Below, one piece after another: positions 1-64,000 of a stretch of DNA of 64,000 nucleotides. The notes below the pieces were generated by a model. It was given only the letters and a program-made list of their open reading frames with translations. It had not been told where the DNA came from and ran no database searches. The DNA comes from Acidimicrobiia bacterium (GTDB lineage: Bacteria; Actinomycetota; Acidimicrobiia; Acidimicrobiales; Aldehydirespiratoraceae): contig JAJEJB010000031.1 in NCBI GenBank assembly GCA_022828135.1, positions 29,813 through 93,812 on the forward strand, in the 5' to 3' direction. Every line of letters starts with the position of its first letter. The first letter of the stretch is position 1. The position numbers were made by a program, and so were the translations under genes.

Positions 1-832
1 GCCCATGATCTGGTCGGCCGACGAGTGCGCGGCCGAGGTGCGCCGGGTGTCGGAACTCGGCTGCCACTCGATGACCTTCACCGAGAACCCGGTCCCGCTG
101 GACCAGCCCAGCTTCCACGACCACTACTGGGACCCGTTGTGGGAGGCCCTGGTGGACTGCGAGACGGTGCTCTCCATCCACCTGGGGTCGTCAGGACAGA
201 TGGTGGTGAGCGCCCCCGACGCCCCCATGGACGTGATGATCCACATGCAGCCCATGAACACGTCGATCGCGGCCTCGGACCTGCTGTGGTCGACGGTGCC
301 GAGGCGATATCCCGGCCTGAAGATCGCGCTGTCGGAGGGCGGTTCCGGCTGGGTGCCCTACTTCATGGACCGGGCCGACAAGACCTACGACATGCACCAT
401 CTGTGGACCGGCCAGTCCTTCGGCGACCTGAAGCCCAGCGACGTGTTCCGGCGCAACTTCCTGACCTGCTTCATCTCCGACCCGGTGGGGGTGGCCCTTC
501 GCCACGAGATCGGCATCAACAACCTGTGCTGGGAGATGGACTACCCCCACTCGGACTCGAACTGGCCCGAGGCACCCGAGGAGCTGGTCGAGGTGTTCGA
601 GGGCGTATCCGACACCGACATCGACCGGATCACCCACCTCAACGCCATGGACTGGTTCAACTACGACCCGTTCTCGGCGCTGGACCGCTCCGACTGCACG
701 GTGGGGGCGCTGCGGGCCTCGGTGGCGGGCCACGACGTGTCGATCCAGTCGCGCGACTCCGGCCGCCACGACGGCAAGAACACCTCCCTCCAGGACTTCG
801 CGGTGAAGGCTGGCAGCTCGGCGACGGACTAG
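1..832 (+). CDS. Amidohydrolase-2 family metal-dependent hydrolase (5' end outside window)
   Basis: ORF is open to the window edge. Translation ...HSMTFTENPVPLDQPSFHDHYWDPLWEA...LCWEMDYPHSDSNWPE... fits the PF04909-type amidohydrolase pattern. Stop TAG at 830-832. Confidence 0.8.
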   Translation, partial: PMIWSADECAAEVRRVSELGCHSMTFTENPVPLDQPSFHDHYWDPLWEALVDCETVLSIHLGSSGQMVVSAPDAPMDVMIHMQPMNTSIAASDLLWSTVPRRYPGLKIALSEGGSGWVPYFMDRADKTYDMHHLWTGQSFGDLKPSDVFRRNFLTCFISDPVGVALRHEIGINNLCWEMDYPHSDSNWPEAPEELVEVFEGVSDTDIDRITHLNAMDWFNYDPFSALDRSDCTVGALRASVAGHDVSIQSRDSGRHDGKNTSLQDFAVKAGSSATD

Positions 833-2032
833 TGGGACGAGGCTGACAGCAGCTCGTAGGCGTTGTCGCGCATCACCTTGCGGACCTCGTCGTCGCTGAA
901 GCCGGCGATGTCGTCCAGATAGGAGGCCGGCTCGGCCAGACCCTCGGCGTGGGGGTAGTCGGAGCCGAACAGCATCCGGTCGGCCCCGATGCAGTCCTTG
1001 ATGAGGTCCATGTCGTCCTCGAAGTAGGGCGACACCCACACGTTCTCGACGAAGGCCTCCACCGGGTGGCGCTTGAACTCCCACGGCATCTTGCCGTGGC
1101 AGATCTTGAGGTTGCGCAGCAGGTCGGGAACCCACATGGCGCCGTTCTCGATGGTGGCCAGGCGCAGATCGGGGAAGCGATCGAGCACGCCGTGGCAGAT
1201 CAGGGCCGCGAACGTGTCGGAGATGGAGCGGTCCGAGAAGGCCACCAGCGGGAAGGCCATGTGCTTGAACGCCTCGAACTGGCCCCCGGGACGGCTCCCA
1301 CACCTTGCCGTATTGGACGGTGCCGTTGAGCCCGGCGTGCATGGCCAGCGGCACACCGGCCTCCTCCAAGCGGGCCCAGATGGGGTCGTAGTCATCCATG
1401 CCCGGCGACTGGTAGCCGCCGCCGGTGGGCACCGGTCCCGGGACGGTGCACACGATGCGGGCGCCCATCTCCAGCAGCCGCTCCAGTTCGGCCACGGCCA
1501 GCCCCGGGTCGGCGAAGGTGAGCATGGGCGCGGCGTAGATGCGGCCGTCTCGGTCGAAGCCCCAGTCCTCGTCGAGCCAGGTGTTGAACGCGCTGAAGGC
1601 GGCGTGCAGGGCTTCGATGTCGCGCTTGAGGGCCTCCTGCATGCCCACTCCCTGGGTGGGGAACAGCAGCACCGACTCCAAGCCCTGGCTGTCCATCAGC
1701 CCGACGCGAGCGTCGCGGTCGCGGAAGCCGGGGTGGTCGTCGAGGGGGTCGAGCTCGCCGAACATGGCCGCGATGTCACGGCCTTCCAGGTTGCGACCCC
1801 GGAAGTAGTCCTCCAGGCTGCCCGGCTTGGCGATCGGGTCGAAGGTCGGGTTGGGGATGAACTTGTTGACCTTGCCGGCCACCATGAAGCGCTTCCGGCC
1901 GTCGATCTCCGCCCACTGCATGCAGCGCTTCTTCATGGACGGGTCGATGTGGCGGATGAAGGCGTCGGGCGCCTCGTAATAGTGCTCGTCCACATCGAAC
2001 GCCCGGAAGCCCAGTGCGGTTTGTGTGGTCAT
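829..2032 (-). pseudogene. Amidohydrolase-2 family gene interrupted by a frameshift (or assembly indel)
   Basis: The N-terminal part (ATG 2032, MTTQTALGFRAFDVDEHYYEAPDAF...MHAGLNGTVQYGKVWE) and the C-terminal part (...GQFEAFKHMAFPLVAFSDR...LFGSDYPHAEGLAEP..., stop 829-831) are in different frames. The switch falls in the C/G homopolymer run at 1281-1290. Confidence 0.75.
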
Positions 2033-2042
2033 CGCTTCGAGG

Positions 2043-2957
2043 CTACCGGCCCTGAATGACTGACTCTCCGTAGCGCTGGAGGGCTTCAACAGCGTGTGAC
2101 AGGGAGTCGGCGGGGATGGGGGCCGCGCACCAGGTGACGCCCGACTCGGCCAGTCGACCCACGGCTTCCAGGTGGGCGTCGCGGTTGAAGTCCGCGTCAC
2201 CCGGACCTCCCCCCGCGAGCGTCGTGAACGAGACGTCGATCTCGGCCGGGTCCCGTCCGGCCGCGTCGACCTGCTGCCAGAGATAGTCCAGCATCCCTCT
2301 CAAGTCGTCGACTGTCTCCAGCGGGACGGTTCGGGTGGTGGTGGCCAGCCCTCGGGGGGCGGGGAACGGAACCCAGCCGTCGGCAACGGTCGCGACCCGG
2401 CGGCGGCTGAGGCGGCTGTTGCCTCCGATCCAGATCGGGATCGGCCTCTCCGGTTTGGGGTTGGCGGTCTGACCCCGGGCGGTGAAATTGCGGCCCTCGT
2501 AGCTGAAGTCGTCGGCGGACCACACGCCCCGCAACACCTCTATGGCTTCGTCGAAGAGGTCGTTGCGCTCGTCGAAGTCAACCCCGAGGGCCCGGTACTC
2601 GCCCTTGAGGTAGCCGGTCCCCACGGCCAGCACGAACCGGCCGTCGGACATAGCGTCGATGGTGGCCGCCGACTTCGCCACCAGGAACGGGTTCCGATAG
2701 GGCAGGACCACCACGTTGGGGATCAGCTTCACACGCTCCGTGACCGCGGCACAGAACGCCAGCGCGGCGAAGGGGTCGAGCGCGTCGTGGCCGCCGGCGG
2801 CCAGCCCGCGGTGGGTGGGGGCGGGATGGTCGGTGAAGCTGATCCCGTCGAAGCCCGCCTCCTCGGCCGCCCGGGCGAACTCCACCAGGCCCCTCCGGGT
2901 GGCGAACTCGGGGCTGCAGCGGCCCGCGGCCAGCGGGTAGGTCACTGAGAACTTCAC
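2043..2957 (-). CDS. LLM-class (luciferase-like) F420-dependent oxidoreductase
   Basis: 304 aa, MKFSVTYPLAAG...GFDGISFTDHPAP...RFVLAVGTGYLKGEY...IPIWIGGNS is a typical LLM/F420 pattern. The GTG start overlaps the upstream stop (GTGA at 2954-2957). Confidence 0.8.
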   Translation of the reverse strand: MKFSVTYPLAAGRCSPEFATRRGLVEFARAAEEAGFDGISFTDHPAPTHRGLAAGGHDALDPFAALAFCAAVTERVKLIPNVVVLPYRNPFLVAKSAATIDAMSDGRFVLAVGTGYLKGEYRALGVDFDERNDLFDEAIEVLRGVWSADDFSYEGRNFTARGQTANPKPERPIPIWIGGNSRLSRRRVATVADGWVPFPAPRGLATTTRTVPLETVDDLRGMLDYLWQQVDAAGRDPAEIDVSFTTLAGGGPGDADFNRDAHLEAVGRLAESGVTWCAAPIPADSLSHAVEALQRYGESVIQGR

Positions 2958-4282
2958 CGGTCGGTGCCCTCCCGGAAGCGGCGGTAGTGGCCTTCGGCCC
3001 CAACAGAGTGTCCGGCGCGGGGCTCCACCCGGTGCGATACCCGGCCCCAGCGCCGGGCCTGGGAGGTGTCGGGCTCAAGTCCGGCGGTGACCCGGCTGTG
3101 GTAGGCCGCGCCGAGCGCGGCGCTGTAGGGCTCGGCCGACACGTCCACGGCCAGGCCGGTTGTGTCGGCCAGCGCCTGCATCCAAGCCGGCGACCGGGTC
3201 CCGCCGCCGACGGCGACGATCCGCGAGGCGTCGAGACCGGAGAGGTCGATGTGGTGGCGGACGACGAAGCCGGCCGCCTCGTAGGCGGCCATCATCACGT
3301 GAGCAGATGTGTGGCCGACGTGAAGATCGAGCAGCTCGGCCAGGCGATCGGGATCGTGTAACGGGGTGCGCTCGCCCCTCGGATAGGGCAGCCACACCGG
3401 CAGGTCGTCTCCTCCGAGCGACAGCAGCTCTCCGGAATCCAGATCGCCCAACAGAGCCCGGACCCGGTCGATGAACAGGCCGCCGGCGTTGCTGGCTCCG
3501 CCCACCACCATGAGCCCGGCCCGGGTCGACGGGAACGTCCAAAGCCTGTCGACTTCGACCCACTCGCTGGTGAATACCCACGGCAGCAGGGTGGTCCCGC
3601 ACATCACCAGCACGTCGCCATCGTCGCCGCAGGGCGCCACGAGCTGCTCTCCCAGGGCGTCGATGGTTCCGGCCGACACCAGAGCACCGTCACGCTCCCC
3701 GATGGCGGTCGCGCCCGGGCTGATAGCCGGGAACTGCTCCGAGGTCATGCCGATCTCATCGAGCAACTCGGGCGTCCAACCCTGCCCGTCGGACATCGGC
3801 GTCATGGCCATGGCGGTGGAGGAGTCGATGGCGGCCACGCCGCACAGGGCGCGGTTGGCCGCCGCCTGCGCCGGCCACAACGCCTCCACCCCATCGCAGC
3901 CGGCCAGCCAGCGGGCGAATCCGACGGCCTCCCCGTCTGTGGCCTCAGTGCCCGATCCGACGCCCCGGCCGCGGACGTCGCCGTAGAGCAGGCCACAGGT
4001 GACCGGCGCACCGGCGGAGTCGACCCCGCACATCGACGGCACCATGGCCGAGACGGTGGCCGCGGCCACCGGCCGGCCGGCAATGCCCGCCGTCACCTCG
4101 TCCCAAGCACCCATCACACCGTCGATCCACGCGGCCTGAGGATCGTGTTCGAACTGGCCGGGATCGGTCGATACGACCCGGTGAGGGATCCGGACCCTGG
4201 ACAGGACCGCACCGTCGCCGTCGGCGGCCACAGCCTTGACCGAGGTCGTCCCGATGTCGATACCGACCGTCACCTCGTCCAT
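2954..4282 (-). CDS. FGGY-family carbohydrate kinase
   Basis: MDEVTVGIDIGTTSVKAVAAD... N-terminal ATPase motif and a C-terminal GGGTRSPAWMQALADTTG motif. The ATG at 4282 is preceded by GGGAG. The track ORF extends to a TTG at 4300. Confidence 0.8.
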   Translation of the reverse strand: MDEVTVGIDIGTTSVKAVAADGDGAVLSRVRIPHRVVSTDPGQFEHDPQAAWIDGVMGAWDEVTAGIAGRPVAAATVSAMVPSMCGVDSAGAPVTCGLLYGDVRGRGVGSGTEATDGEAVGFARWLAGCDGVEALWPAQAAANRALCGVAAIDSSTAMAMTPMSDGQGWTPELLDEIGMTSEQFPAISPGATAIGERDGALVSAGTIDALGEQLVAPCGDDGDVLVMCGTTLLPWVFTSEWVEVDRLWTFPSTRAGLMVVGGASNAGGLFIDRVRALLGDLDSGELLSLGGDDLPVWLPYPRGERTPLHDPDRLAELLDLHVGHTSAHVMMAAYEAAGFVVRHHIDLSGLDASRIVAVGGGTRSPAWMQALADTTGLAVDVSAEPYSAALGAAYHSRVTAGLEPDTSQARRWGRVSHRVEPRAGHSVGAEGHYRRFREGTDR

Positions 4283-4403
4283 GCGCACTCCCGTGGGCAA
4301 GGCCGGCAGCCTGCGCCGACCGCCTAGAGGAAGCTACGCCGTCGAGGGCGGGGCCACGCCACCGCACAGGCTGATAGGGGGCCGCGGGCGCTAGCGTCGG
4401 CTC

Positions 4404-5375
4404 GTGAGCCGGCCTCGGGTGTTGGTTACCGCGCCCCTTCGGGGCCCTGCCCTTGAGGAGCTGCGCGACATCGCCGACGTGGTGTTCGAGCCCTGGATCG
4501 AACACCAGCCGATCAAGCTCTACCGATCCCAAGACTTCGCAGCCAAGATCCTCCACGAGGGAGCCGACATCGTTGTGTGCGAGGCCGACTCGTGCAAGGG
4601 TCCGGTGCTGGAGTTGCCGCTGATGGCCATCGCCTCCACCCGGGCTCGGCCCACCAACGTCGACGTCGACGCGGCCACCGAGGCCGGCATTCCCGTGCTG
4701 CGCACGCCGGGCCGCAACGCTGACGCCGTGGCCGAGATGACGGTCGCTCTGCTGATGGCCGTCAACCGGTTCGTGGTCGCCGGTGACCGCGACGTGCGAT
4801 CAGGCACGATGTTCGGCGAGACCCTCCCCTACCAGCGCTACCGGGCCTGGCAGGTGGCGGGACGCACTGCCGGGCTGGTGGGACTGGGGGCCGTGGGCCG
4901 GGCCGCCAAGTGGCGCCTGGAGGGCCTGGGCATGACGGTGATCGCCGCCGATCCCTACGCCGCCGACGCCACCCACAGCCTCGACGACCTGCTGGCGACC
5001 GCCGACGTGGTGTCGATGCACGCCGCCGTCACGCCCGAGACGTCGCAGATGATGGGCTCGGACCAGTTCGCGGCGATGAAGCCGGGGGCGATCTACCTCA
5101 ACACGGCTCGGGCCGCGCTGCACGACACCGGCGCCCTGGTGTCCGCCCTCGAGTCGGGCCATCTGGCCGGCGCCGGCCTCGACCACTTCGAGGGCGAGAT
5201 CCTGCCCACCGACCATCCCCTCACCGCCATGGACAACGTGGTGCTCACACCACACATCGGCGGGGCCACCTACGACGTCGAGAGCAAGCAGGCGGCCATC
5301 GTGGTGGCCGACATCAAAGCCATCCTGTCGGGCGGCAAGCCGCTCCACTGCGCCAACCCAGAGGTCCTCGAGTGA
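4404..5375 (+). CDS. D-isomer-specific 2-hydroxyacid dehydrogenase (NAD-binding)
   Basis: 323 aa with a Rossmann motif GLVGLGAVGRAAKWRLEGLGMTVIAADPY and ...NVVLTPHIGGAT..., typical of the PGDH/GHPR-like family. Confidence 0.85.
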   Translation: MSRPRVLVTAPLRGPALEELRDIADVVFEPWIEHQPIKLYRSQDFAAKILHEGADIVVCEADSCKGPVLELPLMAIASTRARPTNVDVDAATEAGIPVLRTPGRNADAVAEMTVALLMAVNRFVVAGDRDVRSGTMFGETLPYQRYRAWQVAGRTAGLVGLGAVGRAAKWRLEGLGMTVIAADPYAADATHSLDDLLATADVVSMHAAVTPETSQMMGSDQFAAMKPGAIYLNTARAALHDTGALVSALESGHLAGAGLDHFEGEILPTDHPLTAMDNVVLTPHIGGATYDVESKQAAIVVADIKAILSGGKPLHCANPEVLE

Positions 5376-5434
5376 GCGTCGCTGCCAGCCATCCCAACCC
5401 GGAGGTCCTCGAGTGAGCGTCGAAGGAAGCCGTC
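5353..5434 (+). repeat. 41-bp tandem duplication of the dehydrogenase/aldolase gene junction
   Basis: CCAACCCaGAGGTCCTCGAGTGAGCGTCG (5353-5381) recurs as CCAACCCgGAGGTCCTCGAGTGAGCGTCG (5394-5422), 28/29 identical. The following 12 nt match 7/12. The period is 41 bp. Confidence 0.85.
5372..5416 (+). other. 14-codon relay mini-ORF created by the junction duplication
   Basis: GTG 5372 overlaps the dehydrogenase stop (GTGA). It encodes VSVAASHPNPEVLE. Its TGA (5414-5416) overlaps the aldolase GTG start at 5413 (GTGA). Confidence 0.3.
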
Positions 5435-6072
5435 TGGATCCTGTCCACCAGGAGGTGGCCGAGGTCTCGCAGCAGATGGAGCGGGCCGGACTGGTGGTGG
5501 GCACGGCCGGCAACGTGTCTGGCCGCCGCAGCGACGGCTCGGTCTGCCTCACCCCGTCGTCCACCCCCTACCCCGACGTCACCGCCGGCAACCTCGCCGT
5601 CCTAAGCCTCGACGGCGAGCACCTGGGCGGATCGGGCAAGCCGTCCACCGAGAAGGCCATGCACTTGGCCTGCTACAACGCCTTCGAAGAGGTCGGTGGG
5701 GTGGTCCACTGCCACCCGCCCCACGCCTCGATGTTCGCGGTGGCCCACCAGCCCATCCCGGCCAGCATCGAAGAGGTGATCATCTACGTGGGCGGCGACG
5801 TGCCGGTGGCCGACTACGCCACCACCGGCACCGACGAACTGGCCGCGGAGGTGGTGCGCCACCTGGCCGACCGGGGCGCGGTGCTGATGGCCAACCACGG
5901 CCTGCTGTGCGTGGGCAAGTCGCCGTCCGACGCGCTGCACACCGCCCTGGTGGTGGAGCACACCGCCAAGATCATGTTCGGGGCCCGCGTCCTGGGCGGC
6001 GTCGTATCCCTGCCCGAGAAGGTCGCCAGGGACTTCGCCGGCATTTACGGCTACATCCGCAGCACTTGGTGA
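5413..6072 (+). CDS. Class II aldolase/adducin-family protein (fuculose/ribulose-phosphate aldolase-like)
   Basis: 219 aa with ...GTAGNVSGR...CLTPSSTPY...VVHCHPPHASMFA...ANHGLLCVG..., the class II aldolase signature pattern. Confidence 0.85.
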   Translation: MSVEGSRLDPVHQEVAEVSQQMERAGLVVGTAGNVSGRRSDGSVCLTPSSTPYPDVTAGNLAVLSLDGEHLGGSGKPSTEKAMHLACYNAFEEVGGVVHCHPPHASMFAVAHQPIPASIEEVIIYVGGDVPVADYATTGTDELAAEVVRHLADRGAVLMANHGLLCVGKSPSDALHTALVVEHTAKIMFGARVLGGVVSLPEKVARDFAGIYGYIRSTW

Positions 6073-6086
6073 CCGAAGGAGGACAC

Positions 6087-6926
6087 ATGCAGCACATGCT
6101 CTACGAGACCGACGAGCGGGTGGCGGTGATCACCCTGAACCGCCCCGAGAAAGCCAACGCGGTCAGCGGCCTGACACTCAACGAGATGGACGAGTGCTTC
6201 ACCCGAGCCGCCGACGACGCGGACGTGAGAGTGATCGTGCTGCGGTCGGTCGGCAAGCACTTCTGCGCCGGTCACGACCTCTCCGGCAGCGACGAGGCAC
6301 TGGAGAAGGCCGCGGCAGGAGAGGGCGGCCCGGCCAAGGGCAGCTTCGTGGACTGGAAGGAGCGGGGCCTCGAAGCCATCTACGAGTGGGAGACGATCCA
6401 CTACCTCGGCTACAGCCGTCGCTGGCGCGACATCCCCAAGCCCACCATCGCGGCGGTGCAGGGCCAGTGCATCGCCGGGGGACTGATGCTGTGCTGGCCC
6501 TGCGATCTGATAGTCGCCGCCGACAACGCCATGTTCTCCGATCCGGTGGCACGCATGGGCATCGGCGGGGTGGAGTACCACGGCCACACCTGGGAGCTAG
6601 GCCCCCGCAAGGCCAAGGAGATGCTGTTCACCGCTCGCCGGATCAGCGCGGCCGAGGCTGAGGCGGCCGGCATGGTCAACCGAGTCGTCCCCCTCGACGA
6701 CCTCCACACCGAGACCATGGCGCTGGCCCACGAGATCGCCCAGATGCACCCCTTCGCTCTGGCCCAGTCCAAGCGGGCCGTCAACCGCACTATGGACATC
6801 CAGGGCTTCTACTCGGCGCTCCAAGCCGTGTTCGACATCCACCAGACCGGCCACGGCAACGCCCTGTCGGTGGGCGGATACCCGATCCTCACCGGCCTGA
6901 CCGAGATGAAGAAGTCCCAGCAGTAG
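6087..6926 (+). CDS. Enoyl-CoA hydratase/isomerase family protein
   Basis: The ATG at 6087 is preceded by GAAGGAGG (6076-6083). MQHMLYETDERVAVITLNRPEKANA...GKHFCAGHDL...AAVQGQCIAGG is the crotonase fold pattern. Confidence 0.85.
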   Translation: MQHMLYETDERVAVITLNRPEKANAVSGLTLNEMDECFTRAADDADVRVIVLRSVGKHFCAGHDLSGSDEALEKAAAGEGGPAKGSFVDWKERGLEAIYEWETIHYLGYSRRWRDIPKPTIAAVQGQCIAGGLMLCWPCDLIVAADNAMFSDPVARMGIGGVEYHGHTWELGPRKAKEMLFTARRISAAEAEAAGMVNRVVPLDDLHTETMALAHEIAQMHPFALAQSKRAVNRTMDIQGFYSALQAVFDIHQTGHGNALSVGGYPILTGLTEMKKSQQ

Positions 6927-6983
6927 GGACGCGCTCTCACCATCGATGAAGGTCACCTTCGGGACCTCACCTACCGTTGACTC

Positions 6984-8540
6984 GTGAATCTCTGGGAGCG
7001 GCCGGACGTTCACGCCAGACGTTGGTTCCTGCTCGGCGTGCTGAGCCTGACCCTGGTGCTGGTGGTCATGTCGGTATCGGGCCTGAACGTGGCCCTAGCC
7101 ACCTTGCAGCGGGATGTGGGTGTCACCGGGCCGCAGCTGCAGTGGATCGTGAACACCTACGCGCTCGCCTTCGGCGGGCTGCTGATGACCGGCGGAGCCA
7201 TCGGCGACCGCTACGGCCGCAAGGGCGCCCTGCTCGGAGGCCTGCTCGTGTTCGGGCTCGGCGCACTCCTCGGAGGCTTGGCCGACTCGGCCGAGGTCAT
7301 CCTGGTCGCCCGGGGAGCCATGGGGGTGGCAGCCGCGTTCGTCATGCCGGCCACGCTGTCGCTGCTGATCGAGATCTTCCCGCCTCCCGAGCGGCCGACC
7401 GCCATCGCGGTGTGGTCGGGCTTCGCCGGGGGCGGCGCCGCCATCGGGCCCGCGCTCACCGGCCTGTTCGTGACCGGATGGTGGTTCGTGCCGTCGTGGG
7501 GCTGGGAGGCCGGCTTCCTCTACAACGTTCCGGTGGTGGCCGTGGTGATGGTCGCGGTGGTGCTGTGGCTGCCCCGATCCCGGGACGAGCACCCCCGGCA
7601 TCTCGACCCTGCCGGAGCGGCGCTGTCCATCGTGGCCATGACCGCTCTGATCTACGGCATCATCGAGGGACCCGAGCAGGGCTGGACATCGGCACCGGTG
7701 CTCTCGGCCTTCGCGGTGGCGGTCGTCTTCGGTGCGGTCCTGCTGGGGTGGCAGCAGCGTGCCCGCCATCCGATGCTGCCGCTGGAACTGTTCGGCGACC
7801 GGCGCTTCAGCATCGGCTCGGCAGTGGTCACCATGACGTTCGTCGTGATGATCGGGTTCTGGTTCCTGTTTGCGCTCTACGTGCAGTTCGTCCTGGGATA
7901 CTCCGCTCTGGAGGCGGGGCTGGCGACTATGCCGGAGGCGTTGTCGTCGATGGTTGTGGCCCCGTTCACCGCCCCGCTCGCCGCCAGGTACGGATCACGC
8001 CGGATCATGGCGGTCGGCTTCGCGGTGTTGGCACTCACATTCCTGCCGCTCTCGCTGGTCGGCACCGACACCAGCTATTGGTTCCTGCTTCCACCGCTGG
8101 TGCTGGCCGGGGCTGGTCTCAGTCTGGCCATGACTCCGGCCACCAACGACATCATGGTCGCCACTCCCTACGACAAGGCCGGCATCGGCTCGGCCGTCAA
8201 CGACACCGCCCGTGAGCTGGGGGCTGCGCTGGGCATCGCCACGCTGGGAGCCCTGTCCACCTCGATCTACCGCAGCACGGTGGACGTGGCTCATCTGCCG
8301 CCCGAGGTGGCCGCCCCGGCGGCCGAGTCGATGGGTGCGGCCATTGAGGCCGCCTACCAACTATCCCGATCGGGCACGCTTGGTGAGGCCGCGGCCCAGG
8401 CGACGATCACCGAGACGGGACAAGCCTTCACAACCGCCTTCGCGCAGACGATGGCGATCTCGGGCGCGGTGTCGGCCCTGGCCGCGGTCGCCCTGCTAGT
8501 CGGCCACCTCGCCCAGGCCCGCCGCAGCTCGCTCGTCTGA
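6984..8540 (+). CDS. MFS transporter, DHA2 (EmrB/QacA-like, about 14 TMS)
   Basis: 518 aa and highly hydrophobic, with LAFGGLLMTGGAIGDRYGRKGALL (MFS motif A-like) and a length typical of 14-TMS drug:H+ antiporters. Confidence 0.85.
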   Translation: MNLWERPDVHARRWFLLGVLSLTLVLVVMSVSGLNVALATLQRDVGVTGPQLQWIVNTYALAFGGLLMTGGAIGDRYGRKGALLGGLLVFGLGALLGGLADSAEVILVARGAMGVAAAFVMPATLSLLIEIFPPPERPTAIAVWSGFAGGGAAIGPALTGLFVTGWWFVPSWGWEAGFLYNVPVVAVVMVAVVLWLPRSRDEHPRHLDPAGAALSIVAMTALIYGIIEGPEQGWTSAPVLSAFAVAVVFGAVLLGWQQRARHPMLPLELFGDRRFSIGSAVVTMTFVVMIGFWFLFALYVQFVLGYSALEAGLATMPEALSSMVVAPFTAPLAARYGSRRIMAVGFAVLALTFLPLSLVGTDTSYWFLLPPLVLAGAGLSLAMTPATNDIMVATPYDKAGIGSAVNDTARELGAALGIATLGALSTSIYRSTVDVAHLPPEVAAPAAESMGAAIEAAYQLSRSGTLGEAAAQATITETGQAFTTAFAQTMAISGAVSALAAVALLVGHLAQARRSSLV

Positions 8541-9830
8541 TTCGCGAGCAGTCGACTCGTAGATGGCCGCGGCCATGACCGACTGCTGCTCGGCCCGGCG
8601 CTGCCAGTAGATCCCGGCCCGCACGCCGTGCACCGCGGCGTCGGCGGGCTCGGCCGCCGCAGCCAGATCGATCAGGTGGCACGCCACTGCGGTCTTCCCC
8701 TCCCCGGCGAGGGTTTCGGCCCGGCTGGCGAGGGCGAGCGGACCGCCGGCCAGATCGGCCAGCTCCGACGCCACCGCGGCGTAGCGGGCCGGCTTGAGGT
8801 TGCTGGCGACGCCGTCGTACCAGCCGCCGTAGAGCCGCCAGACATTGCGGACCACGAATTCCGGCTCGTCATAGGTGGGCGCCAGGTAGGGACGCCGGAT
8901 CCGCTCGCCGGCCAGGCGGGCCTCGGCCAGCACGTCGTCGAGGCTTGCCCCGCGGTTCATCAAGTCGAGGGTCATCATGGTCAGCTCCTCCAGCACCGAC
9001 GCCGTGTCCAGCAGCACGCGGCGGATCCGCTCGCGGCCGGCGATGGGCAGCCCGTGGCCGGGCAGCAGCAGTTCGGGTCCGGCCTCGGCGATGTCGCGCA
9101 GGGCCGCGGCCCATTCCAGCGGGTAGCGCTGCGACTTCGCCGGGTTGCCGGCGTTGGGGAAGTGCCACAGCATCAGGTCGCCGGTGACGGCCACGGCCCT
9201 CTCCGCGATCCATGCCCACAAGTGGTCGTCGGTCTCGGCTCTCACATGACGCAGCTCGACCTCAAGCCCGCCAACGTCCAGGGTGATCCGGCGGCTGAAC
9301 GACACATCCAGATCGGGCACCTCGAACGCCCAGCCTCCGGCCAGATCCCAATTGGGCACCTTCCCGAACTGCCGCTGGTTGACCGACTGGTTGTAGCCGT
9401 CGGTCAGGCGGTACCGGACCACCCGGTCCGGCAGAGCCTCGTGCCCGACCAGCAGCGGTCGCCCTCCCGGCGTGGCCAGGCCGTCAACGAGAGCGGCCGC
9501 CCCGCCGGCGTGGTCGCGGTGTCCGTGGGTGAGGACGACATGGCTCACCGGTGCCCGGGTTCCGGCCCGGACCCGATCGGCCACCCGGGGTCCGAGATCG
9601 GGGACGCTGGAGTCGAACACGACGGCGGCGTCGTCGGTTTCGATCACATGGACGTGGGCGAACGACTCGATCATGGTGACGCCGTCCCGCAGTTCGTGGC
9701 TGGCGCCCAGACCGTCGCTCGGCAGTCCCAGGCCGAAGGGCCGCCCGTCGGGCTCGAACATCACGTTGTCGTCGATGGCGTCGGCCGACCTGGTCAGGAT
9801 GTCGCTGGTCATGGCCCAATGATGGGCCAT
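8496..9830 (-). CDS. MBL-fold hydrolase with alkyl-sulfatase-type dimerisation domain
   Basis: MAHHWAMTSD...VVLTHGHRDHAGG (HxHxDH) followed by ...YDEPEFVVRNVWRLYGGWYDG..., typical of the SdsA1/BDS1-like dimerisation domain. There is no SCP2 tail. An alternative start lies at 9812. Confidence 0.8.
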   Translation of the reverse strand: MAHHWAMTSDILTRSADAIDDNVMFEPDGRPFGLGLPSDGLGASHELRDGVTMIESFAHVHVIETDDAAVVFDSSVPDLGPRVADRVRAGTRAPVSHVVLTHGHRDHAGGAAALVDGLATPGGRPLLVGHEALPDRVVRYRLTDGYNQSVNQRQFGKVPNWDLAGGWAFEVPDLDVSFSRRITLDVGGLEVELRHVRAETDDHLWAWIAERAVAVTGDLMLWHFPNAGNPAKSQRYPLEWAAALRDIAEAGPELLLPGHGLPIAGRERIRRVLLDTASVLEELTMMTLDLMNRGASLDDVLAEARLAGERIRRPYLAPTYDEPEFVVRNVWRLYGGWYDGVASNLKPARYAAVASELADLAGGPLALASRAETLAGEGKTAVACHLIDLAAAAEPADAAVHGVRAGIYWQRRAEQQSVMAAAIYESTARESDERAAAGLGEVAD

Positions 9831-9856
9831 GAAAGGCCCGGCATCCCGCCTCGGGG

Positions 9857-11005
9857 TCAGAAGCGGTCGGCTATGCGGATCGACACCGCCGCGCCGGTCA
9901 CCGACGAGGCGGCCACGGCCAGCCACATCGCCGGGTAGCCGGAGTGCTCGATCAGCCACCCCGTGACCAGGGGACCCACGAATACCCCGACGTAGACGCC
10001 CATCTGCGTGATCCCGGTGGCACTGCCGGCAGCCCGGGGGTTGGCCCGCACGATCCCGTAGTTCGTGAACACCGGCCAGATCCAGCCGCACCCGAAGGAC
10101 AGCAGCATGGCGGCCACATGGGTGGCCGGTGAGCGCAGGGCCAACCCGGCCATGCCTATCGAGCCGACCAGGGCGGTGATGCCCCCCACCCGGAACGGCT
10201 TGACCCTCATCGTGTCCGACAGCCAGCCGCTCACGACTCTCATCGTGATGCCGGTGGCCGCCCCGACACTCAGGAACAGCCCGGCGGTGCCGGGTCCCAG
10301 CCCGGCGTCGACGCCGGAGCCAACCCCCCAGGCAACCAGTGATCCGGCGCTGAAGGCCAGGAACGCACCCACCGCAGCGCCCAGGAAGAGATCCCGGGAC
10401 GACGACTCCGGCACCGAGTCCCGTGTTGCCGCCGTCCGGAACACCGACGATCCGACGGCCACCCTGACCAGCACCAGCGACATCAGCGCGAACACCGCTC
10501 CCGCCACATAGGCCCAGCGCCAGCCCACGGTGAGGGCCAGCGAGGGCACTGCGAAGCCGGCCAGCAGGGTGGCCGTAGGCAGGCCCGACTGCTTGATCGA
10601 CACGGCCAGACCCAGCCGGGGCAGTTGAGCCTGGGCCAGGGCCAGGTTGACGGACGTCTGGTTGGCGGCGTTGGCCAGCCCGGCCAGCACCAGGAAGCCG
10701 ATCACCGCCAGGAACGAGCGGGCGCTGGCGGCCAGAGCCAGTTGAACCGCAATGGACACTCCGAGCGCGAGGGTCATCTGGTTGAGCGGCCCGATTCGCT
10801 GGGCCAGCCGCCCCAGCATGACCGACCCGACCATGGCGGCCCCGAAGAACGATCCGAGACCCCATCCGTACACGCCTTCGGAAACGCCCATCTCGGCACT
10901 CACCTGCACCGACATGGCGCCGATGAGGAACCCGGGGAGCACGGTGGACACGGTGGCCATCACCGCGGCGTTGATCACCAGGGACGGACGCGCTTCAGCA
11001 GACAC
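9857..11005 (-). CDS. MFS transporter (12 TMS type)
   Basis: 382 aa and hydrophobic throughout. The GTG at 11005 is preceded by GAAGGAAGAG. Confidence 0.8.
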   Translation of the reverse strand: MSAEARPSLVINAAVMATVSTVLPGFLIGAMSVQVSAEMGVSEGVYGWGLGSFFGAAMVGSVMLGRLAQRIGPLNQMTLALGVSIAVQLALAASARSFLAVIGFLVLAGLANAANQTSVNLALAQAQLPRLGLAVSIKQSGLPTATLLAGFAVPSLALTVGWRWAYVAGAVFALMSLVLVRVAVGSSVFRTAATRDSVPESSSRDLFLGAAVGAFLAFSAGSLVAWGVGSGVDAGLGPGTAGLFLSVGAATGITMRVVSGWLSDTMRVKPFRVGGITALVGSIGMAGLALRSPATHVAAMLLSFGCGWIWPVFTNYGIVRANPRAAGSATGITQMGVYVGVFVGPLVTGWLIEHSGYPAMWLAVAASSVTGAAVSIRIADRF

Positions 11006-11050
11006 GGCGCGAACTCTTCCTTCTCGCCCTAGCCCTTGGGGGCAACACCA

Positions 11051-11293
11051 TCATGTGACCTCGAAACTACCCAGGTAAGCCCGCCTCACTGCCGGATCGG
11101 CCAGCACGCCCGCGGTTGAACCCTCGGCGGTGAGAGCCCCCGAATCCAGCACGTAGGTGCGTTCGGTGAAGTCGGCCACGAGCGACACATCATGCTCCAC
11201 GAGCACATCGGATACACCTGGGAGCACGACCTGCACCTGTGCCTGCGCCGGGCCAAGGTGGGCGAACTCCATTTCGGCTCGGCCTCCCACCAC
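11051..11293 (-). pseudogene. C-terminal remnant of a LivG/LivF-type ABC ATPase
   Basis: The translation ends ...VLVEHDVSLVADFTERTYVLDSGALTAEGSTAGVLADPAVRRAYLG, the conserved C-terminus of branched-chain amino-acid ABC ATPases. Walker A/B and signature motifs are absent. Confidence 0.6.
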
Positions 11294-11311
11294 CGCCGCA
11301 GAGTCGCCCGT

Positions 11312-11515
11312 CTAGCCCTCCGGGCGGGAGCCGCCTAGCTCCGGCGATTGAGCATCGGTCAGGTAGCCGGCCCGCGCCAACGCCAGAACCAGGTTGTCCA
11401 GCTTGCCCTCCACCCGACGGATGTCGGAGCGCAGCAGATGGAACGCCCCTGCTAGCACGCCAACCAGCGCGCTCCCCAGCACACCGATGAGCGTTGCCGC
11501 AATGGCGGGATCCAC
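11312..11515 (-). CDS. Small single-pass membrane/coiled-coil protein, paralog 3 of 3 (67 aa)
   Basis: MDPAIAATLIGVLGSALVGVLAGAFHLLRSDIRRVEGKLDNLVLALARAGYLTDAQSP... The GTG start lies 9 nt after the TAG of paralog 2. It shares the N-terminal TM helix, HLLRSD and LALARAG motifs with the two upstream ORFs. Confidence 0.6.
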   Translation of the reverse strand: MDPAIAATLIGVLGSALVGVLAGAFHLLRSDIRRVEGKLDNLVLALARAGYLTDAQSPELGGSRPEG

Positions 11516-11524
11516 GGCCCGTCC

Positions 11525-11779
11525 CTATCTCTGCGAGTCGGTCGGCGGCGGGGGAGGCTGCGGGTCGACCAGGAACCCCGCCCTGGCCAGCGCCAGAATC
11601 AACCCGTCCAGCTTCGCTTCGATCCGGTCGAATCGCGAGTTGGTGTCGTGATGGTCGGCTCGGGTCTCGGAACGGTACTCCTTGAGATCGGAACGCAGCA
11701 GGTGGCAAGCACCGGCGAAGACACCAAGCAGGGCACTCACCACGATTCCGACGACGACCACGGTCGTGACGGGCTCCAC
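11525..11779 (-). CDS. Small single-pass membrane/coiled-coil protein, paralog 2 of 3 (84 aa)
   Basis: MEPVTTVVVVGIVVSALLGVFAGACHLLRSDLKEYRSETRADHHDTNSRFDRIEAKLDGLILALARAGFLVDPQPPPPP... The GTG start lies 9 nt after the TAG of paralog 1. Confidence 0.6.
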   Translation of the reverse strand: MEPVTTVVVVGIVVSALLGVFAGACHLLRSDLKEYRSETRADHHDTNSRFDRIEAKLDGLILALARAGFLVDPQPPPPPTDSQR

Positions 11780-11788
11780 GGCGCGGCT

Positions 11789-12013
11789 CTAGTTCTGCGG
11801 TTCCGAAGGAGACTGCGGGTCGACCAAGAAGCCCGCCCTGGCCAGCGCCAGGGTCAGGCTGTCGACCTTTCCTTCAAGACGGTCCATCCGTGTGTTGGTC
11901 TCGACGCGATGCTCCTTGAGGTCGGAGCGCAGGAGGTGGAAGGCGCTGGCGTACACACCCAGCAAAGCCGCCACTAGGACGCCAATGAGGGTGGCGGCTA
12001 TCGCGGGATCCAT
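11789..12013 (-). CDS. Small single-pass membrane/coiled-coil protein, paralog 1 of 3 (74 aa)
   Basis: MDPAIAATLIGVLVAALLGVYASAFHLLRSDLKEHRVETNTRMDRLEGKVDSLTLALARAGFLVDPQSP... The ATG at 12013 lies directly downstream of a promoter-like AT-rich patch. Confidence 0.65.
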   Translation of the reverse strand: MDPAIAATLIGVLVAALLGVYASAFHLLRSDLKEHRVETNTRMDRLEGKVDSLTLALARAGFLVDPQSPSEPQN

Positions 12014-12019
12014 GCTGGC

Positions 12020-12048
12020 ATGCTAACCCGCTCAACCCATGGAAGCAA
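12020..12048 (-). promoter_or_regulatory. Candidate sigma70-type promoter giving a leaderless transcript of the small-ORF array
   Basis: The minus strand reads TTGCTT (12048-12043), 17 nt, TAGCAT (12025-12020), 6 nt, then ATG (12013). It sits in a locally AT-rich 55-bp patch. Confidence 0.4.
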
Positions 12049-12069
12049 CCTAAAACATCATGAAATAGT

Positions 12070-12711
12070 TCAGAAAGGGTCAAAGCGGACGGGCAGCGTC
12101 GCCGGGCCGCGGAAGGCGTAGCCGCTGATCACCGGGGTCTCGGCGTCGGGGTCGAGGCGCAGGTTGGGGAGGCGGTCGAGCACGGCGTTGATCCCCACCT
12201 CCAGTTCCATGCGGGCCAGGTGCATGCCGAGGCACTGGTGCGGCCCGGTGCCGAAGGCCATGTGCTGCTGGGGCTCGCGATCCAGGTCCCATTCTCCGGG
12301 GTCGGCCCATCGGGCCTCGTCGCGTGACGCCGAGCCGTTGATCACCGAGACGGACGATCCCGCGGGCACCGGACAGCCGCCGATCTCCGTGTCGGTCGCG
12401 GCGACCCGAGCCACCATCGTCACCGATGTCTCCCAGCGCAGGGTCTCCTCCACTGCGGCCGGCACCAGCGACCGGTCGGCCAGCACCCGGGCCATCGCCT
12501 CGGGACGCTCCAGCAGGGCCAGCAGACAGGACCCGAAGGCGCGGTAGGTGGTCTCGGCCCCGGCCGGCAGCAGCAGGCGCAGGAATCCGTAGATCTTCTC
12601 GTCGGCGAGCCGGGCACCGTCGATCTCGGCGTGCACCAGCTCCGACAACAGGTCGCCGGCGGGCTCCGTCCGTCTGGCTTCCACCAAGGGTTCCAGGTAG
12701 TCGCGCATGGC
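12070..12711 (-). pseudogene. Cytochrome P450, C-terminal half only
   Basis: ...LLPAGAETTYRAF (I-helix), EETLRWE (ExxR) and FGTGPHQCLGMHLAR (Cys heme ligand loop). The N-terminal ~190 aa of a normal P450 are missing. Confidence 0.75.
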
Positions 12712-12807
12712 CTGGGACGCGGCATCTCGGTCTCCATGCCCCCGGCCTCCACCTCGGCGCCCGCGCTGCGACCCTGGGGGCTCACAGGATGGCGCCGCGG
12801 GAATCGG

Positions 12808-12966
12808 TCGCTCTAAGCGGGCCGCGAAGTCGTCCCAGTACCGGTCGCTCTGTAGCAGGATGAGGCTGATGCAGCGGTCGTCGGCGGTGCGGAACACGCC
12901 CACGCCCGGGTTGGGGTTCTTGCGCCGGGCCGTCTCGACCAACTTCATCAGGGCCTCCCGGCCGCC
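12808..12966 (-). pseudogene. Internal fragment of a family-III (CaiB/BaiF-type) CoA-transferase fused in-frame upstream of the P450 remnant
   Basis: ...NPNPGVGVFRTADDRCISLILLQSDRYWDDFAARLERP... resembles the central Y/F-x-T/C-ADG...D(R)YW...LGRPEL block of CaiB-type enzymes. No N-terminal or C-terminal parts are present. Confidence 0.5.
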
Positions 12967-12986
12967 GACACCACCATGGTGCACCA

Positions 12987-13016
12987 GTGAGCGCAGCGAA
13001 CAAGAGCGGGAGACAC
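12987..13016 (+). repeat. Dispersed repeat, copy A (right half only)
   Basis: GTGAGCGCAGCGAACAAGAGCGGGAGACAC equals the 3' part of the 47-nt core plus the GAGACAC tail. The left half of the core is missing. Confidence 0.8.
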
Positions 13017-13075
13017 CCCCTAGCAACGCGACGGGCTTGCGCCTACCCGCGCACGCTCTAGGCAGCGCGTCGCCT

Positions 13076-15655
13076 CTAGTGGTAGGAGATTGCCTCCAGC
13101 AGATCGACGCGGTTGGCCCGGCGAGCCGGCGCCAGCGAGGCCAGGAGGCCGGCCACCGCCGCCACGACCAGGTACACGACCACGGTGCCCCCCGGCAGAG
13201 CCACGGTGGAGATGATGCTGCTGGGGAGGGACCCGGCCGCGATCGACCCCGCCACCAACCCGGTCACGACACCTATGACCCCGCCGAAGACGGCCACGAT
13301 GACCCCCTCCAGCAGGATGGCGGCCCGGATCTGCCGCTTGCCCATGCCGACGGCCCGCAGCAGCCCGATCTCGCGGGTCCGCTCGAACACTGACAGGGCC
13401 ATGGTGTTGGAGAAGCCCATCACCGCGATCAGCAGCGCCATGATCAGGAACACGTTGATCACGACCAGCAGGTTGTCGACCTGAGTGGACCGGCTGGCGC
13501 GGTACTCGGCCTGGTCGCGCACTACGACCTGCGGGTACTCGGCGAGACCCGCCTCCAGCGCGGCCCGGGCGTCCTCGCTGCTGACTCCCGCCGCGGTGAC
13601 CGCGGTGACCAGGCTGTCCTGGTCGCCGACGACGTAGAGGTCCCAGTCATCGAGGTCGATGACCCAGGAGCCCAACACCGAGCCCTCGGTGTGGAGGGCC
13701 ACCACCTCGAAGGCGACTTCCTCGTGGCCCGAGATCTCCAGCCGCACTTCGTCGCCCACGGCGAGACCGAGCTCCTCGGCGGCGTCGACATGCACCATCA
13801 CGTCACCGGGACCGGCTCCGGCCACGCTGCCGGAGGTGACGTTCGGCTCCACATGGCTCGAGAAGGAGGCGAGGTTGGCAGCCGAGAGCACGTGCTGGGT
13901 GCCGTCGGCCGTGCGCACGCCGTTCGGCCGGAACCGAAATACCTCCACCGATTCCAGTTCGAGCACCTGGGCGATCTCCGATCCGGCTTCCGAACTGAAG
14001 GCGAGCTGCTGGTTGTCGCAGCGCCCGGCGCACAGCATCCAGTCCGCCCGGACCGAGTCCTCCAGCTGGCCGTTGAGGGTCTCCTTGAAGGACGTGCCCA
14101 GCACGGTGACCAGCGACACCATGGCCAGCCCGATCATCAACGCCGAGGCGGTGGTGGCCGTGCGGCGGGGGTTGCGAACCGCGTTGAGTCGGGCCAGACG
14201 CCCGTTCAGGCGGAACAGCCGGGCTGCCGGCCATCCCAGCACCTGCGACATCGGACCGGCGACCGCGGGGCTGCAGATGTTGACGCCCACCAGCACCCCT
14301 AGGGCGCCGAAGCCGAGCAGCAGGACGAGCGCCGATATGGACAGATCCGACAGCAGACCCACGACCAGAAGCACCAGCCCGATCGCGCCGACCACCGACC
14401 CGATGATGATCGACCTGCGCTGGCTGTAGGGGTCGATGTTGGCGTCGTCGGCCAGCGCCACCATAGGCGTCACCCGGCGGGCCCGCATCGCCGGCAACAG
14501 GGAGATGATCACCGTCAGGCCGACGCCGAGCGCCAGCGCGGCGATGATCGGGCCTGCGCCGACCGTGAGATCCGCCGAGGGAAGATTCGAACCTGCTGCA
14601 GCCAGGATGCCGCTCATGGCCTCGGACACCAGCAGACCGAGACCGAGACCCACCACGGCGGCCAACGCACCCATGACCAAGGCCTCGAACGCCACCGTCG
14701 AAGCCACCTGCCGCCGGTCGGCTCCGAGCACCCGCAGCAATCCGAACTCCTTGATGCGCTGGCCTGTGACCAGGGTGAAGGTGTTGTAGGTGATGAACGC
14801 CGAGATGACCAGCACGATGACGGCGAAGGCCAGCAGCGCGTTGCGGAACACGTCCAGGAGGTCGCTCATCTCCTGATCGCGGGCTTCGACCTGCTCCTGC
14901 TGCGAGAGGACCACGTAGGCCGGGCCCAGCTCGCGCTCGATGGACGCGGTCACCTCTTCGAGCGAGGCCCCTGGCGACAGGCTCACATCGATGAGGTCGT
15001 ACCCGCCGCCGTCGTGCAGGACGTCACGAGCGGTGTCCATGTCCCAGGCGACCAGCTGGAAGGGGGACTGGAAGTCGGGCTCCATGAAGTAGAAGACGCC
15101 AACCAGCTCGAAGGAATGCGTTCCGGTGGGGGTGGCGACCTTGTAGCGCTCACCGATCCGGAAGCCGAAGGTGGCCGCAGTGTGTTGGTCCATGGCGAAC
15201 TCGTCCGGCCCGGCCGGCCTGCGGCTGACCCCGTCGTCGACAGGAAAGATCCTGCCCAGCGACTCGTCCTCCGGCCAGCCCATTCCGCCCTGTTGGGCGA
15301 GCTCGGGATCGGTCGCCTCGCCGTCGGCGCCGATGGCAACGACGTTGAACTCCGACACCGCGCCGGCGGTCTTCTCCACACCGTCAATCGCTTCCAGCCG
15401 ATCCTTCAACGAGGGGTCGAGCAACGGCAGGTCCTGCCACTGGTCGACGTTGCCCAGGGTCGACTGCGAGCGGACCGACAGGTCGACCTGGTCGTAGAGA
15501 TCGCCGGCCAGGTCGCTGAGGGCGGTTCGCAACCCGTCGGTGTTGATCAGCACGCCGACGGTGAGGGCCACCCCGGCCACCACCGCCAGCGTGGTGAGCG
15601 TGAACCGGATCCGTGTGGCCGCAATGTTGCGGATGCTGTAGCGCAGCAGGGTCAT
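13076..15655 (-). CDS. ABC transporter permease, MacB/FtsX type with two FtsX domains
   Basis: 859 aa, MTLLRYSIRNIAATRIRFTLTTLAVVAGVAL..., with a duplicated 4-TMS FtsX module and large extracytoplasmic loops. It lies downstream of a MacB-type ATPase. Confidence 0.85.
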   Translation of the reverse strand: MTLLRYSIRNIAATRIRFTLTTLAVVAGVALTVGVLINTDGLRTALSDLAGDLYDQVDLSVRSQSTLGNVDQWQDLPLLDPSLKDRLEAIDGVEKTAGAVSEFNVVAIGADGEATDPELAQQGGMGWPEDESLGRIFPVDDGVSRRPAGPDEFAMDQHTAATFGFRIGERYKVATPTGTHSFELVGVFYFMEPDFQSPFQLVAWDMDTARDVLHDGGGYDLIDVSLSPGASLEEVTASIERELGPAYVVLSQQEQVEARDQEMSDLLDVFRNALLAFAVIVLVISAFITYNTFTLVTGQRIKEFGLLRVLGADRRQVASTVAFEALVMGALAAVVGLGLGLLVSEAMSGILAAAGSNLPSADLTVGAGPIIAALALGVGLTVIISLLPAMRARRVTPMVALADDANIDPYSQRRSIIIGSVVGAIGLVLLVVGLLSDLSISALVLLLGFGALGVLVGVNICSPAVAGPMSQVLGWPAARLFRLNGRLARLNAVRNPRRTATTASALMIGLAMVSLVTVLGTSFKETLNGQLEDSVRADWMLCAGRCDNQQLAFSSEAGSEIAQVLELESVEVFRFRPNGVRTADGTQHVLSAANLASFSSHVEPNVTSGSVAGAGPGDVMVHVDAAEELGLAVGDEVRLEISGHEEVAFEVVALHTEGSVLGSWVIDLDDWDLYVVGDQDSLVTAVTAAGVSSEDARAALEAGLAEYPQVVVRDQAEYRASRSTQVDNLLVVINVFLIMALLIAVMGFSNTMALSVFERTREIGLLRAVGMGKRQIRAAILLEGVIVAVFGGVIGVVTGLVAGSIAAGSLPSSIISTVALPGGTVVVYLVVAAVAGLLASLAPARRANRVDLLEAISYH

Positions 15656-15665
15656 CGGTCCGCTA

Positions 15666-15743
15666 CGGCCTCTGCGTTTTTCCGCTCTTGTTCGCTGCGC
15701 TCACGGGCCGCTCGGGCCACGGCCTCGCAAGCTCGGCCTCTGG
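15666..15743 (-). repeat. Dispersed repeat, copy B (full core, between ABC ATPase stop and permease start)
   Basis: The reverse complement of 15682-15728 is GCGAGGCCGTGGCCCGAGCGGCCCGTGAGCGCAGCGAACAAGAGCGG. It is bracketed by a perfect 9-bp direct repeat, CGGCCTCTG, at 15666-15674 and 15734-15742. Confidence 0.85.
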
Positions 15744-15744
15744 T

Positions 15745-16575
15745 TCACTCTTCCAGCTCTTCCATGAACTTGAGGACCTCGTCCATGGTGGCGCCCTTGG
15801 GAAGGCCACGGATGAACTGGCCCACCTGCAGGATCTTCATGTGGTCGATTATCAGGTCGGCGCCGGGGTTGATCAGCTCGCCCTGGAGGATGCCGTCGGA
15901 CAGGAACACGGCCCGGTCGGCGAAGGAGGCCGCCCGGGCGTCGTGGGTGACCATGGCGATGGTCTGGCCCAGATCGTCCACCGCCTGGCGCATGAACCGC
16001 AGGACGTCGGTGCCGGACCGGGAGTCGAGATTGCCGGTGGGCTCATCGGCGAAGATGACCTCCGGCTTGCTGGCCAGCGCCCTGGCTACCGCCACCCTCT
16101 GCTGCTGGCCGCCGGAAAGCTCGTTGGGCCGGTGGCCCAAACGGTCGCCCAGACCCACGGTGGCGATCACGCCGTCCACCCACTCCTGGTCGGGCTGGCG
16201 CCGGGCCAGCTCGATGGGGAGGGTGATGTTCTCGATGGCGGTCAGGGTGGGCACCAGGTTGAACGCCTGGAAGATGAACCCCACCCGTTCGCGGCGCAGC
16301 CGGGTCAACTCCCTGTCGGTCAGGGTGCTCAGGTCGGTGTCGCCGATGAAGGCCCGGCCTTCGGTGAGGTCGTCGAGCGCGGCCATGCACTGCATGAGCG
16401 TCGACTTGCCCGATCCCGACGGGCCCATGATCGCGGTGAACTGCCCCTTCTCGAAGGTGATGTTCACGCCGCTGAGGGCCCGGACCTCTATCTCACCCGA
16501 ACCGTAGACCTTGACGGCGTCCTCGGCGCGGGCCACGGCAACCGTCCCGGAGGCCTCGACCGCAGCGTTGCTCAC
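15745..16575 (-). CDS. ABC transporter ATP-binding protein (MacB/LolD-like)
   Basis: GPSGSGKST (Walker A), LSGGQQQRVAVARAL (signature) and VIFADEPTGNLD (Walker B). It has a ~40-aa C-terminal extension. Confidence 0.9.
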   Translation of the reverse strand: MSNAAVEASGTVAVARAEDAVKVYGSGEIEVRALSGVNITFEKGQFTAIMGPSGSGKSTLMQCMAALDDLTEGRAFIGDTDLSTLTDRELTRLRRERVGFIFQAFNLVPTLTAIENITLPIELARRQPDQEWVDGVIATVGLGDRLGHRPNELSGGQQQRVAVARALASKPEVIFADEPTGNLDSRSGTDVLRFMRQAVDDLGQTIAMVTHDARAASFADRAVFLSDGILQGELINPGADLIIDHMKILQVGQFIRGLPKGATMDEVLKFMEELEE

Positions 16576-16732
16576 TCTGGCACCTCGCTCAGCCCTTTCG
16601 CCGCTCGCCCTCTAGAAGCTAGCACCAAGTGCGAACGCCCTCTCGTCGACCGAAAGCGCCAAGTCCATGCTTCGCGGACCCTACCGCCCCCCAGCGGGGG
16701 CAGCGCCCGACTCCAGACGGGTAGCGTGAGGT

Positions 16733-17182
16733 ATGGACAACACCGCGCACGACCTGGATGCGGCTGCGGCGACGGATGCGATCCGGCTGCTGCTGGACAC
16801 GGCCGCGATCCGCCGGCTGCTGGCCGCCTGCTGCCATACCCTCGACGACGGCCACTTCGACGAGTGGGTCAAGCTGTACACCGACGACTGCAAGTTCGCC
16901 GTGATGGGGAGCCGCGCTCAGGGGCGTGAAGAGATGCGGGCCATGATCGAGCCCTTCCAGACGACCGAGCTCAGGGGCAAGCACATGATCAGCGAGCCCC
17001 GGATCAACGTGCACGGCGACGAGGCCAACGCCACTACGGACTTCGCCTTCGTGGCCAAGGACAACAAGATCCTGCAGACCGGCCGCTACCACGACGTTCT
17101 TCGCCGGGAGCCCGACGGCTGGCTGGTGGCCGGACGGGAGATCGTGTTCACCGGCGACGAGCCGATCGGCCTCGACGACTGA
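16733..17182 (+). CDS. SnoaL-like/NTF2-fold protein
   Basis: 149 aa, ...IRRLLAACCHTLDDGHFDEWVKLYTDDCKF...GRYHDVLRREPDGWLVAGREI..., the SnoaL_4-like pattern. Confidence 0.75.
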   Translation: MDNTAHDLDAAAATDAIRLLLDTAAIRRLLAACCHTLDDGHFDEWVKLYTDDCKFAVMGSRAQGREEMRAMIEPFQTTELRGKHMISEPRINVHGDEANATTDFAFVAKDNKILQTGRYHDVLRREPDGWLVAGREIVFTGDEPIGLDD

Positions 17183-17197
17183 GGGCGCGGACGGACC

Positions 17198-17410
17198 GTG
17201 GCCCTCGACAAGCTGCTGTCGGGAGCGCCGGCCCGCGACGACCCGGTCGTGGACGCCGGCGGCCGGTTCTCGTCCGCTGATGTGGAGGGCCGGGTCAGGA
17301 CGGTCGCGGCCGCGCTCAAGAGCCTGGCCGCTGCGCTCGACCTCATCGCGTCGGGCGCCCTGCCTGATCAGGCGACTAGCCGACGACCGCAGGACGCGGC
17401 CGGTCAGTGA
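17198..17410 (+). pseudogene. Possible N-terminal remnant of an AMP-dependent acyl-CoA synthetase
   Basis: VALDKLLSGAPARDDPVVDAGGRFSSADVEGRVRTVAAALKSL resembles the first ~45 aa of FadD-type ligases, then loses similarity. It overlaps the 3' end of the peptidase gene. Confidence 0.3.
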
Positions 17411-17892
17411 ACCGGCACGAGCCCGCCGGTGGCGGCCGCCCAACTCACCGCGGCCGCGGTGCCGGCCAGGAGGTAGGGGCCGAGGGGCCGGCTGGCACTC
17501 CGGCCATGTCGAACCAGGACGACCAGCGCCTCTGGCACGGCCAGCACGAACCCCGCCGCGAGGCCCCACAGCGCTACCTCCCAGCCCCACCACCCGCACA
17601 GCAGGCCGTTCAGCACGCTGAGGCGGACATCACCGAAGCCCATCCCGGGCGGGTGGATGAAGTGGACCGCAGCCATGATCGCGCCGCACGTTGCGGCCCC
17701 CAGCACTGCGCCGATGACACCATCCGGCTCGGCCTCGATCAGCGAAGCCACCGCGTAGAGCAGCCACACGATTCCCGCGGTGGGCCATATCAGCCGCGTC
17801 GGCAGCCGGCCGGTTCGAAGGTCGGTCACGGCCAGACGCACACCGGCGCCCAGCCAGCACAGGGCCGCAGCAACGACAAGGACCGCCGGCAC
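17404..17892 (-). CDS. A24-family prepilin/type IV leader peptidase-like membrane protein (orphan)
   Basis: 162 aa and polytopic, with LAVTDLRTGRLP and GMGFGDVRL containing the two catalytic-Asp contexts of A24 peptidases (CpaA/TadV-like size). Confidence 0.75.
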   Translation of the reverse strand: MPAVLVVAAALCWLGAGVRLAVTDLRTGRLPTRLIWPTAGIVWLLYAVASLIEAEPDGVIGAVLGAATCGAIMAAVHFIHPPGMGFGDVRLSVLNGLLCGWWGWEVALWGLAAGFVLAVPEALVVLVRHGRSASRPLGPYLLAGTAAAVSWAAATGGLVPVH

Positions 17893-17904
17893 CGAGTGGT
17901 CCCG

Positions 17905-18277
17905 CTACGGGTCGGGCCGGATGCCGGCTCCCGATTCCACCCGGTCCCGCAACACAGCCGCCAGGCGGGCCCGGTGGTGGCGGGCGTCACCGAACGACAC
18001 GCTGTCGAGATGGGCCCGCTTCAGGTACAGGTACACGTCGGCCTCCCAGGTGAACCCGATGCCGCCGTGGACCTGCAGGGCCGACTCGGCGACCCGCACT
18101 GCCGCGTCGCTGCACCAGATCTTGGCCACCGCCGCGGTCTCGGCCGTCTCACGGCCGCCACTCCCGAGCGCCGTTCTCGCAGGCCCGGCGCACCGTTGCG
18201 ATGTCGCAACGGTCGTACAGCAACGCCCCGGCTGCATCCCGCAGAGCCACCTGGTCGGCCGACAGATCGAAGTCCAC
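17905..18277 (-). pseudogene. Acyl-CoA dehydrogenase remnant with internal deletion and frameshift
   Basis: An N-terminal piece, V(M)DFDLSADQVALRDAAGALLYDRCDIATVRRACENGA (from 18277), is joined out of frame to a C-terminal piece, ...AAVAKIWCSDAAVRVAESALQVHGGIGFTWEADVYLYLKRAHLDSVSFGDARHHRARLA (stop 17905). The ~250-aa middle is absent. Confidence 0.65.
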
Positions 18278-18321
18278 CGCCCCCAGTCTACGAAATCCCT
18301 GTAGTAGGAGACGCATAGGGT

Positions 18322-18363
18322 GCCATGGGCGACGCCGCCCCGTTGTGGCGCGACGCCCATGGC
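18322..18363. repeat. Perfect 10-bp inverted repeat at the junction of two opposed ACAD remnants
   Basis: GCCATGGGCG (18322-18331) and CGCCCATGGC (18354-18363) are separated by 22 nt. Confidence 0.7.
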
Positions 18364-18498
18364 AATCCGGCTAGGGGTCGCTGGCAGCGGTCGTGGCTCT
18401 ACTACCGGGCCGCCTCAATCTTCGCGGGCACCAACGAGATCCAGCGCAACGTCATCGGCGAGCGGACCCTGGGCCTCCCCCGCCAGAGGCCGAGCTGA
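18325..18498 (+). pseudogene. C-terminal remnant (57 codons) of a second acyl-CoA dehydrogenase
   Basis: [57 protein letters not shown]. The [21 protein letters not shown] block is the conserved ACAD C-terminus. Confidence 0.6.
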
Positions 18499-18553
18499 GC
18501 GAGGCCGTGGCCCGAGCGGCCCGTGAGCGCAGCGAACAAGAGCGGGAGTACAC
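18483..18553 (+). repeat. Dispersed repeat, copy C (full core)
   Basis: CCAGAGGCCGAGCTGA, then GCGAGGCCGTGGCCCGAGCGGCCCGTGAGCGCAGCGAACAAGAGCGG (18499-18545), then GAGTACAC. The left flank overlaps the last codons and stop of the ACAD remnant. Confidence 0.85.
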
Positions 18554-18592
18554 AGCTGACCCGGCGCGCCCCTGCTGCGTACACTGACCTGC

Positions 18593-18895
18593 ATGTCGGA
18601 GTTCGCAACGATCGTCTACGAGGTCACCGACCACGGCGCCACCATCACCATGGACCGGCCCCAGGTGGCCAACGCCCAGGACACCCGGATGATCGACGAG
18701 CTCGACGCCGAGCTCGACCTCGCCGACGATGACGACGAGGTGCGGGTGGTGGTCCTGGCCGCCGACGGCAAGCACTTCTCGGCCGGCCACTGGATGCACA
18801 ACACCGCCACCGCCCTGGGCGCGCTGGAGCGACGCATGCAGAAGGGCTCCATGAAGGAAGTCTTCGCCGAGCACCGCGACCCGCAGACCCAGTGA
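18593..18895 (+). pseudogene. Truncated enoyl-CoA hydratase (N-terminal 100 aa only)
   Basis: MSEFATIVYEVTDHGATITMDRPQVANAQD...VVVLAADGKHFSAGH matches the first third of crotonases (compare the gene at 6087), then diverges and stops. The stop overlaps the CoA-transferase start (GTGA). Confidence 0.65.
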
Positions 18896-20094
18896 GGCAG
18901 CCCCTGGCCGGGATCAGGGTGCTCGATCTGGGCACCCGGATCGCGGGGCCGTTCTGCGCCGGAGTCCTGGGGGAGCAGGGCGCCGAGGTCATCAAGGTCG
19001 AGGACCCCGGCCGGGGTGATCCGACCCGCATCAACGGTCCCTTCACCACTGACGACGAGGGCAACCACTACTCGCTGTACTGGTCGGTGGAGGGCCGGGG
19101 ACGTAAGTCGGTGACCATCAACCTGCGCGACCGGCAGGGCCAGGACCTGTTCCGGCGCCTGGCCTCGGTGTGCGACGTGGTGTGCGAGAACTTTCGTCCC
19201 GGCACCCTGGAACGCTGGAACATCGACCCGTCCCGGCTCGATCCCCGCCTGGTCACCGCCCGCATCAGCCTGTTCGGCCAGGACGGCCCCAAGTCGCTGT
19301 ACAACGGCTTCGACCACAACGCCGTCGCGTTCGCCGGGCTGACGCACCTCACCGGGCATGCCGACGGACCCCCGGCACGGCCGGGCCTTCCCATCTCGGA
19401 CTACCTGACCGCCCTGTTCGCTGCCCAGGCCGTGACCAGCCTGCTGTACGAGCGCGACGCCAGGGGTACCGGCACCGGCGGTGTGGTCGACGCCTACCTG
19501 TACGGCTCGGTGCTGCGGATCATGGAATGGACGATCGCGGCCTACGACCGGCTGGGCGAGGTGCGCCAGCGCACCGGCAACCGATCCGAGCGCGCCGCGC
19601 CCCTCGACAACTACCTGAGCCGGGACGGCCGGTACGTGTGCATCGTGGCCGTGCGCCAGCCGGTGTTCGAACGCCTGTGCGAGGCGATGGGCCGGCCCGA
19701 GTTGTCGACCGACGAGCGCTTCCGATCCTCAGGGACGCGCGGCCGCAACCGGGACGAGGTCAACCAGATTGTGGCCACATGGGCGGCCGGACTGGACGCG
19801 GCCACCATCGAGGAGTGCTGCCTGCGCCACAGCGTGCCGGTCGGCATCGTCTACGACGTGGCCGACATGGCGGCGGACGAGCATGTGCGGGTCCGGGGCG
19901 ACCTGTGCACCGTCGACGACCCCGTCATCGGCCCGGTGCGCCAGCAGGCCCCCTTCCCCCGCTTCGATGACGGCTCGCCTCCGGTCCCAGCCGGCGCTCC
20001 CCGGCTGGGTGAGCACACCGACGAGGTGCTCACAAGCCTGCTGGGACTCTCAGGAGCCGAGATCGCCTCCCTGCGAGACCGCAACGTGGTCTGA
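18892..20094 (+). CDS. Family III CoA-transferase (CaiB/BaiF type), paralog 1
   Basis: 400 aa, MRQPLAGIRVLDLGTRIAGPFCAGVLGEQGAEVIKVE...ENFRPGTLERWNI... Confidence 0.9.
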   Translation: MRQPLAGIRVLDLGTRIAGPFCAGVLGEQGAEVIKVEDPGRGDPTRINGPFTTDDEGNHYSLYWSVEGRGRKSVTINLRDRQGQDLFRRLASVCDVVCENFRPGTLERWNIDPSRLDPRLVTARISLFGQDGPKSLYNGFDHNAVAFAGLTHLTGHADGPPARPGLPISDYLTALFAAQAVTSLLYERDARGTGTGGVVDAYLYGSVLRIMEWTIAAYDRLGEVRQRTGNRSERAAPLDNYLSRDGRYVCIVAVRQPVFERLCEAMGRPELSTDERFRSSGTRGRNRDEVNQIVATWAAGLDAATIEECCLRHSVPVGIVYDVADMAADEHVRVRGDLCTVDDPVIGPVRQQAPFPRFDDGSPPVPAGAPRLGEHTDEVLTSLLGLSGAEIASLRDRNVV

Positions 20095-20096
20095 GC

Positions 20097-21860
20097 ATGA
20101 CGTCCGCCGACAGTCATCCCGACAACAGCTCGGGGATCCGCTACGAGCCGGACGACCCGTGCCCTCCGCTGCTGCTGCTCGGCGTAGGCCTTCAGGGCGT
20201 CATGATGATCCTGACCTCGATCGTGGTGATCGTGACCGTCACCGCCCGATCGGGCGGTCAGGACGACGACTACCTGACGTGGGCCGTATTCGCCGCCCTG
20301 ATCATCTCCGGAGCCCTCATCGCGCTCCAGGCCAGCCGGGTCTGGAGGCTTGGAGCGGGCCACATCCTGTTCATGGGCCCCACCACCAACTTCGTGGCCG
20401 TGGCCGTCCTAGCGCTGGAGGCGGGCGGCCCGGCCCTGCTGGCCAGCCTCACCGTGGCCGCCTCCCTCTTCTACCTCATGCTGGCCTTCTGGCTGCCGCT
20501 GCTGCGGCGGATCATCACCCCCGCCGTCTCCGGCACCGTGCTCATGCTGATCGCGGTGTCGGTCCTGCCGATCGCGCTCGAACGGATCCGGGAGGTTCCC
20601 GAGGGCACAGATCCGACCTGGGGGCCCTTCATCGCCTTCGTGACCATGGCGGTGACCGCGGTGCTGGCCCTGCGTGCGCCCCGGATCCTGAAGCCCTGGT
20701 CGCCGCTGCTGGCCCTGTTCGCCGGCTGTGTCGCGGCCGCGGTGCTCGGGGCCTATGAAGTCCAGCCGGTGATCGATGCTGCGTGGGCCGGAATCCCCAC
20801 CGGCGGGTTTCCCGGGCTGGACCTGACTCTCGGAGCGGACTTCTGGACGCTGCTTCCAGCGTTCGTCGTGGTGACCCTGGTGGGCGGTGTCAAGAACATG
20901 GGTGACAGCGTCGCCGTTCAGCAGGCCTCGGCCCGCAAGCCCCGGGTGACCGACTTCCGACTCGTGCAGGGCGCTCTCAACACGAACGGTCTGGGCATCC
21001 TGCTCTCAGGTTTCGTCGGGACGCCGCCCACCACCGCCTACTCGTCTCGAAGCGTGATGCTGATCACCTTCACATCGGTCGCCGCACGCCGGGTCGGCTA
21101 CGTGATGGGAGCCGTCCTTGCCTTGGTGGCCCTGTTCCCGAAGCTCGCCGCCGTCCTGGTCTCCATCCCCAGTCCCGTCATGGGGGCCTACATCCTGGTG
21201 GCCATCGGCACGCTGTTCGTGAGTGGCATGCGAACCGCGGTCAAGGACGGCCTCGACGCCCAGAAAGCCGCCATCGTGTCGGTCGCCTTCGCCGTGGGCG
21301 CAGGCCTGGAGCAGCAGACGATATTCGCCGACCTGCTCGGTGGGGCATGGTCCCCGCTGCTGGACAACGGCGTGGTCATGGGGGCCGGTACCGCCGTCCT
21401 GCTGACGCTGTTCATCGAGGCCACCAACCCCGTGCGCCAGACCCGTCTCGAGGTCGATCTCAGCGTCTCGTCGCTCCCTGAGATAGACCGGTTCCTCTGC
21501 GACATCGCCTCGCGGCTGAGTTGGAACCAGTCGTCGACACAGCGACTGCGCTCGGCCGGGGAGGAGACACTCATCAGCCTGATCCACCCGCGCGGGCCCG
21601 CTCCAGGCGAAGGCCCTCCCCGCTTCATCGTGATAGCCCGCCCGGGCGACGGCCGGGTCGAGCTGGAGTTCCTGGCCGTGTTCGATGAGGAGAACCTCGA
21701 GGACCGGCTGGCGTACCTGAGCGAGGAGGCCGAGGGGGGCCAGGGGATCGAGGAAGGCGAGATCTCCCTGCGGCTGCTACGCCACTACGCGGCCTCGGTC
21801 CAGCACCAGAAGTACCACGGCCTCGACGTGGTGACCGTGCACGTCAGAGGATCGCGCTAG
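20097..21860 (+). CDS. NCS2 (xanthine/uracil/vitamin C permease-like) transporter with ~140-aa C-terminal cytoplasmic domain
   Basis: 587 aa. Residues 1-445 are polytopic, with ...VGGVKNMGDSVAVQQAS...NTNGLGILLSGFVGTPPTTAYS..., typical of NCS2. Residues ~447-587 are soluble (LEVDLSVSSLPEIDRFLCDIASRL...RLRSAGEETLISLIH...RFIVIARPGDGRVELEFLAVFD...). Confidence 0.8.
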   Translation: MTSADSHPDNSSGIRYEPDDPCPPLLLLGVGLQGVMMILTSIVVIVTVTARSGGQDDDYLTWAVFAALIISGALIALQASRVWRLGAGHILFMGPTTNFVAVAVLALEAGGPALLASLTVAASLFYLMLAFWLPLLRRIITPAVSGTVLMLIAVSVLPIALERIREVPEGTDPTWGPFIAFVTMAVTAVLALRAPRILKPWSPLLALFAGCVAAAVLGAYEVQPVIDAAWAGIPTGGFPGLDLTLGADFWTLLPAFVVVTLVGGVKNMGDSVAVQQASARKPRVTDFRLVQGALNTNGLGILLSGFVGTPPTTAYSSRSVMLITFTSVAARRVGYVMGAVLALVALFPKLAAVLVSIPSPVMGAYILVAIGTLFVSGMRTAVKDGLDAQKAAIVSVAFAVGAGLEQQTIFADLLGGAWSPLLDNGVVMGAGTAVLLTLFIEATNPVRQTRLEVDLSVSSLPEIDRFLCDIASRLSWNQSSTQRLRSAGEETLISLIHPRGPAPGEGPPRFIVIARPGDGRVELEFLAVFDEENLEDRLAYLSEEAEGGQGIEEGEISLRLLRHYAASVQHQKYHGLDVVTVHVRGSR

Positions 21861-21931
21861 CCGATGGCTCTTCTCAGCCCAAACGCTGGGCTCCGGCGTG
21901 TAGCTTCCCTTGCCGTGGATCGGCGGCCGCA

Positions 21932-23134
21932 GTGAGACTCCCCCTGGCGGGGCTGCGGGTGATCGACCTGGGATCCCGGGTCTCGGCTCCGTTCTGCTCC
22001 GCGATCCTGGGCGAGCAGGGCGCCGAGATCATCAAGATCGAGGAGCCCGTCCGGGGCGACCGGCTGCGCGAACTGGGTCCCTACGCCCACGACGACGACG
22101 GTGAGCCCTACTCGCTGTACTGGTCGGTGGAGGGCCGGGGCCGCAAGTCGGTGACCATCGACCTGCGCCGCCCTCAGGGCCAGGAACTGCTGCGTTGTTT
22201 GGCCGACTCCAGCGACGTGGTGGTCGAGGGCTTCCGCCCCGGCACCCTCGAACGCTGGAATATCGACCCGTCCCGTCTCGCGCCGCACCTGGTGACGGCC
22301 CGCTTCAGCCTGTTCGGCCAGGATGGCCCGAAGTCGCTGGTGGTGGGCCTCAACGGCAGCGCGCTGGCCTTCAGCGGGCTGATGCACCTCACCGGCGATC
22401 CCGACCGGCCTCCGGCACGGCCGGGTGTGAACATCGCCGGCTACCTGTCCGGCGTGTTCGCGGCGCAGGCGGTCACCAGCCTGCTGTACGAACGCGACGC
22501 CCGCGGCACCGGAACGGGCGGGGTCATCGACGTGTTCATGTACGGCTCGATACTGCGCATCATGGAGTGGACGATCGCCGCTCACGACCGGCTGGGCATG
22601 GTTCGCAACCGCTCGGGCGACAGCCTCGATATCGCGGCGCCGGTCGGCAACTACACCAGCCGCGACGGGCGCTACGTGTACCTCGTCGGTGGTAGCCAGA
22701 CCTTCTTCGAACGGCTGTGCCGGGCCATGGACCGGCCCGAGCTGGCCAGCGACGAGCGCTTCGCCAACGCCGCCGCCCGGGCTCACAACCGGGCCGAGAT
22801 CAACGCGATGGTCGCCCAGTGGGTCTCCGAGTTGGACGCTGACGACGCCGAGGCTCGCTTGGTTGCCTGCGACGTGCCCGCAGGCAAGATCTACGACGTG
22901 GCCGACTTCGCCGCCGACGAGCACGTCCGGGCCAGGGGCGACATCTGCACGGTGCAGGACCCGGTCATTGGACCGGTCCGCCAGCAGGCGCCCTTCCCCC
23001 GCCTAGTGGGCGAGACGCCTGCCGCGCCCGACGGCGCGCCCCGCCTCGGCGAGCACACCGACGAAGTGCTGTCGAGCGTGGTCGGCCTGTCCGCCACCGA
23101 GCTGGACGGGCTCCGAGCCGACGGCATTATCTGA
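21932..23134 (+). CDS. Family III CoA-transferase (CaiB/BaiF type), paralog 2
   Basis: 400 aa, MRLPLAGLRVIDLGSRVSAPFCSAILGEQGAEIIKIE... It is collinear with paralog 1 without gaps, roughly two-thirds identical by eye. A 32-nt identical stretch lies at 19069-19100 and 22109-22140. Confidence 0.9.
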   Translation: MRLPLAGLRVIDLGSRVSAPFCSAILGEQGAEIIKIEEPVRGDRLRELGPYAHDDDGEPYSLYWSVEGRGRKSVTIDLRRPQGQELLRCLADSSDVVVEGFRPGTLERWNIDPSRLAPHLVTARFSLFGQDGPKSLVVGLNGSALAFSGLMHLTGDPDRPPARPGVNIAGYLSGVFAAQAVTSLLYERDARGTGTGGVIDVFMYGSILRIMEWTIAAHDRLGMVRNRSGDSLDIAAPVGNYTSRDGRYVYLVGGSQTFFERLCRAMDRPELASDERFANAAARAHNRAEINAMVAQWVSELDADDAEARLVACDVPAGKIYDVADFAADEHVRARGDICTVQDPVIGPVRQQAPFPRLVGETPAAPDGAPRLGEHTDEVLSSVVGLSATELDGLRADGII

Positions 23135-23175
23135 CCCCCGGCACTCCTTCAGCCGGGACCGGCGGCCCGGGTTGC

Positions 23176-24351
23176 TCAGTTGACGCGCTGGATGAGGGTG
23201 CCGGTTCCCAGGCCTCCGCCGCAGCACATCGAGACCAGGCCGTAGTCGCCGTCCGTGCGCTCCAGTTCGTGCACTGCCTTGGTGGTGAGGATGCAGCCGG
23301 TGCCGCCCAGGGGGTGGCCCAGCGCGATGGCCCCGCCGTTGGGGTTGGCCCTGGCCGGGTCGGCGCCGACGGTGCGCTGCCAGGCGATCACCACCGACGC
23401 GAAGGCCTCGTTGACCTCGAACACGTCGATGTCGTCGATGGTTATCCCCTCGCGTTCGAGTACCCGCTCGGTGGCCGGTATGGGACCCTCCAGCATCAGC
23501 ACCGGGTCGCAGCCCACCAGCGCGGTCTGGGCGACGCGGGCCATCGGCTTGAGCCCCAGCTCAGCCGCCTTGTCTGCCGACATGAGCAGCACCGAGGCGG
23601 CGCCGTCGGCGATCTGCGACGACGTGCCCGCCGTGTGGATGCCGTCGTCGCGGGCCACCGGCTTGAGCGCGGCCAGCGCCTCCAGGCTGGTGTCTCGGGG
23701 CACCTCGTCGCGGGAGAACTCCACGGTCTCGCCGGTCTTGCGGCCGTCCTCGTCCACCAGCACCGCATCTATGGGCACGATCTGGGTCTCGAAGCGGCCC
23801 TCCTGCTGGGCGGTGGCCGCCCGCAGCTGCGACTCCAGTCCGAGGTCGTCAGTGTCCTGGCGCGAGATGCCGTAGGCGGTGGCGATGCGCTCGGCGCCCT
23901 CGAACTGGCTGGTGAACTCGTAGTGGCTGAAGTAGCTGCGCGACACCGGCTTGCCCGGACCGTTCATCACGTTGGCCGCCAGAGGCACCATCGACATCGA
24001 CTCCACACCGCAGGCCAGCACCGTGTCCTCCGCGCCCGAGGCGATCAGGCTGTAGGCCAGGTTCACAGCGTGCTGGGACGAGCCGCACTGGGAGTCGACC
24101 GTGGAGCAGGCTGTGGCCTGGTCGCCGCCATGGGAAAGCCAGGCGGTGCGGGTGATGTTCATGCCCTGGGCACCGACCTGATCGATGCAGCCGCCCACCA
24201 CCTGGTCGACGTCGCCGCTGGTGATGCCGGCCCGGTTCAGGCACTCCATCTGCACCGGTCCGAGGATGTCGGCCGGGTGGGTGTGGGCCAGCGTCCCGTT
24301 GCGCTTCCCTACCGCTGAGCGCACTGCCTCCACGATCACTACGTCGGTCAT
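23176..24351 (-). CDS. Thiolase (acetyl-CoA C-acyltransferase family)
   Basis: The ATG at 24351 starts MTDVVIVEAVRSAVGKRNG...VDSQCGSSQHAV (active-site Cys)...NPNGGAIALGHPLGGTGC...CCGGGLGTG. Confidence 0.9.
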   Translation of the reverse strand: MTDVVIVEAVRSAVGKRNGTLAHTHPADILGPVQMECLNRAGITSGDVDQVVGGCIDQVGAQGMNITRTAWLSHGGDQATACSTVDSQCGSSQHAVNLAYSLIASGAEDTVLACGVESMSMVPLAANVMNGPGKPVSRSYFSHYEFTSQFEGAERIATAYGISRQDTDDLGLESQLRAATAQQEGRFETQIVPIDAVLVDEDGRKTGETVEFSRDEVPRDTSLEALAALKPVARDDGIHTAGTSSQIADGAASVLLMSADKAAELGLKPMARVAQTALVGCDPVLMLEGPIPATERVLEREGITIDDIDVFEVNEAFASVVIAWQRTVGADPARANPNGGAIALGHPLGGTGCILTTKAVHELERTDGDYGLVSMCCGGGLGTGTLIQRVN

Positions 24352-24440
24352 GGCGTGTCCCTTTCTCGCGTGCCCCGGCAGCCTACGCGCTTCGTTTGCC
24401 GACAATTCGCCCGGCCGGCGGGTCCTGTCGTCGAGGCCGT

Positions 24441-24474
24441 CCGACCGACGGGGCTTCGCCCCATTGTCGGTCGG
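24441..24474. terminator. Strong GC-rich hairpin between MaoC and thiolase genes (terminator/attenuator candidate, no U-tract)
   Basis: CCGACCGAC-GGGGC-ttc-GCCCC-att-GTCGGTCGG gives 9 + 5 bp of stem with a 3-nt bulge. Confidence 0.4.
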
Positions 24475-24524
24475 CCGTTCCTCGCCGCCACCCCCCGGCC
24501 TTCCGGGTCGCGCCTTCTGCCCGG

Positions 24525-25496
24525 TCAGGGGGCTGCGGCTATGACGGTCCAATCGAGAATGTGCTCGGGCTCGCCGGAACGGTGGGCGAAGCCTTCTACC
24601 TGCACTGCGAATACCCGGCCGGAGGCGGCTGGGGCTGTGTCCAGGAGGGTGTGGCGGAACGACACCTGGTCGCCTTCGAACGCTGGGCCGGTGTGGTCAC
24701 AGCCGTGCCATCCCACCACCGTGGCCATGCCGGGCAGCGTCCTCGACAGCGACGCTTGGGCCAGCCCGACGACATGACCCCCGTAGAGCAGGCGTTGCGG
24801 GTACGGCGACTCGGCCGCGTCCCGGTGCACCATGGCCAGATTGTTGGTCAGACGCACCAGCCCCAGCGCGTTGTCGACCACGTCCCGGGCAGGGTCGGCC
24901 ACCGTCGTACCGGGCTGCCAGCCGGTTCCGGCACCCAGCGGGGTGAAGTCCCAGTGTGCCGGCACGAGCTCGGCGTATGAGGCGAGGTCCAGCGCCGGCG
25001 GCGTTCCCAGATCGCCGTCATGGCCAGGCTGCGCATCGCCTCGCTGGGGCAATAGCGGCGCCCGCTGGTAGGTCACAGCGCGTTCGCCGTCGGCTGTCGT
25101 GACGATGTCGACCAGGACCTTTCCCCTGTGGGACCGGCCGGGTCGGGCCCGGCTGTCGGCCAGCGCGGCCACGGTGACGGTGGTGGCGATCGACTGCCCC
25201 ACAAGCACCGGCCTGAGCAGTCGCACATCGCGATAGAAGAGGTTGGCGATCGCCCTGCGGGTGAGCGTGGTGCTGTGCCCGATCGACAGGTGCATCACCA
25301 GCGCAGGGCTGGCCAGACGGCTTGAGCGCCCGGTGACCGCCTCACAGACGGACGGATCCATCACCATCGGTAGCCGCTCGCCCACCATCGACTGGTACAG
25401 CGCGGCCATGCCGTCGTCGATCACCACCGAGGGCTGGCGGGGCATCTCCTGGCCTACCCGCAGCTCCTCGTAGTAGGGGCCGTCGAGCGGGATCAC
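24525..25496 (-). CDS. MaoC-like double hot-dog (R)-hydratase/dehydratase
   Basis: 323 aa from the GTG at 25496, VIPLDGPYYEELRVGQ...NLFYRDVRLLRPVLVGQ...LAMVHRDAAESPYPQRLLYGGHV..., the pattern of two fused hot-dog halves. The start is uncertain. Confidence 0.75.
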   Translation of the reverse strand: MIPLDGPYYEELRVGQEMPRQPSVVIDDGMAALYQSMVGERLPMVMDPSVCEAVTGRSSRLASPALVMHLSIGHSTTLTRRAIANLFYRDVRLLRPVLVGQSIATTVTVAALADSRARPGRSHRGKVLVDIVTTADGERAVTYQRAPLLPQRGDAQPGHDGDLGTPPALDLASYAELVPAHWDFTPLGAGTGWQPGTTVADPARDVVDNALGLVRLTNNLAMVHRDAAESPYPQRLLYGGHVVGLAQASLSRTLPGMATVVGWHGCDHTGPAFEGDQVSFRHTLLDTAPAASGRVFAVQVEGFAHRSGEPEHILDWTVIAAAP

Positions 25497-25521
25497 GAAC
25501 TCGAAGGCTACGGGCGCGTCG

Positions 25522-26454
25522 TCACGGCCGCTGCGACAGCACCGCGGGACCGTCGGCGGTGACGTGCACCACGTCGCGGCGGTGGCCGTCGGTGACGCTG
25601 AGGACCATCCCGGCTTCCAGCCGCTCACCGGTGCCGACGCCCGGACCGATCACCGGACGCTCGAAGCCCATACCCAGACCGCGCACCAGCCAGTCGCCAG
25701 TGGCGGCTGTGGCCAGGTCGGCGTGCGACGCGCCCACTACGCAGGCCTCGGCCAGCGCGGGGGTTCCGACCCGCCGGTCATCAGCGAAGCATCCACCGAC
25801 TCCCCCCTCGTACAAGTCGCAGATCACGCCTACGTCGATGCACAGTTCTTGACCGCGACGCTCGACCTTCACGCCCGACGACGGGACGGTGACACCGAGT
25901 GCCGCCATTGCCTTGATGGCCGCACCGGCTGGATCGGCGCTCGTGGGAGCAGCCAGCGCGGCGTCCACCCCGGCCCAGGCCGCGGCACAGGCCCGGGAAA
26001 TGGCCTCGACCTCGCCGGGCATCTTGTGGACGCGAACTTCAACCATCAGGTCATCAGCCGCCACGATCTCAGCCTCAGGGGCGAAACCGGCGGCGGCCCG
26101 GCGGAACGACGGCGTCAGCTCATCCACCCCGATCCGACCGGCGCCGGCCAAGCCGTCGACCCCGGCCATGGACGCAGCCATGATGCGAGGATTCCAAGTG
26201 AGCGGGTAGAGGTCGTCGAAGGTCATGGGAGACTCGATACCCGCCTCCCAACTCGACAGGGCGTGGACCCGCTGCGTCGAAACAACCACGATGCAGCCCG
26301 CCCCGAACGGCCTGGTGCCCGCGGTCCACAGCCGGCGCATCCCGCAGGCGTACCCGGCGTTGTCCTGGCGTCCCAGCACCAGCACATCGATGCCGGCGGA
26401 CGCCATGGCATCCAGCACCCGGTCGCGGCGGGCCAGCACCAGATCGCCGCTCAT
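25522..26454 (-). CDS. M24 (creatinase/prolidase-fold) protein, apparently lacking metal ligands
   Basis: 310 aa, MSGDLVLARRDRVLDAMASAGIDVLVL... (creatinase_N-like), then a pita-bread-like half. Positions that are HGVGLESAEMP / VFEP / AEE in the upstream paralog read GLGMGFERP / SVTD / RRD here. Confidence 0.7.
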   Translation of the reverse strand: MSGDLVLARRDRVLDAMASAGIDVLVLGRQDNAGYACGMRRLWTAGTRPFGAGCIVVVSTQRVHALSSWEAGIESPMTFDDLYPLTWNPRIMAASMAGVDGLAGAGRIGVDELTPSFRRAAAGFAPEAEIVAADDLMVEVRVHKMPGEVEAISRACAAAWAGVDAALAAPTSADPAGAAIKAMAALGVTVPSSGVKVERRGQELCIDVGVICDLYEGGVGGCFADDRRVGTPALAEACVVGASHADLATAATGDWLVRGLGMGFERPVIGPGVGTGERLEAGMVLSVTDGHRRDVVHVTADGPAVLSQRP

Positions 26455-27704
26455 TGGCGGAAAGGCTCGTAGTGGTGGGCGCCGCCCAGCAGGCGCCAGC
26501 CGTCGTCGGTCACGGCCACGATTTCCTCGGCCCGGTAGCCGCCCACGCCGTCGGTCCAGGTAACCGGCTCGAACACCAGCACCATGCCCGGCTCCAGCTC
26601 ATAGGCGTCGTCGAAGGCCGGGCCCAAGTCGGTGCCGATCATGGGCATCTCCGCACTCTCCAGGCCGACTCCGTGGGCCAGGTAGAAGTGCGGCAGCCAC
26701 GGCGTGTCATGGAGCTCCACTGACCGTGCGGCCCGGCCCACATCGCCCAGAGTGGCACCCGGCCGCACCACGGCCAGGGACGCGTCCAGCACCGCCATCC
26801 AGCGATCGAACAGCGACTGCTCGGCCGCAGTCGGAGCCCGTCCCACCACCCATGTGCGCCCGAAGTCCGACATGTAGCCGTGGTAGCCCACCCCGGCATC
26901 CACCCACACCAGGTCGCCTTCGGCGTAGACCGGGTTGTCGACCCCCGTGGGGAAGGCGACATGGCCGGTGGCTGTGCGGGCTCCGCCATCACGGCGGGTC
27001 GGCATGGGCTGGAAGATCGGATCGATCCCGTTCTGGTAGGCGGCGCTAGCCGCAGCGGTCCCGTTGCGATGGCTGAGGCCGGACTCCGGGTCACCGTCCC
27101 GGAGAGCGGCCAGGAAGGCTCCCGCGACCTCGGCCCGGCTGGAGCCGGGAACACACGCGGCCTGAGCCGCCTCCATGGCACGCTCGGTGTGCCGCTGGGA
27201 CTGATCGATGCAGGCCAACTCGTCTTCGGTCTTCACTACCCGAGCCGGCACCAGCACCCGGCTCGCGCCGACAAGTCCGGCTCCGTCGAGAACGCCGGCG
27301 CGAGCCATGGCGCCGGTCATCCCATCCACGGCCACCCGGCGTCCGGTCACGTCCCCGAGCACGTCGGCGATGGCCTCCCCCACGCGGGCTGCGCCGTCGT
27401 CGAGCTCGGGCCATAGCGGGGGGCCTGCCTCGACACCGGAAGGGTCGTGAGCATGGAGCCGGGCCGGGCCGTCCGACGCGCTCACGATGGCTACGGCGCG
27501 CCGGTGGTTGGCATGACCGGCGTCGACCGCTTCGGGAACATGTCCGGTGGCGTAGGTCACGTGGGGACCATGCATCAGCACAGCCCCGTCGACACCCTGG
27601 GCCCGCATCTGGTGGCGCAGCCGGTTCAGCCGCTCCGATCCCATACGGCCCGGATCGGGAGCCGGCGGCGCGATCTCATCCACCGGGGCGCCGTCGCCGC
27701 TCAT
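26451..27704 (-). CDS. M24 family metallopeptidase/hydrolase (Xaa-Pro aminopeptidase/creatinase-like)
   Basis: The ATG at 27704 starts MSGDGAPV...DLVWVDAGVGYHGYMSDFGRTW (Asp ligands), AHGVGLESAEMP (His/Glu), VFEPV and RAEEIV. Its stop overlaps the next start (ATGA at 26451-26454). Confidence 0.8.
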   Translation of the reverse strand: MSGDGAPVDEIAPPAPDPGRMGSERLNRLRHQMRAQGVDGAVLMHGPHVTYATGHVPEAVDAGHANHRRAVAIVSASDGPARLHAHDPSGVEAGPPLWPELDDGAARVGEAIADVLGDVTGRRVAVDGMTGAMARAGVLDGAGLVGASRVLVPARVVKTEDELACIDQSQRHTERAMEAAQAACVPGSSRAEVAGAFLAALRDGDPESGLSHRNGTAAASAAYQNGIDPIFQPMPTRRDGGARTATGHVAFPTGVDNPVYAEGDLVWVDAGVGYHGYMSDFGRTWVVGRAPTAAEQSLFDRWMAVLDASLAVVRPGATLGDVGRAARSVELHDTPWLPHFYLAHGVGLESAEMPMIGTDLGPAFDDAYELEPGMVLVFEPVTWTDGVGGYRAEEIVAVTDDGWRLLGGAHHYEPFRQ

Positions 27705-27825
27705 CGCATCACTATGCCCCGTGACGGGTTCGCTCGCGAGCAGCCTCGGTCCCGGCGCCGGAGATGAGGACGCGCATCGGGCATAATCTGGCCGCAGTCG
27801 GACGCCAGCCGAAGGAGGCAGCGCT

Positions 27826-29394
<1,569 letters not shown>

Positions 29395-29422
29395 CGACGC
29401 CGGACGGGACCGGAGGCCGAAC

Positions 29423-30349
29423 TCAGCCGACGATGAGGGTGTCCTCGCCCATGATGGCGCGGCCGGACGTCTCGCGCTGGTCCTGGTGGTTGTCGGCCAG
29501 TTCCGTGGCCGGATCGCCGGCGATGCGGGTGTGCCACATCACCCGGGGCTCGGTCATGTCGAAGGGGGTGCCCCGGTGCATCAGGCGGCGGTTGTCCCAC
29601 AGCGCGGCGTCGCCCGCCGACCACTGGTGGTGGTGAATCCGCGGCGGCTGGCAGGCCTCGGCGTTCAGTTCGTCGAGGAAGGCCTCCGACTGGCTCTCGG
29701 ACATCCCCTCGATCCCGTAGACGTGCCGCCCGATCAGCAGGTTGGGCCGGCCGGTCTCGGGATGCACCTTCACCAGCGGTCGCAGCGACGGTTCGAGGTC
29801 GTGGAAGCCGTACATGTCGTAGCCGCCGCCCTCGGTCTTGGTCGGCATGTATCCGGACCGGCTCTGGCTGTAGTAGAGCGAGTGGTAGGCCCGCATGCCG
29901 GCCAGTCGCTGCTGGGTCTCCGTGTCCAGCGCCTCGTAGGCGGCCCGCATGTCGGCCCACCCGGTGGCCCCGCCCCGGCTGGTCACCACCTCGGCGGTGA
30001 ACACCGAGCCCTTGGCCTGGAGCGGCATGTAGGTGCTGTCGTGGTGCCAGCCCTCGTTGCCCCGCAGCGACTTCACCACGTCATGGTCGGGGTCGTTGAG
30101 GATCCTGCCGTCGGCATCCACGTTGCTGAAGGCCACCGCGGTGAACTCCAGCGGGCCGAACCGCAGGGCGAAGGCGTCCTGCTCGGCCCTGGTCAGAAAC
30201 TGCCCCGGGAATATCAGCAGGGCGTGCTCCAGCCAGGTCCGATGCAGGGCATCGAACGCCGCCTCGTCGATGGACGGCAGATCCACCCCCGTGACGACCG
30301 CGCCGAAGCTGGCATCAAGCGTTTCGACGTCGAACGGTTGTTGTGCCAT
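29423..30349 (-). CDS. TauD/TfdA-family Fe(II)/2-oxoglutarate dioxygenase
   Basis: The ATG at 30349 starts MAQQPFDVETLDASFGAVVTGVDL...GWHHDSTYM (HxD)...WDNRRLMHRG... Confidence 0.85.
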   Translation of the reverse strand: MAQQPFDVETLDASFGAVVTGVDLPSIDEAAFDALHRTWLEHALLIFPGQFLTRAEQDAFALRFGPLEFTAVAFSNVDADGRILNDPDHDVVKSLRGNEGWHHDSTYMPLQAKGSVFTAEVVTSRGGATGWADMRAAYEALDTETQQRLAGMRAYHSLYYSQSRSGYMPTKTEGGGYDMYGFHDLEPSLRPLVKVHPETGRPNLLIGRHVYGIEGMSESQSEAFLDELNAEACQPPRIHHHQWSAGDAALWDNRRLMHRGTPFDMTEPRVMWHTRIAGDPATELADNHQDQRETSGRAIMGEDTLIVG

Positions 30350-30368
30350 GGCCTTGCTGAGTCGATTC

Positions 30369-30435
30369 TTGCGAGGTCTCACTCTATCGATATCCACAGG
30401 TTGGCTAGGCTGAACCAACTTCGGGTATCTCGCAA
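30369..30435. promoter_or_regulatory. AT-rich structured spacer (bioA 3' end / TauD 5' region) with nested inverted repeats
   Basis: TTGCGAG (30369-30375) pairs with CTCGCAA (30429-30435). An inner GTTGG/CCAAC pair and the palindrome TATCGATA (30385-30392) are also present. Confidence 0.3.
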
Positions 30436-30442
30436 TCCTTGA

Positions 30443-31723
30443 CTAATGCTGCCTAGTGGCGTCGACCATCGCGGAGGCAATGGTGCGGATGTCGGACAGG
30501 CTCGACACATAGGGCGGCATGGTGTACAGGAGCCGGCCGAACGGTCTGAGCCACACGCCTCGCTCGATGAGTGCCGCCTGGGTTCTGGCGACGCGTATCG
30601 GCCTCTCCATCTCGACGACTCCGATAGCTCCGAGAACGCGAACATCTCGCACCCCTCGAAGCGAGGCTGCGGGCGCCAGCCCCGCGGCCAGCTCCGACTC
30701 GATTCGTCGCACCTCGGATCGCCAGTCGCGCGACAGCAGCAGCTTGATGCTGGCCAACGACACCGCGGCCGCGAGCGGGTTGCCCATGTAGGTCGGGCCG
30801 TGCATGAGCGCGCCCGACTCGGCCGCGTTCACTCCTTGTGAGATCTCGGGGGTGCACAGCACCGCGGCCATGGTGAGGTAGCCGCCCGTGAGCGCCTTGC
30901 CGACGCACATGATGTCGGGGGAGACGCCGGCGTGATCGCATCCGAACAGCTCGCCGGAGCGGCCGAACCCCGTTGCGATCTCGTCCGCGATCAAGGGAAC
31001 CTCATGCTCGTCGCAGAGCCGCCGCACGGCGCGCAGGTAGTCCGGCGAGTAGAACCTCATGCCGCCCGCGCCCTGCACCACCGGCTCGATGATGACGGCT
31101 GCGATCTCATCGGTGTGCGCGGCCAGCAGGCCGGCGAACTCGGCGATGTGGCTGCCGTCGAACTGCTCGGCGAAGCCCGGGCTAGGCACCGGGGCAAAAA
31201 GCTGCTCAGGCAGCATGCCGGTGAACATCGAGTGCATCCCGTTGACGGGATCGCACACCGACATGCAGCCCAGGGTGTCGCCGTGGTAGCCGCCCCGCAC
31301 GGTGAGCAGGCGCCGGCGAGCGGGACGGCCCACACCCCGGGCGAACTGCAGCGCCATCTTGATGGCTACCTCCACCGACACCGAGCCCGAGTCGGCCAGG
31401 AAGACGTGCTCGAGCCCCCCGGGCGCGATGTCGACCAGCGTCTCGGCTAGCTCGACTGCGGGGTGGTGGGTCACCCCGCCGAACATCACGTGCGCCATGT
31501 CCCCCAGCTGGCCGCGGACGGCCTCGTCGAGCACCGGGTGGCGGTACCCGTGGATGGCCGCCCACCATGACGACATGCCGTCGATCACCTCCGAGCCGTC
31601 CGACAGGGTCAGCCTCACTCCCCGGGCCGACGTCACCACGATCGGGTCATTCGCCGCCGGCATCGGCGCGTAGGGGTGCCACACCCGCTGCCGGTCGCGC
31701 TCAAGCAGCGACTTCCCTGTCAC
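30443..31723 (-). CDS. bioA: Adenosylmethionine-8-amino-7-oxononanoate aminotransferase
   Basis: V(M)[17 protein letters not shown]...[13 protein letters not shown]...[14 protein letters not shown]...GKALTGGY (PLP Lys) is the characteristic BioA pattern. The GTG start at 31723 is chosen by N-terminal similarity; the ORF extends further upstream. Confidence 0.85.
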
Positions 31724-31787
31724 GCATTCAGTCTCGACACTGACTTCCGCCAAGAAGCGCGGCTCCACGAACCCAAGGCCTATCACG

Positions 31788-32978
31788 GTGAGTCCCCGCA
31801 TTCTGGGAGCGCCTACAGTTGACGCCGTGCGCACTGGCGTGTTCCTGTTCGGTGGGGTCGAGATGGACGATGCCGGTGCGGGGCTGCCTGTTCCCACCGA
31901 CCGGCGCTACGGCTCCAAGGAGGTGTGGCGGGCCACCGAGCGGATCATCGACATGGGGGTGGTGTGTGACCGGTTGGGGTTCGACTCGTTCTGGCTGACG
32001 GAGCACCATTTCCAGTACGAGGGCTACGAGGTGATCCCCAACGGGATCTTGGTGGGGACCATCCTGGCCGAGCGCACCGAGAGCATCCGGATCGGGATGG
32101 CGTTCAACATCGTGCCGCAGTGGCATCCGCTCCGGTTGGCCGAGGACTTCGCGACAATGCACAACGTCTCCGGCGGCCGCGGCATCCTCGGAGTGGGACG
32201 GGGCACGGTGCCGCGCGAGGCTGAGACGCTGGGCACCCAGATCGGCAGCTTCGACAATCCCGACAAGGCCGCCGCCGGCGAGTTGAACCGCAAGCAGTTC
32301 GACGAGGCCATGGAGGTCATCCTCCGAGCATTGAACAACGACACCTTCAGCTTCCATGGCGACGTGTATGACCTCCCGCCGGCCGGCATCCCCGACCGGG
32401 GCGGGTTCGTGTCTGAGCTGTCGCTGGTACCGAGACCTCTCTATCCCTACGAGATCTGGCAGGCCGCCAAGTCGCCGGCCACGCTCGAGCAGATCCCCCG
32501 ATGCGGGTGGGGAGGGGTGTTCTGGAACTACCACCACTCCATCGTCAAGGAGCGCTGGGAGCAGTTCGCCGAGCGATACCTAGCCCATCACGGGCGCGAG
32601 CTGGGTCGCGGCGAGCACCGCATGCTCGTGCAGAACGTCCGGGTCGAGGACACCCGTGAACAGGCCATGGCGTCGGTACGCGACGGCCACGACGAGCTGT
32701 GGAAGTTCCTCGGTCCCTACGGGTGGAGCAAGGGCTATCTCGACAAGGACGGCCAACCGGCCAAGCCTGGGCTGATCCCCACCCTGGAGCAGTCCATCGA
32801 CCAGAAGGTCTGGGCGGTGGGAAGCCCCACCGACGTGGCTGAGGCCCTCAGCTGGTACGACGAGCAGATCGGAATCGAGAACCTCCTGCTGTTCCCGGCA
32901 ATGCCCGGCGACCCCTACGAGAAGGTCGAGGAGCAGTTGCACCGCATAGCCGAGGAAGTCCTGCCCCTGCTGTCCTAG
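31788..32978 (+). CDS. LLM-class flavin-dependent oxidoreductase (luciferase-like monooxygenase)
   Basis: ...[23 protein letters not shown]...[15 protein letters not shown]... An alternative GTG start lies at 31827. Confidence 0.8.
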
Positions 32979-33067
32979 CCGAGCCCACCCGGCCGGCGGG
33001 TCCTGTCGGTTCGCGGTCGAAAGTCGTAGGGTCTGACTGCTCCTACCGCCGATGCAGGAGGCTAAGA

Positions 33068-33739
33068 ATGCTGGGACTTTCGGCCGACGAACTGCTGACC
33101 ACGACCCGCGCCGTTCGCAGGCGCCTGGACTTCGACCGGGCGGTCGATCCCGGGCTGATAACCGAATGCCTGGACATCGCGCTCCAGGCGCCCAGCGGCG
33201 GCAACCGCCAGGACTGGGTGTGGATGGTGGTTGCCGACCCAGCCAAGAAGGCGGCGCTGGCCGACCTATATCGCCAGGCGTGGGCCGCCTACCGCGAGTC
33301 GCCCTACTTCCCCACCAATGAACCACCTCATGAGGACCCCGCCGTTCAGGCATCCTTCGAACGGATCGCGGATTCGGCCCAGTACCTCTCCGACAACCTC
33401 GAACGGGCTCCGCTGTTCCTGATCCCGTGCCTGGCCGTGAGTCGCGTCGACCGACCGTCTTGGGGCGGCGCGGCATCAAGGCTCGGATCGGTGATACAAG
33501 CGTCGTGGAGCTTCATGCTCGCCGCCCGGGAACGGGGACTGGGGACATGCTGGACCACCTTGCACCTGGCCTACGAGCAGCAAGCCGCCGAGATCCTGGG
33601 AATCCCGTACGACGAGTGCACGCAGGTCGCACTCATCCCCATCGCCCACACCATCGGCACCGACTTCCGCCCCGGTATGCGAGAGCCGCTGACCAAGGTG
33701 CTGCACTGGGACGAATGGAAGGGCGCCGCGCCGTCCTGA
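33068..33739 (+). CDS. Nitroreductase-family protein
   Basis: 223 aa, ...TRAVRRRLDFDRAVDPGLITECLDIALQAPSGGNRQDWVWMVV... Confidence 0.8.
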   Translation: MLGLSADELLTTTRAVRRRLDFDRAVDPGLITECLDIALQAPSGGNRQDWVWMVVADPAKKAALADLYRQAWAAYRESPYFPTNEPPHEDPAVQASFERIADSAQYLSDNLERAPLFLIPCLAVSRVDRPSWGGAASRLGSVIQASWSFMLAARERGLGTCWTTLHLAYEQQAAEILGIPYDECTQVALIPIAHTIGTDFRPGMREPLTKVLHWDEWKGAAPS

Positions 33740-33752
33740 CCGGCAGGAGTCC

Positions 33753-33803
33753 ATGAGCGCCATCGAAGAGGTAGCTGCCGAGGACGCCGGAGCACAGCTG
33801 TGA
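33753..33803 (+). other. 16-codon upstream ORF overlapping the bioF start
   Basis: AGGAG lies 5 nt upstream of the ATG at 33753. It encodes MSAIEEVAAEDAGAQL, and its TGA (33801-33803) overlaps the bioF GTG at 33800 (GTGA). Confidence 0.25.
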
Positions 33804-34918
33804 GCGACTGGGACGGCATCGCTTCCGCCGCTCTGGACGCCGTCGTGGACGCCAACCGGCTCCGCCAACCCCGGGATCTCGACGGCGGAGACCCCCGAAC
33901 GGCGCTGTCGGCGACCGGACAGCCGGTGGTGTCGTTCGCCTCCAACGACTATCTCGGACTCACCCAGCACCCCGCCGTGCGGGCCGCGGCCCGGACCGCG
34001 ATCGACGACTACGGCACCGGCTCAGGATCGGCCCGGCTGATCGTGGGGTCGCGTCCCGTGCACAGCCGCCTCGAGGAGCGCATCGCAGCCTGGCGCGGGG
34101 CGGAGGCCGCAGTGCTGTTCACCACCGGATACGCGGCCAACCTGGGCGCCATCGCCACGATGGGCCGGTGGGCGTCGGTGCTCTGCTCCGACGAGCTCAA
34201 CCACGCGTCGATCATCGACGGCTGCCGTCTGGCCCAGGCGCCGACGCACGTCTACCCCCACTGCGACCCGGCCGCAGTCGACGACATGCTGGGGCGCTCC
34301 GAGGGCCCCGGCATGGTGGTCACCGACTCGGTCTTCTCCATGGACGGCGACCTCGCGCCGATCGGCGAACTGTCGGCCGTGTGCGCGACCCACGGGGCAC
34401 TGCTCGTGCTCGACGACGCCCACCTCGTCCTGGACCATCCCGAGCCGCTGCACCCGAACTGCCACCTATTGCGGGTGGGGACCCTGTCCAAGGCGGTCGG
34501 CGCGCTGGGCGGCTTCGTGACCGGACCCCGGACGTTCATGGACCTGCTCGTCAATGCGGCCCGCTCCTACATCTTCACTACTGCGGCCGCCCCAGCCGCA
34601 GCCGCAGCCGCGGCCGCCGCCATCGACGTGATCGACTCCGGAGAAGGCGACGCGCTCAGGAGGCAGCTGCGGACCAACATCGATCGCATCCGGCCCGGCC
34701 ACCCGAGTCCCATCATCCCGATCATCGTCGGCGCCGAGGACAAGGCACTGGCCGTCTCCGACACACTGGCGAGACAGGGCATCCTGGTTCCCGCCATCCG
34801 GCCCCCGACGGTGCCGGCCGGAACGTCACGACTCCGGGTCACCGTCTCGGCCGCCCACTGTGACGCCGACCTCGACCGGCTGGTCGACGCGCTCCGCCGG
34901 GCAGGGATCGATGCCTGA
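33800..34918 (+). CDS. bioF: 8-amino-7-oxononanoate synthase
   Basis: ...VSFASNDYLGL...GSGSARLIVG...SELNHASIIDG...DSVFSMDGD...GTLSKAVGALGG (PLP Lys)... Confidence 0.85.
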   Translation: MSDWDGIASAALDAVVDANRLRQPRDLDGGDPRTALSATGQPVVSFASNDYLGLTQHPAVRAAARTAIDDYGTGSGSARLIVGSRPVHSRLEERIAAWRGAEAAVLFTTGYAANLGAIATMGRWASVLCSDELNHASIIDGCRLAQAPTHVYPHCDPAAVDDMLGRSEGPGMVVTDSVFSMDGDLAPIGELSAVCATHGALLVLDDAHLVLDHPEPLHPNCHLLRVGTLSKAVGALGGFVTGPRTFMDLLVNAARSYIFTTAAAPAAAAAAAAAIDVIDSGEGDALRRQLRTNIDRIRPGHPSPIIPIIVGAEDKALAVSDTLARQGILVPAIRPPTVPAGTSRLRVTVSAAHCDADLDRLVDALRRAGIDA

Positions 34919-35606
34919 TCCAGCAGTTGCGCCGGAAGATTCGGCCCGCCGCCCTGATGTCGTGGTCTTCGTCGCCGGCACCAGCACCGAGGTGGGGAAG
35001 ACCTGGGTGGCGGCCGAGCTGGCCCAGGTTCTGCGGGACATGGAGTGTGTCGTCGCGGCGTGCAAGCCCGTCCAGTCCTACGACCCGGATGAGGCCGGCC
35101 CGACCGACGCGGCTGCGCTGGCCGCGGCCACCGGCCAGCACCCTGATGACGTCTGCCCGCCCGAGCACACCTATCCGGTGCCGCTGGCCCCGCCCATGGC
35201 CGCCCGCAAACTCGGTCGGATCTGCCCCACCGTCGACGAGCTGGCGGCCGGATGCCGCTTCAGGGCAACGGTCGACATCGGGCTGGTGGAGGGCGTGGGC
35301 GGCCTCTACTCGCCGCTGGCATCGGACGGGCACAACCTTGACCTGATCGAGCGGATCGAACCTGACCTGGTCATCGTGGTGGCGTCGGCCGCTCTCGGCG
35401 GCATCCACGACTCGATGGCCTGCACGCTGCCGCTGTCCGCCTACCGCCACGCGGTGTTTCTCAACCGCTTCGATCCCCGGATCGAGGTCCACGCCCTGAA
35501 CGTGCAGTGGATGCGCGACGCGGGCCTGGCCGTAGCGACCAATCTGTCCGAACTGGCCGACATCGTCTGCACGGCCCTCCGAGGACGGCCCCGCGGCGAT
35601 GCTTGA
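34911..35606 (+). CDS. bioD: Dethiobiotin synthetase
   Basis: The ATG at 34911 overlaps the bioF 3' end. VVFVAGTSTEVGKTWVAAELA (P-loop GTxTxVGKT) and ...GLVEGVGGLYSPL... are present. Confidence 0.8.
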   Translation: MPDPAVAPEDSARRPDVVVFVAGTSTEVGKTWVAAELAQVLRDMECVVAACKPVQSYDPDEAGPTDAAALAAATGQHPDDVCPPEHTYPVPLAPPMAARKLGRICPTVDELAAGCRFRATVDIGLVEGVGGLYSPLASDGHNLDLIERIEPDLVIVVASAALGGIHDSMACTLPLSAYRHAVFLNRFDPRIEVHALNVQWMRDAGLAVATNLSELADIVCTALRGRPRGDA

Positions 35607-35624
35607 TCTATTCTGCGGTGTGAG

Positions 35625-37280
35625 ATGAGCTTGCAAGTCAGCGACAAGTTTCCTGGGCTTAGAGGAGACATCTTCGGGGGGATGACCGCGGCCGTGGTGG
35701 CCCTGCCGCTGTCGCTGGCCTTCGGAGTCGCTTCAGGGCTCGGAGCTATCGAGGGTCTCTACAGCGCCGTCGTGGTGGGCATGCTGGCCGCACTGCTGGG
35801 CGGATCGAAAACCCAGATCTCAGGACCCACCGCCCCGCTGTCGGTCGCGATGGCGGTCGTGTTCGTCGACTACGCCGACGGGGAACTCAACAAGGCGCTG
35901 GCCATCGTGGCCATGGCCGGAATCATCCAAGTACTGCTCGGTGCCCTGCGGCTCGGCACCTTCGTGGCCTACACGCCCTATGCGGTGGTGTCGGGGTTCA
36001 CCAGCGCCGTCGGCTTGATCATCATCATTGTCCAGGTGCTGCCTTTCTTCGGCACGGAGGTAGCCCTCGGCGGCGCGCTCAAGTCGCTGCGCGAATGGCC
36101 CGACGCCATCACCAACGTCGACGCGGGCGCGCTCACGCTGGGGCTCATCACCCTGGCGGTGTGCATCTTCTGGCCGGGGCGGCTGCAGCGATTCCTGCCG
36201 CCGTCGGTGGCCGCGTTGATTATCGGAACGCTGGTCGGCGTGTTGTGGCTGAGCGACGCACCAACGATCGGTGAAGTGCCCACCGGACTCCCCGACCTGG
36301 TAGTGCCGGAGATCAGTTTCGGCGATCTGGGCAGTGCGCTGCCGGCCGCGGTCACTATCGCCCTGCTCGGCTCCATCAACAGCCTCCTCACCGCCAGGGT
36401 GGCCGACTCGCTGACCCGCCAGAACCACGACCCCAGCCGCGAGCTGATGGGCGCCGGGGTGGCCAACGTGGTGGTGGCGTTCATCGGCGGAGTCCCCGGC
36501 GCCGGGGCCACGTCGTGCACGGTGGCCAACGTGAAGGCCGGCGGCCGCTCCAGGGTCTCCGGAGTGCTGTGCGCCACGATCCTGGCCGCTCTGGTCCTGG
36601 GACTGGGGCGCTACGTCGACGCCATACCCCACGCCGTGCTGGCCGGCATCCTCATCAAGATCGGGTTCAACATAATCGACTGGCGCTACCTGGCCCATAT
36701 CCATCGCGTCCCGAAGGAGAACGTGGTGGTCCTGGCGCTGACTCTCAGTCTGTCCATCGTCTCGGACCTGGTGATCGCCGTGGCAGTAGGCCTGGTGATG
36801 GCCGCGCTGACCGGGGCCCGCCAGGTGGAGCGCCTGGAACTCGACAAGGTGATCTCCACCCCGCTGCTCGACATGACCTTCCTGGCCGACCCCGAAGCAG
36901 AGGACGACGCAGGGTTCGACTTGGACTCCGACGACGACCCGTTCGCGGCCCGGGTCGGCCTTCTGTCGCTGCGGGGCAGCTTCACGGCGGCCTCGTCCAC
37001 CAGGCTCTTCAAGACCATCAACCACGACATGAACGAGCACGAGGTGGTGATCTTCGACTTCACCGACACCGTCCACGTGGACGACAGCGCCGCTCTGGCC
37101 ATCGGCCAGCTGGCCGACACGGCGCGCGACGCCGACACCCAGTGCATCGTCCTGGGCATGTCCGGCATGACCGACACCAGCGTCCACGCGCTGGACGTGC
37201 TGCGGGAGATCCCCGAGGAGAACTTCGTCGAGGATCTCGACGAAGCTCGGATCGTCGCCCGCCGTCTACTCGACGCCTAA
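35625..37280 (+). CDS. SulP-family anion transporter with C-terminal STAS domain
   Basis: 551 aa, ...DIFGGMTAAVVALPLSLAFGVASG...GGSKTQISGPTAPLSV..., and the C-terminal ~110 aa are STAS-like. Confidence 0.9.
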   Translation: MSLQVSDKFPGLRGDIFGGMTAAVVALPLSLAFGVASGLGAIEGLYSAVVVGMLAALLGGSKTQISGPTAPLSVAMAVVFVDYADGELNKALAIVAMAGIIQVLLGALRLGTFVAYTPYAVVSGFTSAVGLIIIIVQVLPFFGTEVALGGALKSLREWPDAITNVDAGALTLGLITLAVCIFWPGRLQRFLPPSVAALIIGTLVGVLWLSDAPTIGEVPTGLPDLVVPEISFGDLGSALPAAVTIALLGSINSLLTARVADSLTRQNHDPSRELMGAGVANVVVAFIGGVPGAGATSCTVANVKAGGRSRVSGVLCATILAALVLGLGRYVDAIPHAVLAGILIKIGFNIIDWRYLAHIHRVPKENVVVLALTLSLSIVSDLVIAVAVGLVMAALTGARQVERLELDKVISTPLLDMTFLADPEAEDDAGFDLDSDDDPFAARVGLLSLRGSFTAASSTRLFKTINHDMNEHEVVIFDFTDTVHVDDSAALAIGQLADTARDADTQCIVLGMSGMTDTSVHALDVLREIPEENFVEDLDEARIVARRLLDA

Positions 37281-37293
37281 CCTTCCCGACAGG

Positions 37294-38223
37294 TCAGGTG
37301 AGGATCCCGGCCCGCTCTCTCGGGTGCAAGGGATGGTCGAACGGCCGCACACCGAAGCGGCGGGCCAGCTCGAAATAGCCGCGGTAGAGGCCCGCCCCGG
37401 CGGCAGCCTCGTCGTAGCCGCCGGTGGCTTCGGCGTGAGCCGACAACCGGTACCAGGCCACCCCCGGGTCGGCGTGGTGGACATGGTGGAGGTTGTTGTA
37501 GAGATACAGCATGCTGAAGAAGCGTCCCGACCGGATCACCGCTGAGCGGGTGGCGCCCTCCACCCAGCGGTGCTCGCAATAGGACCTCATCAGGGTCAGG
37601 GAGTTCCCCAGATACGTGGCCCCGAGCACGTACTGCCACCAGGGGACCCCCATGACCACCACCACGAAGACGACCAGTGCGGCCGCGGCAGCCACATGCG
37701 CCGACCACCAGCGGGCCAGCTCCCGGTCGCCCCGGTAGATCTCGCGGGCCTCATGTACCAGCACCCCCGCGATGTATCGGGGCGGTCCCAGCACCAGGCG
37801 GCCGAGCAGGGTGTGGTGGGCCAGCAGGAAGGCCCGGCCCAGGCGGCCCTTGGACTCCCACTGCTCGGCGCTCACATAGAAGCTCTCGCTGTCATCGATC
37901 GGGTCGGTCAGTTCGGGGCAGTCGTGATGGGCCCAGTGGGAGCGCCGGTACACCAGGTAGGGCAGGTGCAGCGACATGGGCAGCGAGCCCAGCAGAGCAT
38001 TCAGCCGCTGGCTTCTGAACGGGTGGCCGTGGATGGTCTCATGCTGGAGCGAGCCGTGCCATGCCGCGATCAGACCCAGTGCGAGGACCGTCAAGAGCCA
38101 GGGAGTAACGCCGTGGAGGGCCAGCACGGCCAGCCACAGGCCGTGCACCGCGACTGCAACCGCGACCGTGCGCCACTCCACGGTCGGCCCAGAGGCCGAG
38201 CGAACAGGCGCCTCGGCAGCCAT
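37294..38223 (-). CDS. Membrane fatty-acid desaturase family protein
   Basis: Three His boxes are present: HETIH, HWAHH and HHVHH. Confidence 0.85.
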   Translation of the reverse strand: MAAEAPVRSASGPTVEWRTVAVAVAVHGLWLAVLALHGVTPWLLTVLALGLIAAWHGSLQHETIHGHPFRSQRLNALLGSLPMSLHLPYLVYRRSHWAHHDCPELTDPIDDSESFYVSAEQWESKGRLGRAFLLAHHTLLGRLVLGPPRYIAGVLVHEAREIYRGDRELARWWSAHVAAAAALVVFVVVVMGVPWWQYVLGATYLGNSLTLMRSYCEHRWVEGATRSAVIRSGRFFSMLYLYNNLHHVHHADPGVAWYRLSAHAEATGGYDEAAAGAGLYRGYFELARRFGVRPFDHPLHPRERAGILT

Positions 38224-38353
38224 CGCACCTCCAATGTCGCGACAGATTCGGAACGATCCCCCAGTCCCGTTCCATCAACGTAGGAGATCCGACCCTCAAT
38301 CCGGGCGATGACTTGCACACAATCCGTAGCATTCTCGCACAAAGCACAAGATC

Positions 38354-38390
38354 TGTAGCGCTAACACAACAAATGTTGTAGTATTGCTAC
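38354..38390. promoter_or_regulatory. Operator-like palindromes in the AT-rich desaturase/XRE divergent region
   Basis: ACAACA-aa-TGTTGT lies at 38366-38379, flanked by GTAGC (38354-38358) and GCTAC (38386-38390). It ends just 4 nt before the regulator ATG. Confidence 0.3.
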
Positions 38391-38393
38391 ACC

Positions 38394-39245
38394 ATGGCAA
38401 GCCAGACGGAGCTGGTCAACCGCTTCCGGGAGCGGCTCGGCGAGTTGGTCGCCGACACCAGACAGTCGCGATCGGACTTTGCTGCCGACGCCGGGATCGA
38501 CCGGTCCACGCTCTCGCAGCTCCTGTCCAGCCGCAACCATCGCCTTCCCCGGGTGGAGACCCTGGCCGCAATCGCGGAGTCATCGGCCGTCTCGGTGGAC
38601 TGGCTGCTCGGCCTGTCCCACGGCGGCCCGGCCCGTGCCGACATCGTCCACGAGGAATTCGCGCTGAACCTCGACGAGCTGAGTCCGCTCGACGAGGCCT
38701 GGATCGAATGGCACGAACAGTCGGCCGGCTCGAAGGTCCGCACCCTGCCCGCCTCGCTGCCCGACCTGCTCAAGACGGAGGCCGTGATCCGCCATGAGGT
38801 CCAGCGCTACACCACGGTCAGGCCCGAGCAGCGGATCGAGACGGCCACCGCGCCGCTCGAGCTCGCCCGGGCGTCGGGAAGCGATCTGGAATGCTGCAAC
38901 TCCATCCAGGCCATCGAGGGTCTCGCCCGGGGGTGGGACGTCTGGGGATCGCTCGAGCACCGGCACCGGGTGGCACAGCTCGACCAAATGATCGAGCTGT
39001 GCGAGGAGCTGTACCCGACATTCCGGTGGTTCCTCTACGACGGCCGTCAGCGGTACTCCGCCGCGGTCACCGTCTTCGGCCTGGACCGGGCCGTGCTGTA
39101 CCTGGGACAGATGTATCTCGTGCTCAACAACCGCAACCATGTCATGACGTTCGTCAAGCACTTCGACGACCTGATCCGGGTGTCGGTGGTGCAGCCGCCG
39201 GGGGTCCCCAACCTCCTGCGAAAGCTCCGGTCCGAGATCACCTGA
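38394..39245 (+). CDS. XRE-family HTH regulator with DUF5753-like C-terminal domain (Scr1/WhiJ-like architecture)
   Basis: N-terminal FAADAGIDRSTLSQLLSSRNHRLPRVETLAAIAESSAVSVDWLLG (HTH_XRE) with a C-terminal domain containing LPASLPDLLKTEAVIRHEV, similar to the PGLLQTxxYA block. Confidence 0.7.
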   Translation: MASQTELVNRFRERLGELVADTRQSRSDFAADAGIDRSTLSQLLSSRNHRLPRVETLAAIAESSAVSVDWLLGLSHGGPARADIVHEEFALNLDELSPLDEAWIEWHEQSAGSKVRTLPASLPDLLKTEAVIRHEVQRYTTVRPEQRIETATAPLELARASGSDLECCNSIQAIEGLARGWDVWGSLEHRHRVAQLDQMIELCEELYPTFRWFLYDGRQRYSAAVTVFGLDRAVLYLGQMYLVLNNRNHVMTFVKHFDDLIRVSVVQPPGVPNLLRKLRSEIT

Positions 39246-39258
39246 CCAGAGGCCGAGC
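39246..39258 (+). repeat. Possible degenerate/solo left end of the dispersed repeat
   Basis: TGA-CCAGAGGCCGAGC-GGCCGCG directly follows the regulator stop. The same 13-mer is the left flank of copies B, C and E. It is too short to be sure. Confidence 0.3.
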
Positions 39259-39283
39259 GGCCGCGCCGGTAGGATTCGCAGTC

Positions 39284-40132
39284 GTGACCGCCGCCGACCG
39301 CACCGTGTCGTTCGAGCCGGAGCGGTTCGAGACGATCCGGGTCGACATCTCCGATCACGTCTGCCGCGTCACCCTCGACCGGCCCGAAGTGCTGAACGCC
39401 TTCAACGATCGGATGCGCCAGGAGATCCGGTCCACCTGGCGGGCGCTGCGCACGATGGACGAGGCGAGGGTCGTGGTGGTGACCGCCACCGGCGACAAGG
39501 CCTTCTGCGTGGGCGTCGACCGCTCCGACCCTCTGGTGGCCCTCGAGGGCACGGGCGACAAGCTCTACGGCACCTCCAACAACTACATGTACGACGACCC
39601 CGGCGACGACATAGGACCCAAGGCGTGCGACCTGTGGAAGCCGGTGATCGCCGCGGTCAACGGCATCTGCTGCGCCGGTGCCTTCTACCTGGTGGCCGAA
39701 TCCGACATCATCATCGCCGCGGAGAGCGCCACCTTCTTCGACCCCCACGTGACCTACGGGATGGCCGCGGTGTACGAGCCGATGAAGCTGGTGCCGCGGA
39801 TGCCGCTGGGCGAGGTCCTGCGGCTCGCTCTGGTCGGAAACCACGAGCGCATGACGGCACAGACCGCGCAACGGGTCGGGTTGGTATCGGATGTGGTGCC
39901 CCTCGCCGAGCTGCAGGACGCCGCCGGCCGGCTGGCGAAGATCATCGCCTCGCAGCCGCCCGACGCCGTGCAGGGCACCCTCCGGGCCATCTGGGCCGCC
40001 AGCGACATGGGCCGCCTCGATGCGCTGGCGATGGCCCCGTCGATCCTCACCACCGGAACCAGCGTCGACGCGCTGGCCGAGGGACAAGCCACCTTCTCGG
40101 AGGGCAAGCGAATCGAACCCCGCCTGCGCTAA
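39284..40132 (+). CDS. Enoyl-CoA hydratase/isomerase family protein
   Basis: The GTG at 39284 starts ...VCRVTLDRPEVLNAFN...GDKAFCVGVD...AAVNGICCAGA... Confidence 0.85.
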   Translation: MTAADRTVSFEPERFETIRVDISDHVCRVTLDRPEVLNAFNDRMRQEIRSTWRALRTMDEARVVVVTATGDKAFCVGVDRSDPLVALEGTGDKLYGTSNNYMYDDPGDDIGPKACDLWKPVIAAVNGICCAGAFYLVAESDIIIAAESATFFDPHVTYGMAAVYEPMKLVPRMPLGEVLRLALVGNHERMTAQTAQRVGLVSDVVPLAELQDAAGRLAKIIASQPPDAVQGTLRAIWAASDMGRLDALAMAPSILTTGTSVDALAEGQATFSEGKRIEPRLR

Positions 40133-40208
40133 CCCGACTAGGTTCCGGCCGGGGTGCCACTGCTAGGTTGAGCCTGCCAGTTGATGCTGCCGGCCTGCGG
40201 AGCGCGCC

Positions 40209-40706
40209 ATGACCGAGCCCTACCCGAACACACTCATCTTCGTCGACCTGCCCACCGACGAGCCCGACCGGGCCGAGCAGTTCTACCACGAGGTATTCGG
40301 CTGGAAGATCAACCCGCGCCCGGCCGGGTCGTTCTACCAGGTGGTGCCCGGGCAGAACTTCAAGCTCCCCGACGGCACCCAGGGTCCCACCGGCAACCTT
40401 CACCTGGGCATCACCAACGCCACCAACCGGCGTCCCCACCCCACCGACGAGGGCCTCGAGCCCCGGCACCTCTGCCGCGACGGGCACTCCATACGCCTCT
40501 GGATCCTCGTGTCGCCCGACGACGACATGGACGCCATCTCCGACCGGGCCGTGGCCCGCGGCGCCACCGACCTGTGGCGTCACCACTACTTCGGCGAATT
40601 CAACGGCTACAACAATGCCTTCACGGATCCCTGGGGCAACACCCTGGTGCTGTGGACCTACGGCGGCGACGAGCCCGACATCCCCGACGGATGGACCCAG
40701 GAGTAA
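40209..40706 (+). CDS. VOC (glyoxalase/bleomycin-resistance fold) protein, type a
   Basis: MTEPYPNTLIFVDLPTDEPDRAEQFYHEVFGWK...FTDPWGNTLVLW. It is a paralog of the gene at 58506-58898. Confidence 0.7.
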   Translation: MTEPYPNTLIFVDLPTDEPDRAEQFYHEVFGWKINPRPAGSFYQVVPGQNFKLPDGTQGPTGNLHLGITNATNRRPHPTDEGLEPRHLCRDGHSIRLWILVSPDDDMDAISDRAVARGATDLWRHHYFGEFNGYNNAFTDPWGNTLVLWTYGGDEPDIPDGWTQE

Positions 40707-40712
40707 CCGGAC

Positions 40713-41183
40713 ATGGCCGACACATACACAGTCCATCCGCCCCACGCCCGCTGGACCCATGTGGCGCTGCGGGTCACCGACATCGACGCCAGCATCGACT
40801 GGTACACCACTCACACGCCGCTCAAGCTGCTGGACAAGCGGGAGGACTCCGACGGCTACGGCGCCTGGCTGGGACACGACGACTCCCCCGACAAGCCATT
40901 CATCCTGGTGCTGGCCCAATTCTTCCCCGAGTCCGACCCGTTCAAGGACGCGCCCATCGCCACGCTGGCGCCCTTCGCCCACCTGGGCGTGGAGGTGACC
41001 AGCCGGGAAGAGCTCGACGCCGCCGCTGAGCAAGCCAGGGCCGAGGGCTGCCTGGCCATGCCTCCCACCGATATGCCCGCACCCATCGGGTACATCTGCA
41101 TGATCAGCGATCCCGACGGCAACATGATCGAGCTCAGCTACGACCAGGGCGTCTACGCGCACGCCCAGAAGGTGATGCGCTGA
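40713..41183 (+). CDS. VOC (glyoxalase-fold) protein, type b
   Basis: ...WTHVALRVTDIDASIDWY...FAHLGVEV...IGYICMISDPDGNMIELS. It is a paralog of the gene at 57998-58489. Confidence 0.75.
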   Translation: MADTYTVHPPHARWTHVALRVTDIDASIDWYTTHTPLKLLDKREDSDGYGAWLGHDDSPDKPFILVLAQFFPESDPFKDAPIATLAPFAHLGVEVTSREELDAAAEQARAEGCLAMPPTDMPAPIGYICMISDPDGNMIELSYDQGVYAHAQKVMR

Positions 41184-41275
41184 GCGCCTCCGACGCGGGG
41201 AGCGACGCGGCCGAAGCGACACGATCCGTCGCAGCGTCCTACCTGGCCTCGTTCGCCACGGGCGACCCTGAGGCG

Positions 41276-41590
41276 GTGGCCGCGCACGTCGGCGACAACT
41301 TCGTCAATCAGCACACCAGCGCACTGGGATCGCCCAGCCAGGGCAAGACGGCGTACCTGGAGCGTCTGGGCGAATTCCTGACCACGTTCTCGGGTCTGAC
41401 ATACGAGACCGCCGACATTGTGGTCGAGGGCGACCGGGCGGCTGCGGCCTACGTGATGCGGGCCGAAGTGGACGGAACCCCGATCGAGATCCAAGGCGTG
41501 ATGCGGCTGACGATCCGGAACGGGCTGATCGAGCGCCGGGTCGACTACTTCGACAGCCTGACCTTCCTGCGCCAGACCGGCCAGGCCTAG
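41276..41590 (+). CDS. SnoaL-like (ester-cyclase-like) protein; true start probably upstream, possibly CTG at 41180
   Basis: Domain similarity (ASYLASFATGDPEAVAAHVGDNF...) begins upstream of the first ATG/GTG/TTG (41276). The frame is open back to 41180, where CTG overlaps the upstream TGA. Confidence 0.7.
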   Translation: MAAHVGDNFVNQHTSALGSPSQGKTAYLERLGEFLTTFSGLTYETADIVVEGDRAAAAYVMRAEVDGTPIEIQGVMRLTIRNGLIERRVDYFDSLTFLRQTGQA

Positions 41591-41632
41591 CCAGGCAATC
41601 CATTCAAGCCATCCACTCGTAAGCTGCCGACG

Positions 41633-43195
41633 GTGCTCCCCCGGCTGAGGTCGATCATCCTGGTTGCCGCGTTGCTTGCAGCCGCCTGCGGCGGCACGGC
41701 GAGCAACGAGTCTGCAGACGCCGGCCCGGCGACCTCGCTCGCGGCCGCCACAACCGCCCCGACCACAACCGGGGCGGTCACAACCACATCCACCACCACA
41801 ACCACGACCGGGCCGGCCACCTCCACCACGACCACGTCAACAACCACAACCGCCCCGACCACCACCACGTCCACCACCACGACGGTGCCGCCAACCGAGG
41901 CCGAGGGGCTGGGCGACAGCTTCTACCCGTTCCTGGGCAACGGCGGATACGACGCCGTCCACTACGAGATCGACCTCGACGTCGATCCGGCGGCCAACAC
42001 CATCTCGGCGCTGACGTCGATCACCGCTCAGGCCACCAAGGACCTCGAGGCATTCAACCTGGACCTGTCCGGGCTTGAAGTCCATTCGGTGACCGTCGAC
42101 GGTGCCCACGCCGAGTTCTGGAGATCGGGCCACGAACTGACCGTCCAGCCTGCGAGCCCGCTCGCGGCGGGTTCGCAGTTCGAGACGGAGGTCGCCTACT
42201 CCGGCTCGCCCGAGCCGCTCGACGACCCCGGAGTGCCTTTCGCCAAGATGGGCTGGATCCACCGGGACGGCGTGGTCTACACCGCCAGCGAGCCATCGGG
42301 AGCAATGACATGGTTCCCGGCCAACAACCATCCGACCGACAAGGCCACCTTCGAGATCCAGGTGACCGTGCCCGAGGGCCTCGTCGCGGCCGCCACCGGC
42401 CTCCTCATCTCCGAGACGACCGAGAGTGGCGAGACCACTTCTGTGTGGCGGATGGACGACCCCATGGCCACCTACCTGGCGGCCGTCTACATCGGTGACT
42501 TCGAGCGCATCGACCACGGACCGCTCTACGACGGCGGCCCGATCACTCGCGACTACTTGCCCCGCGACGCCCCGGCCGAGATGGCGCAAGCGCTGTCGGT
42601 CACGCCGGACGTGATCGCCTTCCTGGAGGAGCGCCTCGGTCCCTACCCGTTCGACGCCTACGGCACCATCGTGATGCCGTTCCCGCTCGGCTTCGCGCTC
42701 GAGAACCAGACGCTCTCCATTCACGGACCGGCCACCATCGGGCCCGGCATCATCGCCCACGAGGCCGCCCACCAGTGGCTGGGCAACTCGGTCTCGCCCG
42801 ACGACTGGAGCGAGATCTGGATGAACGAGGGCTTCGCCACCTACCTGCATCTCATGTTCGAAGCAGAGCACTTCGGAGCGGACTTCAACGACGCGATGAC
42901 CCAGGTTCACGCGTGGCTGTCCGCGGAGGGCATCGGACCGCCGAGGGGCATCGAGATCCAGGACCTGTTCGGCGCATCGGTCTACTACCGGGGCGCGGCG
43001 ACTCTGCACGCCCTGCGCCTCCGCATCGGCGACGACACCTTCTACGAGATCCTGAGGACCCACTACGACCGGTCGGCCGGCGGCACCACCAATACCGATG
43101 AGTTCCTCGGGATAGTCGAGGAGTTCACCGGCTCCGACGCCGTCGCCCTGGTCGAGTCCTGGCTGTACGACGAGACAGTCCCGGCCTTTCCGTGA
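41633..43195 (+). CDS. M1-family zinc aminopeptidase, predicted lipoprotein with Thr-rich linker
   Basis: Signal plus lipobox (LLAAAC, Cys19), a Thr/Pro/Ser-rich linker at residues ~39-85, then GAMTWFP and HEAAHQW...WMNEGFATY (HExxH-18-E). Confidence 0.85.
   Translation: MLPRLRSIILVAALLAAACGGTASNESADAGPATSLAAATTAPTTTGAVTTTSTTTTTTGPATSTTTTSTTTTAPTTTTSTTTTVPPTEAEGLGDSFYPFLGNGGYDAVHYEIDLDVDPAANTISALTSITAQATKDLEAFNLDLSGLEVHSVTVDGAHAEFWRSGHELTVQPASPLAAGSQFETEVAYSGSPEPLDDPGVPFAKMGWIHRDGVVYTASEPSGAMTWFPANNHPTDKATFEIQVTVPEGLVAAATGLLISETTESGETTSVWRMDDPMATYLAAVYIGDFERIDHGPLYDGGPITRDYLPRDAPAEMAQALSVTPDVIAFLEERLGPYPFDAYGTIVMPFPLGFALENQTLSIHGPATIGPGIIAHEAAHQWLGNSVSPDDWSEIWMNEGFATYLHLMFEAEHFGADFNDAMTQVHAWLSAEGIGPPRGIEIQDLFGASVYYRGAATLHALRLRIGDDTFYEILRTHYDRSAGGTTNTDEFLGIVEEFTGSDAVALVESWLYDETVPAFP
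41747..41887 (+). repeat. Low-complexity Thr-codon (ACC/ACG/ACA) tract encoding the aminopeptidase linker
   Basis: It encodes TTAPTTTGAVTTTSTTTTTTGPATSTTTTSTTTTAPTTTTSTTTT. Confidence 0.8.
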
Positions 43196-44019
43196 CCGGC
43201 ACGGAGCGCTACACCCACGGCTATCACGAGGTCATCCTCGAGTTCTACCGGCGACGAACGGCCGAGGTGTGCGCTGCCTTCCTGCTGCCGCGACTGGAGC
43301 CCGACGCCGCGGTGCTGGACATGGGGTGTGGCCCCGGCACGATCACCGTCGGGCTGGCCCGCCGCGCCCGATCGGTGGTCGGCGTGGACACCTCAGCCGA
43401 AATGGTCGAGGCAGCCCGCCGCCGGGCCCGCGAGGAGGACGTCGACAACGCCAGCTTCGAGTTGGGCTCCGCCTACGACCTCCCGTTCGAAGACGACAGC
43501 TACGACGTGGTCTACGCCCACCAGCTGCTGCAGCACCTGTCCGACCCGGTCCGGGCGCTGCGGGAGGCCCGGCGGGTGCTGCGCCCCGGCGGGCTGGTTG
43601 CAGTGCGCGACTCCGACTACCAGACGATGGTCCACGCGCCGGTCGAATCAGCCCTGAAGCACTGGCTGCGCCTGTACCACGAGGTGGCCGGGGCCAACGG
43701 CGCCGAGCCCGACGCCGGGCGCTTCCTGCCCGGGTGGGTGCGGGCCGCCGGCTTCGTGGACCCGGTGGTCACAACCAGCACCACCACCTACGCCGACGCG
43801 GCCGGACGCGAACTCTGGGGAGGCATGTGGGCCGGCCGGGTGACCGACAGCGACTTCGCCGACCACGCCGTGGAGGGCGGATTCGCCATGCGAGGCGACC
43901 TGGTGGCGATCTCGGCCGCCTTCCGCCGCTGGGCCGACAACCCAAGCGGCTTCTGGGCCTGGCTCAACGGCGAGGTGGTCGCCGTCAAGCCGGGGCTATC
44001 GGCAGTCGTCGATCACTGA
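43192..44019 (+). CDS. Class I SAM-dependent methyltransferase
   Basis: VLDMGCGPGTITVGLA (motif I) and ...LRPGGLVAVRD... The GTG overlaps the aminopeptidase stop (GTGA). Confidence 0.85.
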   Translation: MTGTERYTHGYHEVILEFYRRRTAEVCAAFLLPRLEPDAAVLDMGCGPGTITVGLARRARSVVGVDTSAEMVEAARRRAREEDVDNASFELGSAYDLPFEDDSYDVVYAHQLLQHLSDPVRALREARRVLRPGGLVAVRDSDYQTMVHAPVESALKHWLRLYHEVAGANGAEPDAGRFLPGWVRAAGFVDPVVTTSTTTYADAAGRELWGGMWAGRVTDSDFADHAVEGGFAMRGDLVAISAAFRRWADNPSGFWAWLNGEVVAVKPGLSAVVDH

Positions 44020-45021
44020 CGCGAAGCCGCCGATGGTCTCGGCGTAGCCCTCGACCGCCGTCGGCCGCAGAACTGCAGCCAGGTTGAGGCTGGCGCTGGT
44101 GAAGCCGAGGGCGGTCACCTCTCTGACTTGTTCGGGGATCTCCGAGGGCGCCCCGGCAATGGCGTAGCGACGGATCCAGTCCTCGGTGACCAGGTCGAAC
44201 AGCTCCGGCGGGTCGTAGCGGTCCAGGTCGAAGTACCAGCCGGTCGCCCGGGTCAGAGCCTCGTCGATGGCGGCGAGCCGGTCGGGATCGATCTCCGCCG
44301 GCCGGATGATGGCCAAGTAGTGGGCCACGTAGCGCACTACCGATCGCCGGGCCAGGTCGCCGTCGGACGACACGCACAGCGTCAGGCGAGGCGCGATGTC
44401 GATGTCGGCGACGTCCCGGCCCGCCCGAGCCGCTCCCTCGGCCAGCCAGCTGTAGTACTGGCGGGCGATCTCCGGCGTGAAGTGCCTGGCCCCGACCAGG
44501 GCGATGTCGGCCAGTTCGCCGGCCAGGCGCATCACCTGCGGGCTGCGGGTGCCCACCGAGATCGGCACCCCCACTTCGGGTGGTCGCACCAGCCCGGCGC
44601 CGTCGATGGGGAACATCTCGCCCTCGAGCTGCACCGTCTCGCCGGCCAGGAGGCCACGGATCCCGATGATCGCCTCGCGGAGCGCCCGCACCGGCCGGGG
44701 GTAGTCGATGCGCAGGTCCTCCAGGCCGGCGCCCACTCCGATGCCGAGGAACATCCGGCCGCCGGACAGCTCCTGCAGGGTGGCCACCGCACCGGCCAGC
44801 ATCGCGGGATGGCGGGAGTAGGGGTTGGTGACCATCGAACCGATGTGGATCCTGCTGGTGGCCTGGGCGACCAGCCCCTGAAGCACGAAACAGTCGGGCC
44901 AGAACACCACGTCGGACACACCGAACCGGTCGAAACCGGCCTGCTCGCAGCGGACCGCCAACTCGACGAAGTCGCCCGGGCCCATGCCCGGGCTGATCTC
45001 AGCTTCCAACGTGACCGTCAT
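43996..45021 (-). CDS. LLM-class F420-dependent oxidoreductase
   Basis: The ATG at 45021 starts MTVTLEAEISPGMGP...GFDRFGVSDV...RMFLGIGVGAG... Confidence 0.8.
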   Translation of the reverse strand: MTVTLEAEISPGMGPGDFVELAVRCEQAGFDRFGVSDVVFWPDCFVLQGLVAQATSRIHIGSMVTNPYSRHPAMLAGAVATLQELSGGRMFLGIGVGAGLEDLRIDYPRPVRALREAIIGIRGLLAGETVQLEGEMFPIDGAGLVRPPEVGVPISVGTRSPQVMRLAGELADIALVGARHFTPEIARQYYSWLAEGAARAGRDVADIDIAPRLTLCVSSDGDLARRSVVRYVAHYLAIIRPAEIDPDRLAAIDEALTRATGWYFDLDRYDPPELFDLVTEDWIRRYAIAGAPSEIPEQVREVTALGFTSASLNLAAVLRPTAVEGYAETIGGFASVIDDCR

Positions 45022-45103
45022 TGAGCCATCCGGCTTCGGTTCGCCCGCGTCATGATCACCGACGATAATCAGCGACCCCAGCGGCGACCCATCGGGAGCG
45101 ACA

Positions 45104-45814
45104 GTGAGTTCAACAGGTGCAGACGGCCGGGTAGTGATGTTGTCGGGGGCCAACCGGGGCATCGGGGCTGCCATCGCCGAGCGGCTGGCCGCCGACGGCT
45201 ACCGGCTCAGCCTCGGGGCGCGCCGGGTGGACGCCTTGGCTGACAGTGCTCCCGACATCGGGTCCGACCGGGTGCTGCTCAACTACCACGAGGCCACCGA
45301 CCTGGACTCGGCCCGCCGCTGGGTCGATGCGACCATCAACCGCTTCGGCAGAGTCGACGTGCTGGTCAACTGCGCCGGAATCGTCGACCGCACCGGGCTG
45401 GAGAACATGGACGAGAACGTGCTCGACGACATGTGGGCGGTGAACGTGAAGGGGCCGCTGCGGCTCACCCGGCTGGCTCTGCCCCATCTGCGGCAGTCGG
45501 GATCGGGCCGGGTGATCAACATGGCCTCACTGTCGGCCAAGCGGGTCAAGGGCGACGCCATCGTGGGCTACTCCATGACCAAGTACGCGCTGCTGGCCCT
45601 GTCCCACGCCATCCGCCAGATCGGCTGGGACGACGGCATCCGGGTGACGGCCGTCTGCCCCGGTCCGGTGGCCACCGACATGATGGATCCCGACGACGAG
45701 ACCATCACCCAGCCGGAGGACGTGGCCGACCTGGTGGCCACCATGATCGCCCTGCCCAACACCGCCTCGGTGTCGGAGCTATTGGTCAACTGCCGGCTGG
45801 ACGCCTGGGCCTAA
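45104..45814 (+). CDS. SDR-family oxidoreductase
   Basis: LSGANRGIGAAIA (TGxxxGxG variant), NCAG, and YSMTKYAL (YxxxK). Confidence 0.85.
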   Translation: MSSTGADGRVVMLSGANRGIGAAIAERLAADGYRLSLGARRVDALADSAPDIGSDRVLLNYHEATDLDSARRWVDATINRFGRVDVLVNCAGIVDRTGLENMDENVLDDMWAVNVKGPLRLTRLALPHLRQSGSGRVINMASLSAKRVKGDAIVGYSMTKYALLALSHAIRQIGWDDGIRVTAVCPGPVATDMMDPDDETITQPEDVADLVATMIALPNTASVSELLVNCRLDAWA

Positions 45815-45817
45815 CCG

Positions 45818-47164
45818 CTAGGCCGCGGTTCGCTTGGCGGCAGTGGGCCGCGGCCGCCTGTTGTTGCTCCGCCGGCGCCGCGACTGGTTCTTGGTACCCC
45901 CACGAGCAGGCTTGCGAGACTTCTGCTTGGCATCGGGGTGCCGTGGCCCGCCATCGGCACGTCGCGGCTGTGAGTCGACTGCGGGTTGACGGGTTGGACC
46001 GGCGATCACCGCCGGCTCCATGGAGCGGCTCGCGCCACCGTCGAGCGACCGGAGGGCGGTGAAATCCACATCGGTGAGCGGCTGCTGCAGGTCCAGTTCG
46101 CGTTGCATCTGCCGCAGTTCCTCGACCTGACCGGGCTGCACGAGCGAGACCACGACACCGCCGCGGCCGGCCCGGGCGGTGCGCCCCGACCGGTGGAGGT
46201 AGGTCTTGTGGTCGCCGGGGGGGTCGTAGTGGATCACGGCGCTCACGTTCTCGACATGGATGCCCCGAGCGGCGACGTCGGTCGCAATCAGCGCCTCCAC
46301 CTTGCCGGCCGCGAAGGCCTGCAGTGCTCGGGTGCGCTGGTTCTGGCTCCGGCCCCCGTGGATCGCGGCGGCGCGAACACCGATCCGGTCGAATCGGCGG
46401 GCCAGCCGGTCGCAGCCGTGACGGGTCCGGCAAAACACAATCGCCGAGCCAGCGGCGGTGACCGCGTCGGCGGCCACCTCGGTGCGTTCGGTGCTGGACA
46501 CGTTCCAGAACAAATGGTCGGCCGCGACCACATCGGGCGTCTCCTCACCGATCTCGTATCGCACGGGACGATGCTGGTAGTCGCGGGTGAGTGACGCCAC
46601 ATCACCGTCGAGCGTGGCTGAGAACAGCATCGTCTGCGGCTCCGGCGCGGTCTGGTCGAGCAGGCGCCGCACAGCGGGGATGAACCCCATGTCGGCCATC
46701 CGGTCCGCTTCGTCTATGACGACTCTGTCGACTGCGGACAGGCTGACCTCTCGCTGATCGATCAAGTCTTCGAGGCGGCCGGGACAGGCCACCAGGATGT
46801 CGACGCCTCTGCGCAGCGACCTGCGCTGGGCGTCGTAGCCGACGCCGCCGTAGACCACAGCGGTGCGAACACCGCCGGCGAAGGACCGGATCTCGGTCAT
46901 GATCTGGTCGGCGAGCTCGCGGGTCGGGGCCAGCACGAGCGCTTTGGGCTTGTGCGGTCCGGCCCGGCCGACATTGGCCACGAGCGGTATCCCGAAGGCC
47001 AGCGTCTTTCCCGACCCGGTGGGGGCGCGGCCGCAGATGTCGTGTCCGGCCAAGGCGTCGGCCAGGACGGCCGCCTGGATCTCGAACGGCTTGGTGATGC
47101 CGCGCGACGCGAGGGCGCGGTCTATGGAATGGGGGACGCCCAACTGGGCGAAGGTGGGGGACAT
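45818..47164 (-). CDS. DEAD-box ATP-dependent RNA helicase with basic C-terminal tail
   Basis: AAGGAG lies 6 nt upstream of the ATG at 47164. It has F..LG (Q motif), APTGSGKT, DEAD, SAT and HRSGRTARAG, plus an Arg-rich tail. Confidence 0.9.
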   Translation of the reverse strand: MSPTFAQLGVPHSIDRALASRGITKPFEIQAAVLADALAGHDICGRAPTGSGKTLAFGIPLVANVGRAGPHKPKALVLAPTRELADQIMTEIRSFAGGVRTAVVYGGVGYDAQRRSLRRGVDILVACPGRLEDLIDQREVSLSAVDRVVIDEADRMADMGFIPAVRRLLDQTAPEPQTMLFSATLDGDVASLTRDYQHRPVRYEIGEETPDVVAADHLFWNVSSTERTEVAADAVTAAGSAIVFCRTRHGCDRLARRFDRIGVRAAAIHGGRSQNQRTRALQAFAAGKVEALIATDVAARGIHVENVSAVIHYDPPGDHKTYLHRSGRTARAGRGGVVVSLVQPGQVEELRQMQRELDLQQPLTDVDFTALRSLDGGASRSMEPAVIAGPTRQPAVDSQPRRADGGPRHPDAKQKSRKPARGGTKNQSRRRRSNNRRPRPTAAKRTAA

Positions 47165-47349
47165 TGTTCTCCTTGCCCGCGTCATGCAGGCGAATAACAG
47201 GGTTCGGTTGCGCCTCAGGAATCAGGAGGCCCGGCGGATGTCTCGGGTTTGGTTCACCATGACCGGAAGAACCAACACCCGTCTGCGAACCCGCCAGCCG
47301 GACGTCCCGACTGGATATCCACAGGCTAACGGCGCATGCGCGGCGATCC

Positions 47350-48807
47350 TCAGCCGCCGCTCCACAGGCCCTCGCGCTCGAGGCCGGCCATGACCTCCTC
47401 GATGCCGGCCCGCAGCGTGTCGACCAGCCAGTCGATCTGGTCTGTGGTCAGCACCAGCGGCGGCGACAGCACGTTGAGGCGCCCGATGGGACGCACCAGC
47501 AGGCCCCGTGCGTCGCAGGCGTCGGAGATCCGCCGGCCGATCTCCACCTCCGGCGGGAACATCTCCCTGGTGTCGCGGTCGGCAACGTTCTCCAGGCACA
47601 TCATGAAGCACTTGCCGCGGATGTCGCCCACGATGGGCAGATCGCTGAGGGTGTGCAGGCGCTCCTCGAAGTAGGGACCGACCCGCCGCACGTGGCCACA
47701 GAGGTCCTCACGCTCGAAGATCTCGATGTTGGCCAGCGCGGCCGCGCATGACACCGGGTGCCCCGAGTAGGTGTAGCCGTGGGCGAACTCCGCGCCGGGC
47801 GCCTGCGGCACCGAGATCACTTCGTAGATCTCGTCGGAGAGCAGGGTGGCCGACAGCGGCGCGTACCCCGATGTGAGTCCCTTGGCGGAACTGATGATGT
47901 CGGGCTGGATGTCGAACACGTCCCTGCTGGCGAAGAAGTGCCCGAGCCGGCCGAAGGCGGTGACCACCTCGTCGGAGACGTAGAGGATTCCGAACTCCCG
48001 GCAGGCTTCGCGCATCCTGGGGAGGTAGCCGGGTGGCGGCACCAGCACCCCGCCCGCCCCCATGATCGGCTCGGCGAAGAAGGCGGCCACGTTCTCCGCG
48101 CCCAGCTCCTCGACCTTGGCCCTGAACTCGTCGACGAGGTGATCGGTGTACTCCTCCGGGGTCATGCCACCGGATCGCCGGTAGATGTCGGGGCCCTCCA
48201 CCCGGGTGATGAGCGGTTCGCCGATGATGTCGAAGCCGATGTGGTCGTGGGCCACCCCGGTGAGCGACATGGCCAGGTAGCTGGAGCCGTGGTAGCTGTT
48301 CACCCGGGTGATGATGGTCTTCTTGTCGGGCTGGCCGAGACGGTTGAAGTAGAAGTGGATGATCCGCACCGCAGTGTCGTTGGCATCCGACCCGGACAGC
48401 CCGAAGAACGCATGGTTGAGGTCTCCCGGCGCCAACGAGGCCAGCTTGTGGGCCAGGGTGGCACCCGGCACCGACGTGGTGTTGGTGAAGGGCGAGTAGT
48501 AGGCCAGCTTGCGGGCTTGGGTGGCCATGGCGTCGGCGATCTCGGCCCGGCCGTAACCGGCGTTCACGCACCACAGCCCACCCTGGGCGTCGAGGTAGCG
48601 ACGGCCGTCGGAGTCGTAGACATAGGCGCCCTCGGACTCGGCCATCACCAGGGCGCCCTCGTCCCTCCAGACGGCGAAGTCGGTGAAGGGGTGGATGTAG
48701 TGCGCTACGTCCTTCCGCCAGAGATCCTGCGTGTCGTAGGCGTCGAAGCGGCTGGGCGCCTCCTGAACCACGGCCGGGACGCCGTCGGTGAACATGGTCT
48801 CGGTCAT
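47350..48807 (-). CDS. Class III (omega) aminotransferase, PLP-dependent
   Basis: ...WCVNAGYGR...LSGSDANDTA...SYHGSS...DEVVTAFGRLG...SSAKGLTSGY (PLP Lys)... Confidence 0.9.
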   Translation of the reverse strand: MTETMFTDGVPAVVQEAPSRFDAYDTQDLWRKDVAHYIHPFTDFAVWRDEGALVMAESEGAYVYDSDGRRYLDAQGGLWCVNAGYGRAEIADAMATQARKLAYYSPFTNTTSVPGATLAHKLASLAPGDLNHAFFGLSGSDANDTAVRIIHFYFNRLGQPDKKTIITRVNSYHGSSYLAMSLTGVAHDHIGFDIIGEPLITRVEGPDIYRRSGGMTPEEYTDHLVDEFRAKVEELGAENVAAFFAEPIMGAGGVLVPPPGYLPRMREACREFGILYVSDEVVTAFGRLGHFFASRDVFDIQPDIISSAKGLTSGYAPLSATLLSDEIYEVISVPQAPGAEFAHGYTYSGHPVSCAAALANIEIFEREDLCGHVRRVGPYFEERLHTLSDLPIVGDIRGKCFMMCLENVADRDTREMFPPEVEIGRRISDACDARGLLVRPIGRLNVLSPPLVLTTDQIDWLVDTLRAGIEEVMAGLEREGLWSGG

Positions 48808-48877
48808 CGCTCTCCTCTCGGGCCTCTCAGTCCCGGCCGGACGCTAGCGCAGTGATCGCCGCTGGGGCCTGCCGGCG

Positions 48878-49804
48878 TCAGAGCGCGGCCACGACCTCGG
48901 ACATGAAGCGCTCGGCGACCTCGGGAGCCTCTTCGGGCCTCAGGTTGAAGTCGGGGACGATCAACTCGTCGGTGCCTGCCGCCGCGTAGGCGGCCACCTG
49001 CTCGACGAGCTGTTCCGGGGTGCCCACCAGCTCGGGGCGCCCCGACGCCCCGACTTGCAGCCGGGCCGCCTCGGCCTCGGAGTCGCACATGCGGAGGATG
49101 ACCGCCGCGGAGCGGGAGATGGTGGCCGGATCCCGGCCCTGGGCCTCGCAGAGCCGGTCGATGAGGGCATTGAAGTAGCGCATGTCGGCCACCGTGCACC
49201 AGCCGTTCCACTCGTGACCCCAGCGCACCATGGTCGGGATGGTGCGGCGCTCGCCCCGGCCTCCGATCATGATGGGCAGCGGGTCCTGCAGCGGCTTCGG
49301 GGTCAACGGTGCGCCCTGCAGGCGGTAGTGGGCGCCGTCGAAGTCGGTGCGCTCGTTGGCGAACAGGCCGGAGATCACCTCGCAGGCCTCCTCAAGCATG
49401 TCGGCCCGGCTCCGCACCGTCCCGAACTCGAGGCCGTAGCGGCGGTGCTCGTTCTCCTGCCAGCCGGCGCCGAGTCCGAGCACGAGCCGGCCCCCGCTGA
49501 TGTGGTCGACGGTGGCCGCCTGCTTGGCCAGCACCGCCGGGTGGCGGTAGGTGTTGCCGGTGACCATCGCCCCGAGACGCACCCGGGGCACCGCCGCGGC
49601 GAGGGCGCCCAGCAGGGTCCAGCACTCGTGGGTGGGCAGCAACTCGGGGTCCACGCCGGGCGGCTCGTGGCCGTAACCCCCCTCGGGCGGCATGAAGTGG
49701 TCGGGCAGCCACAAGCCGTCCCAGCCGCTGGCCTCCGCGGCTTGGCTCACTGCCAGTATCTGGTCCCACCGGTGGGCGCTCGACGGCCAGAATCCGAATC
49801 GCAT
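48878..49804 (-). CDS. LLM-class F420-dependent oxidoreductase
   Basis: MRFGFWPSSAHRWDQIL...LWLPDHF...GRLVLGLGAGWQENEH... Confidence 0.85.
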   Translation of the reverse strand: MRFGFWPSSAHRWDQILAVSQAAEASGWDGLWLPDHFMPPEGGYGHEPPGVDPELLPTHECWTLLGALAAAVPRVRLGAMVTGNTYRHPAVLAKQAATVDHISGGRLVLGLGAGWQENEHRRYGLEFGTVRSRADMLEEACEVISGLFANERTDFDGAHYRLQGAPLTPKPLQDPLPIMIGGRGERRTIPTMVRWGHEWNGWCTVADMRYFNALIDRLCEAQGRDPATISRSAAVILRMCDSEAEAARLQVGASGRPELVGTPEQLVEQVAAYAAAGTDELIVPDFNLRPEEAPEVAERFMSEVVAAL

Positions 49805-49816
49805 AGATCGACTTTC

Positions 49817-50179
49817 TTACTGGGCCACGACCTCGAAGAGGATGATCCTCAGCCCATCGGGGCCGGCTACTTCGAGGCTCTTGTGACCCCAGGGCTGCAA
49901 CTCTGGCGGCCGCACGACGGTGGCGCCCGCTGAGACCAGTCGAGCGTGCTCGGCGTCGGCGTCGGCTATCTGCCATGACACCGACACGCCCGCCACACCG
50001 GGCCTGTCCCATCCGGCGCCGTCCTCGATCACCTCGATACGGCCGGCCGCGGCCAGCAGGATGGTCCCCCTGAAGATCTCGCCGAAGGACCGCTCCACCT
50101 CCAACCCCATCACATCGGTGAAGAACCCGACGGTGGCGTCGTAGTCGTTGGCGACGAAGATGACTCTGAACTCGGCCAT
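49817..50179 (-). CDS. VOC (glyoxalase-fold) protein
   Basis: 120 aa, ...DATVGFFTDVMGLEV...WGHKSLEVAGPDGLRIILFE. Confidence 0.75.
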   Translation of the reverse strand: MAEFRVIFVANDYDATVGFFTDVMGLEVERSFGEIFRGTILLAAAGRIEVIEDGAGWDRPGVAGVSVSWQIADADAEHARLVSAGATVVRPPELQPWGHKSLEVAGPDGLRIILFEVVAQ

Positions 50180-50229
50180 GGCCCGACCCTATCGCTCCCA
50201 CAGCGCCCCCTATCCCCTCGGCCTCTAGC

Positions 50230-51513
50230 TTGGACGCCGTGGCCAAGACGACGAGCGAGCTGCTGCGCTCCGAGGACTGGGTCTCGGTGTGGATGGGCGC
50301 CGCGATCATCGCTCTGGTGCTGGTCGGCATCCGGCCGGAGGCGGCCGGTCTGTCCTGTGGCGACGGCATCGGCGGTCTGTTCGCTCCGGGCCGGTTGGCA
50401 ACCACGCTCGGGGTCGGCGCCGCCCTGCTGGTGCTGTCCACCGCCGGCATGCGCCTCATGGAGGGTTCGACCCGAGGCTTCGCGGCGGGCTTCGCCGCGC
50501 TGTTCGGCTTGGCCTGGGTGGCGCGGGCCGTCGCGTGCGACTCCGCCCTGAGCGACCGCGGGATCAACTACGCCATCACCTCACTGGCCCTCGGTCTGTT
50601 CATCTCCAACGTGCTCAGAGTGCCCGACTGGCTCCGCACCGCCATGCGCACCGAGTACTACATCAAGGCCGGGCTGGTGATCCTGGGCTCGAGCGTCCTG
50701 TTCGGCCGGGTGCTGGAGGCCGGCATGTACGGGATGGTGCAGGCGGCTGCGGTGATCGCCGTCATCTGGTATCTGTGCTTCTGGGTCGCCCGCAAGCTCC
50801 GGGTCGACGAGGAGTTCTCGGCCATGATGGCGACCGCGGTGTCGATCTGCGGGGTGTCGGCCGCCATCGCGGCCTGCGGGGCCATCTCGGGTGACCGCAA
50901 GAAGCTCTCCTACGTGACGTCGCTGGTGCTGGTGGTGGCCGCTCCGATGATGATCCTGATGCCGCTGGCCGTCGACTGGCTCGAACTCTCCGATGTCGTC
51001 GGCGGCGCCTGGATAGGCGGCACCATCGACACCACCGGCGCGGTCGTGGTGGCCGGCGAGAGCATCGGCGATTCGGCCACCAACGCGGCCACCATCGTCA
51101 AGCTGTCGCAGAACGCCCTGCTCGGCGTGGCCGCCTTCGCCCTCTCGGTGTGGTGGACGGTGCGAGGCGGTGCCGGCGGCGCCGATCGACCGGAGGTGTC
51201 GGCCTCGGTGATCTGGGAGCGCTTCCCGAAGTTCGTGCTCGGCTTCCTGGCCACCTCGCTGCTGTTCTCCTTCGTGCTCACCGACGGGCTGGTGGACGCC
51301 ACCACAGGCGTGCTCAAGGGCCTGAGGACCTGGCTGTTCGCCTTGGCCTTCGTGTGCATCGGCTTGGAGACCCGCCTGCGCGACCTCCTGGCCATGCAGG
51401 GCGGCAGGCCCGCCGTCGCGTTCGTGATCGCGCAGGCCGCCAACGTGCTGTGGACGCTGTTGCTGGCCTGGGTGCTGTTCGGCGGCTCCATCTTCGCGGT
51501 GCCCGACCTCTAG
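50230..51513 (+). CDS. YeiH/UPF0324-family membrane protein (putative sulfate-exporter family)
   Basis: 427 aa and polytopic, with ...YYIKAGLVILGSSVLF...TAVSICGVSAAIAACGAI...; TTG start. Confidence 0.7.
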   Translation: MDAVAKTTSELLRSEDWVSVWMGAAIIALVLVGIRPEAAGLSCGDGIGGLFAPGRLATTLGVGAALLVLSTAGMRLMEGSTRGFAAGFAALFGLAWVARAVACDSALSDRGINYAITSLALGLFISNVLRVPDWLRTAMRTEYYIKAGLVILGSSVLFGRVLEAGMYGMVQAAAVIAVIWYLCFWVARKLRVDEEFSAMMATAVSICGVSAAIAACGAISGDRKKLSYVTSLVLVVAAPMMILMPLAVDWLELSDVVGGAWIGGTIDTTGAVVVAGESIGDSATNAATIVKLSQNALLGVAAFALSVWWTVRGGAGGADRPEVSASVIWERFPKFVLGFLATSLLFSFVLTDGLVDATTGVLKGLRTWLFALAFVCIGLETRLRDLLAMQGGRPAVAFVIAQAANVLWTLLLAWVLFGGSIFAVPDL

Positions 51514-51541
51514 CGGCTGGGCGGTCGCCCTTCGCCGGCGG

Positions 51542-52936
51542 CTACAGCACGGGGAACTTGGCCTTGTCGGGAAGGCCGGAGCGGGCGGTGATGGCCTCGC
51601 CGGCGGTCTGGCAGCGGCCGTAGAAGGTGTCCTCGTCGATGGTGGTCATGCGGCCGGCGTCGACGACTTTGGCGCCGTCCACGAACACGGTGTGCACGCC
51701 CCGCCCGTCGGCCGACCACACCAGCTGGTTCATCACGTTGAGCAGGGGCCGCCATTCGGGCCGGTCGGTGTCATGCAGCACCACGTCGGCCTTCTTGCCG
51801 GGCTCGAGAGACCCGATCTCGTCGGACATGAGCATGGTGCGGGCCCCGCCCAGGGTGGCCATCTCGTAGGCCTTCTCGGCCGGGAACATCTGGGGGTCCA
51901 TGCGGGCGTCCTTGAACAGCCCGGCCACCAGGTAGGTGGCCCGGTGCATGTCGGCGTAGTTGGAGGCGTTGTTGCCGTCGATGCCGATGCTGACGTTGAT
52001 GTCCCGCATCACCATCTCGGGGATCTTGCCGACCTGGGTGACGCCGTAGCTGACCTTGAGCGCGGTGGTGGGGCAGTGCTCCACCGAGCAGCCGGCGGCG
52101 GCCATCACGTCGAGCTCGCTGTCGTTCACCCTCACGCAGTGGGTCATGGCGGTGTCGGCGCCGAGCACGCCCAGCTCGCCCAGATGGATCATGGGACGCT
52201 GCCCGAACTCGGCGATGAACCCGTCGGGGTCGAGGTTGGCCGGGCTCATGTGGAAGTTGAGGCCGACGCCGTGGTGGTCGGCGGCCTCCCGGGCGGCCCG
52301 CCACAGCGGGTCCGAGCAGGTGGTGTGGCCCACCACCATCGACCACGCCTCCAGCCGCCCGCCGGCCGTGCCTTTGTGCATGTCGATGGTGTCGTTGATG
52401 TTGGCGATGGCGGTGTCGGTGTCCTGGCGGTAGACGTCGGGCTCGGGGGGCAGGTCCCACACCCACTTGCCGATGCGGCCCCGGATGCCGGCTTCGACGA
52501 GTCCGTCCATCACCTCGTCGGTGAAGCGGATCGTGCCCGCTTCCAGGAAGGTGGTGGTGCCCGACTTGAGCATCTCCACCGCGGCCAGCTGGGCCGAGAG
52601 GCGCTCCTCCTCGGGCGTGTACACCGAGTAGAGCGGGCACAGCCACATGAACACGTTCTCCTCGAAGGGCGTGTCGTCGGGCACGTAGCCGCGGGTGAGG
52701 GGCTCGCCGGTGATGTGGATGTGGGTGTTGACCAGGCCGGGGGTCACCACGAACCGGTCCCCGCCCACAGTCTCGGCCGCTTCGTAGGCCGCCTCCAGGT
52801 CCGACGCCTTGCCCACGGCCACGATCTGGTTCCCCCGCACCGCCACCGCGCCGTGCCGGATGATGTCGCGGGTCGGGTTCATGGTCACCACGTACCAACC
52901 CTTGATCAACGTGTCGATGCGCTCCCGCTCGCTCAT
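51542..52936 (-). CDS. Amidohydrolase (TRZ/ATZ / SsnA-like deaminase-chlorohydrolase family)
   Basis: ...VTPGLVNTHIHITGEP (HxH)...MTHCV...IGIDGNN... It is a paralog of the gene at 61449-62849. Confidence 0.85.
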   Translation of the reverse strand: MSERERIDTLIKGWYVVTMNPTRDIIRHGAVAVRGNQIVAVGKASDLEAAYEAAETVGGDRFVVTPGLVNTHIHITGEPLTRGYVPDDTPFEENVFMWLCPLYSVYTPEEERLSAQLAAVEMLKSGTTTFLEAGTIRFTDEVMDGLVEAGIRGRIGKWVWDLPPEPDVYRQDTDTAIANINDTIDMHKGTAGGRLEAWSMVVGHTTCSDPLWRAAREAADHHGVGLNFHMSPANLDPDGFIAEFGQRPMIHLGELGVLGADTAMTHCVRVNDSELDVMAAAGCSVEHCPTTALKVSYGVTQVGKIPEMVMRDINVSIGIDGNNASNYADMHRATYLVAGLFKDARMDPQMFPAEKAYEMATLGGARTMLMSDEIGSLEPGKKADVVLHDTDRPEWRPLLNVMNQLVWSADGRGVHTVFVDGAKVVDAGRMTTIDEDTFYGRCQTAGEAITARSGLPDKAKFPVL

Positions 52937-52964
52937 GTCCGTCTCCTGCCTGGGGTCTCGCGGC

Positions 52965-54056
52965 TCAGTCTCGGGGTTTCGAGGCCACGTAGGCGAATTG
53001 GAAGCCGATGGGCTCGATCAGGCGGATGGCCTCGAAACCGGCGTCCCGCAGCCAGCCGGTGGCCGCCTCGGTGGTGACGCCGAAGCCGTTGACGGTGCTG
53101 GCCATCATGGTCATGCCCATCAGCACGGCGTGGGGGTTGGTCTTGTGGTTGGGGCCGATGAAGTAGTCGGCCAGCACCACCCGCCCCTCGGGGCGCAGGG
53201 CCGCGTGGGCCCGCTCGACCAGATGGCGGGCGCCGTCCGGTCCCTCGGTGCGGCAGATGTGGCCGAGCGCCACGATGTCGTAGGCGCTGTCCTCTATTGG
53301 GATGGTGTGGAAGTCGCCGGGCCGGAACTCGCAGCGGTCGGCCACGCCGTGCTCGGCCGTCTTGCGCCGGGCCACGTCGATCACGCCGTCGATGTCGTTG
53401 ACGGTGGCCCGCCCGTCGGCGCAGGCCTGGAGCATGGCGATCGACCAAGGCGCGCCGCCCGCGCCCAGATCGAGGATTCGGGGTGCGGCCAGCGCGCTGT
53501 ACCGCATCCGGAAGTCGGCCCGCGTGGCGCAGCGCCACATGGTGGTGAACGTGCCCTCCACCAGCGGCACGTAGAACGCGGCCGGATCGTCGTCGATGGG
53601 CGTGGCCGGCCGGCCCGAGCGCACGGTGTCGGCCAGACGGCTCCAGTTCTCGTGCGGGCCGGGCGCTACCGGGATCAGCCCCGCCATCGAGGCGGCCCCG
53701 TCGACGAGCAGGTAGCGGCGAGCAGCGTCGTTGAGTCTGAAGCCTTCGACCACCCGGTCGAGCAGTCCGAGCGCCACCACCGAGTCCAACAGCGCCTCCA
53801 GATGCAGCACCGGAAGGTCCAGCCGCCCAGCCAGATCCGCCGCCGTCATGCCGGCGTCCGGTGCCCCGTCCAGAGCCTCGAACACCCCGAGCTCAAGCGC
53901 GGCCAACAGCACTTGGTAACGCCCCAGCCCCTCGATCACCGCCCACACCGGCGCGGCCGCGGGCGGCTTGAAGTCCGTGAAAGGCCGCCCCACATGGGCC
54001 ATCGTGTGGCTCTTCTTCAACTCCGGATAGGGCGCGTCGCGAGGTTCGGCAGACAT
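52965..54056 (-). CDS. O-methyltransferase-like class I SAM methyltransferase with N-terminal winged-helix dimerisation domain
   Basis: The ATG at 54056 starts ...LLAALELGVFEAL...AADLAGRLDL... then ILDLGAGGAPWSIAML (motif I). Confidence 0.8.
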   Translation of the reverse strand: MSAEPRDAPYPELKKSHTMAHVGRPFTDFKPPAAAPVWAVIEGLGRYQVLLAALELGVFEALDGAPDAGMTAADLAGRLDLPVLHLEALLDSVVALGLLDRVVEGFRLNDAARRYLLVDGAASMAGLIPVAPGPHENWSRLADTVRSGRPATPIDDDPAAFYVPLVEGTFTTMWRCATRADFRMRYSALAAPRILDLGAGGAPWSIAMLQACADGRATVNDIDGVIDVARRKTAEHGVADRCEFRPGDFHTIPIEDSAYDIVALGHICRTEGPDGARHLVERAHAALRPEGRVVLADYFIGPNHKTNPHAVLMGMTMMASTVNGFGVTTEAATGWLRDAGFEAIRLIEPIGFQFAYVASKPRD

Positions 54057-54080
54057 ATGTGGCCATGTTTGTAGGTTTGA

Positions 54081-55358
54081 GTGACGCCAGTCCAGCCGTC
54101 GCAACAGATGGGAGCCGAAGTGGTCAACCGAGTGCACACCGATCCGGAGCGGCTTTGGTCGCGGTTGATGGACATGGCCGCGGTGGGGGCTACCCCAGCG
54201 GGGGGCTCCAACCGGCAGGCGCTGTCCGACGACGACAGGGCGGGCCGGGATCTGTTCGTCGGCTGGGCCGAGCAGGCGGGCTGCTCGATCGAGCTAGACG
54301 GGGTGGGCAACCTTTTCGCCCGTCGGGACGGCACCGACCCCGACGCCCTGCCGGTCGTGTTGGGCAGCCATCTCGACACCCAGCCCACGGGGGGCCGCTT
54401 CGACGGGGTTTACGGGGTGCTGGGCGGGTTCGAGGTGGTCGAGGCTCTCAACGACCATTCGGTCCGGACCCGGGCCCCGATCGAAGTGGCGGTATGGACC
54501 AACGAGGAAGGATCCCGCTTCCCGGTGTCGATGATGGGCTCGGCGGTGTGGGCCGGGGTGCTGCCCCTCGATCAGGTCCGGGCCATCACCGACCGCTCCG
54601 GGATCAGTGTCGGCGACGAGCTCGACCGGCTGGGCTGGGCCGGCACCGCAGCCTTCGGCAAGCCGCTGCGGGCCTACCTGGAGCTGCACATCGAGCAGGG
54701 TCCGATCCTGGAGGCCAGCGGCTCGTCGATCGGGGTGGTCACCGGTGTGCAGGGGATCCGCTGGTTCCGGGTGACCATCGAGGGCTTCCCCGCCCATGCC
54801 GGCACCACGCCCATGGATCGGCGTCGCGATCCCTCCCGACCATTGGGGCTCGCGCTCAGCGGGCTCCACGACATGGCCGCGGCCCACGCCCCGCAGGTGC
54901 GTCTGACCCCGGCAATGTTCGCGTCCGAGCCGGTGTCGTCCAACACCGTGCCCGACCACATCACCTTCACCATCGACATGCGCCATCCCGACGCCGCCAC
55001 ACTGGAGAGCCTCGACGCCGAGTTGCGCAGCCTCATAGCTCAAGCGGCCGAGGCCCACGGCTGCCAGCATCAGGTCGAGGTGATCAACGACTGCGCTCCG
55101 GTCGTGTTCGACGACGAGTGCGTGCGAGCCGTCGAGTCGGCCGCGCAGCGCTGCGGCATCGCCTACGAGCGGATCGGCTCCGGCGCGGGCCACGACGCCT
55201 GCCACGTAGCCCTCAAAGCGCCCACCGGCATGATCTTCGTCCCCTGCGAGGACGGCCTCTCACACAACGAAGCCGAATCCATCGAACCTGAAGCCGCCGG
55301 CCGCGGCGCCGAAGTCCTGCTACACGCCGCCTTGGACCTGGCCGACACAGCGACCTGA
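54081..55358 (+). CDS. M20-family amidase (allantoate amidohydrolase / N-carbamoyl-L-amino-acid hydrolase type)
   Basis: ...VVLGSHLDTQPTGGRFDGVYGVLGGFEV...VWTNEEGSRF...HAGTTPM...GAGHDA... An alternative ATG start lies at 54108. Confidence 0.85.
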   Translation: MTPVQPSQQMGAEVVNRVHTDPERLWSRLMDMAAVGATPAGGSNRQALSDDDRAGRDLFVGWAEQAGCSIELDGVGNLFARRDGTDPDALPVVLGSHLDTQPTGGRFDGVYGVLGGFEVVEALNDHSVRTRAPIEVAVWTNEEGSRFPVSMMGSAVWAGVLPLDQVRAITDRSGISVGDELDRLGWAGTAAFGKPLRAYLELHIEQGPILEASGSSIGVVTGVQGIRWFRVTIEGFPAHAGTTPMDRRRDPSRPLGLALSGLHDMAAAHAPQVRLTPAMFASEPVSSNTVPDHITFTIDMRHPDAATLESLDAELRSLIAQAAEAHGCQHQVEVINDCAPVVFDDECVRAVESAAQRCGIAYERIGSGAGHDACHVALKAPTGMIFVPCEDGLSHNEAESIEPEAAGRGAEVLLHAALDLADTAT

Positions 55359-55363
55359 AATCC

Positions 55364-56410
55364 TCAGGGGCGCAGAAGGATCTTTCCGAAGAAGTCGCTC
55401 TCCAGCATCTTCTGCTGGGCCGCGGCCGCCTCCGACAGCGGGAACTCCGAGTCGATCACCGCGGTGAACTCGCCCGAGCCGATCCCGTTGCAGAAGGTGT
55501 CCCACAGCGGTCCCATCTCGTCGGGCCGGTACGGGTCGGACCCCATGATCCGCAGCCCGTTGTGGAACAGGTGGCCGAGCGACCCGATGGTGGCGGTGTC
55601 GCCCGAGGCGTTGCCGCAGTTGACCAGCCGGCCCCCGATGCCCATCGAGAACAGCGACTGGGTGAACAGGGCGGTGCCCACGTGGTCGAACACCATGTCC
55701 ACCCCCCGGCCCCCGGTCACCTCCATGGCCCAGCCGGTCACGTCGCCGGTGCGGTTGTTGAGCACGTGGTCGGCACCGATCTCGGCAGCCCGCTCACACT
55801 TGGCGTCGGTCCCGGCGGTGGCCAGCACAATGGCGCCCGCGTGTTTGGCCAGCTGGATCCCGGCCACGGACACTCCCGATCCGGCTGCGTGGATCATCAC
55901 CGTCTCGCCCTCAGCCAGGCCGCCCGTGTAGAACAAGGCGTGGCCGGCGGTGAGCCACACCGTCGGGAACGTGGCCGCCTGCTCCAGCGACACGTGGTCG
56001 GGCACCCGGTAGCAGTGCGAGGCCGGCACCAGGCACTTGGTGGCGTAGCCCCCGTCGAGGGTGCCGCCCAGGATGCCGAGTTCGCCGTACAGGTCGCCCA
56101 TGCCCGCCAGTTTCGAGTTGTCGGGCACGCCGGCCATGGACGGATCGGCCACCACCCGGTCGCCGGGCTGCCACTCGGTGACCGCGGCACCCACCTCGGA
56201 CACCACGCCGGCGATGTCCATGCCGGCGATGTGGGGGAAGGTGAACCCCGGCATGTAGTACCAGCCGTTGCGCTGGAGCAGGTCGAGCCGGTTGAGCGCG
56301 GTGGCCGCGACCTCCAGCACCACATCGCCGTCGCCGGGCACCGGGTCGTCGGCATCGGTGTACTCCAGCACCTCGGGTCCGCCCGAAGCGTGGTACAGCA
56401 TCGCCTTCAT
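55364..56410 (-). CDS. Zinc-type/quinone oxidoreductase (MDR superfamily)
   Basis: GAAGGAGG lies upstream of the ATG at 56410. MKAMLYHASGGPEVLEY...IHAAGSGVSVAGIQLAK... Confidence 0.85.
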   Translation of the reverse strand: MKAMLYHASGGPEVLEYTDADDPVPGDGDVVLEVAATALNRLDLLQRNGWYYMPGFTFPHIAGMDIAGVVSEVGAAVTEWQPGDRVVADPSMAGVPDNSKLAGMGDLYGELGILGGTLDGGYATKCLVPASHCYRVPDHVSLEQAATFPTVWLTAGHALFYTGGLAEGETVMIHAAGSGVSVAGIQLAKHAGAIVLATAGTDAKCERAAEIGADHVLNNRTGDVTGWAMEVTGGRGVDMVFDHVGTALFTQSLFSMGIGGRLVNCGNASGDTATIGSLGHLFHNGLRIMGSDPYRPDEMGPLWDTFCNGIGSGEFTAVIDSEFPLSEAAAAQQKMLESDFFGKILLRP

Positions 56411-57429
56411 CGGGGCCTCCTTCGGGCCGAGCGTTCGAACGCCGGTGGCGCCCAGTAGGTGTCGGCCTCGTTGATGTTCACGCCCGGAGCCACCACCGAG
56501 TCGATGGCGTCGAGGGTGTCCTCGTCGAGGCGCAGATCCCCCACTGCCAGCAGTTCGGTGAGTTGGGCCTCGGTGCGGGGCCCTATGAGCACCGCCGTCA
56601 CCGCCGGATGCTCGAGGATCCAAGCCAGGGCCATGTGGGTCATGGACACGCCCGCGGCGGCTGCAATCGGACCCAATCTCTCGACGGCATCGAACTTGGC
56701 CTCGTTGCCGCCGTCGAAGTGGTCGGGATTGGTGTCTCCCCGGCTCCCCAGAGGGGCCGGCTCGGCCCTGGTGTACTTGCCGGTGAGCCATCCCCCCGAC
56801 AGCGGACTCCACGTGATGACGCCCATCCCGTAGCGGGCGCACACGGCGAGGACGTCGCTCTCGATCCCGCGGCACATGATCGAGTAGGGCGGCTGCTCGC
56901 AGTGCGGGCCGATGGCCCCCGAGCGCTGCGCCGCCCAGTGGGCCTCGACGATCTCGGAGGCCGGGAACGTCGACGTGCCCCAGGCTCTGATCTTGCCGGC
57001 CCGCACGAGGTCGCTCATCGCCTCGACGGTCTCGGCGATGTCGGTGTGCGGGTCGGGTCGGTGCACCTGGTACAGGTCGATGTAGTCGGTGCCGAGCCTG
57101 CGCAGGCTGTCCTCCACCGCTCGCATCATCCACCGGCGGGAGTTGCCCTGCCGGTTGGGGTCGTCGTGGTCGCCCACCGGGTTCTGGAACTTTGTGGCCA
57201 GCACCACGTCGTCTCGGCGGCCCTTCAACGCCGGACCGATGATCTCCTCGGTGGCCCCGTCTCCGTAGGTGTCGGCCGTGTCGACCAGGTTCAGCCCGGC
57301 ATCAAGGGCGCCGCCGACGATGCGGCGGCAGGCCTCGACATCGGTGTTGCCCCACGGACCCAGCACCATGGTGCCCAGCGCGAGAGGGTTCACCCTGACG
57401 CCGCTGCGTCCGATCGTGCGGAACTCCAT
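56407..57429 (-). CDS. Aldo/keto reductase
   Basis: MEFRTIGRSGVRVNPLALGTM...VDTADTYGDG...DLYQVHRPD... Its stop overlaps the next start (ATGA). Confidence 0.9.
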   Translation of the reverse strand: MEFRTIGRSGVRVNPLALGTMVLGPWGNTDVEACRRIVGGALDAGLNLVDTADTYGDGATEEIIGPALKGRRDDVVLATKFQNPVGDHDDPNRQGNSRRWMMRAVEDSLRRLGTDYIDLYQVHRPDPHTDIAETVEAMSDLVRAGKIRAWGTSTFPASEIVEAHWAAQRSGAIGPHCEQPPYSIMCRGIESDVLAVCARYGMGVITWSPLSGGWLTGKYTRAEPAPLGSRGDTNPDHFDGGNEAKFDAVERLGPIAAAAGVSMTHMALAWILEHPAVTAVLIGPRTEAQLTELLAVGDLRLDEDTLDAIDSVVAPGVNINEADTYWAPPAFERSARRRPR

Positions 57430-57502
57430 GGCCGCCGGTGCCGTTGCGTCTCCGGGCTGGCTCAGCGCCTGCCCGCTACGAGTGCTGTCGTCAAGCGTTG
57501 CG

Positions 57503-57871
57503 TCAGCCGTGACCCTCGTCGGGGGTGGCGCCCCACTCGATGATCTGCAGCATGTTGCCGTCGGGATCGGCCACGGTGCCGATGAGCCCGAAGGGCATCT
57601 GCTCGACCTCGCGCACCCACGACGCGCCGTGGGAGTTGAGATGGGTCTCCAGCCCGCGGCAGTCGCCCACGTCGAGGTTGAGGATGATCCGGTGCCCGTT
57701 CTCGTTGGGTCCCGACACCTCGCTGTGCTCCTCGATGAAGAGCTGGACCCCGCCGAACACGAACGCGCCCATCTCGTTCTCATCGGGTGAGAAACAGGCC
57801 CGGTACCAGTCCTTCATGGCGTCGACCTGCGACGATCCCACGAGAATGCTGCCCAGATTTGGTGCTGCCAT
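57503..57871 (-). CDS. VOC (glyoxalase-fold) protein
   Basis: AGGAGG lies upstream of the ATG at 57871. ...GLIGTVADPDGNMLQIIEW. Confidence 0.75.
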   Translation of the reverse strand: MAAPNLGSILVGSSQVDAMKDWYRACFSPDENEMGAFVFGGVQLFIEEHSEVSGPNENGHRIILNLDVGDCRGLETHLNSHGASWVREVEQMPFGLIGTVADPDGNMLQIIEWGATPDEGHG

Positions 57872-57997
57872 TGGATTCCTCCTGAACTCAACGAACTGTT
57901 GGCCGGACGGTACGCCCAGCCGGCGAACCGGACCAAATCCGCCCAGCGAGGTTCCAGCTAGGAGCCGCAAGTAAGGTCGCCGTATCAGGGGGTTGCC

Positions 57998-58489
57998 ATG
58001 ACCGAGACTGCTTCGCCTGCAGCCGCGGCACCTGCGGGCCAGCCGCCGCCTTCGCTGCTCACCCACATCGCGCTGCCCGTGCGCAGCCTCGACGACACCC
58101 TGGCGTTCTACGAGAAGTTCACCACCCTGGTGAAGATCTCGGAGCGCCACGACGACGAGACCAAGATGCGAACCGCGTGGCTGGCCAACGAGCGCGACAT
58201 CACCACCCCGGGAGCGGCCCGCTTCGTGATCGTGCTCATGGAGGGCGCCCTGCCCAAGCAGATCACCGGCGACATCGTCGAGGAGTACGGCTTCCTCACA
58301 TCCATAGCCCACCTCGGCATCTCGCTGGACACCCGGGACGAGGTGGACGAGGTCGCCCGCCTGGCCGCCGAGGACGGCTGCCTGGTGCTCGGGCCCATGT
58401 ACCGCAACCCCGATGTGGGCTACATCTGCCTGATCAAGGATCCCGACGGCAACAACGTCGAGTTCTCGGTGGAACAGGTCCTGGGCTGA
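57998..58489 (+). CDS. VOC (glyoxalase-fold) protein, type b paralog
   Basis: ...LTHIALPVRSLDDTLAFY...IAHLGISL...VGYICLIKDPDGNNVEFS. Confidence 0.75.
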   Translation: MTETASPAAAAPAGQPPPSLLTHIALPVRSLDDTLAFYEKFTTLVKISERHDDETKMRTAWLANERDITTPGAARFVIVLMEGALPKQITGDIVEEYGFLTSIAHLGISLDTRDEVDEVARLAAEDGCLVLGPMYRNPDVGYICLIKDPDGNNVEFSVEQVLG

Positions 58490-58505
58490 CCTGCCCCGAG
58501 GTTGA

Positions 58506-58898
58506 TCAGGCGTTCTTCTCGGAGGCTGATCCGGGCACGTAGGTGCCCTTGTTGCGCCACAGCACCACCTCGGCGCCCCACGGGTCGCGGAAGGCGGCGT
58601 GGCGGGCGTCGAACTCCTCCCAGTAGTACTCGTCCCACATCTTGGTGGCGCCCATCTCAATGGCAGCCGCGAGCTTGGCCGGCGGGTCGTCGACCATGAC
58701 GTATATGCGGGGCACCGGTCCGCTCACCGGGGTGGTCTCCAGGTGGATGCCGAGGTTGGGCTTGACGCCCGGCAGCACCTCGTGGAACTCACCGGCGGGA
58801 CGGCGCTTGTACTTCCAGTCGAACAGCTTCTCGTAGAACTGTGAGGTGGCCTCGGGGTCGGGGGTGGGCAGGTCCACGAAGATGAGAGGGTTAACCAT
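58506..58898 (-). CDS. VOC (glyoxalase-fold) protein, type a paralog
   Basis: MVNPLIFVDLPTPDPEATSQFYEKLFDWK...FRDPWGAEVVLW. Confidence 0.75.
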   Translation of the reverse strand: MVNPLIFVDLPTPDPEATSQFYEKLFDWKYKRRPAGEFHEVLPGVKPNLGIHLETTPVSGPVPRIYVMVDDPPAKLAAAIEMGATKMWDEYYWEEFDARHAAFRDPWGAEVVLWRNKGTYVPGSASEKNA

Positions 58899-58938
58899 GC
58901 CGGTCGCTCCTTAATGACGGTCGATGCCTCAGGCCACG

Positions 58939-60264
58939 CTAGACCGGACCGTCCAGCCGCGAGACAGCGGCGTCGCCCAAGGCCACGAATCGCTCGTAGC
59001 CGGACCGGTAGGCCGGATCAGGGGACGGCTCGATGCGGGTCATGGCGGCCAGCGGCCAGGAGACCATGCTGGCCGCCCCGACCCCCTCCCACCAGTCCAG
59101 CGCCGCGCCCGCGGCCAGCGCGCAACCGTGAGCCGACAGCTGCTCGGGCCTCTCGGGCATGTCGACTGCCACCTCAAGCACGGACGCCTTGATCGAGCAC
59201 CACAGGCGGCTGAGCGCGGGCGAGCCGCCGCAGCACATCACATCCATCTCGACTCCGGCCGCCCGGAGGCCCTCGTGTACATGCCGCAGGCCGTAACCGG
59301 CCGCCTCCAGCACGGCCCGGGCGATCTGGGCCACGCCGGAGTCGAACGTCAAGCCGTGGATCTCGCCCCGCAGGCGGGACTCCCACCGGGGCGCTCGCTC
59401 ACCGTCGTGATAGGGCAACACCAGGAGGCCGCCCGCGCCCGGATCCACCCTCCCCGCCAGCGTCAGCAGCTCCTCGATGGATCGGCCCGACGTGGCCGAC
59501 CACCACTCCAGCAGCTGCCCGTGCCCGTTGGTGGGACCGCCGACCACCTCCACCCCGGCCACCGGGCTGAAGTACCCGGGAATATCTGCGGGGCGCTGCG
59601 CCGCGTCCACTGCCACGCCCAGCCCCCCGGTGCGCCCTCCGGGGTCATGGCCCCGGCGGGGCTTGCCGAGACCACCCGCCCAGAAGCTCATGTACGCGTC
59701 GTTGGACGCGCTCACCAGAGGCGTGCCGGCGCGCAGGCCCAGCGAGCCGTCGCAAAGCCCGATGACAGTCCCCACCTCGACCTGCTCGCCGTATCCCGCG
59801 ATGGTCTCCTCGCCGGGCCACAGTCCCTGGATGTTGCCCGCGCCGAGGCATCGCAGCGCCCAGTCCCAGATCTGCGCGCCGGCCAGCGAGCGGCCCGCCT
59901 CGTGGCTGAGGAATTCGAGTTGGGCGAGGTGCTGCCCGGTCCGGTCCAAGCCGATGCCCGCCGGATGCCGGCAGGTCGCGGCCCACCCGACCGGGTCCCT
60001 GCCCCCGTCATCGGTCAGCGGGACGGTGGTGGGGCTCTGCCCGCCCACGCCCACGGCTGCGATCTCCAGGCCGGCCTCGTCCACCCTGGCCAGGAGCCGG
60101 CCCAGGCCGTCGAGCCACGCAGCAGGGTCCGCCCGCCCCGCCGGCCAGGAGCCGGCGCCCTCGAAAGGCTCGTACATCCACAGCTTCACACTCCCGCTGC
60201 GAGCCAGTGCCACCGCGCGGGCTCCGCCCGTCCCGAGGTCGACGCCGACGACGACCGAACTCAC
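58939..60264 (-). CDS. FGGY-family carbohydrate kinase
   Basis: V(M)SSVVVGVDLGTGGARAVAL...CCGGSPALSRLWCSIKASVL... GGAGGA lies upstream of the GTG at 60264. Confidence 0.8.
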   Translation of the reverse strand: MSSVVVGVDLGTGGARAVALARSGSVKLWMYEPFEGAGSWPAGRADPAAWLDGLGRLLARVDEAGLEIAAVGVGGQSPTTVPLTDDGGRDPVGWAATCRHPAGIGLDRTGQHLAQLEFLSHEAGRSLAGAQIWDWALRCLGAGNIQGLWPGEETIAGYGEQVEVGTVIGLCDGSLGLRAGTPLVSASNDAYMSFWAGGLGKPRRGHDPGGRTGGLGVAVDAAQRPADIPGYFSPVAGVEVVGGPTNGHGQLLEWWSATSGRSIEELLTLAGRVDPGAGGLLVLPYHDGERAPRWESRLRGEIHGLTFDSGVAQIARAVLEAAGYGLRHVHEGLRAAGVEMDVMCCGGSPALSRLWCSIKASVLEVAVDMPERPEQLSAHGCALAAGAALDWWEGVGAASMVSWPLAAMTRIEPSPDPAYRSGYERFVALGDAAVSRLDGPV

Positions 60265-60299
60265 CGCGGCATGTCCTCCATCTCGGCCAGGGGGTCGCG

Positions 60300-60357
60300 G
60301 TGTCTCCCGCTCTTGTTCTCTGCGCTCACGGGCCGCTCAGGCCACGGCCTCGCTGAG
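60300..60357 (-). repeat. Dispersed repeat, copy D (full core, between ADH stop and kinase start)
   Basis: The reverse complement of 60307-60353 is GCGAGGCCGTGGCCtGAGCGGCCCGTGAGCGCAGaGAACAAGAGCGG (45/47 to copies B and C), followed by GAGACAC. Confidence 0.85.
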
Positions 60358-60403
60358 TGCCCCGCGAGTCCCTCACGAATTGCCGCCCAACCGCTCGGCC
60401 TCT

Positions 60404-61420
60404 TCATCCCACCATGACCCGGTAGACGGGCTGCGACGCGGCCAGCGTCAAGGCGTCGGCCACCTCGTCCAGGCGGTAGCGGGCGGTCACCAGACGGTCG
60501 AGGTCCGCGGCCAGCGCGCCGGACTCCAGCAGGCCCGCGGCCGTCCGCCAGTCCTCCGGCTCCTGGCTGAAGACTCCGATGATCGACAGCTCGTGGTGGT
60601 GAATGCGGTCCGCACCGACTGACGCCATCACATCTTTGGGGAAGGCCCCGTACAGGACCACCGCCCCCGCGTCGTCGCACAGGTCCAAGGCCAGCTCGAC
60701 CGCGCCGGGTGTACCGGCGGTCACGAACACCGCATCGTGCCGGCCCTGCCACCGGACCAGATCGTCCGGCCCGGCCACCCAGTCGGCTCCGGCCCCGGTC
60801 GCTTCCGTGCGTCGCTGCTCGTCGATATCGACCAGACCGACACGGGATGCGCCCCAGGCCCGGCAGAGGGCCAGGTGCAGGCGGCCCATGTAGCCCGCGC
60901 CGATCACGGCTACCCGGTCACCGGCCCGGAAGCCGCTCAGCCGTACCGAGTGCACCACGCAGGCCAGCGGCTCGCCCATGGCGGCCTGCTCGACCGGGAT
61001 CTCGCCGACCCGGTAGGTCTGGGCCGCAGCCACGCTGACCACTTCGGCCAGGCCCGCGCCCATCGAGATGGTGCCGTCGCTCAGGGTTCCGCCCTGGGGT
61101 CGCTTGCACAGGGCGCTGCGGCCTCGCCGGCACATATGGCAGGTGCCGCAGCGGGTGAGAAGGTCCATGGTGACCAGATCGCCGAGTTGTGGAGTTCCGG
61201 CCAGGGACGCCACGGCCTCGCCGACCTCGATCACCCGGCCGGCGGCTTCGTGGCCAGGGGCGACGGGATAGACCGGCTTGGTCCCGTCGTAGAGGCGTCG
61301 CTCCATGGTGCACAGACCGCAGGCCCCCACCGACACGAGCACGTCGTCGGGACCGGCTGCGGGCCGAGGCTCCTCGCGGAGTTCGACCGCTCCCGGCCCG
61401 GTGACGACTGCAACCTGCAT
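60404..61420 (-). CDS. Zn-dependent alcohol/polyol dehydrogenase (MDR, threonine/sorbitol dehydrogenase-like)
   Basis: The ATG at 61420 starts MQVAVVTGPGAVEL...CGLCTMERR...GHEAAG...CGTCHMCRRGRSALC...VIGAGYMG... Confidence 0.85.
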   Translation of the reverse strand: MQVAVVTGPGAVELREEPRPAAGPDDVLVSVGACGLCTMERRLYDGTKPVYPVAPGHEAAGRVIEVGEAVASLAGTPQLGDLVTMDLLTRCGTCHMCRRGRSALCKRPQGGTLSDGTISMGAGLAEVVSVAAAQTYRVGEIPVEQAAMGEPLACVVHSVRLSGFRAGDRVAVIGAGYMGRLHLALCRAWGASRVGLVDIDEQRRTEATGAGADWVAGPDDLVRWQGRHDAVFVTAGTPGAVELALDLCDDAGAVVLYGAFPKDVMASVGADRIHHHELSIIGVFSQEPEDWRTAAGLLESGALAADLDRLVTARYRLDEVADALTLAASQPVYRVMVG

Positions 61421-61448
61421 GATGCTCCTATTCGGCTCGACTAAAAGG

Positions 61449-62849
61449 TTAGGGACACGCGATGTGGGGCCATCGCTGCGGTATCTCCAGACCGGCTCTC
61501 GCCAGCAGCGAACTCTGCGCCTCAGCGGCCTCGGCACGCAATGCGGCGAGGTCGACGGTGACGCAAGCGCCGTCGCGCACGACCGGCCGGCCGGCGACCA
61601 CTACATCGCGCACCGAGCGCCCATCGGTGCCCCACACGAGCTGCAGGACCGTCTCGCCCCGCGGATTCCAGGCCACTGAAGTGGTGTCGTGCACCACGAT
61701 GTCGGCCTGCTTGCCGGTCTCCAGGCTGCCGATCCGGTCGTCCATGCCGACCGCGGCCGCGCCCTCGATAGTGGCCAACTCGAACGCGGTGTGAGCTCCG
61801 AAGCGTTCGGGATCGACACGGGTGTCACGAGCCAGACCCGCGGTCAGAGCGGCCACCCTCAGGATGTCCGATGTGTCGCCGGCGTTGGAGGCGTCGCAGC
61901 CCAGAGCCACCCGCCCACCACGCTCCACGATCTCGGCGTGGCGGCCTTGGCCGGCCACGCCCTGGCCCAGGCGCAGATAGGCCCAGGGGCAGTAGGCGAT
62001 GGCCGTCGACGTGGCCAGCACCAACTCCACCTCGGAGTCGTCCAACCACACACCGTGGGCCACCAGCAGATGGGGTCCGAGCACGCCCAGCGCGTCGAGG
62101 TGGGCCAACGGTCGGCGCCCTGTACGGGCCAGGTACCGCTCGGGGTCCGAGGACGTGGGCGACATGTGCATGGTGAGTCCGGTGCCCCGATCCCGGGCCA
62201 GATCCGCAGCCCCGGCCAGCAGTTCGTCGGAGGCAAGATCATGACCGACCAGCGTCACCCACCCCTCGACGAGTCCCCCGGATCCCAGGGCGTCGACCAC
62301 CTCTCGCTGGCGTTCGAGCACTTCGGTCGCCGGCGCGGTGAAGGGACCCTCTTCGATGTCCCATCCCCAGGTGCCCATCGTGCCGCGGATGCCGGCTCGG
62401 CGCATCCCGGCCGCAGCCCGGTGCGGGTTGGCCACCGTGCCCGCTTCCACCACCGTGGTCACGCCGTTGGTGAGGTTCTCCACCGAGGACAGCACTGCCG
62501 AGAGTTCGTCGTCGTCTCCGGTGTGGGCCCCATGGGCGGGCACCGACCATTCGAAGATCGAGGCGCCCGGGGGCAGCAGGTCGGGGATGCAGCTGCGGAT
62601 GAGGGGATCACCCGTCAGGTGCTGGTGGGAGTTGACCATTCCCGGCGTCACCACACACCCGGTGGCATCGATCACCTCAGCCTCGGGATAGCGGCCGGCG
62701 AGCTCGGTGCTGGAACCGACCGCGGCGATCACATCGCCGGCGACCGCGACCGCACCCCCGACCAGCACCTCCCGAGCCGTGTTCATGGTGACGACGTCGC
62801 CGCCGGACACCAGCAGCGTCGCGCCGGCCGGCGCGGCCTCGGCCCCCAT
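61449..62849 (-). CDS. Amidohydrolase (TRZ/ATZ / SsnA-like family)
   Basis: ...VTPGMVNSHQHLTGDP (HxH)...VAHGV...LGCDASN... Confidence 0.85.
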   Translation of the reverse strand: MGAEAAPAGATLLVSGGDVVTMNTAREVLVGGAVAVAGDVIAAVGSSTELAGRYPEAEVIDATGCVVTPGMVNSHQHLTGDPLIRSCIPDLLPPGASIFEWSVPAHGAHTGDDDELSAVLSSVENLTNGVTTVVEAGTVANPHRAAAGMRRAGIRGTMGTWGWDIEEGPFTAPATEVLERQREVVDALGSGGLVEGWVTLVGHDLASDELLAGAADLARDRGTGLTMHMSPTSSDPERYLARTGRRPLAHLDALGVLGPHLLVAHGVWLDDSEVELVLATSTAIAYCPWAYLRLGQGVAGQGRHAEIVERGGRVALGCDASNAGDTSDILRVAALTAGLARDTRVDPERFGAHTAFELATIEGAAAVGMDDRIGSLETGKQADIVVHDTTSVAWNPRGETVLQLVWGTDGRSVRDVVVAGRPVVRDGACVTVDLAALRAEAAEAQSSLLARAGLEIPQRWPHIACP

Positions 62850-62896
62850 CGCGACCGAGCATAGGCGGCGAGGCTCGCGCGAGAATCAGCGGGTGA

Positions 62897-63035
62897 CCAG
62901 AGGCCGAGCCAACCGGCGGGCGCAGGCCCATACGGGCGAGGCCCCAGGGCCCAGCGGCCCGCGAGCGCAGCGAACAAGAGCGGCAGGCACGACCCGAGCG
63001 GCCCGTGAGCGAAGCGAACAAGAGCGGGAGTGAGG
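62897..63035 (+). repeat. Dispersed repeat, locus E (about 1.6 tandem, diverged copies)
   Basis: CCAGAGGCCGAGC (62897-62909), a 26-nt insert, then the diverged core GCGAGGCCCCAGGGCCCAGCGGCCCGCGAGCGCAGCGAACAAGAGCGG (62936-62983). A second partial core, GACCCGAGCGGCCCGTGAGCGAAGCGAACAAGAGCGGGAG, lies at 62991-63030. Confidence 0.85.
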
Positions 63036-63043
63036 GTACGGAC

Positions 63044-64000
63044 TTGATCCTGAATCCGGGCCAGGGCCGCATCGACGGCGAGCACTACCTCCCGGTCACG
63101 TCGGAGACGTGCCGGTGGGGCTGGTGGCCGAACCGGCTCACCAGGCCTGTGCTGTCGGTGGTCGACGGCGCGGTGGTCACGGTCGACACCCTGTCGCACG
63201 AGGGGATCCTCGAGGACCAGGGCCGCGATCCGACCGCCTTCTTCGGAACCCGGGGCGTTGCCCCCGGCGACGTGCTGGCCGACGCGGTGGAGATGGCCCG
63301 CGACGTTCCCCACACCTTCGGCGTCGACGGACCGCACGTGGTGACCGGACCCATCGAGGTCCAGGGAGCCGAGCCCGGCGACCTGCTGCAGGTCGACATG
63401 CTGGGCTTCGCCCTCCGTGTGCCCTACGGCGTCACCTCGAACCGGCACGGTCTCGGCGCGCTGGGCGGTGAGATGCCCGACGGGACCGAGCCGGCCGACA
63501 CGCTCACCCCCGGCGCGCCCGGTGGCACCGTGTCGGTGTTCACCGAAGTGCAGGGCCACGCCGGTAACGGCACTGCGGTGCTGCGCTACACCGAGAGCCG
63601 TGCCGTGCGGTACCCGATCGCCCCGTTCCTGGGAATGGCGGGCGTCGCGCCCGACACCGACGGACCGGTCGCCACCCGCCCCCCGGGTCGCCACGGCGGC
63701 AACCTGGACGTCAAACACCTCGTGAGCGGCACGACCCTGTACCTGCCGGTCCAGACGCCTGGCGCCGGTTTCGCGGTGGGCGACCCGCACTTCGCGCAGG
63801 GCAACGGCGAGGTGGCGCTCACCGCGCTGGAGGGCTCGCTGCGGGCCGACCTGCGCCTGTCGGTACTACGAGGCCCCGAAGCCCGCCGGGCCTGCGGGCT
63901 GATCGAGAACCCGATGGGCGAGACCGCGGACCACTGGATACCCATCGGCCTTCACCGTGATCTCGACGAGGCGATGCGAGAGGCAGTCCGGGAGGCTCTG
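63044..64000 (+). CDS. Acetamidase/formamidase-family amidase (3' end outside window)
   Basis: This ORF is absent from the supplied track. Reading frame 2 gives L(M)ILNPGQGRIDGEHYLPVTSETCRWGWWP...VDTLSHEGILEDQGRDP...GPHVVTGPIEVQGAEPGDLL...GGNLDVKHL...GDPHFAQGNGEV... and is open to 64000. The TTG at 63044 (or the GTG at 63005 inside the repeat) is the possible start. Confidence 0.8.
   Translation, partial: MILNPGQGRIDGEHYLPVTSETCRWGWWPNRLTRPVLSVVDGAVVTVDTLSHEGILEDQGRDPTAFFGTRGVAPGDVLADAVEMARDVPHTFGVDGPHVVTGPIEVQGAEPGDLLQVDMLGFALRVPYGVTSNRHGLGALGGEMPDGTEPADTLTPGAPGGTVSVFTEVQGHAGNGTAVLRYTESRAVRYPIAPFLGMAGVAPDTDGPVATRPPGRHGGNLDVKHLVSGTTLYLPVQTPGAGFAVGDPHFAQGNGEVALTALEGSLRADLRLSVLRGPEARRACGLIENPMGETADHWIPIGLHRDLDEAMREAVREAL

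Follow-up and report, generated by a model that had tools for sequence, protein, structure and literature searches.

The window, i.e. the whole 64-kb stretch of DNA analysed, contains three consecutive minus-strand open reading frames that encode small, related proteins (Table 1). Their coordinates and start codons are as proposed in a first-pass annotation of the DNA, and the same is true of the two internal junctions, both of which consist of TAG, 9 nt and GTG, and of the identity of the first 13 residues of copies 1 and 3. The other two copies display 62% and 71% identity to copy 1, and 32 columns are invariant across the three. The annotation also placed indels of ~10–20 aa after the HLLRSD motif; indels are present there, but their sizes are 7, 18 and 25 aa.

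Table 1. Features of the array and its flanks (positions are those of the window)
Feature	Position	Strand	Description
Gene 1	11789..12013	-	74 aa, ATG start at 12013; transmembrane (TM) helix at residues ~4–25, HLLRSD, medium-length stalk, C-terminal motif, Pro-rich tail
Gene 2	11525..11779	-	84 aa, GTG start at 11779; long-stalk copy with one RADHHD-type unit
Gene 3	11312..11515	-	67 aa, GTG start at 11515; short copy with zero repeat units
Promoter core (predicted)	12020..12049	-	-35 box GTTGCTT 12049–12043, 17-nt spacer, -10 box TAGCAT 12025–12020
AT-rich element	12060..12067	-	TATTTCAT, ~11 nt upstream of the -35 box
Chimeric remnant ORF	12070..13026	-	CoA-transferase III fragment ~12803–12931 and P450 C-terminal half 12070–~12723
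ABC ATPase fragment	11051..11293	-	C-terminal fragment of branched-chain-amino-acid type; only the 27-position BCA_ABC_TP_C motif matched
ABC permease	13076..15655		double-FtsX/MacB type

Coding status and distribution of the family

The annotation proposed dN/dS between the paralogs as a check on coding status. The values are well below 1: 0.32 (copies 1 and 2), 0.14 (1 and 3) and 0.32 (2 and 3). The median is 0.18 for the short 67-aa orthologues, and 39 family genes compared over their first 30 codons give a mean pN of 0.13 and a mean pS of 0.55. Conserved blocks of the paralogs are 65–78% identical at the DNA level; conservation is higher at the protein level, and all indels are in frame, as had been claimed. 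GC content by codon position in the three genes (0.68–0.78/0.43–0.49/0.79–0.81) shows a coding-frame pattern, a check that is weak by itself because a plus-strand shadow open reading frame (11648–11977) is patterned similarly. GC-rich DNA yields many spurious open reading frames, but a reading of the array as shadow frames of a GC-rich repeat, or as a non-coding repeat element, has next to no probability: it is refuted by the dN/dS values and by 279 homologs (E ≤ 0.01) with the same frame and architecture, and the in-frame indels, the excess of protein over DNA conservation and a Rfam scan of the whole window with zero matches also speak against it. The three open reading frames are real paralogous genes under selection, as the annotation held.

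The family comprises 50 clusters among 1.84 billion representatives, and all 18 genome loci come from Acidimicrobiales/Ca. Aldehydirespirator MAGs. By these sequence comparisons it is a narrow family, lineage-restricted within Acidimicrobiales. Aldehydirespiratoraceae includes sponge-associated lineages. Arrays have 1–4 copies as a rule, with single copies in L006, L007, L009 and L018. The exact gene 1 protein and the same gene triplet are present on two further assemblies. Gene 3 belongs to a separate orthologue group, mostly found at the last position in arrays; with the RRVEGKLDNLVLALAR signature and the 67-aa length as markers, its orthologues are present in nine loci, the window counted.

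Scans of the three proteins against Pfam, NCBIfam, PHROGs and PADLOC gave nothing significant, a profile search of PDB sequences gave chance coiled-coil matches only (E ≥ 0.07), and zero family relatives were found on IMG/VR viral contigs. Distant relatives matched only generic coiled-coil families in Pfam and PHROG (Baculo_PEP_C, HalX, DUF7310, HSBP1, Apolipoprotein, DUF948 and XhlA). Database entries, where named, read 'hypothetical protein', and two JGI clusters are mislabelled 'chromosome segregation ATPase'. The annotation did not recognize the family, and no named family emerged from Pfam, NCBIfam, PHROGs, PADLOC or PDB. The family is new; the single-TM coiled-coil design is already known.

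Protein architecture and comparison with known systems

In each protein, an acidic N-tail of three residues leads into one ~22-residue TM helix, which is followed by the boundary motif HLLRSD, a stalk that continues the helix, the hydrophobic motif KVDxLILALARAGFLxDP and a Pro-rich tail. Hydrophobicity over 19 residues (KD19) reaches 2.27–2.64, in the N-terminal segment only (residues 4–25), and in the gene 1 protein it peaks at 2.36 over residues 4–22. An AF2 monomer model of the gene 2 protein (mean pLDDT 75.5) shows a single helix at residues 3–67 and a disordered tail. An N-terminal TM helix followed by a coiled coil, the architecture that had been proposed, is therefore backed by both KD19 and the AF2 helix. 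K/R residues are absent before the TM helix and number 3–4 just after it, where the net charge is approximately zero. The TM helix carries a zipper, G-x3-[AS]-x3-G-x3-[GS], on one face (G11, A/S15, G19, G/S23), and small residues occupy these positions in ≥92% of 83 sequences. The C-terminal region, which has just one aromatic residue, is conserved and not hypervariable. Some of the tail conservation (PQG-TAG-G) may lie in the DNA sequence itself, which could act as ribosome-binding region for the next cistron or be constrained by overlap with the convergent gene.

The stalk is a charged coiled coil built of 7- and 11-residue units. The spacing from LRSD to KxDxLI equals the shortest spacing plus 7a + 11b in 181 of 182 unique proteins, and numbers of this form cover only 52% of the integers in that spacing range. 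This quantization could partly reflect repeat mutation (duplication of a 33-nt unit) and shared ancestry, not phase selection. From the strict 7/11-residue length rule one expects an unbroken coiled coil whose register matches that of the TM glycine zipper. The hydrophobic stripe of the repeats (L, F) is narrow, as in a typical coiled coil and not as in a lipid-binding amphipathic helix.

The best parallel to this design is FacZ, a DUF948 protein of Staphylococcus aureus. FacZ begins with a short N-terminus on the outside and a TM helix, continues in the cytoplasm as a coiled coil and finishes in a disordered tail; 3–4 protomers are predicted to assemble into a homo-oligomer, and the protein recruits the cytoplasmic partner GpsB (PMC10914604). 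The same layout, with a very short predicted outside N-terminus and a membrane-proximal cytoplasmic coiled coil, is found in the window proteins by KD19, K/R counts and the AF2 helix and tail, the topology being a prediction. The differences are considerable. The window proteins are 67–84 aa, about half of the ~18 kDa FacZ; their tails are Pro/Gln/Asp-rich, whereas that of FacZ is positively charged; they form tandem arrays with variable 7/11-mer stalks; and they are found in Acidimicrobiales, FacZ in Firmicutes. An hmmscan with DUF948 (PF06103) gave zero matches at E ≤ 10 for the three window proteins, and the matches among distant relatives (4 of 28, E ≥ 0.018) are no better than those of many generic coiled-coil models. 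YtxH (PF12732) likewise gave zero matches at E ≤ 10 and is outside the top 25 families for distant relatives. Thus the comparison with DUF948/YtxH-like proteins made in the annotation is fair as an analogy of architecture, as the FacZ layout illustrates, but does not extend to family membership.

Other systems share parts of the design. PspB and YhcB/DUF1043 are likewise small and bitopic: an N-terminal TM helix sits in the inner membrane and a helical or coiled-coil part oligomerizes in the cytoplasm; the window proteins resemble them in size, bitopic layout, TM position and cytoplasmic helix, but have no Pfam or NCBIfam match and carry the distinct motifs HLLRSD and LILALARAGFL. Membership in the PspB family (PF06667) was rejected: the model found no match and there is no psp operon (pspA, pspC), the array neighbours being catabolic enzymes and transporters. 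XhlA (PF10779) and CCDC90-like/DUF1640 (PF07798) proteins have charged 'RLDRLEGKVD'-type coiled-coil repeats and one TM helix, but in the opposite order, with the TM helix C-terminal to the coiled coil. XhlA matches 3 of 28 distant members (E ≥ 0.043), and PF07798 has weak precomputed matches in some long-repeat relatives; these matches stem from repeat composition only. A CCDC90-like/DUF1640 assignment was discarded, as the window proteins have no match and an N-terminal TM helix. Subunits b/b' of the F-type ATP synthase are anchored by an N-terminal TM segment, extend into the cytoplasm as a long hendecad stalk and, in some organisms, are tandem heterodimerizing paralogs. Anchor, hendecad periodicity and tandem paralogy are shared with the array, but homology and an atp operon context are absent and the window proteins are much shorter.

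The proposed promoter and the genomic setting of the array

The DNA before gene 1 is the lowest-GC patch of the region, as had been noted: the 200 nt at 11900–12099 have a GC content of 0.59, the minimum between 8 and 16 kb. The sequence TTGCTT (12048–12043), 17 nt, TAGCAT, 6 nt and ATG was found as described, the -10 box ending 6 nt before the start codon at 12013. The layout GTTGC-N17/18-TAnnnT-N6/7-ATG is a property of the family. In an alignment of 18 loci, the three defined bases of TAnnnT are identical throughout, GTTGC is nearly invariant and the spacer sequence varies; a subfamily at ~40% protein identity has the same layout. A strict consensus promoter/terminator scan made zero calls, the array promoter included, and the evidence for the promoter therefore rests on the comparative alignment. 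With its TAnnnT box 6–7 nt upstream of ATG, the unit has the form of leaderless actinobacterial units. Conservation in the 18 loci and in the ~40%-identical subfamily strongly backs the leaderless-type promoter and supports a leaderless transcript. Start codons bear out this part of the annotation as well, since ATG begins the first gene in 16 of 18 arrays and only 5 of 20 internal genes (Fisher p = 9e-5).

Internal junctions across arrays all (20/20) consist of TAG and 7–12 nt, and the later cistrons are, on this arrangement, apparently translationally coupled over these gaps. The three window frames are in phase with each other, and a programmed TAG read-through that would fuse them was considered. 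It was rejected, as gaps in the relatives vary from 7 to 12 nt and the frame is not conserved.

The core bases of the AT-rich element are ~70% or more conserved across the 18 loci. A related element, TATCTTC(C/T)GTG, lies in the same place in the distant subfamily, and the 64-kb window has a single occurrence of the combined pattern. The element could act as an UP element or as an operator. By-eye comparison with consensus Zur and IdeR boxes gave no convincing match.

Synteny across loci was followed by tblastn with the called genes. In 14 of the 18 genome loci, and equally in the contig locus L024, the array is part of one syntenic block: Amidohydro_2, CoA_transf_3 and P450 genes come first and the array next, followed by two acyl-CoA dehydrogenase genes in convergent orientation. 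The closest relative of the window is L003, with 92% DNA identity over the array block and 96% identity between the copy 1 proteins. Relative to L003, the window has lost ~3.6, 0.37 and 0.53 kb upstream and ~6.6 kb downstream of the array, while array and promoter were spared. The downstream deletion took the convergent acyl-CoA dehydrogenase genes and left the ABC ATPase fragment; window 11205–11038 aligns with L003 17445–17612, directly after L003 10829. Upstream, Pfam p450 is matched at profile positions 212–431 of 462 only, and the chimeric remnant ORF is, from its breakpoints versus L003 and L021 and its tblastn fragments, evidently a deletion scar.

The flanking genes are thus truncated, as the annotation stated, with a partial P450 and only a C-terminal motif of the ABC ATPase. 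Its suggestion that the array was inserted as a cassette is contradicted by the synteny and by the deletions: the array is at its ancestral position and it is the neighbours that eroded. An integron or mobile gene cassette was also dismissed on the spacers of just 7–12 nt, the absence of relevant inverted repeats and the syntenic position in 14 of 18 loci. Both the array and its promoter persist where the P450 gene is truncated or absent (window, L008, L016 and L018) and in other contexts (L020 and L025–L027). We infer that the array unit probably does not depend on the neighbouring P450 and CoA-transferase genes for its function. No conserved partner gene was seen beside arrays in the neighbourhoods of the loci compared.

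Possible functions of the array

The reading we favour, to which we give roughly even chances as a whole, is a small leaderless operon of N-out/C-in oligomeric coiled-coil tether proteins. Sequence and comparison show a small operon with a promoter of its own, a first cistron of leaderless type and three single-pass membrane paralogs. The proteins would insert N-out/C-in, an orientation for which the K/R counts on the two sides of the TM helix are the sole basis. They would then form parallel homo- or hetero-oligomers with an interface running from the TM zipper through the stalk; such a continuous interface would explain why stalk lengths change in steps that keep helical phase. Single-copy arrays exist, so the paralogs need not combine three at a time in a fixed hetero-oligomer. 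The paralogs would hold the same C-terminal motif and tail 18–25 residues (~27–37 Å) from the membrane and act as a FacZ-like cytoplasmic tether or adaptor for a putative partner. A more specific proposal, speculative and rather unlikely, is that the proteins are phase-locked 'molecular rulers', whose stalks evolve in 7- and 11-residue steps (0 to ~62 extra residues). Arrays would then present a single conserved C-terminal docking motif at a series of fixed distances from the cytoplasmic membrane and organize a putative partner in Aldehydirespiratoraceae, which could be an enzyme assembly or a factor of the cytoskeleton or of division.

Among alternatives to a tether, the proteins might serve in envelope or membrane stress as PspB/PspC, YtxH or LEA-like hydrophilins do, sensing or buffering membrane perturbation with no specific partner tethered. 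This is unlikely, though with an appreciable chance. Their size and bitopic layout are those of PspB (74 aa); the charged 11-mer repeats are like those of LEA/apolipoprotein-type proteins; distant members weakly match Apolipoprotein, DUF948 and CCDC90-like models; and a conserved element ahead of the -35 box points to regulation. However, the PspB, PspC and YtxH models have no match, a PspA/IM30 gene is absent nearby in the loci compared, and the narrow L, F stripe fits a coiled coil better than a lipid-binding helix.

Small zipper-bearing TM proteins often regulate transporters, e.g. AcrZ. The array products could in this manner be accessory TM subunits of a larger membrane complex such as the double-FtsX/MacB-type ABC permease, their glycine-zipper helices packing on partner TM helices. 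The permease is syntenic: in the window and in 13 of the 18 genome loci it lies no more than 10 kb upstream of the array, which it directly precedes in L016 and L018. This is quite improbable, as ~5.5 kb separate permease and array in most loci, with an opposite-strand gene between them in some, and the permease was not found in L010, L012, L014, L015 and L019 nor beside the distant subfamily, while the array keeps its own promoter everywhere.

Glycine zippers are also typical of homo-oligomeric pores, and their presence in the TM helix raises the question of pore-forming, holin-like or toxic small membrane proteins that oligomerize through the zipper. There are weak matches to holin_phiLC3 (E = 0.14; 12.4 bits versus a cut-off of 39.7) and to Rz-like spanin PHROGs (E = 0.3–0.4 for the window proteins, to ~2e-4 for some relatives), all far under family thresholds. 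Lysin, phage and antitoxin-like partner genes are absent nearby, no relatives were found on viral contigs of IMG/VR, and the sampled genomes share a syntenic chromosomal position. Phage holin or spanin membership was rejected on the sub-threshold matches and syntenic context, and a pore-forming role is very unlikely.

RiPP precursor peptides modified by the adjacent P450 would account for tandem small open reading frames with a conserved N-terminus directly downstream of P450 in 14 of 18 genome loci, but this is highly improbable and largely refuted by the persistence of the array where P450 is truncated or absent and in P450-free contexts; in addition, the N-terminus is a true TM helix, the C-terminal region is neither hypervariable nor rich in aromatic residues (one only), and purifying selection extends over the whole length.

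Small membrane proteins are in general under-annotated. The array adds a well-supported family definition, with motifs, a conserved leaderless-type promoter and a 7/11-residue length rule, a finding that is modest without a partner or phenotype. That array and promoter survived several flank deletions suggests stronger retention than that of the neighbouring catabolic genes. If the FacZ-like tether is true, actinobacteria would have in this family a counterpart of the division/envelope organizers, a class recognized only recently.

Three tandem genes and their relatives

The first-pass annotation described three consecutive, related open reading frames, and their coordinates, junctions and common motifs were all found as it had given them (see table). 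Both internal junctions consist of TAG, 9 nt and GTG. The three proteins share an M-[DE]-P N-terminus followed by a hydrophobic helix and then HLLRSD, as well as the block R-[LIV]-E-[GA]-K-[LV]-D-x-L-x-L-A-L-A-R-A-G-[FY]-L and a Pro-rich tail. Identity to copy 1 is 62% and 71%, 32 invariant columns are common to the three proteins, and indels between copies measure 7, 18 and 25 residues. The conserved blocks are just 65–78% identical among the copies in DNA, whereas conservation is good at the protein level. By the Nei-Gojobori method, dN/dS is 0.32, 0.14 and 0.32 for the three paralog pairs, nine orthologues of the short copy (gene 3) have a median of 0.18, and pN and pS are 0.13 and 0.55, respectively, in the initial 30 codons of 39 family genes. 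Codon-position GC follows a coding pattern in the three open reading frames, one similar to which is also displayed by a shadow open reading frame. The exact triplet is found on two further assemblies. These comparisons show that the three open reading frames are real genes, whose bitopic helical membrane proteins are under purifying selection.

A profile built from the three sequences, searched against 5.8 billion clusters, matched 279 proteins at E <= 0.01 (best E = 1e-41), all of identical architecture and none with a functional name. NCBI copies are labelled 'hypothetical protein', and two JGI clusters of distant relatives carry the label 'chromosome segregation ATPase'. Exhaustive HMMER searching of 1.84 billion 50%-identity representatives gave 50 clusters at E <= 1e-3, 14 of them at E <= 1e-10. 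One genome per species was scanned, and the 18 loci detected all lie in metagenome-assembled genomes (MAGs) labelled Acidimicrobiales, Acidimicrobiia, Acidimicrobiaceae or Candidatus Aldehydirespirator; no relatives were found in IMG/VR viral contigs. Sponge-symbiotic and free-living lineages have been reported for the Aldehydirespiratoraceae (UBA11606) (PMC11706023).

Distant members are ~25–45% identical and keep the N-terminal transmembrane (TM) helix with [LW]-L-R-S-D and a C-terminal K-V-D-x-L-I-M-A-L-A-R-S-G-x-L-x-D-P; between these, their stalks are built of RFDRLD and RFDKMDDKVD units of 7 and 11 residues. One genome (CBDCMW010000002.1) has two arrays, L015 and L020, ~20 kb apart. An HLLRSD-type array adjoins a P450 gene, and an array of the distant RFDRLD type adjoins a divergent Amidohydro_2 gene. 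Thus, the two subfamilies coexist as old paralogs.

Features of the array and its surroundings in the window
Feature	Position	Strand	Remarks
Gene 1	12013-11789	-	74 aa, ATG start
Gene 2	11779-11525	-	84 aa, GTG start
Gene 3	11515-11312	-	67 aa, GTG start
Putative promoter	directly 5' of gene 1	-	TTGCTT, 17 nt, TAGCAT, 6 nt, ATG
Chimeric remnant	12070-13026		CoA-transferase fragment and C-terminal half of P450 (Pfam p450 positions 212-431 of 462)
ABC ATPase remnant	11051-11293		last motif left
Alkyl-sulfatase-like MBL-fold enzyme	8499-9800	-
MFS transporter	9857-11005	-
Permease	13076-15655	-	859 aa, two MacB_PCD+FtsX modules

Array organisation and promoter

Arrays in the relatives have one to four copies, in tandem and on a single strand, that are 7–12 nt apart; a TAG stop is used at 20/20 internal junctions examined. 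ATG starts 16 of 18 first genes as against 5 of 20 internal genes (Fisher p = 9e-5). The 67-aa short copy forms a separate orthologue group and is normally last. In loci L003 to L024 and in the window, the TAG of internal junctions is usually preceded by CCGCAGGG(T), encoding residues P-Q-G, and then comes a G-rich spacer; the conserved protein C-terminus may also provide the following cistron with a weak ribosome-binding region. Genes that are last in an array often end in ...GG.G(L/S)EG or ...ANS.P(A/G) instead.

The two 9-nt gaps of the window place all three open reading frames in one frame, parted by TAG and three codons, and read-through of both stops would yield one protein with three TM helices. 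Such a fusion was rejected, as the common frame is not conserved in relatives with their gaps of 7–12 nt; the shared frame looks coincidental.

The low-GC patch and the promoter-like motif noticed earlier are both present, the 56-nt region 5' of gene 1 lying in the 200-nt interval of lowest GC in the neighbourhood (0.59). In an alignment of 77 nt of upstream sequence from the first genes of 18 loci, the -10 box, TAnnnT, has an invariant T, A and final T, the -35 position has an almost invariant GTTGC, and the spacer of 17–18 nt varies in sequence. The -10 box stands a fixed 6 nt from the start codon (7 nt in two loci), and an additional element, TATTTCAT, is conserved ~11 nt upstream of the -35 box. 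This promoter layout recurs in the distant subfamily (L020, L025, L026) as GTTGTA, spacer, TAACTT, 7 nt, ATG. The site was not called as a promoter by a simple consensus scan, and no terminator was found. We infer from the conserved pattern a functional promoter with a transcript beginning at or next to the start codon. The leaderless reading of the first-pass annotation gains support from this layout and from the ATG bias of first cistrons, and the first cistron is probably leaderless.

Genomic context and local decay

The array occupies one syntenic block in 14 of the 18 genome loci and in the contig locus L024. In this block, Amidohydro_2, CoA_transf_3 and P450 precede the array, and two convergent acyl-CoA dehydrogenase genes come after it. 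A CO-dehydrogenase-like trio is often next, and a solute-binding protein gene is found further downstream; a double-FtsX/MacB-type permease lies ~5.5 kb upstream of the array. L008 has no P450 gene, in L016 and L018 the permease immediately precedes the array and every other block gene is absent, and the distant subfamily adjoins other genes. Compared with its closest relative, L003 (OZ241903.1), the window is 92% identical in DNA over the array block, and four deletions around the array (window 11038-11293 and 12070-13064) have removed ~3.6, 0.37 and 0.53 kb upstream and ~6.6 kb downstream. Amidohydro_2 and both acyl-CoA dehydrogenase genes are gone, as are further genes downstream; the P450 gene has lost its 5' half, and the CoA-transferase gene the greater part of its length.

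The array had been thought to be inserted as a cassette between truncated genes. This was rejected: synteny and the losses relative to L003 show the truncated neighbours to be deletion scars at an ancestral locus. By this comparison, the deletions represent local gene decay in a catabolic island. The array and its promoter are the part kept throughout.

A further open reading frame, of 789 aa (8496-10865), runs across the MFS gene in a different frame; its upstream portion represents a shadow extension, rich in GC, of the sulfatase open reading frame. In addition, a GC-rich repeat of ~60 nt, CCGCTCTTGTTCGCTGCGCTCACGGGCCGCTCGGGCCACGGCCTCGC..., is found at 15682-15740 (+), 18483-18548 (-) and 60324-60353 (+). 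Its 30-nt core is present three times in the window with 0–1 mismatch (chance expectation none), at least the first two are located between predicted open reading frames, and several copies are found in the related MAG locus L016. The repeat is possibly a REP- or MITE-like element.

Protein architecture and possible function

The TM threshold is passed by residues 4–25 only (KD19 2.27–2.64). The N-tail has one acidic and no basic residue, and 3–4 K/R are found in the 15 residues after the helix. The positive-inside rule is an established basis for topology prediction, and this distribution predicts N-out/C-in insertion. Small residues occupy positions 11, 15, 19 and 23 in 100%, 92%, 100% and 92% of 83 sequences, forming a G-x3-[AS]-x3-G-x3-[GS] zipper on one helical face; such motifs mediate TM helix packing. 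An AF2 model from the family alignment shows a single helix over residues 3–67 and then a disordered tail (mean pLDDT 75.5; > 85 across the TM helix). In the stalk, a 3–4 hydrophobic spacing runs from L28 to the C-terminal motif.

Stalk length, taken as the residues between LRSD and K-x-D-x-L-I, exceeds the shortest by 7a+11b in 181 of 182 unique family proteins (0, 7, 11, 14, 18, 22, 25, 29, 32, 33, 36, 40 and so on), where integers of this form make up just 52% of the range, and where duplication of a 33-nt unit and shared ancestry contribute to the pattern. Periodicities of 7, 11 and 18 residues return a residue to the same helical face, and thus keep the TM zipper at a fixed angle to the C-terminal motif. 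This would be expected if a single oligomer interface spans the whole protein length.

The window proteins have no significant match in Pfam, NCBIfam, PHROGs or PADLOC or, by profile search, among all PDB sequences; an Rfam scan likewise gave no significant match. Distant relatives match generic coiled-coil models only (Baculo_PEP_C, HalX, DUF7310, HSBP1, Apolipoprotein, CCDC90-like, DUF948, XhlA). In Staphylococcus aureus FacZ, a DUF948 protein, an N-terminal TM helix that leaves a short N-terminus outside is followed by a cytoplasmic coiled coil and then a disordered tail; FacZ is predicted to be a 3–4-mer and binds GpsB (PMC10914604). It is the closest characterised protein by architecture, and the DUF948/YtxH likeness proposed earlier thus holds as a functional analogy, but not as family membership. 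XhlA and DUF1640 have these elements in mirror-image order. Comparable layouts are also known from PspB, YhcB and ATP-synthase subunit b.

By sequence and comparison, the array is a small operon with an independent promoter encoding three bitopic helical membrane proteins, and this structural description is held with considerable confidence. The proteins would insert N-out/C-in and form parallel homo- or hetero-oligomers via the TM zipper and coiled coil. The paralogs would then hold one conserved C-terminal motif and Pro-rich tail at differing distances from the membrane, perhaps as a tether or adaptor for a cytoplasmic partner. The tether function is tentative; the explanation as a whole, structure and tether together, is evenly balanced. 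A role as membrane-stress proteins is a less probable reading, and that they are accessory subunits of a membrane complex (the neighbouring FtsX/MacB permease, for example) is improbable. A pore or holin-like function is more doubtful still. Dependence on the P450, as for a RiPP precursor, is very improbable, since the array is kept where the P450 is truncated or absent. That these are not genes has a negligible probability given dN/dS of 0.14–0.32 between copies and the 279 homologs. The family is real, restricted in lineage and without annotation; its structural regularities are neat, but its design is a common one.

Follow-up and report, generated by a model that had tools for sequence, protein, structure and literature searches.

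The window, by which we mean the whole 64,000-nt stretch of DNA that was analysed, contains five copies (A to E) of a dispersed repeat built around a 47-nt core. The 47-mer is exact at 15682-15728 (-) and 18499-18545 (+) and carries 2 mismatches at 60307-60353 (-), in agreement with the coordinates and identities given in the original prediction, and none is expected by chance (100 shuffles). The purine-rich right half of the core, the 21-mer GAGCGCAGCGAACAAGAGCGG, is found with ≤1 mismatch at six sites (12989+, 15682-, 18525+, 60307-, 62963+ and 63007+), where chance alone would give about zero. The left module, AGAGGCCGAGC, has six sites in the window against 0.15 expected; these include 38191+, which was overlooked by the earlier reader, and one in copy D (60393-). 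As judged by an nhmmer search of the window with family profiles, which returned these five loci alone, the dispersed repeat is genuine.

Copy A (12987-13061, +; 12985-13063 by nhmmer, profile positions 75-152) comprises the right half only: the last 23 nt of the core, GTGAGCGCAGCGAACAAGAGCGG, followed by GAGACAC, a spacer, the right arm GCGCCTACCCGCGCACGCTCT, which matches the right end of the family, and CTAG at the end. Both flanking genes run in the direction opposite to this copy, which adjoins an ORF with only the C-terminal half of a P450. Abutting its right end is an 18-mer, CTAGAGGCGACGCGCTGC (13062-13079, -), whose relation to the left end is one of resemblance only, and which overlaps the TAG stop of a MacB/FtsX permease gene (13076-15655, -). 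Copy B (15682-15743, -) is a short form without the right arm, in which a TT loop joins the left end CCAGAGGCCGAGC to the 47-nt core, and 15738-15731 pairs with 15728-15721 in hairpin P1. It lies in the sense orientation and occupies the 89-nt gap from the stop codon of an ABC ATPase gene (15745-15747) to the permease start (15655).

Copy C (18483-18553, +) is likewise a short form: CCAGAGGCCGAGC, the core (18499-18545), then GAGTACAC. Its left end encodes the final four codons, QRPS, of a 60-codon C-terminal fragment of an acyl-CoA dehydrogenase, its P1 loop is the TGA stop (18496-18498) of this fragment, and an N-terminal fragment of an enoyl-CoA hydratase lies downstream. Copy D (60299-60403, -) is of the long-hairpin ('t2') form and lacks the right arm; the left end AGAGGCCGAGCGG is followed by a variable hairpin of ~38 nt, the core (60353-60307) and GAGACACC. 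It is placed in sense, directly 3' of the TGA of a Zn-alcohol dehydrogenase gene and upstream of an FGGY kinase gene. In copy E (62897-63035, +), also without a right arm, a 't1'-type left part, CCAGAGGCCGAGC...CATACGGGCGAGGCC, precedes a core whose 3' part is tandemly duplicated (62936-62983 and 62991-63027; TRF array 62953-63027). Copy E sits between divergent genes for an amidohydrolase (start 62849, -) and FmdA/AmdA (+), and the 'stop codon' in front of it therefore belongs to no gene.

Two solo left ends complete the set. One, CCAGAGGCCGAGCGG...GGTAGG (39246-39273, +), has no core and directly follows a TGA stop in a 38-nt intergenic gap. The other, CCAGAGGCCGAGCGAACAGGCGC (38189-38211, +), is antisense within a fatty-acid desaturase gene (37294-38223, -), where it falls in the first ~11 called codons. 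Because none of the five copies carries both arms, they are truncated relics. Copies A and C mark gene-fragment junctions, the former beside the half P450 and the latter between two fragments, which bears out the predicted placement in intergenic regions or at the edges of gene fragments.

Anatomy and pairing of the complete element

Full copies elsewhere in the family are 150-160 bp long and fall into three size classes. The complete element opens with the left end (AGAGGCCGAGCGGATAGG, also written AGAGGCCGAGCGGATAGGCGAG), after which comes a variable hairpin, the source of the three size classes. The left end is joined to the beginning of the near-invariant core by hairpin P1 (GGCCGAGC / GCGAGGCC), which contains a tandem G·A; the core itself consists of two sub-modules, each able to expand in tandem. 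A variable spacer leads to the right arm (CCTATCCGCGC..CTCT, also CTCACCTATCCGCGC..CTCT), the inverted complement of the left arm. The core includes an invariant GTGA and three occurrences of GAGCG rather than the four originally counted, the fourth being confined to the linker of copy C. At full length the element is open in one frame, and ORFs predicted by gene callers run into it; the stops of these read-through ORFs lie at many offsets and in all frames.

The arms form a 13-bp helix that is 83% paired, as compared with 28-52% for slid partners. Both sides have changed in 7 of the 13 pairs, and 0 of 500 shuffles attain the covariation score; arm complementarity is kept through compensation rather than sequence identity. 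P1 is 92% paired (slid controls, 23-43%); one of its positions is occupied by three pair types, U-A (9), C-G (8) and G-C (1), while the tandem G·A is conserved and the loop is free. Folding of a full copy gives -80.4 kcal/mol (z = -4.9) and a predicted 20-nt loop in which the 21-mer is unpaired, whereas the truncated copies of the window give z-scores of -1.4 to +1.2. The near absence of self-complementarity described in the original prediction therefore holds for the 47-mer and for the window copies but not for the complete element, and the label 'non-palindromic' does not survive the inverted-repeat arms and terminal hairpin of complete copies; the earlier reader had only fragments in view, all window copies being broken. 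The sequence GGCCGAGC, read earlier as a flank shared on the left, actually pairs with GCGAGGCC, the 8 nt with which the core begins.

In alignment A1, C-to-U changes in a small GCCC/GGGC hairpin yield G·U on the sense strand, an observation made without a formal count.

Distribution, insertion sites and conservation

By exact-match scan the 21-mer occurs in 48 species-level genomes, at no fewer than 120 loci; every one of these genomes is an Acidimicrobiia MAG (Ca. Aldehydirespirator, Ca. Poriferisodalis and relatives), and family profiles gave 179 copies in ~1 Mb of sequence searched. The family is confined to a lineage of sponge-associated Acidimicrobiia, and the element is absent from phage records, plasmid records and viral contigs. 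Rfam returned no match; the earlier reader, too, could assign the sequence to no known repeat or RNA family. Neither an autonomous element nor a transposase whose ends match was found, orphan ends in pairs were absent from the ~1 Mb searched, and clustering of the locus proteins revealed no recurrent protein family beside the copies.

The left end is preceded by TA in 40 of 125 copies (background 1.1%), CA being as common as TA at this junction, and by YTAR in 32 of 116 (background 0.09% per nt). YTAR is present at both ends of 12 copies, and in 9 of these the tetranucleotide is the same (shuffle mean 4.2, p = 0.005). Flanking direct repeats of 7-13 nt accompany 13% of copies (control, 4%). 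Orthologous sites provide presence/absence pairs (L096/L011, L063/L079, L117/L007, L106/L078 and L023/L085); no textbook target duplication was seen in the filled/empty pairs compared, and the duplication could be TA, the 4-bp YTAR or 7-13 bp. The stops of sense upstream genes peak at -2/-3 from the element (TAG followed by AGG, TAA followed by GAGG) and lie within ≤10 nt of it in ~30 of 55 cases, and those of convergent downstream genes coincide with its right terminus.

According to the original prediction the repeat is almost always in sense, with four of the five loci so oriented. In the window this is true of copies B, C and D, whereas E is sense to its downstream gene only and A is antisense. 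Across the family, the preference is moderate: 46 independent insertions between co-directional genes divide into 32 sense and 14 antisense (p = 0.011), with 11 further copies between divergent and 10 between convergent genes. No clear replication-strand rule emerged from local GC skew or from positions on five complete chromosomes.

Across genera, and between orthologous copies, the core does not vary. Copy B and its orthologue in L017 are identical over 62/62 nt with flanks at 92%, and elsewhere orthologous copies agree at 47/47 nt with flanks at 74-90%. The 26 nt beside the search pattern have ≤1 mismatch in 70% of 145 copies, whereas arms and spacers vary. Judged by these alignments, conservation of the core exceeds neutrality. 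Internal units of 27 nt and 20-21 nt have undergone 3-5-fold tandem expansion, and both core-less and arm-only derivatives exist.

Origin of the family and its relation to known repeats

Based on these observations, we consider it reasonably probable that the repeat forms the conserved middle module in a new small, non-coding, modular, interspersed family of the MITE type: a GC-rich, BOX-like modular MITE of ~150-160 bp with inverted-repeat arms, probably mobile. Its features correspond to published criteria for bacterial MITEs (PMC2229807) and modular BOX elements (PMC3049150), and the evidence favours what the original prediction had offered as an alternative, a small non-autonomous mobile element or recombination hot spot. 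It would be an ordinary kind of bacterial 'junk' repeat, in which the family is new and the core unusually invariant. We propose that a transposase acting in trans would spread the copies by recognising the inverted ends and inserting at YTAR/TA. In a genome of 69% G+C such sites would be almost limited to TAG/TAA stop codons, and the first bases of the element (A/G) would rebuild the stop, so that gene-end insertions survive. Copies would later decay by truncation, tandem slippage and recombination with one another, while the core and P1 may be maintained through selection or conversion between copies. The core could serve as a protein-binding site or as a transcript-level element.

Some properties run counter to a MITE. 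Conservation is strongest in the left end and the internal core and not at both termini, a pattern that is atypical for a MITE constrained by transposase binding alone. Short forms without the right arm recur and can be old (copy B, L017), and a unit without inverted ends may thus be functional or mobile. Its G+C-richness sets the element apart from classical bacterial MITEs, and the 2.3:1 sense bias is unpredicted by insertion into a symmetric target.

A rather unlikely alternative is a cis-acting transcript element, in which the core and P1 act within mRNA, either between cistrons or in 3'-UTRs, to stabilise it, to mark a processing or termination site, or to provide a platform for protein or ribosome binding, with the arms and 'mobility' secondary. 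The sense bias, the start of the repeat right at stop codons, the non-canonical tandem G·A kept within a co-varying helix, the predicted unpaired 21-mer, the invariance of the core across genera and orthologues and the uncounted G·U changes of alignment A1 are all consistent with it. Yet 30% of informative copies are antisense, some lie between divergent genes, the window copies fold no better than shuffles, Rfam is silent, and support for the right-hand hairpin is poor (59% paired). The RNAalifold covariation term is almost nil (-0.57), and invariant core columns cannot show covariation. G·T is not in excess over A·C among arm mismatches (57 vs 74), a lack of strand-specific RNA signal for the possible RNA-level function suggested earlier. 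We regard as quite unlikely a REP/BIME-like element spread by a single-strand DNA enzyme (RAYT or IS200/IS605-type HUH transposase) that recognises P1 with its G·A mismatches instead of inverted ends. As in REP/BIME with RAYT (PMC2817692), we see G+C-rich extragenic hairpins at gene ends, a mosaic with other motifs that is tandemly expandable, and compensatory stem changes; an imperfect hairpin is conserved at one end, short forms consist of P1 and core, arm pairing depends on compensation, and there is a strand bias. The element nevertheless has neither the GTAG-type head nor inverted REP doublets, greatly exceeds REP elements in length, contains a long invariant core that is not palindromic, and is flanked by YTAR/TA and direct repeats that are unexpected for HUH transposition. 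No Y1-transposase gene (RAYT included) was seen beside copies among locus proteins that were clustered and in part scanned, and a replication-strand rule is not evident.

A MIRU-like minisatellite between cistrons, with small ORFs that would overlap neighbouring stops and starts (GTGA) and couple translation in operons, is very improbable. Copy B, where an overlapping GTGA stop/start relay and an in-frame open stretch join two ABC-transporter genes, would suit it, as would the invariant GTGA of the core, and the partial motif GAGCGCAGCGA presumably resembles MIRU (mycobacterial interspersed repetitive unit) sequences. Compared by features only, the two share an actinobacterial host, intergenic position, a length of tens of nucleotides, VNTR-like tandem arrays in places and sense bias. 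Frame analysis disfavours this reading: in the commonest form, TAG directly followed by AGGCCGAGCGGATAG, the frame closes at once after the stop, read-through ORFs stop in every frame and at varied offsets, copy E is thrown out of frame by its 44-nt duplication, and the defining small ORFs are not general. Moreover, most copies are single, carry inverted arms, and include some between convergent or divergent genes. We give next to no weight to the idea that the repeat belongs to a conserved coding sequence or reflects chance or base composition. The open frame, and the ORFs that callers extend at copies C and E and at the desaturase N-terminus, would fit coding; all three codon positions are invariant, and copies occur in all frames and on both strands relative to genes. 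With zero matches expected, the shuffles and this all-frame distribution refute both.

Besides REP/BIME and MIRU, three more known systems come closest to the MITE-type family that we favour. Insertion sequences of the IS5 group duplicate a 4-bp YTAR target, which is reminiscent of the YTAR flanks here, for which 9 of 12 testable copies have the same tetranucleotide on either side. The left arm has GCGAATA.G, and the core GCGAACAAG, in common with the ends of E. coli IS5 (GGAAGGTGCGAATAAG / GGAAGGTGCGAACAAG), but this resemblance does not exceed chance (score 10; shuffle 95th percentile 9, maximum 13), and unlike in the IS5 group no transposase gene was found for the element. Correia/NEMIS of Neisseria and RUP of pneumococcus, TA-targeting IS630/Tc1-type MITEs, resemble it in size (~100-155 bp), inverted ends, TA termini, intergenic location, a long stem-loop if transcribed and filled/empty sites, and Correia has an internal protein-binding (IHF) motif (PMC2229807). 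The present element differs in that a TA duplication is only one candidate, CA being as common as TA at the left junction, no known IS matches it, it is not A+T-rich, and it has extra internal tandem modules and unequally conserved ends. The BOX element of Streptococcus pneumoniae (boxA-(boxB)n-boxC) is similarly composite, modular, non-coding and intergenic; its terminal modules pair together while the internal ones tandem-expand and fold independently, most copies are <200 bp and variable, truncated or partial forms are common, and the link to a parent IS is weak or uncertain (PMC3049150). The two are unrelated in sequence, and in the G+C-rich family of Acidimicrobiia it is the internal module, not the ends, that is most conserved and invariant across genera, and the ends abut stop codons and YTAR.

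Window copies and the anatomy of the full element

The original prediction had proposed a dispersed repeat with a 47-nt core, and the core was found where it had been claimed, with identical copies at 15682–15728 (−) and 18499–18545 (+) and a third at 60307–60353 (−) carrying two mismatches. A chance repeat was rejected, as the core had no match in 100 dinucleotide-preserving shuffles of the window and the 21-mer that forms its right part, GAGCGCAGCGAACAAGAGCGG, is present six times at no more than one mismatch, adding 12989 (+), 62963 (+) and 63007 (+). The left flank AGAGGCCGAGC occurs at six window sites against 0.15 expected, one of which, at 38191, had been overlooked. Profile searches of the window with the wider family returned the same five loci (copies A–E) and none else, and with no matches in shuffles the dispersed repeat is real. 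A coding origin was likewise rejected, the stops of read-through ORFs lying in all frames at scattered offsets.

Comparison of the flanks of all copies placed the core in the middle of a larger element. Full copies measure 150–160 bp, with the left end AGAGGCCGAGCGGATAGG and the right end CCTATCCGCGC..CTCT, and the commonest class has the consensus (Y)TA-[A]GAGGCCGAGCGGATAGGCGAGCGAATCCGGCCCATACGGGCGAGGCCGTGGCCCGAGCGGCCCGTGAGCGCAGCGAACAAGAGCGGGAATGACACCGCTGCGACGCGACGGGCTCTCACCTATCCGCGCNCGCTCT-TA(R). The spacing between the left end and the 21-mer falls into three classes, ~42 nt (short), 65–66 nt (t1) and 75–77 nt (t2), where the hairpin of the short form is GGCCGAG-CTTG-CGAGGCC. No protein is encoded, and copies occupy all frames and both strands relative to genes. 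Each half of the core is able to expand in tandem: a 27-nt unit, GAGCGCAGCGAACAAGAGCGGGAGATG, was found repeated 2.9 and 5 times, a 20–21-nt unit, GGCCCGAGCGGCCC, 3 and 4.9 times, and a partial duplication is present in copy E. Derivatives include core-less palindromic forms (loci L046 and L001 of other genomes) and arm-only remnants. The derivative at L046:6191–6262 is a near-perfect palindrome of ~70 bp (AGAGGTCGAGCGACCAGGCG…CGCCTGGTCGCTCGACCTCT) that keeps the t1 loop CCGGTTCATGCGGG, a hint that arms plus loop on one side and core on the other perhaps began as separate modules. At L082:4440–4530 (−), the left-end motif alone, as the 13-nt unit CAGAGGTCGAGCN, is repeated in tandem ~6 times.

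The window, which has a G+C content of 67–72% throughout and its closest relative among the matches listed in OZ220743.1 (~92% identity), holds no complete copy; its sequence is recorded exactly in a Logan assembly of run SRR16351694. Copy A (12987–13061, +) is a right half with the right arm and terminal CTAG. Copies B (15682–15743, −) and C (18483–18553, +) are short forms without the right arm; B fills an 89-nt gap inside an ABC-transporter gene pair, and C lies between a 60-codon acyl-CoA dehydrogenase tail and an N-terminal fragment of enoyl-CoA hydratase. Copy D (60299–60403, −), a t2 form also without the right arm, separates alcohol dehydrogenase and FGGY kinase genes, and copy E (62897–63035, +), a left part of the t1 type whose core is duplicated over its 3' part, is located in a divergent promoter region. 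Solitary left ends are present at 38189 and 39246. In two genomes, a second conserved, A+T-richer motif of ~57 nt (…AAATCTG…TGACGGGTTTCTCTACA.ATTT.GGT…) directly precedes right-half cores on their 5' side, at L034:4310–4390 (−) and L108:400–480 (−). Its junction, GGTGCACCAGT-GAGCGCAGCG, is common to L034 and copy A (window 12976–12990), and the motif could be a further small element, or else a promoter or leader whose recombination with the core takes place at one fixed position.

Paired arms and an invariant core

In full copies, the two arms, GCGGATAGGCGAG on the left and CTCGCCTATCCGC on the right, form an inverted repeat. With the arms specified by hand, 83% of arm cells were paired across 24 full t1 copies, compared with 28–52% when the partner was slid by 1–3 columns; both sides have changed in 7 of 13 pairs (for example, G-C 11/A-U 6 and A-U 16/G-C 4), and the covariation score was reached by none of 500 shuffles. 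A second helix, the hairpin P1, is formed by the left flank GGCCGAGC and bases 1–8 of the core, GCGAGGCC. Here 92% of cells were paired in 20 short-form copies versus 23–43% after sliding, and one position is occupied by U-A (9), C-G (8) or G-C (1). A tandem G·A/A·G is kept at mid-helix, the 4-nt loop is freely variable, and a variant, GGCCCCGC/GCGGGGCC, has C-G pairs in place of the two G·A pairs.

In the full copy L053, the arms close a multibranched stem-loop fold (−80.4 kcal/mol), with z-scores of −4.9 in the sense and −3.6 in the antisense direction. The original prediction was right about the repeat and partly right in its interpretation. It had described the repeat as almost free of self-complementarity, which is true of the 47-mer and of the window's truncated copies; no palindrome was seen there because these copies are truncated and fold no better than shuffles (z −1.4 to +1.2), whereas full copies elsewhere have the inverted arms. 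The consensus that RNAalifold derived from 24 full copies was poor and had no long-range helix. A right-hand hairpin with a ACCGCGAG loop looked good by eye but was only 59% paired, and was rejected.

We evaluated constraint on the core from the 26 nt next to the search pattern, which are not part of the scan and are free of ascertainment. At most one difference was found in 70% of 145 copies, and column identity in the arms and spacers is ~40–80%. Copy B and its orthologue in L017 are identical at 62 of 62 positions over the left end, P1 and core, with flanking coding DNA at 92% and a 31-nt indel just 3' of the core; at 8% divergence, the chance that 62 neutral sites stay unchanged is ~0.006 (0.92^62). 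The cores of L037 and L100 are identical (47/47), and their flanks are 90% and 74% identical. Since orthologous modules are identical while their flanks diverge, the P1+core module is maintained either through selection or through conversion from copy to copy. Had entire elements been transferred recently, the arms would not be this divergent. The invariance across genera of a core of ~50–60 nt is the one surprising feature of the element, and is without explanation in plain MITE biology. Just downstream of the element copy in the orthologous loci L037 (6440–6480), L100 (~890–930) and L111 lies a further stretch, GGTAGATTCGGCGG.CTATG…ATCACCGGCCACCGG, conserved in the three genomes while the surrounding intergenic sequence diverges.

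Host range and placement at gene ends

An exact-match scan with GAGCGMAGMGAACAAGAGCGG over one genome per prokaryotic species gave at least 120 loci, and all 120 among the matches listed belong to Acidimicrobiia MAGs. At least 48 species-level genomes, tallied from isolate names among the matches listed, carry the pattern. Among the hosts are Ca. Aldehydirespirator, Ca. Poriferisodalis and unnamed Acidimicrobiales and Acidimicrobiaceae bins, which, judging from their names, we take to be sponge-associated; Aldehydirespirator is mentioned in a paper on sponge Actinobacteriota. Within ~1 Mb of 8-kb pieces around pattern matches from these genomes we found 179 copies. A density of about one copy per 13–16 kb across a whole lineage of uncultivated sponge symbionts suggests, by extrapolation, a few hundred copies per genome. 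Five complete chromosomes contain the element (OZ242033.1, OY759762.1, OZ241894.1, OZ244866.1 and OZ244832.1), and copies are scattered over the chromosomes and do not form arrays.

Rfam gave no match in the window at gathering score, in line with the original failure to place the repeat in a known RNA family, none for the elements of eight loci at E ≤ 1, and for one full copy chance-level matches only (≤14 bits). Phage and plasmid BLAST searches and a scan of viral contigs gave no element match, and no description of the element was found in the literature on the host genera and on Acidimicrobiia repeats. The family is of a known kind and previously undescribed. Apart from the element, Rfam has a hit to PYLIS_3, a pyrrolysine insertion sequence (mttB), at L016:2091–2190 (+) in a Ca. 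Aldehydirespirator MAG (44.9 bits, gathering score 38), where a tRNA at 5127–5201 adjoins an element copy.

Copies often sit precisely on gene ends. Among 55 copies with a sense upstream gene, the stop codon peaks at −2/−3 from the element (TAG-AGG, TAA-GAGG) and lies within 10 nt in ~30; the reading frame enters the element in 17. For convergent downstream genes, the reverse-complemented stop falls on the right terminus (CT-CTA-G, TC-TTA-G), clustering at +47 to +52, and in truncated copies it lies 3 nt past the core. The dinucleotide at the left junction is TA in 40 of 125 copies (32%; background 1.1%) and CA in 45 (36%), and YTAR is found there in 32 of 116 (background 0.09% per nt). Twelve copies have YTAR at both ends, with an identical tetranucleotide in nine (shuffle mean 4.2, p = 0.005). 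Direct repeats of 7–13 nt ending in YTAR, at least 7 nt long in 13% of copies versus 4% of mismatched controls, could represent either longer duplications or insertions next to pre-existing copies. At five orthologous loci, one genome has the element and a related one has an empty or almost empty site, gain and loss not being distinguished; none of the five pairs shows a textbook target duplication, and some "empty" sites hold remnants.

The sense polarity proposed originally exists as a bias: between co-directional genes, orientation is 35:15, or 32:14 with orthologues collapsed (p = 0.011). Copies also occupy divergent and convergent gene intervals. Neither local GC skew nor the positions of copies on five complete chromosomes revealed a clear link to the replication strand.

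A MITE-like reading and its rivals

Bacterial MITEs are small and non-coding, with inverted ends, TA termini and an end-to-end stem-loop; they are intergenic, at times fused to ORFs and at times equipped with an internal DNA motif (Delihas 2008, PMC2229807). The element shares with them a length below 200 bp, the lack of a protein, many dispersed copies, filled and empty orthologous sites (the five pairs) and, outside the five window copies, terminal inverted repeats with 5'–3' end pairing. It differs in two respects: MITEs are A+T-rich relative to their genome, whereas its G+C content is similar to that of the 69% G+C genome, and their ends match an autonomous IS (PMC2229807), of which no counterpart was found in the pieces around the loci. 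In BOX elements, end modules pair around an internal module of variable tandem number (PMC3049150). The element likewise pairs its end modules around internal units of variable tandem number, and among known kinds it resembles these modular elements most closely, in architecture; homology of sequence is not expected. Because its anatomy agrees with the published MITE and BOX descriptions, we read it as a MITE-like family that is new, modular and rich in G+C.

If so, copies would be spread into YTAR/TA sites by a transposase acting in trans. With a genomic G+C content of 69%, such sites would largely be stop codons, and the first base of the element would rebuild TAG or TAA, so that copies would come to lie exactly on gene ends; the family would thus illustrate a TA/YTAR-seeking element landing on stop codons in a very G+C-rich genome. 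An autonomous partner was sought in the pieces around the loci, and neither paired orphan ends around an ORF nor a recurrent protein family near copies was found. IS5-group elements duplicate YTAR; the resemblance to the ends of E. coli IS5 (GCGAATA.G, GCGAACAAG) is within chance. Integron attC sites were discarded because the alignments show no R''/R' (GTTRRRY) termini and copies are dispersed rather than arrayed. MIRUs have small ORFs that overlap the stop and start of the flanking genes, and form tandem arrays within operons. MIRU-like translational coupling was discarded because the commonest form has a frame that is closed immediately, the offsets of stops are scattered, most copies are single, and copies are also found in divergent and convergent gene intervals.

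Two rivals are alive, since four features misfit a plain MITE: the two ends are unequally conserved, the interior is super-conserved, old short forms lack the right arm, and there is a 2.3:1 sense bias. The rivals are a cis element acting at the transcript level and a REP/BIME-like element that would be recognised as a hairpin of single-stranded DNA. With respect to the former, G·T is no commoner than A·C in the arms (57 vs 74), which gives no sign of pairing selected on one transcribed strand. With respect to the latter, REP/BIME elements are imperfect palindromes of 20–40 nt with a conserved GTAG-type head, often in inverted pairs. The element has a conserved imperfect hairpin, P1, but the alignments show neither a GTAG head nor inverted doublets. 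We consider it possible, at rather long odds, that the invariant 47–62-nt P1+core is more than transposon cargo and serves as a domesticated functional site, genome-wide in sponge-symbiont Acidimicrobiia, for example one where a protein specific to the lineage binds mRNA 3' ends, intercistronic regions or DNA; if true, this would account for the cross-genus identity, the survival after arm decay and the sense bias. Its invariance makes the core a well-defined object for work on binding or transcript mapping.

Whichever reading applies, the repeat of a whole symbiont lineage now has a name and an anatomy. Because the element marks rearrangement junctions and pseudogene edges, masking it would improve MAG annotation; gene callers read through it at the ORF ends at copies C and E and at the N-terminus of a fatty-acid desaturase. 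The proposed tie to broken genes held for copies A and C, which adjoin gene fragments, A lying next to an ORF with the C-terminal half of a P450 only; the tie, seen in two cases, fits recombination or deletion at dispersed copies. Gene fragments cluster at 12070–13026, 18319–18498 and 18593–18895. The N-terminus of enoyl-CoA hydratase (100 codons) is continued without a break by a complete CoA-transferase III gene, and the + strand at ~17200–18320 had no recognisable coding signal. The called start of the desaturase gene (37294–38223, −) is located, within 38189–38223, inside a reverse-complemented solitary left end of the element. The gene may thus owe its first ~11 codons (MAAEAPVRSASG) to the element, or may in truth start further inside.
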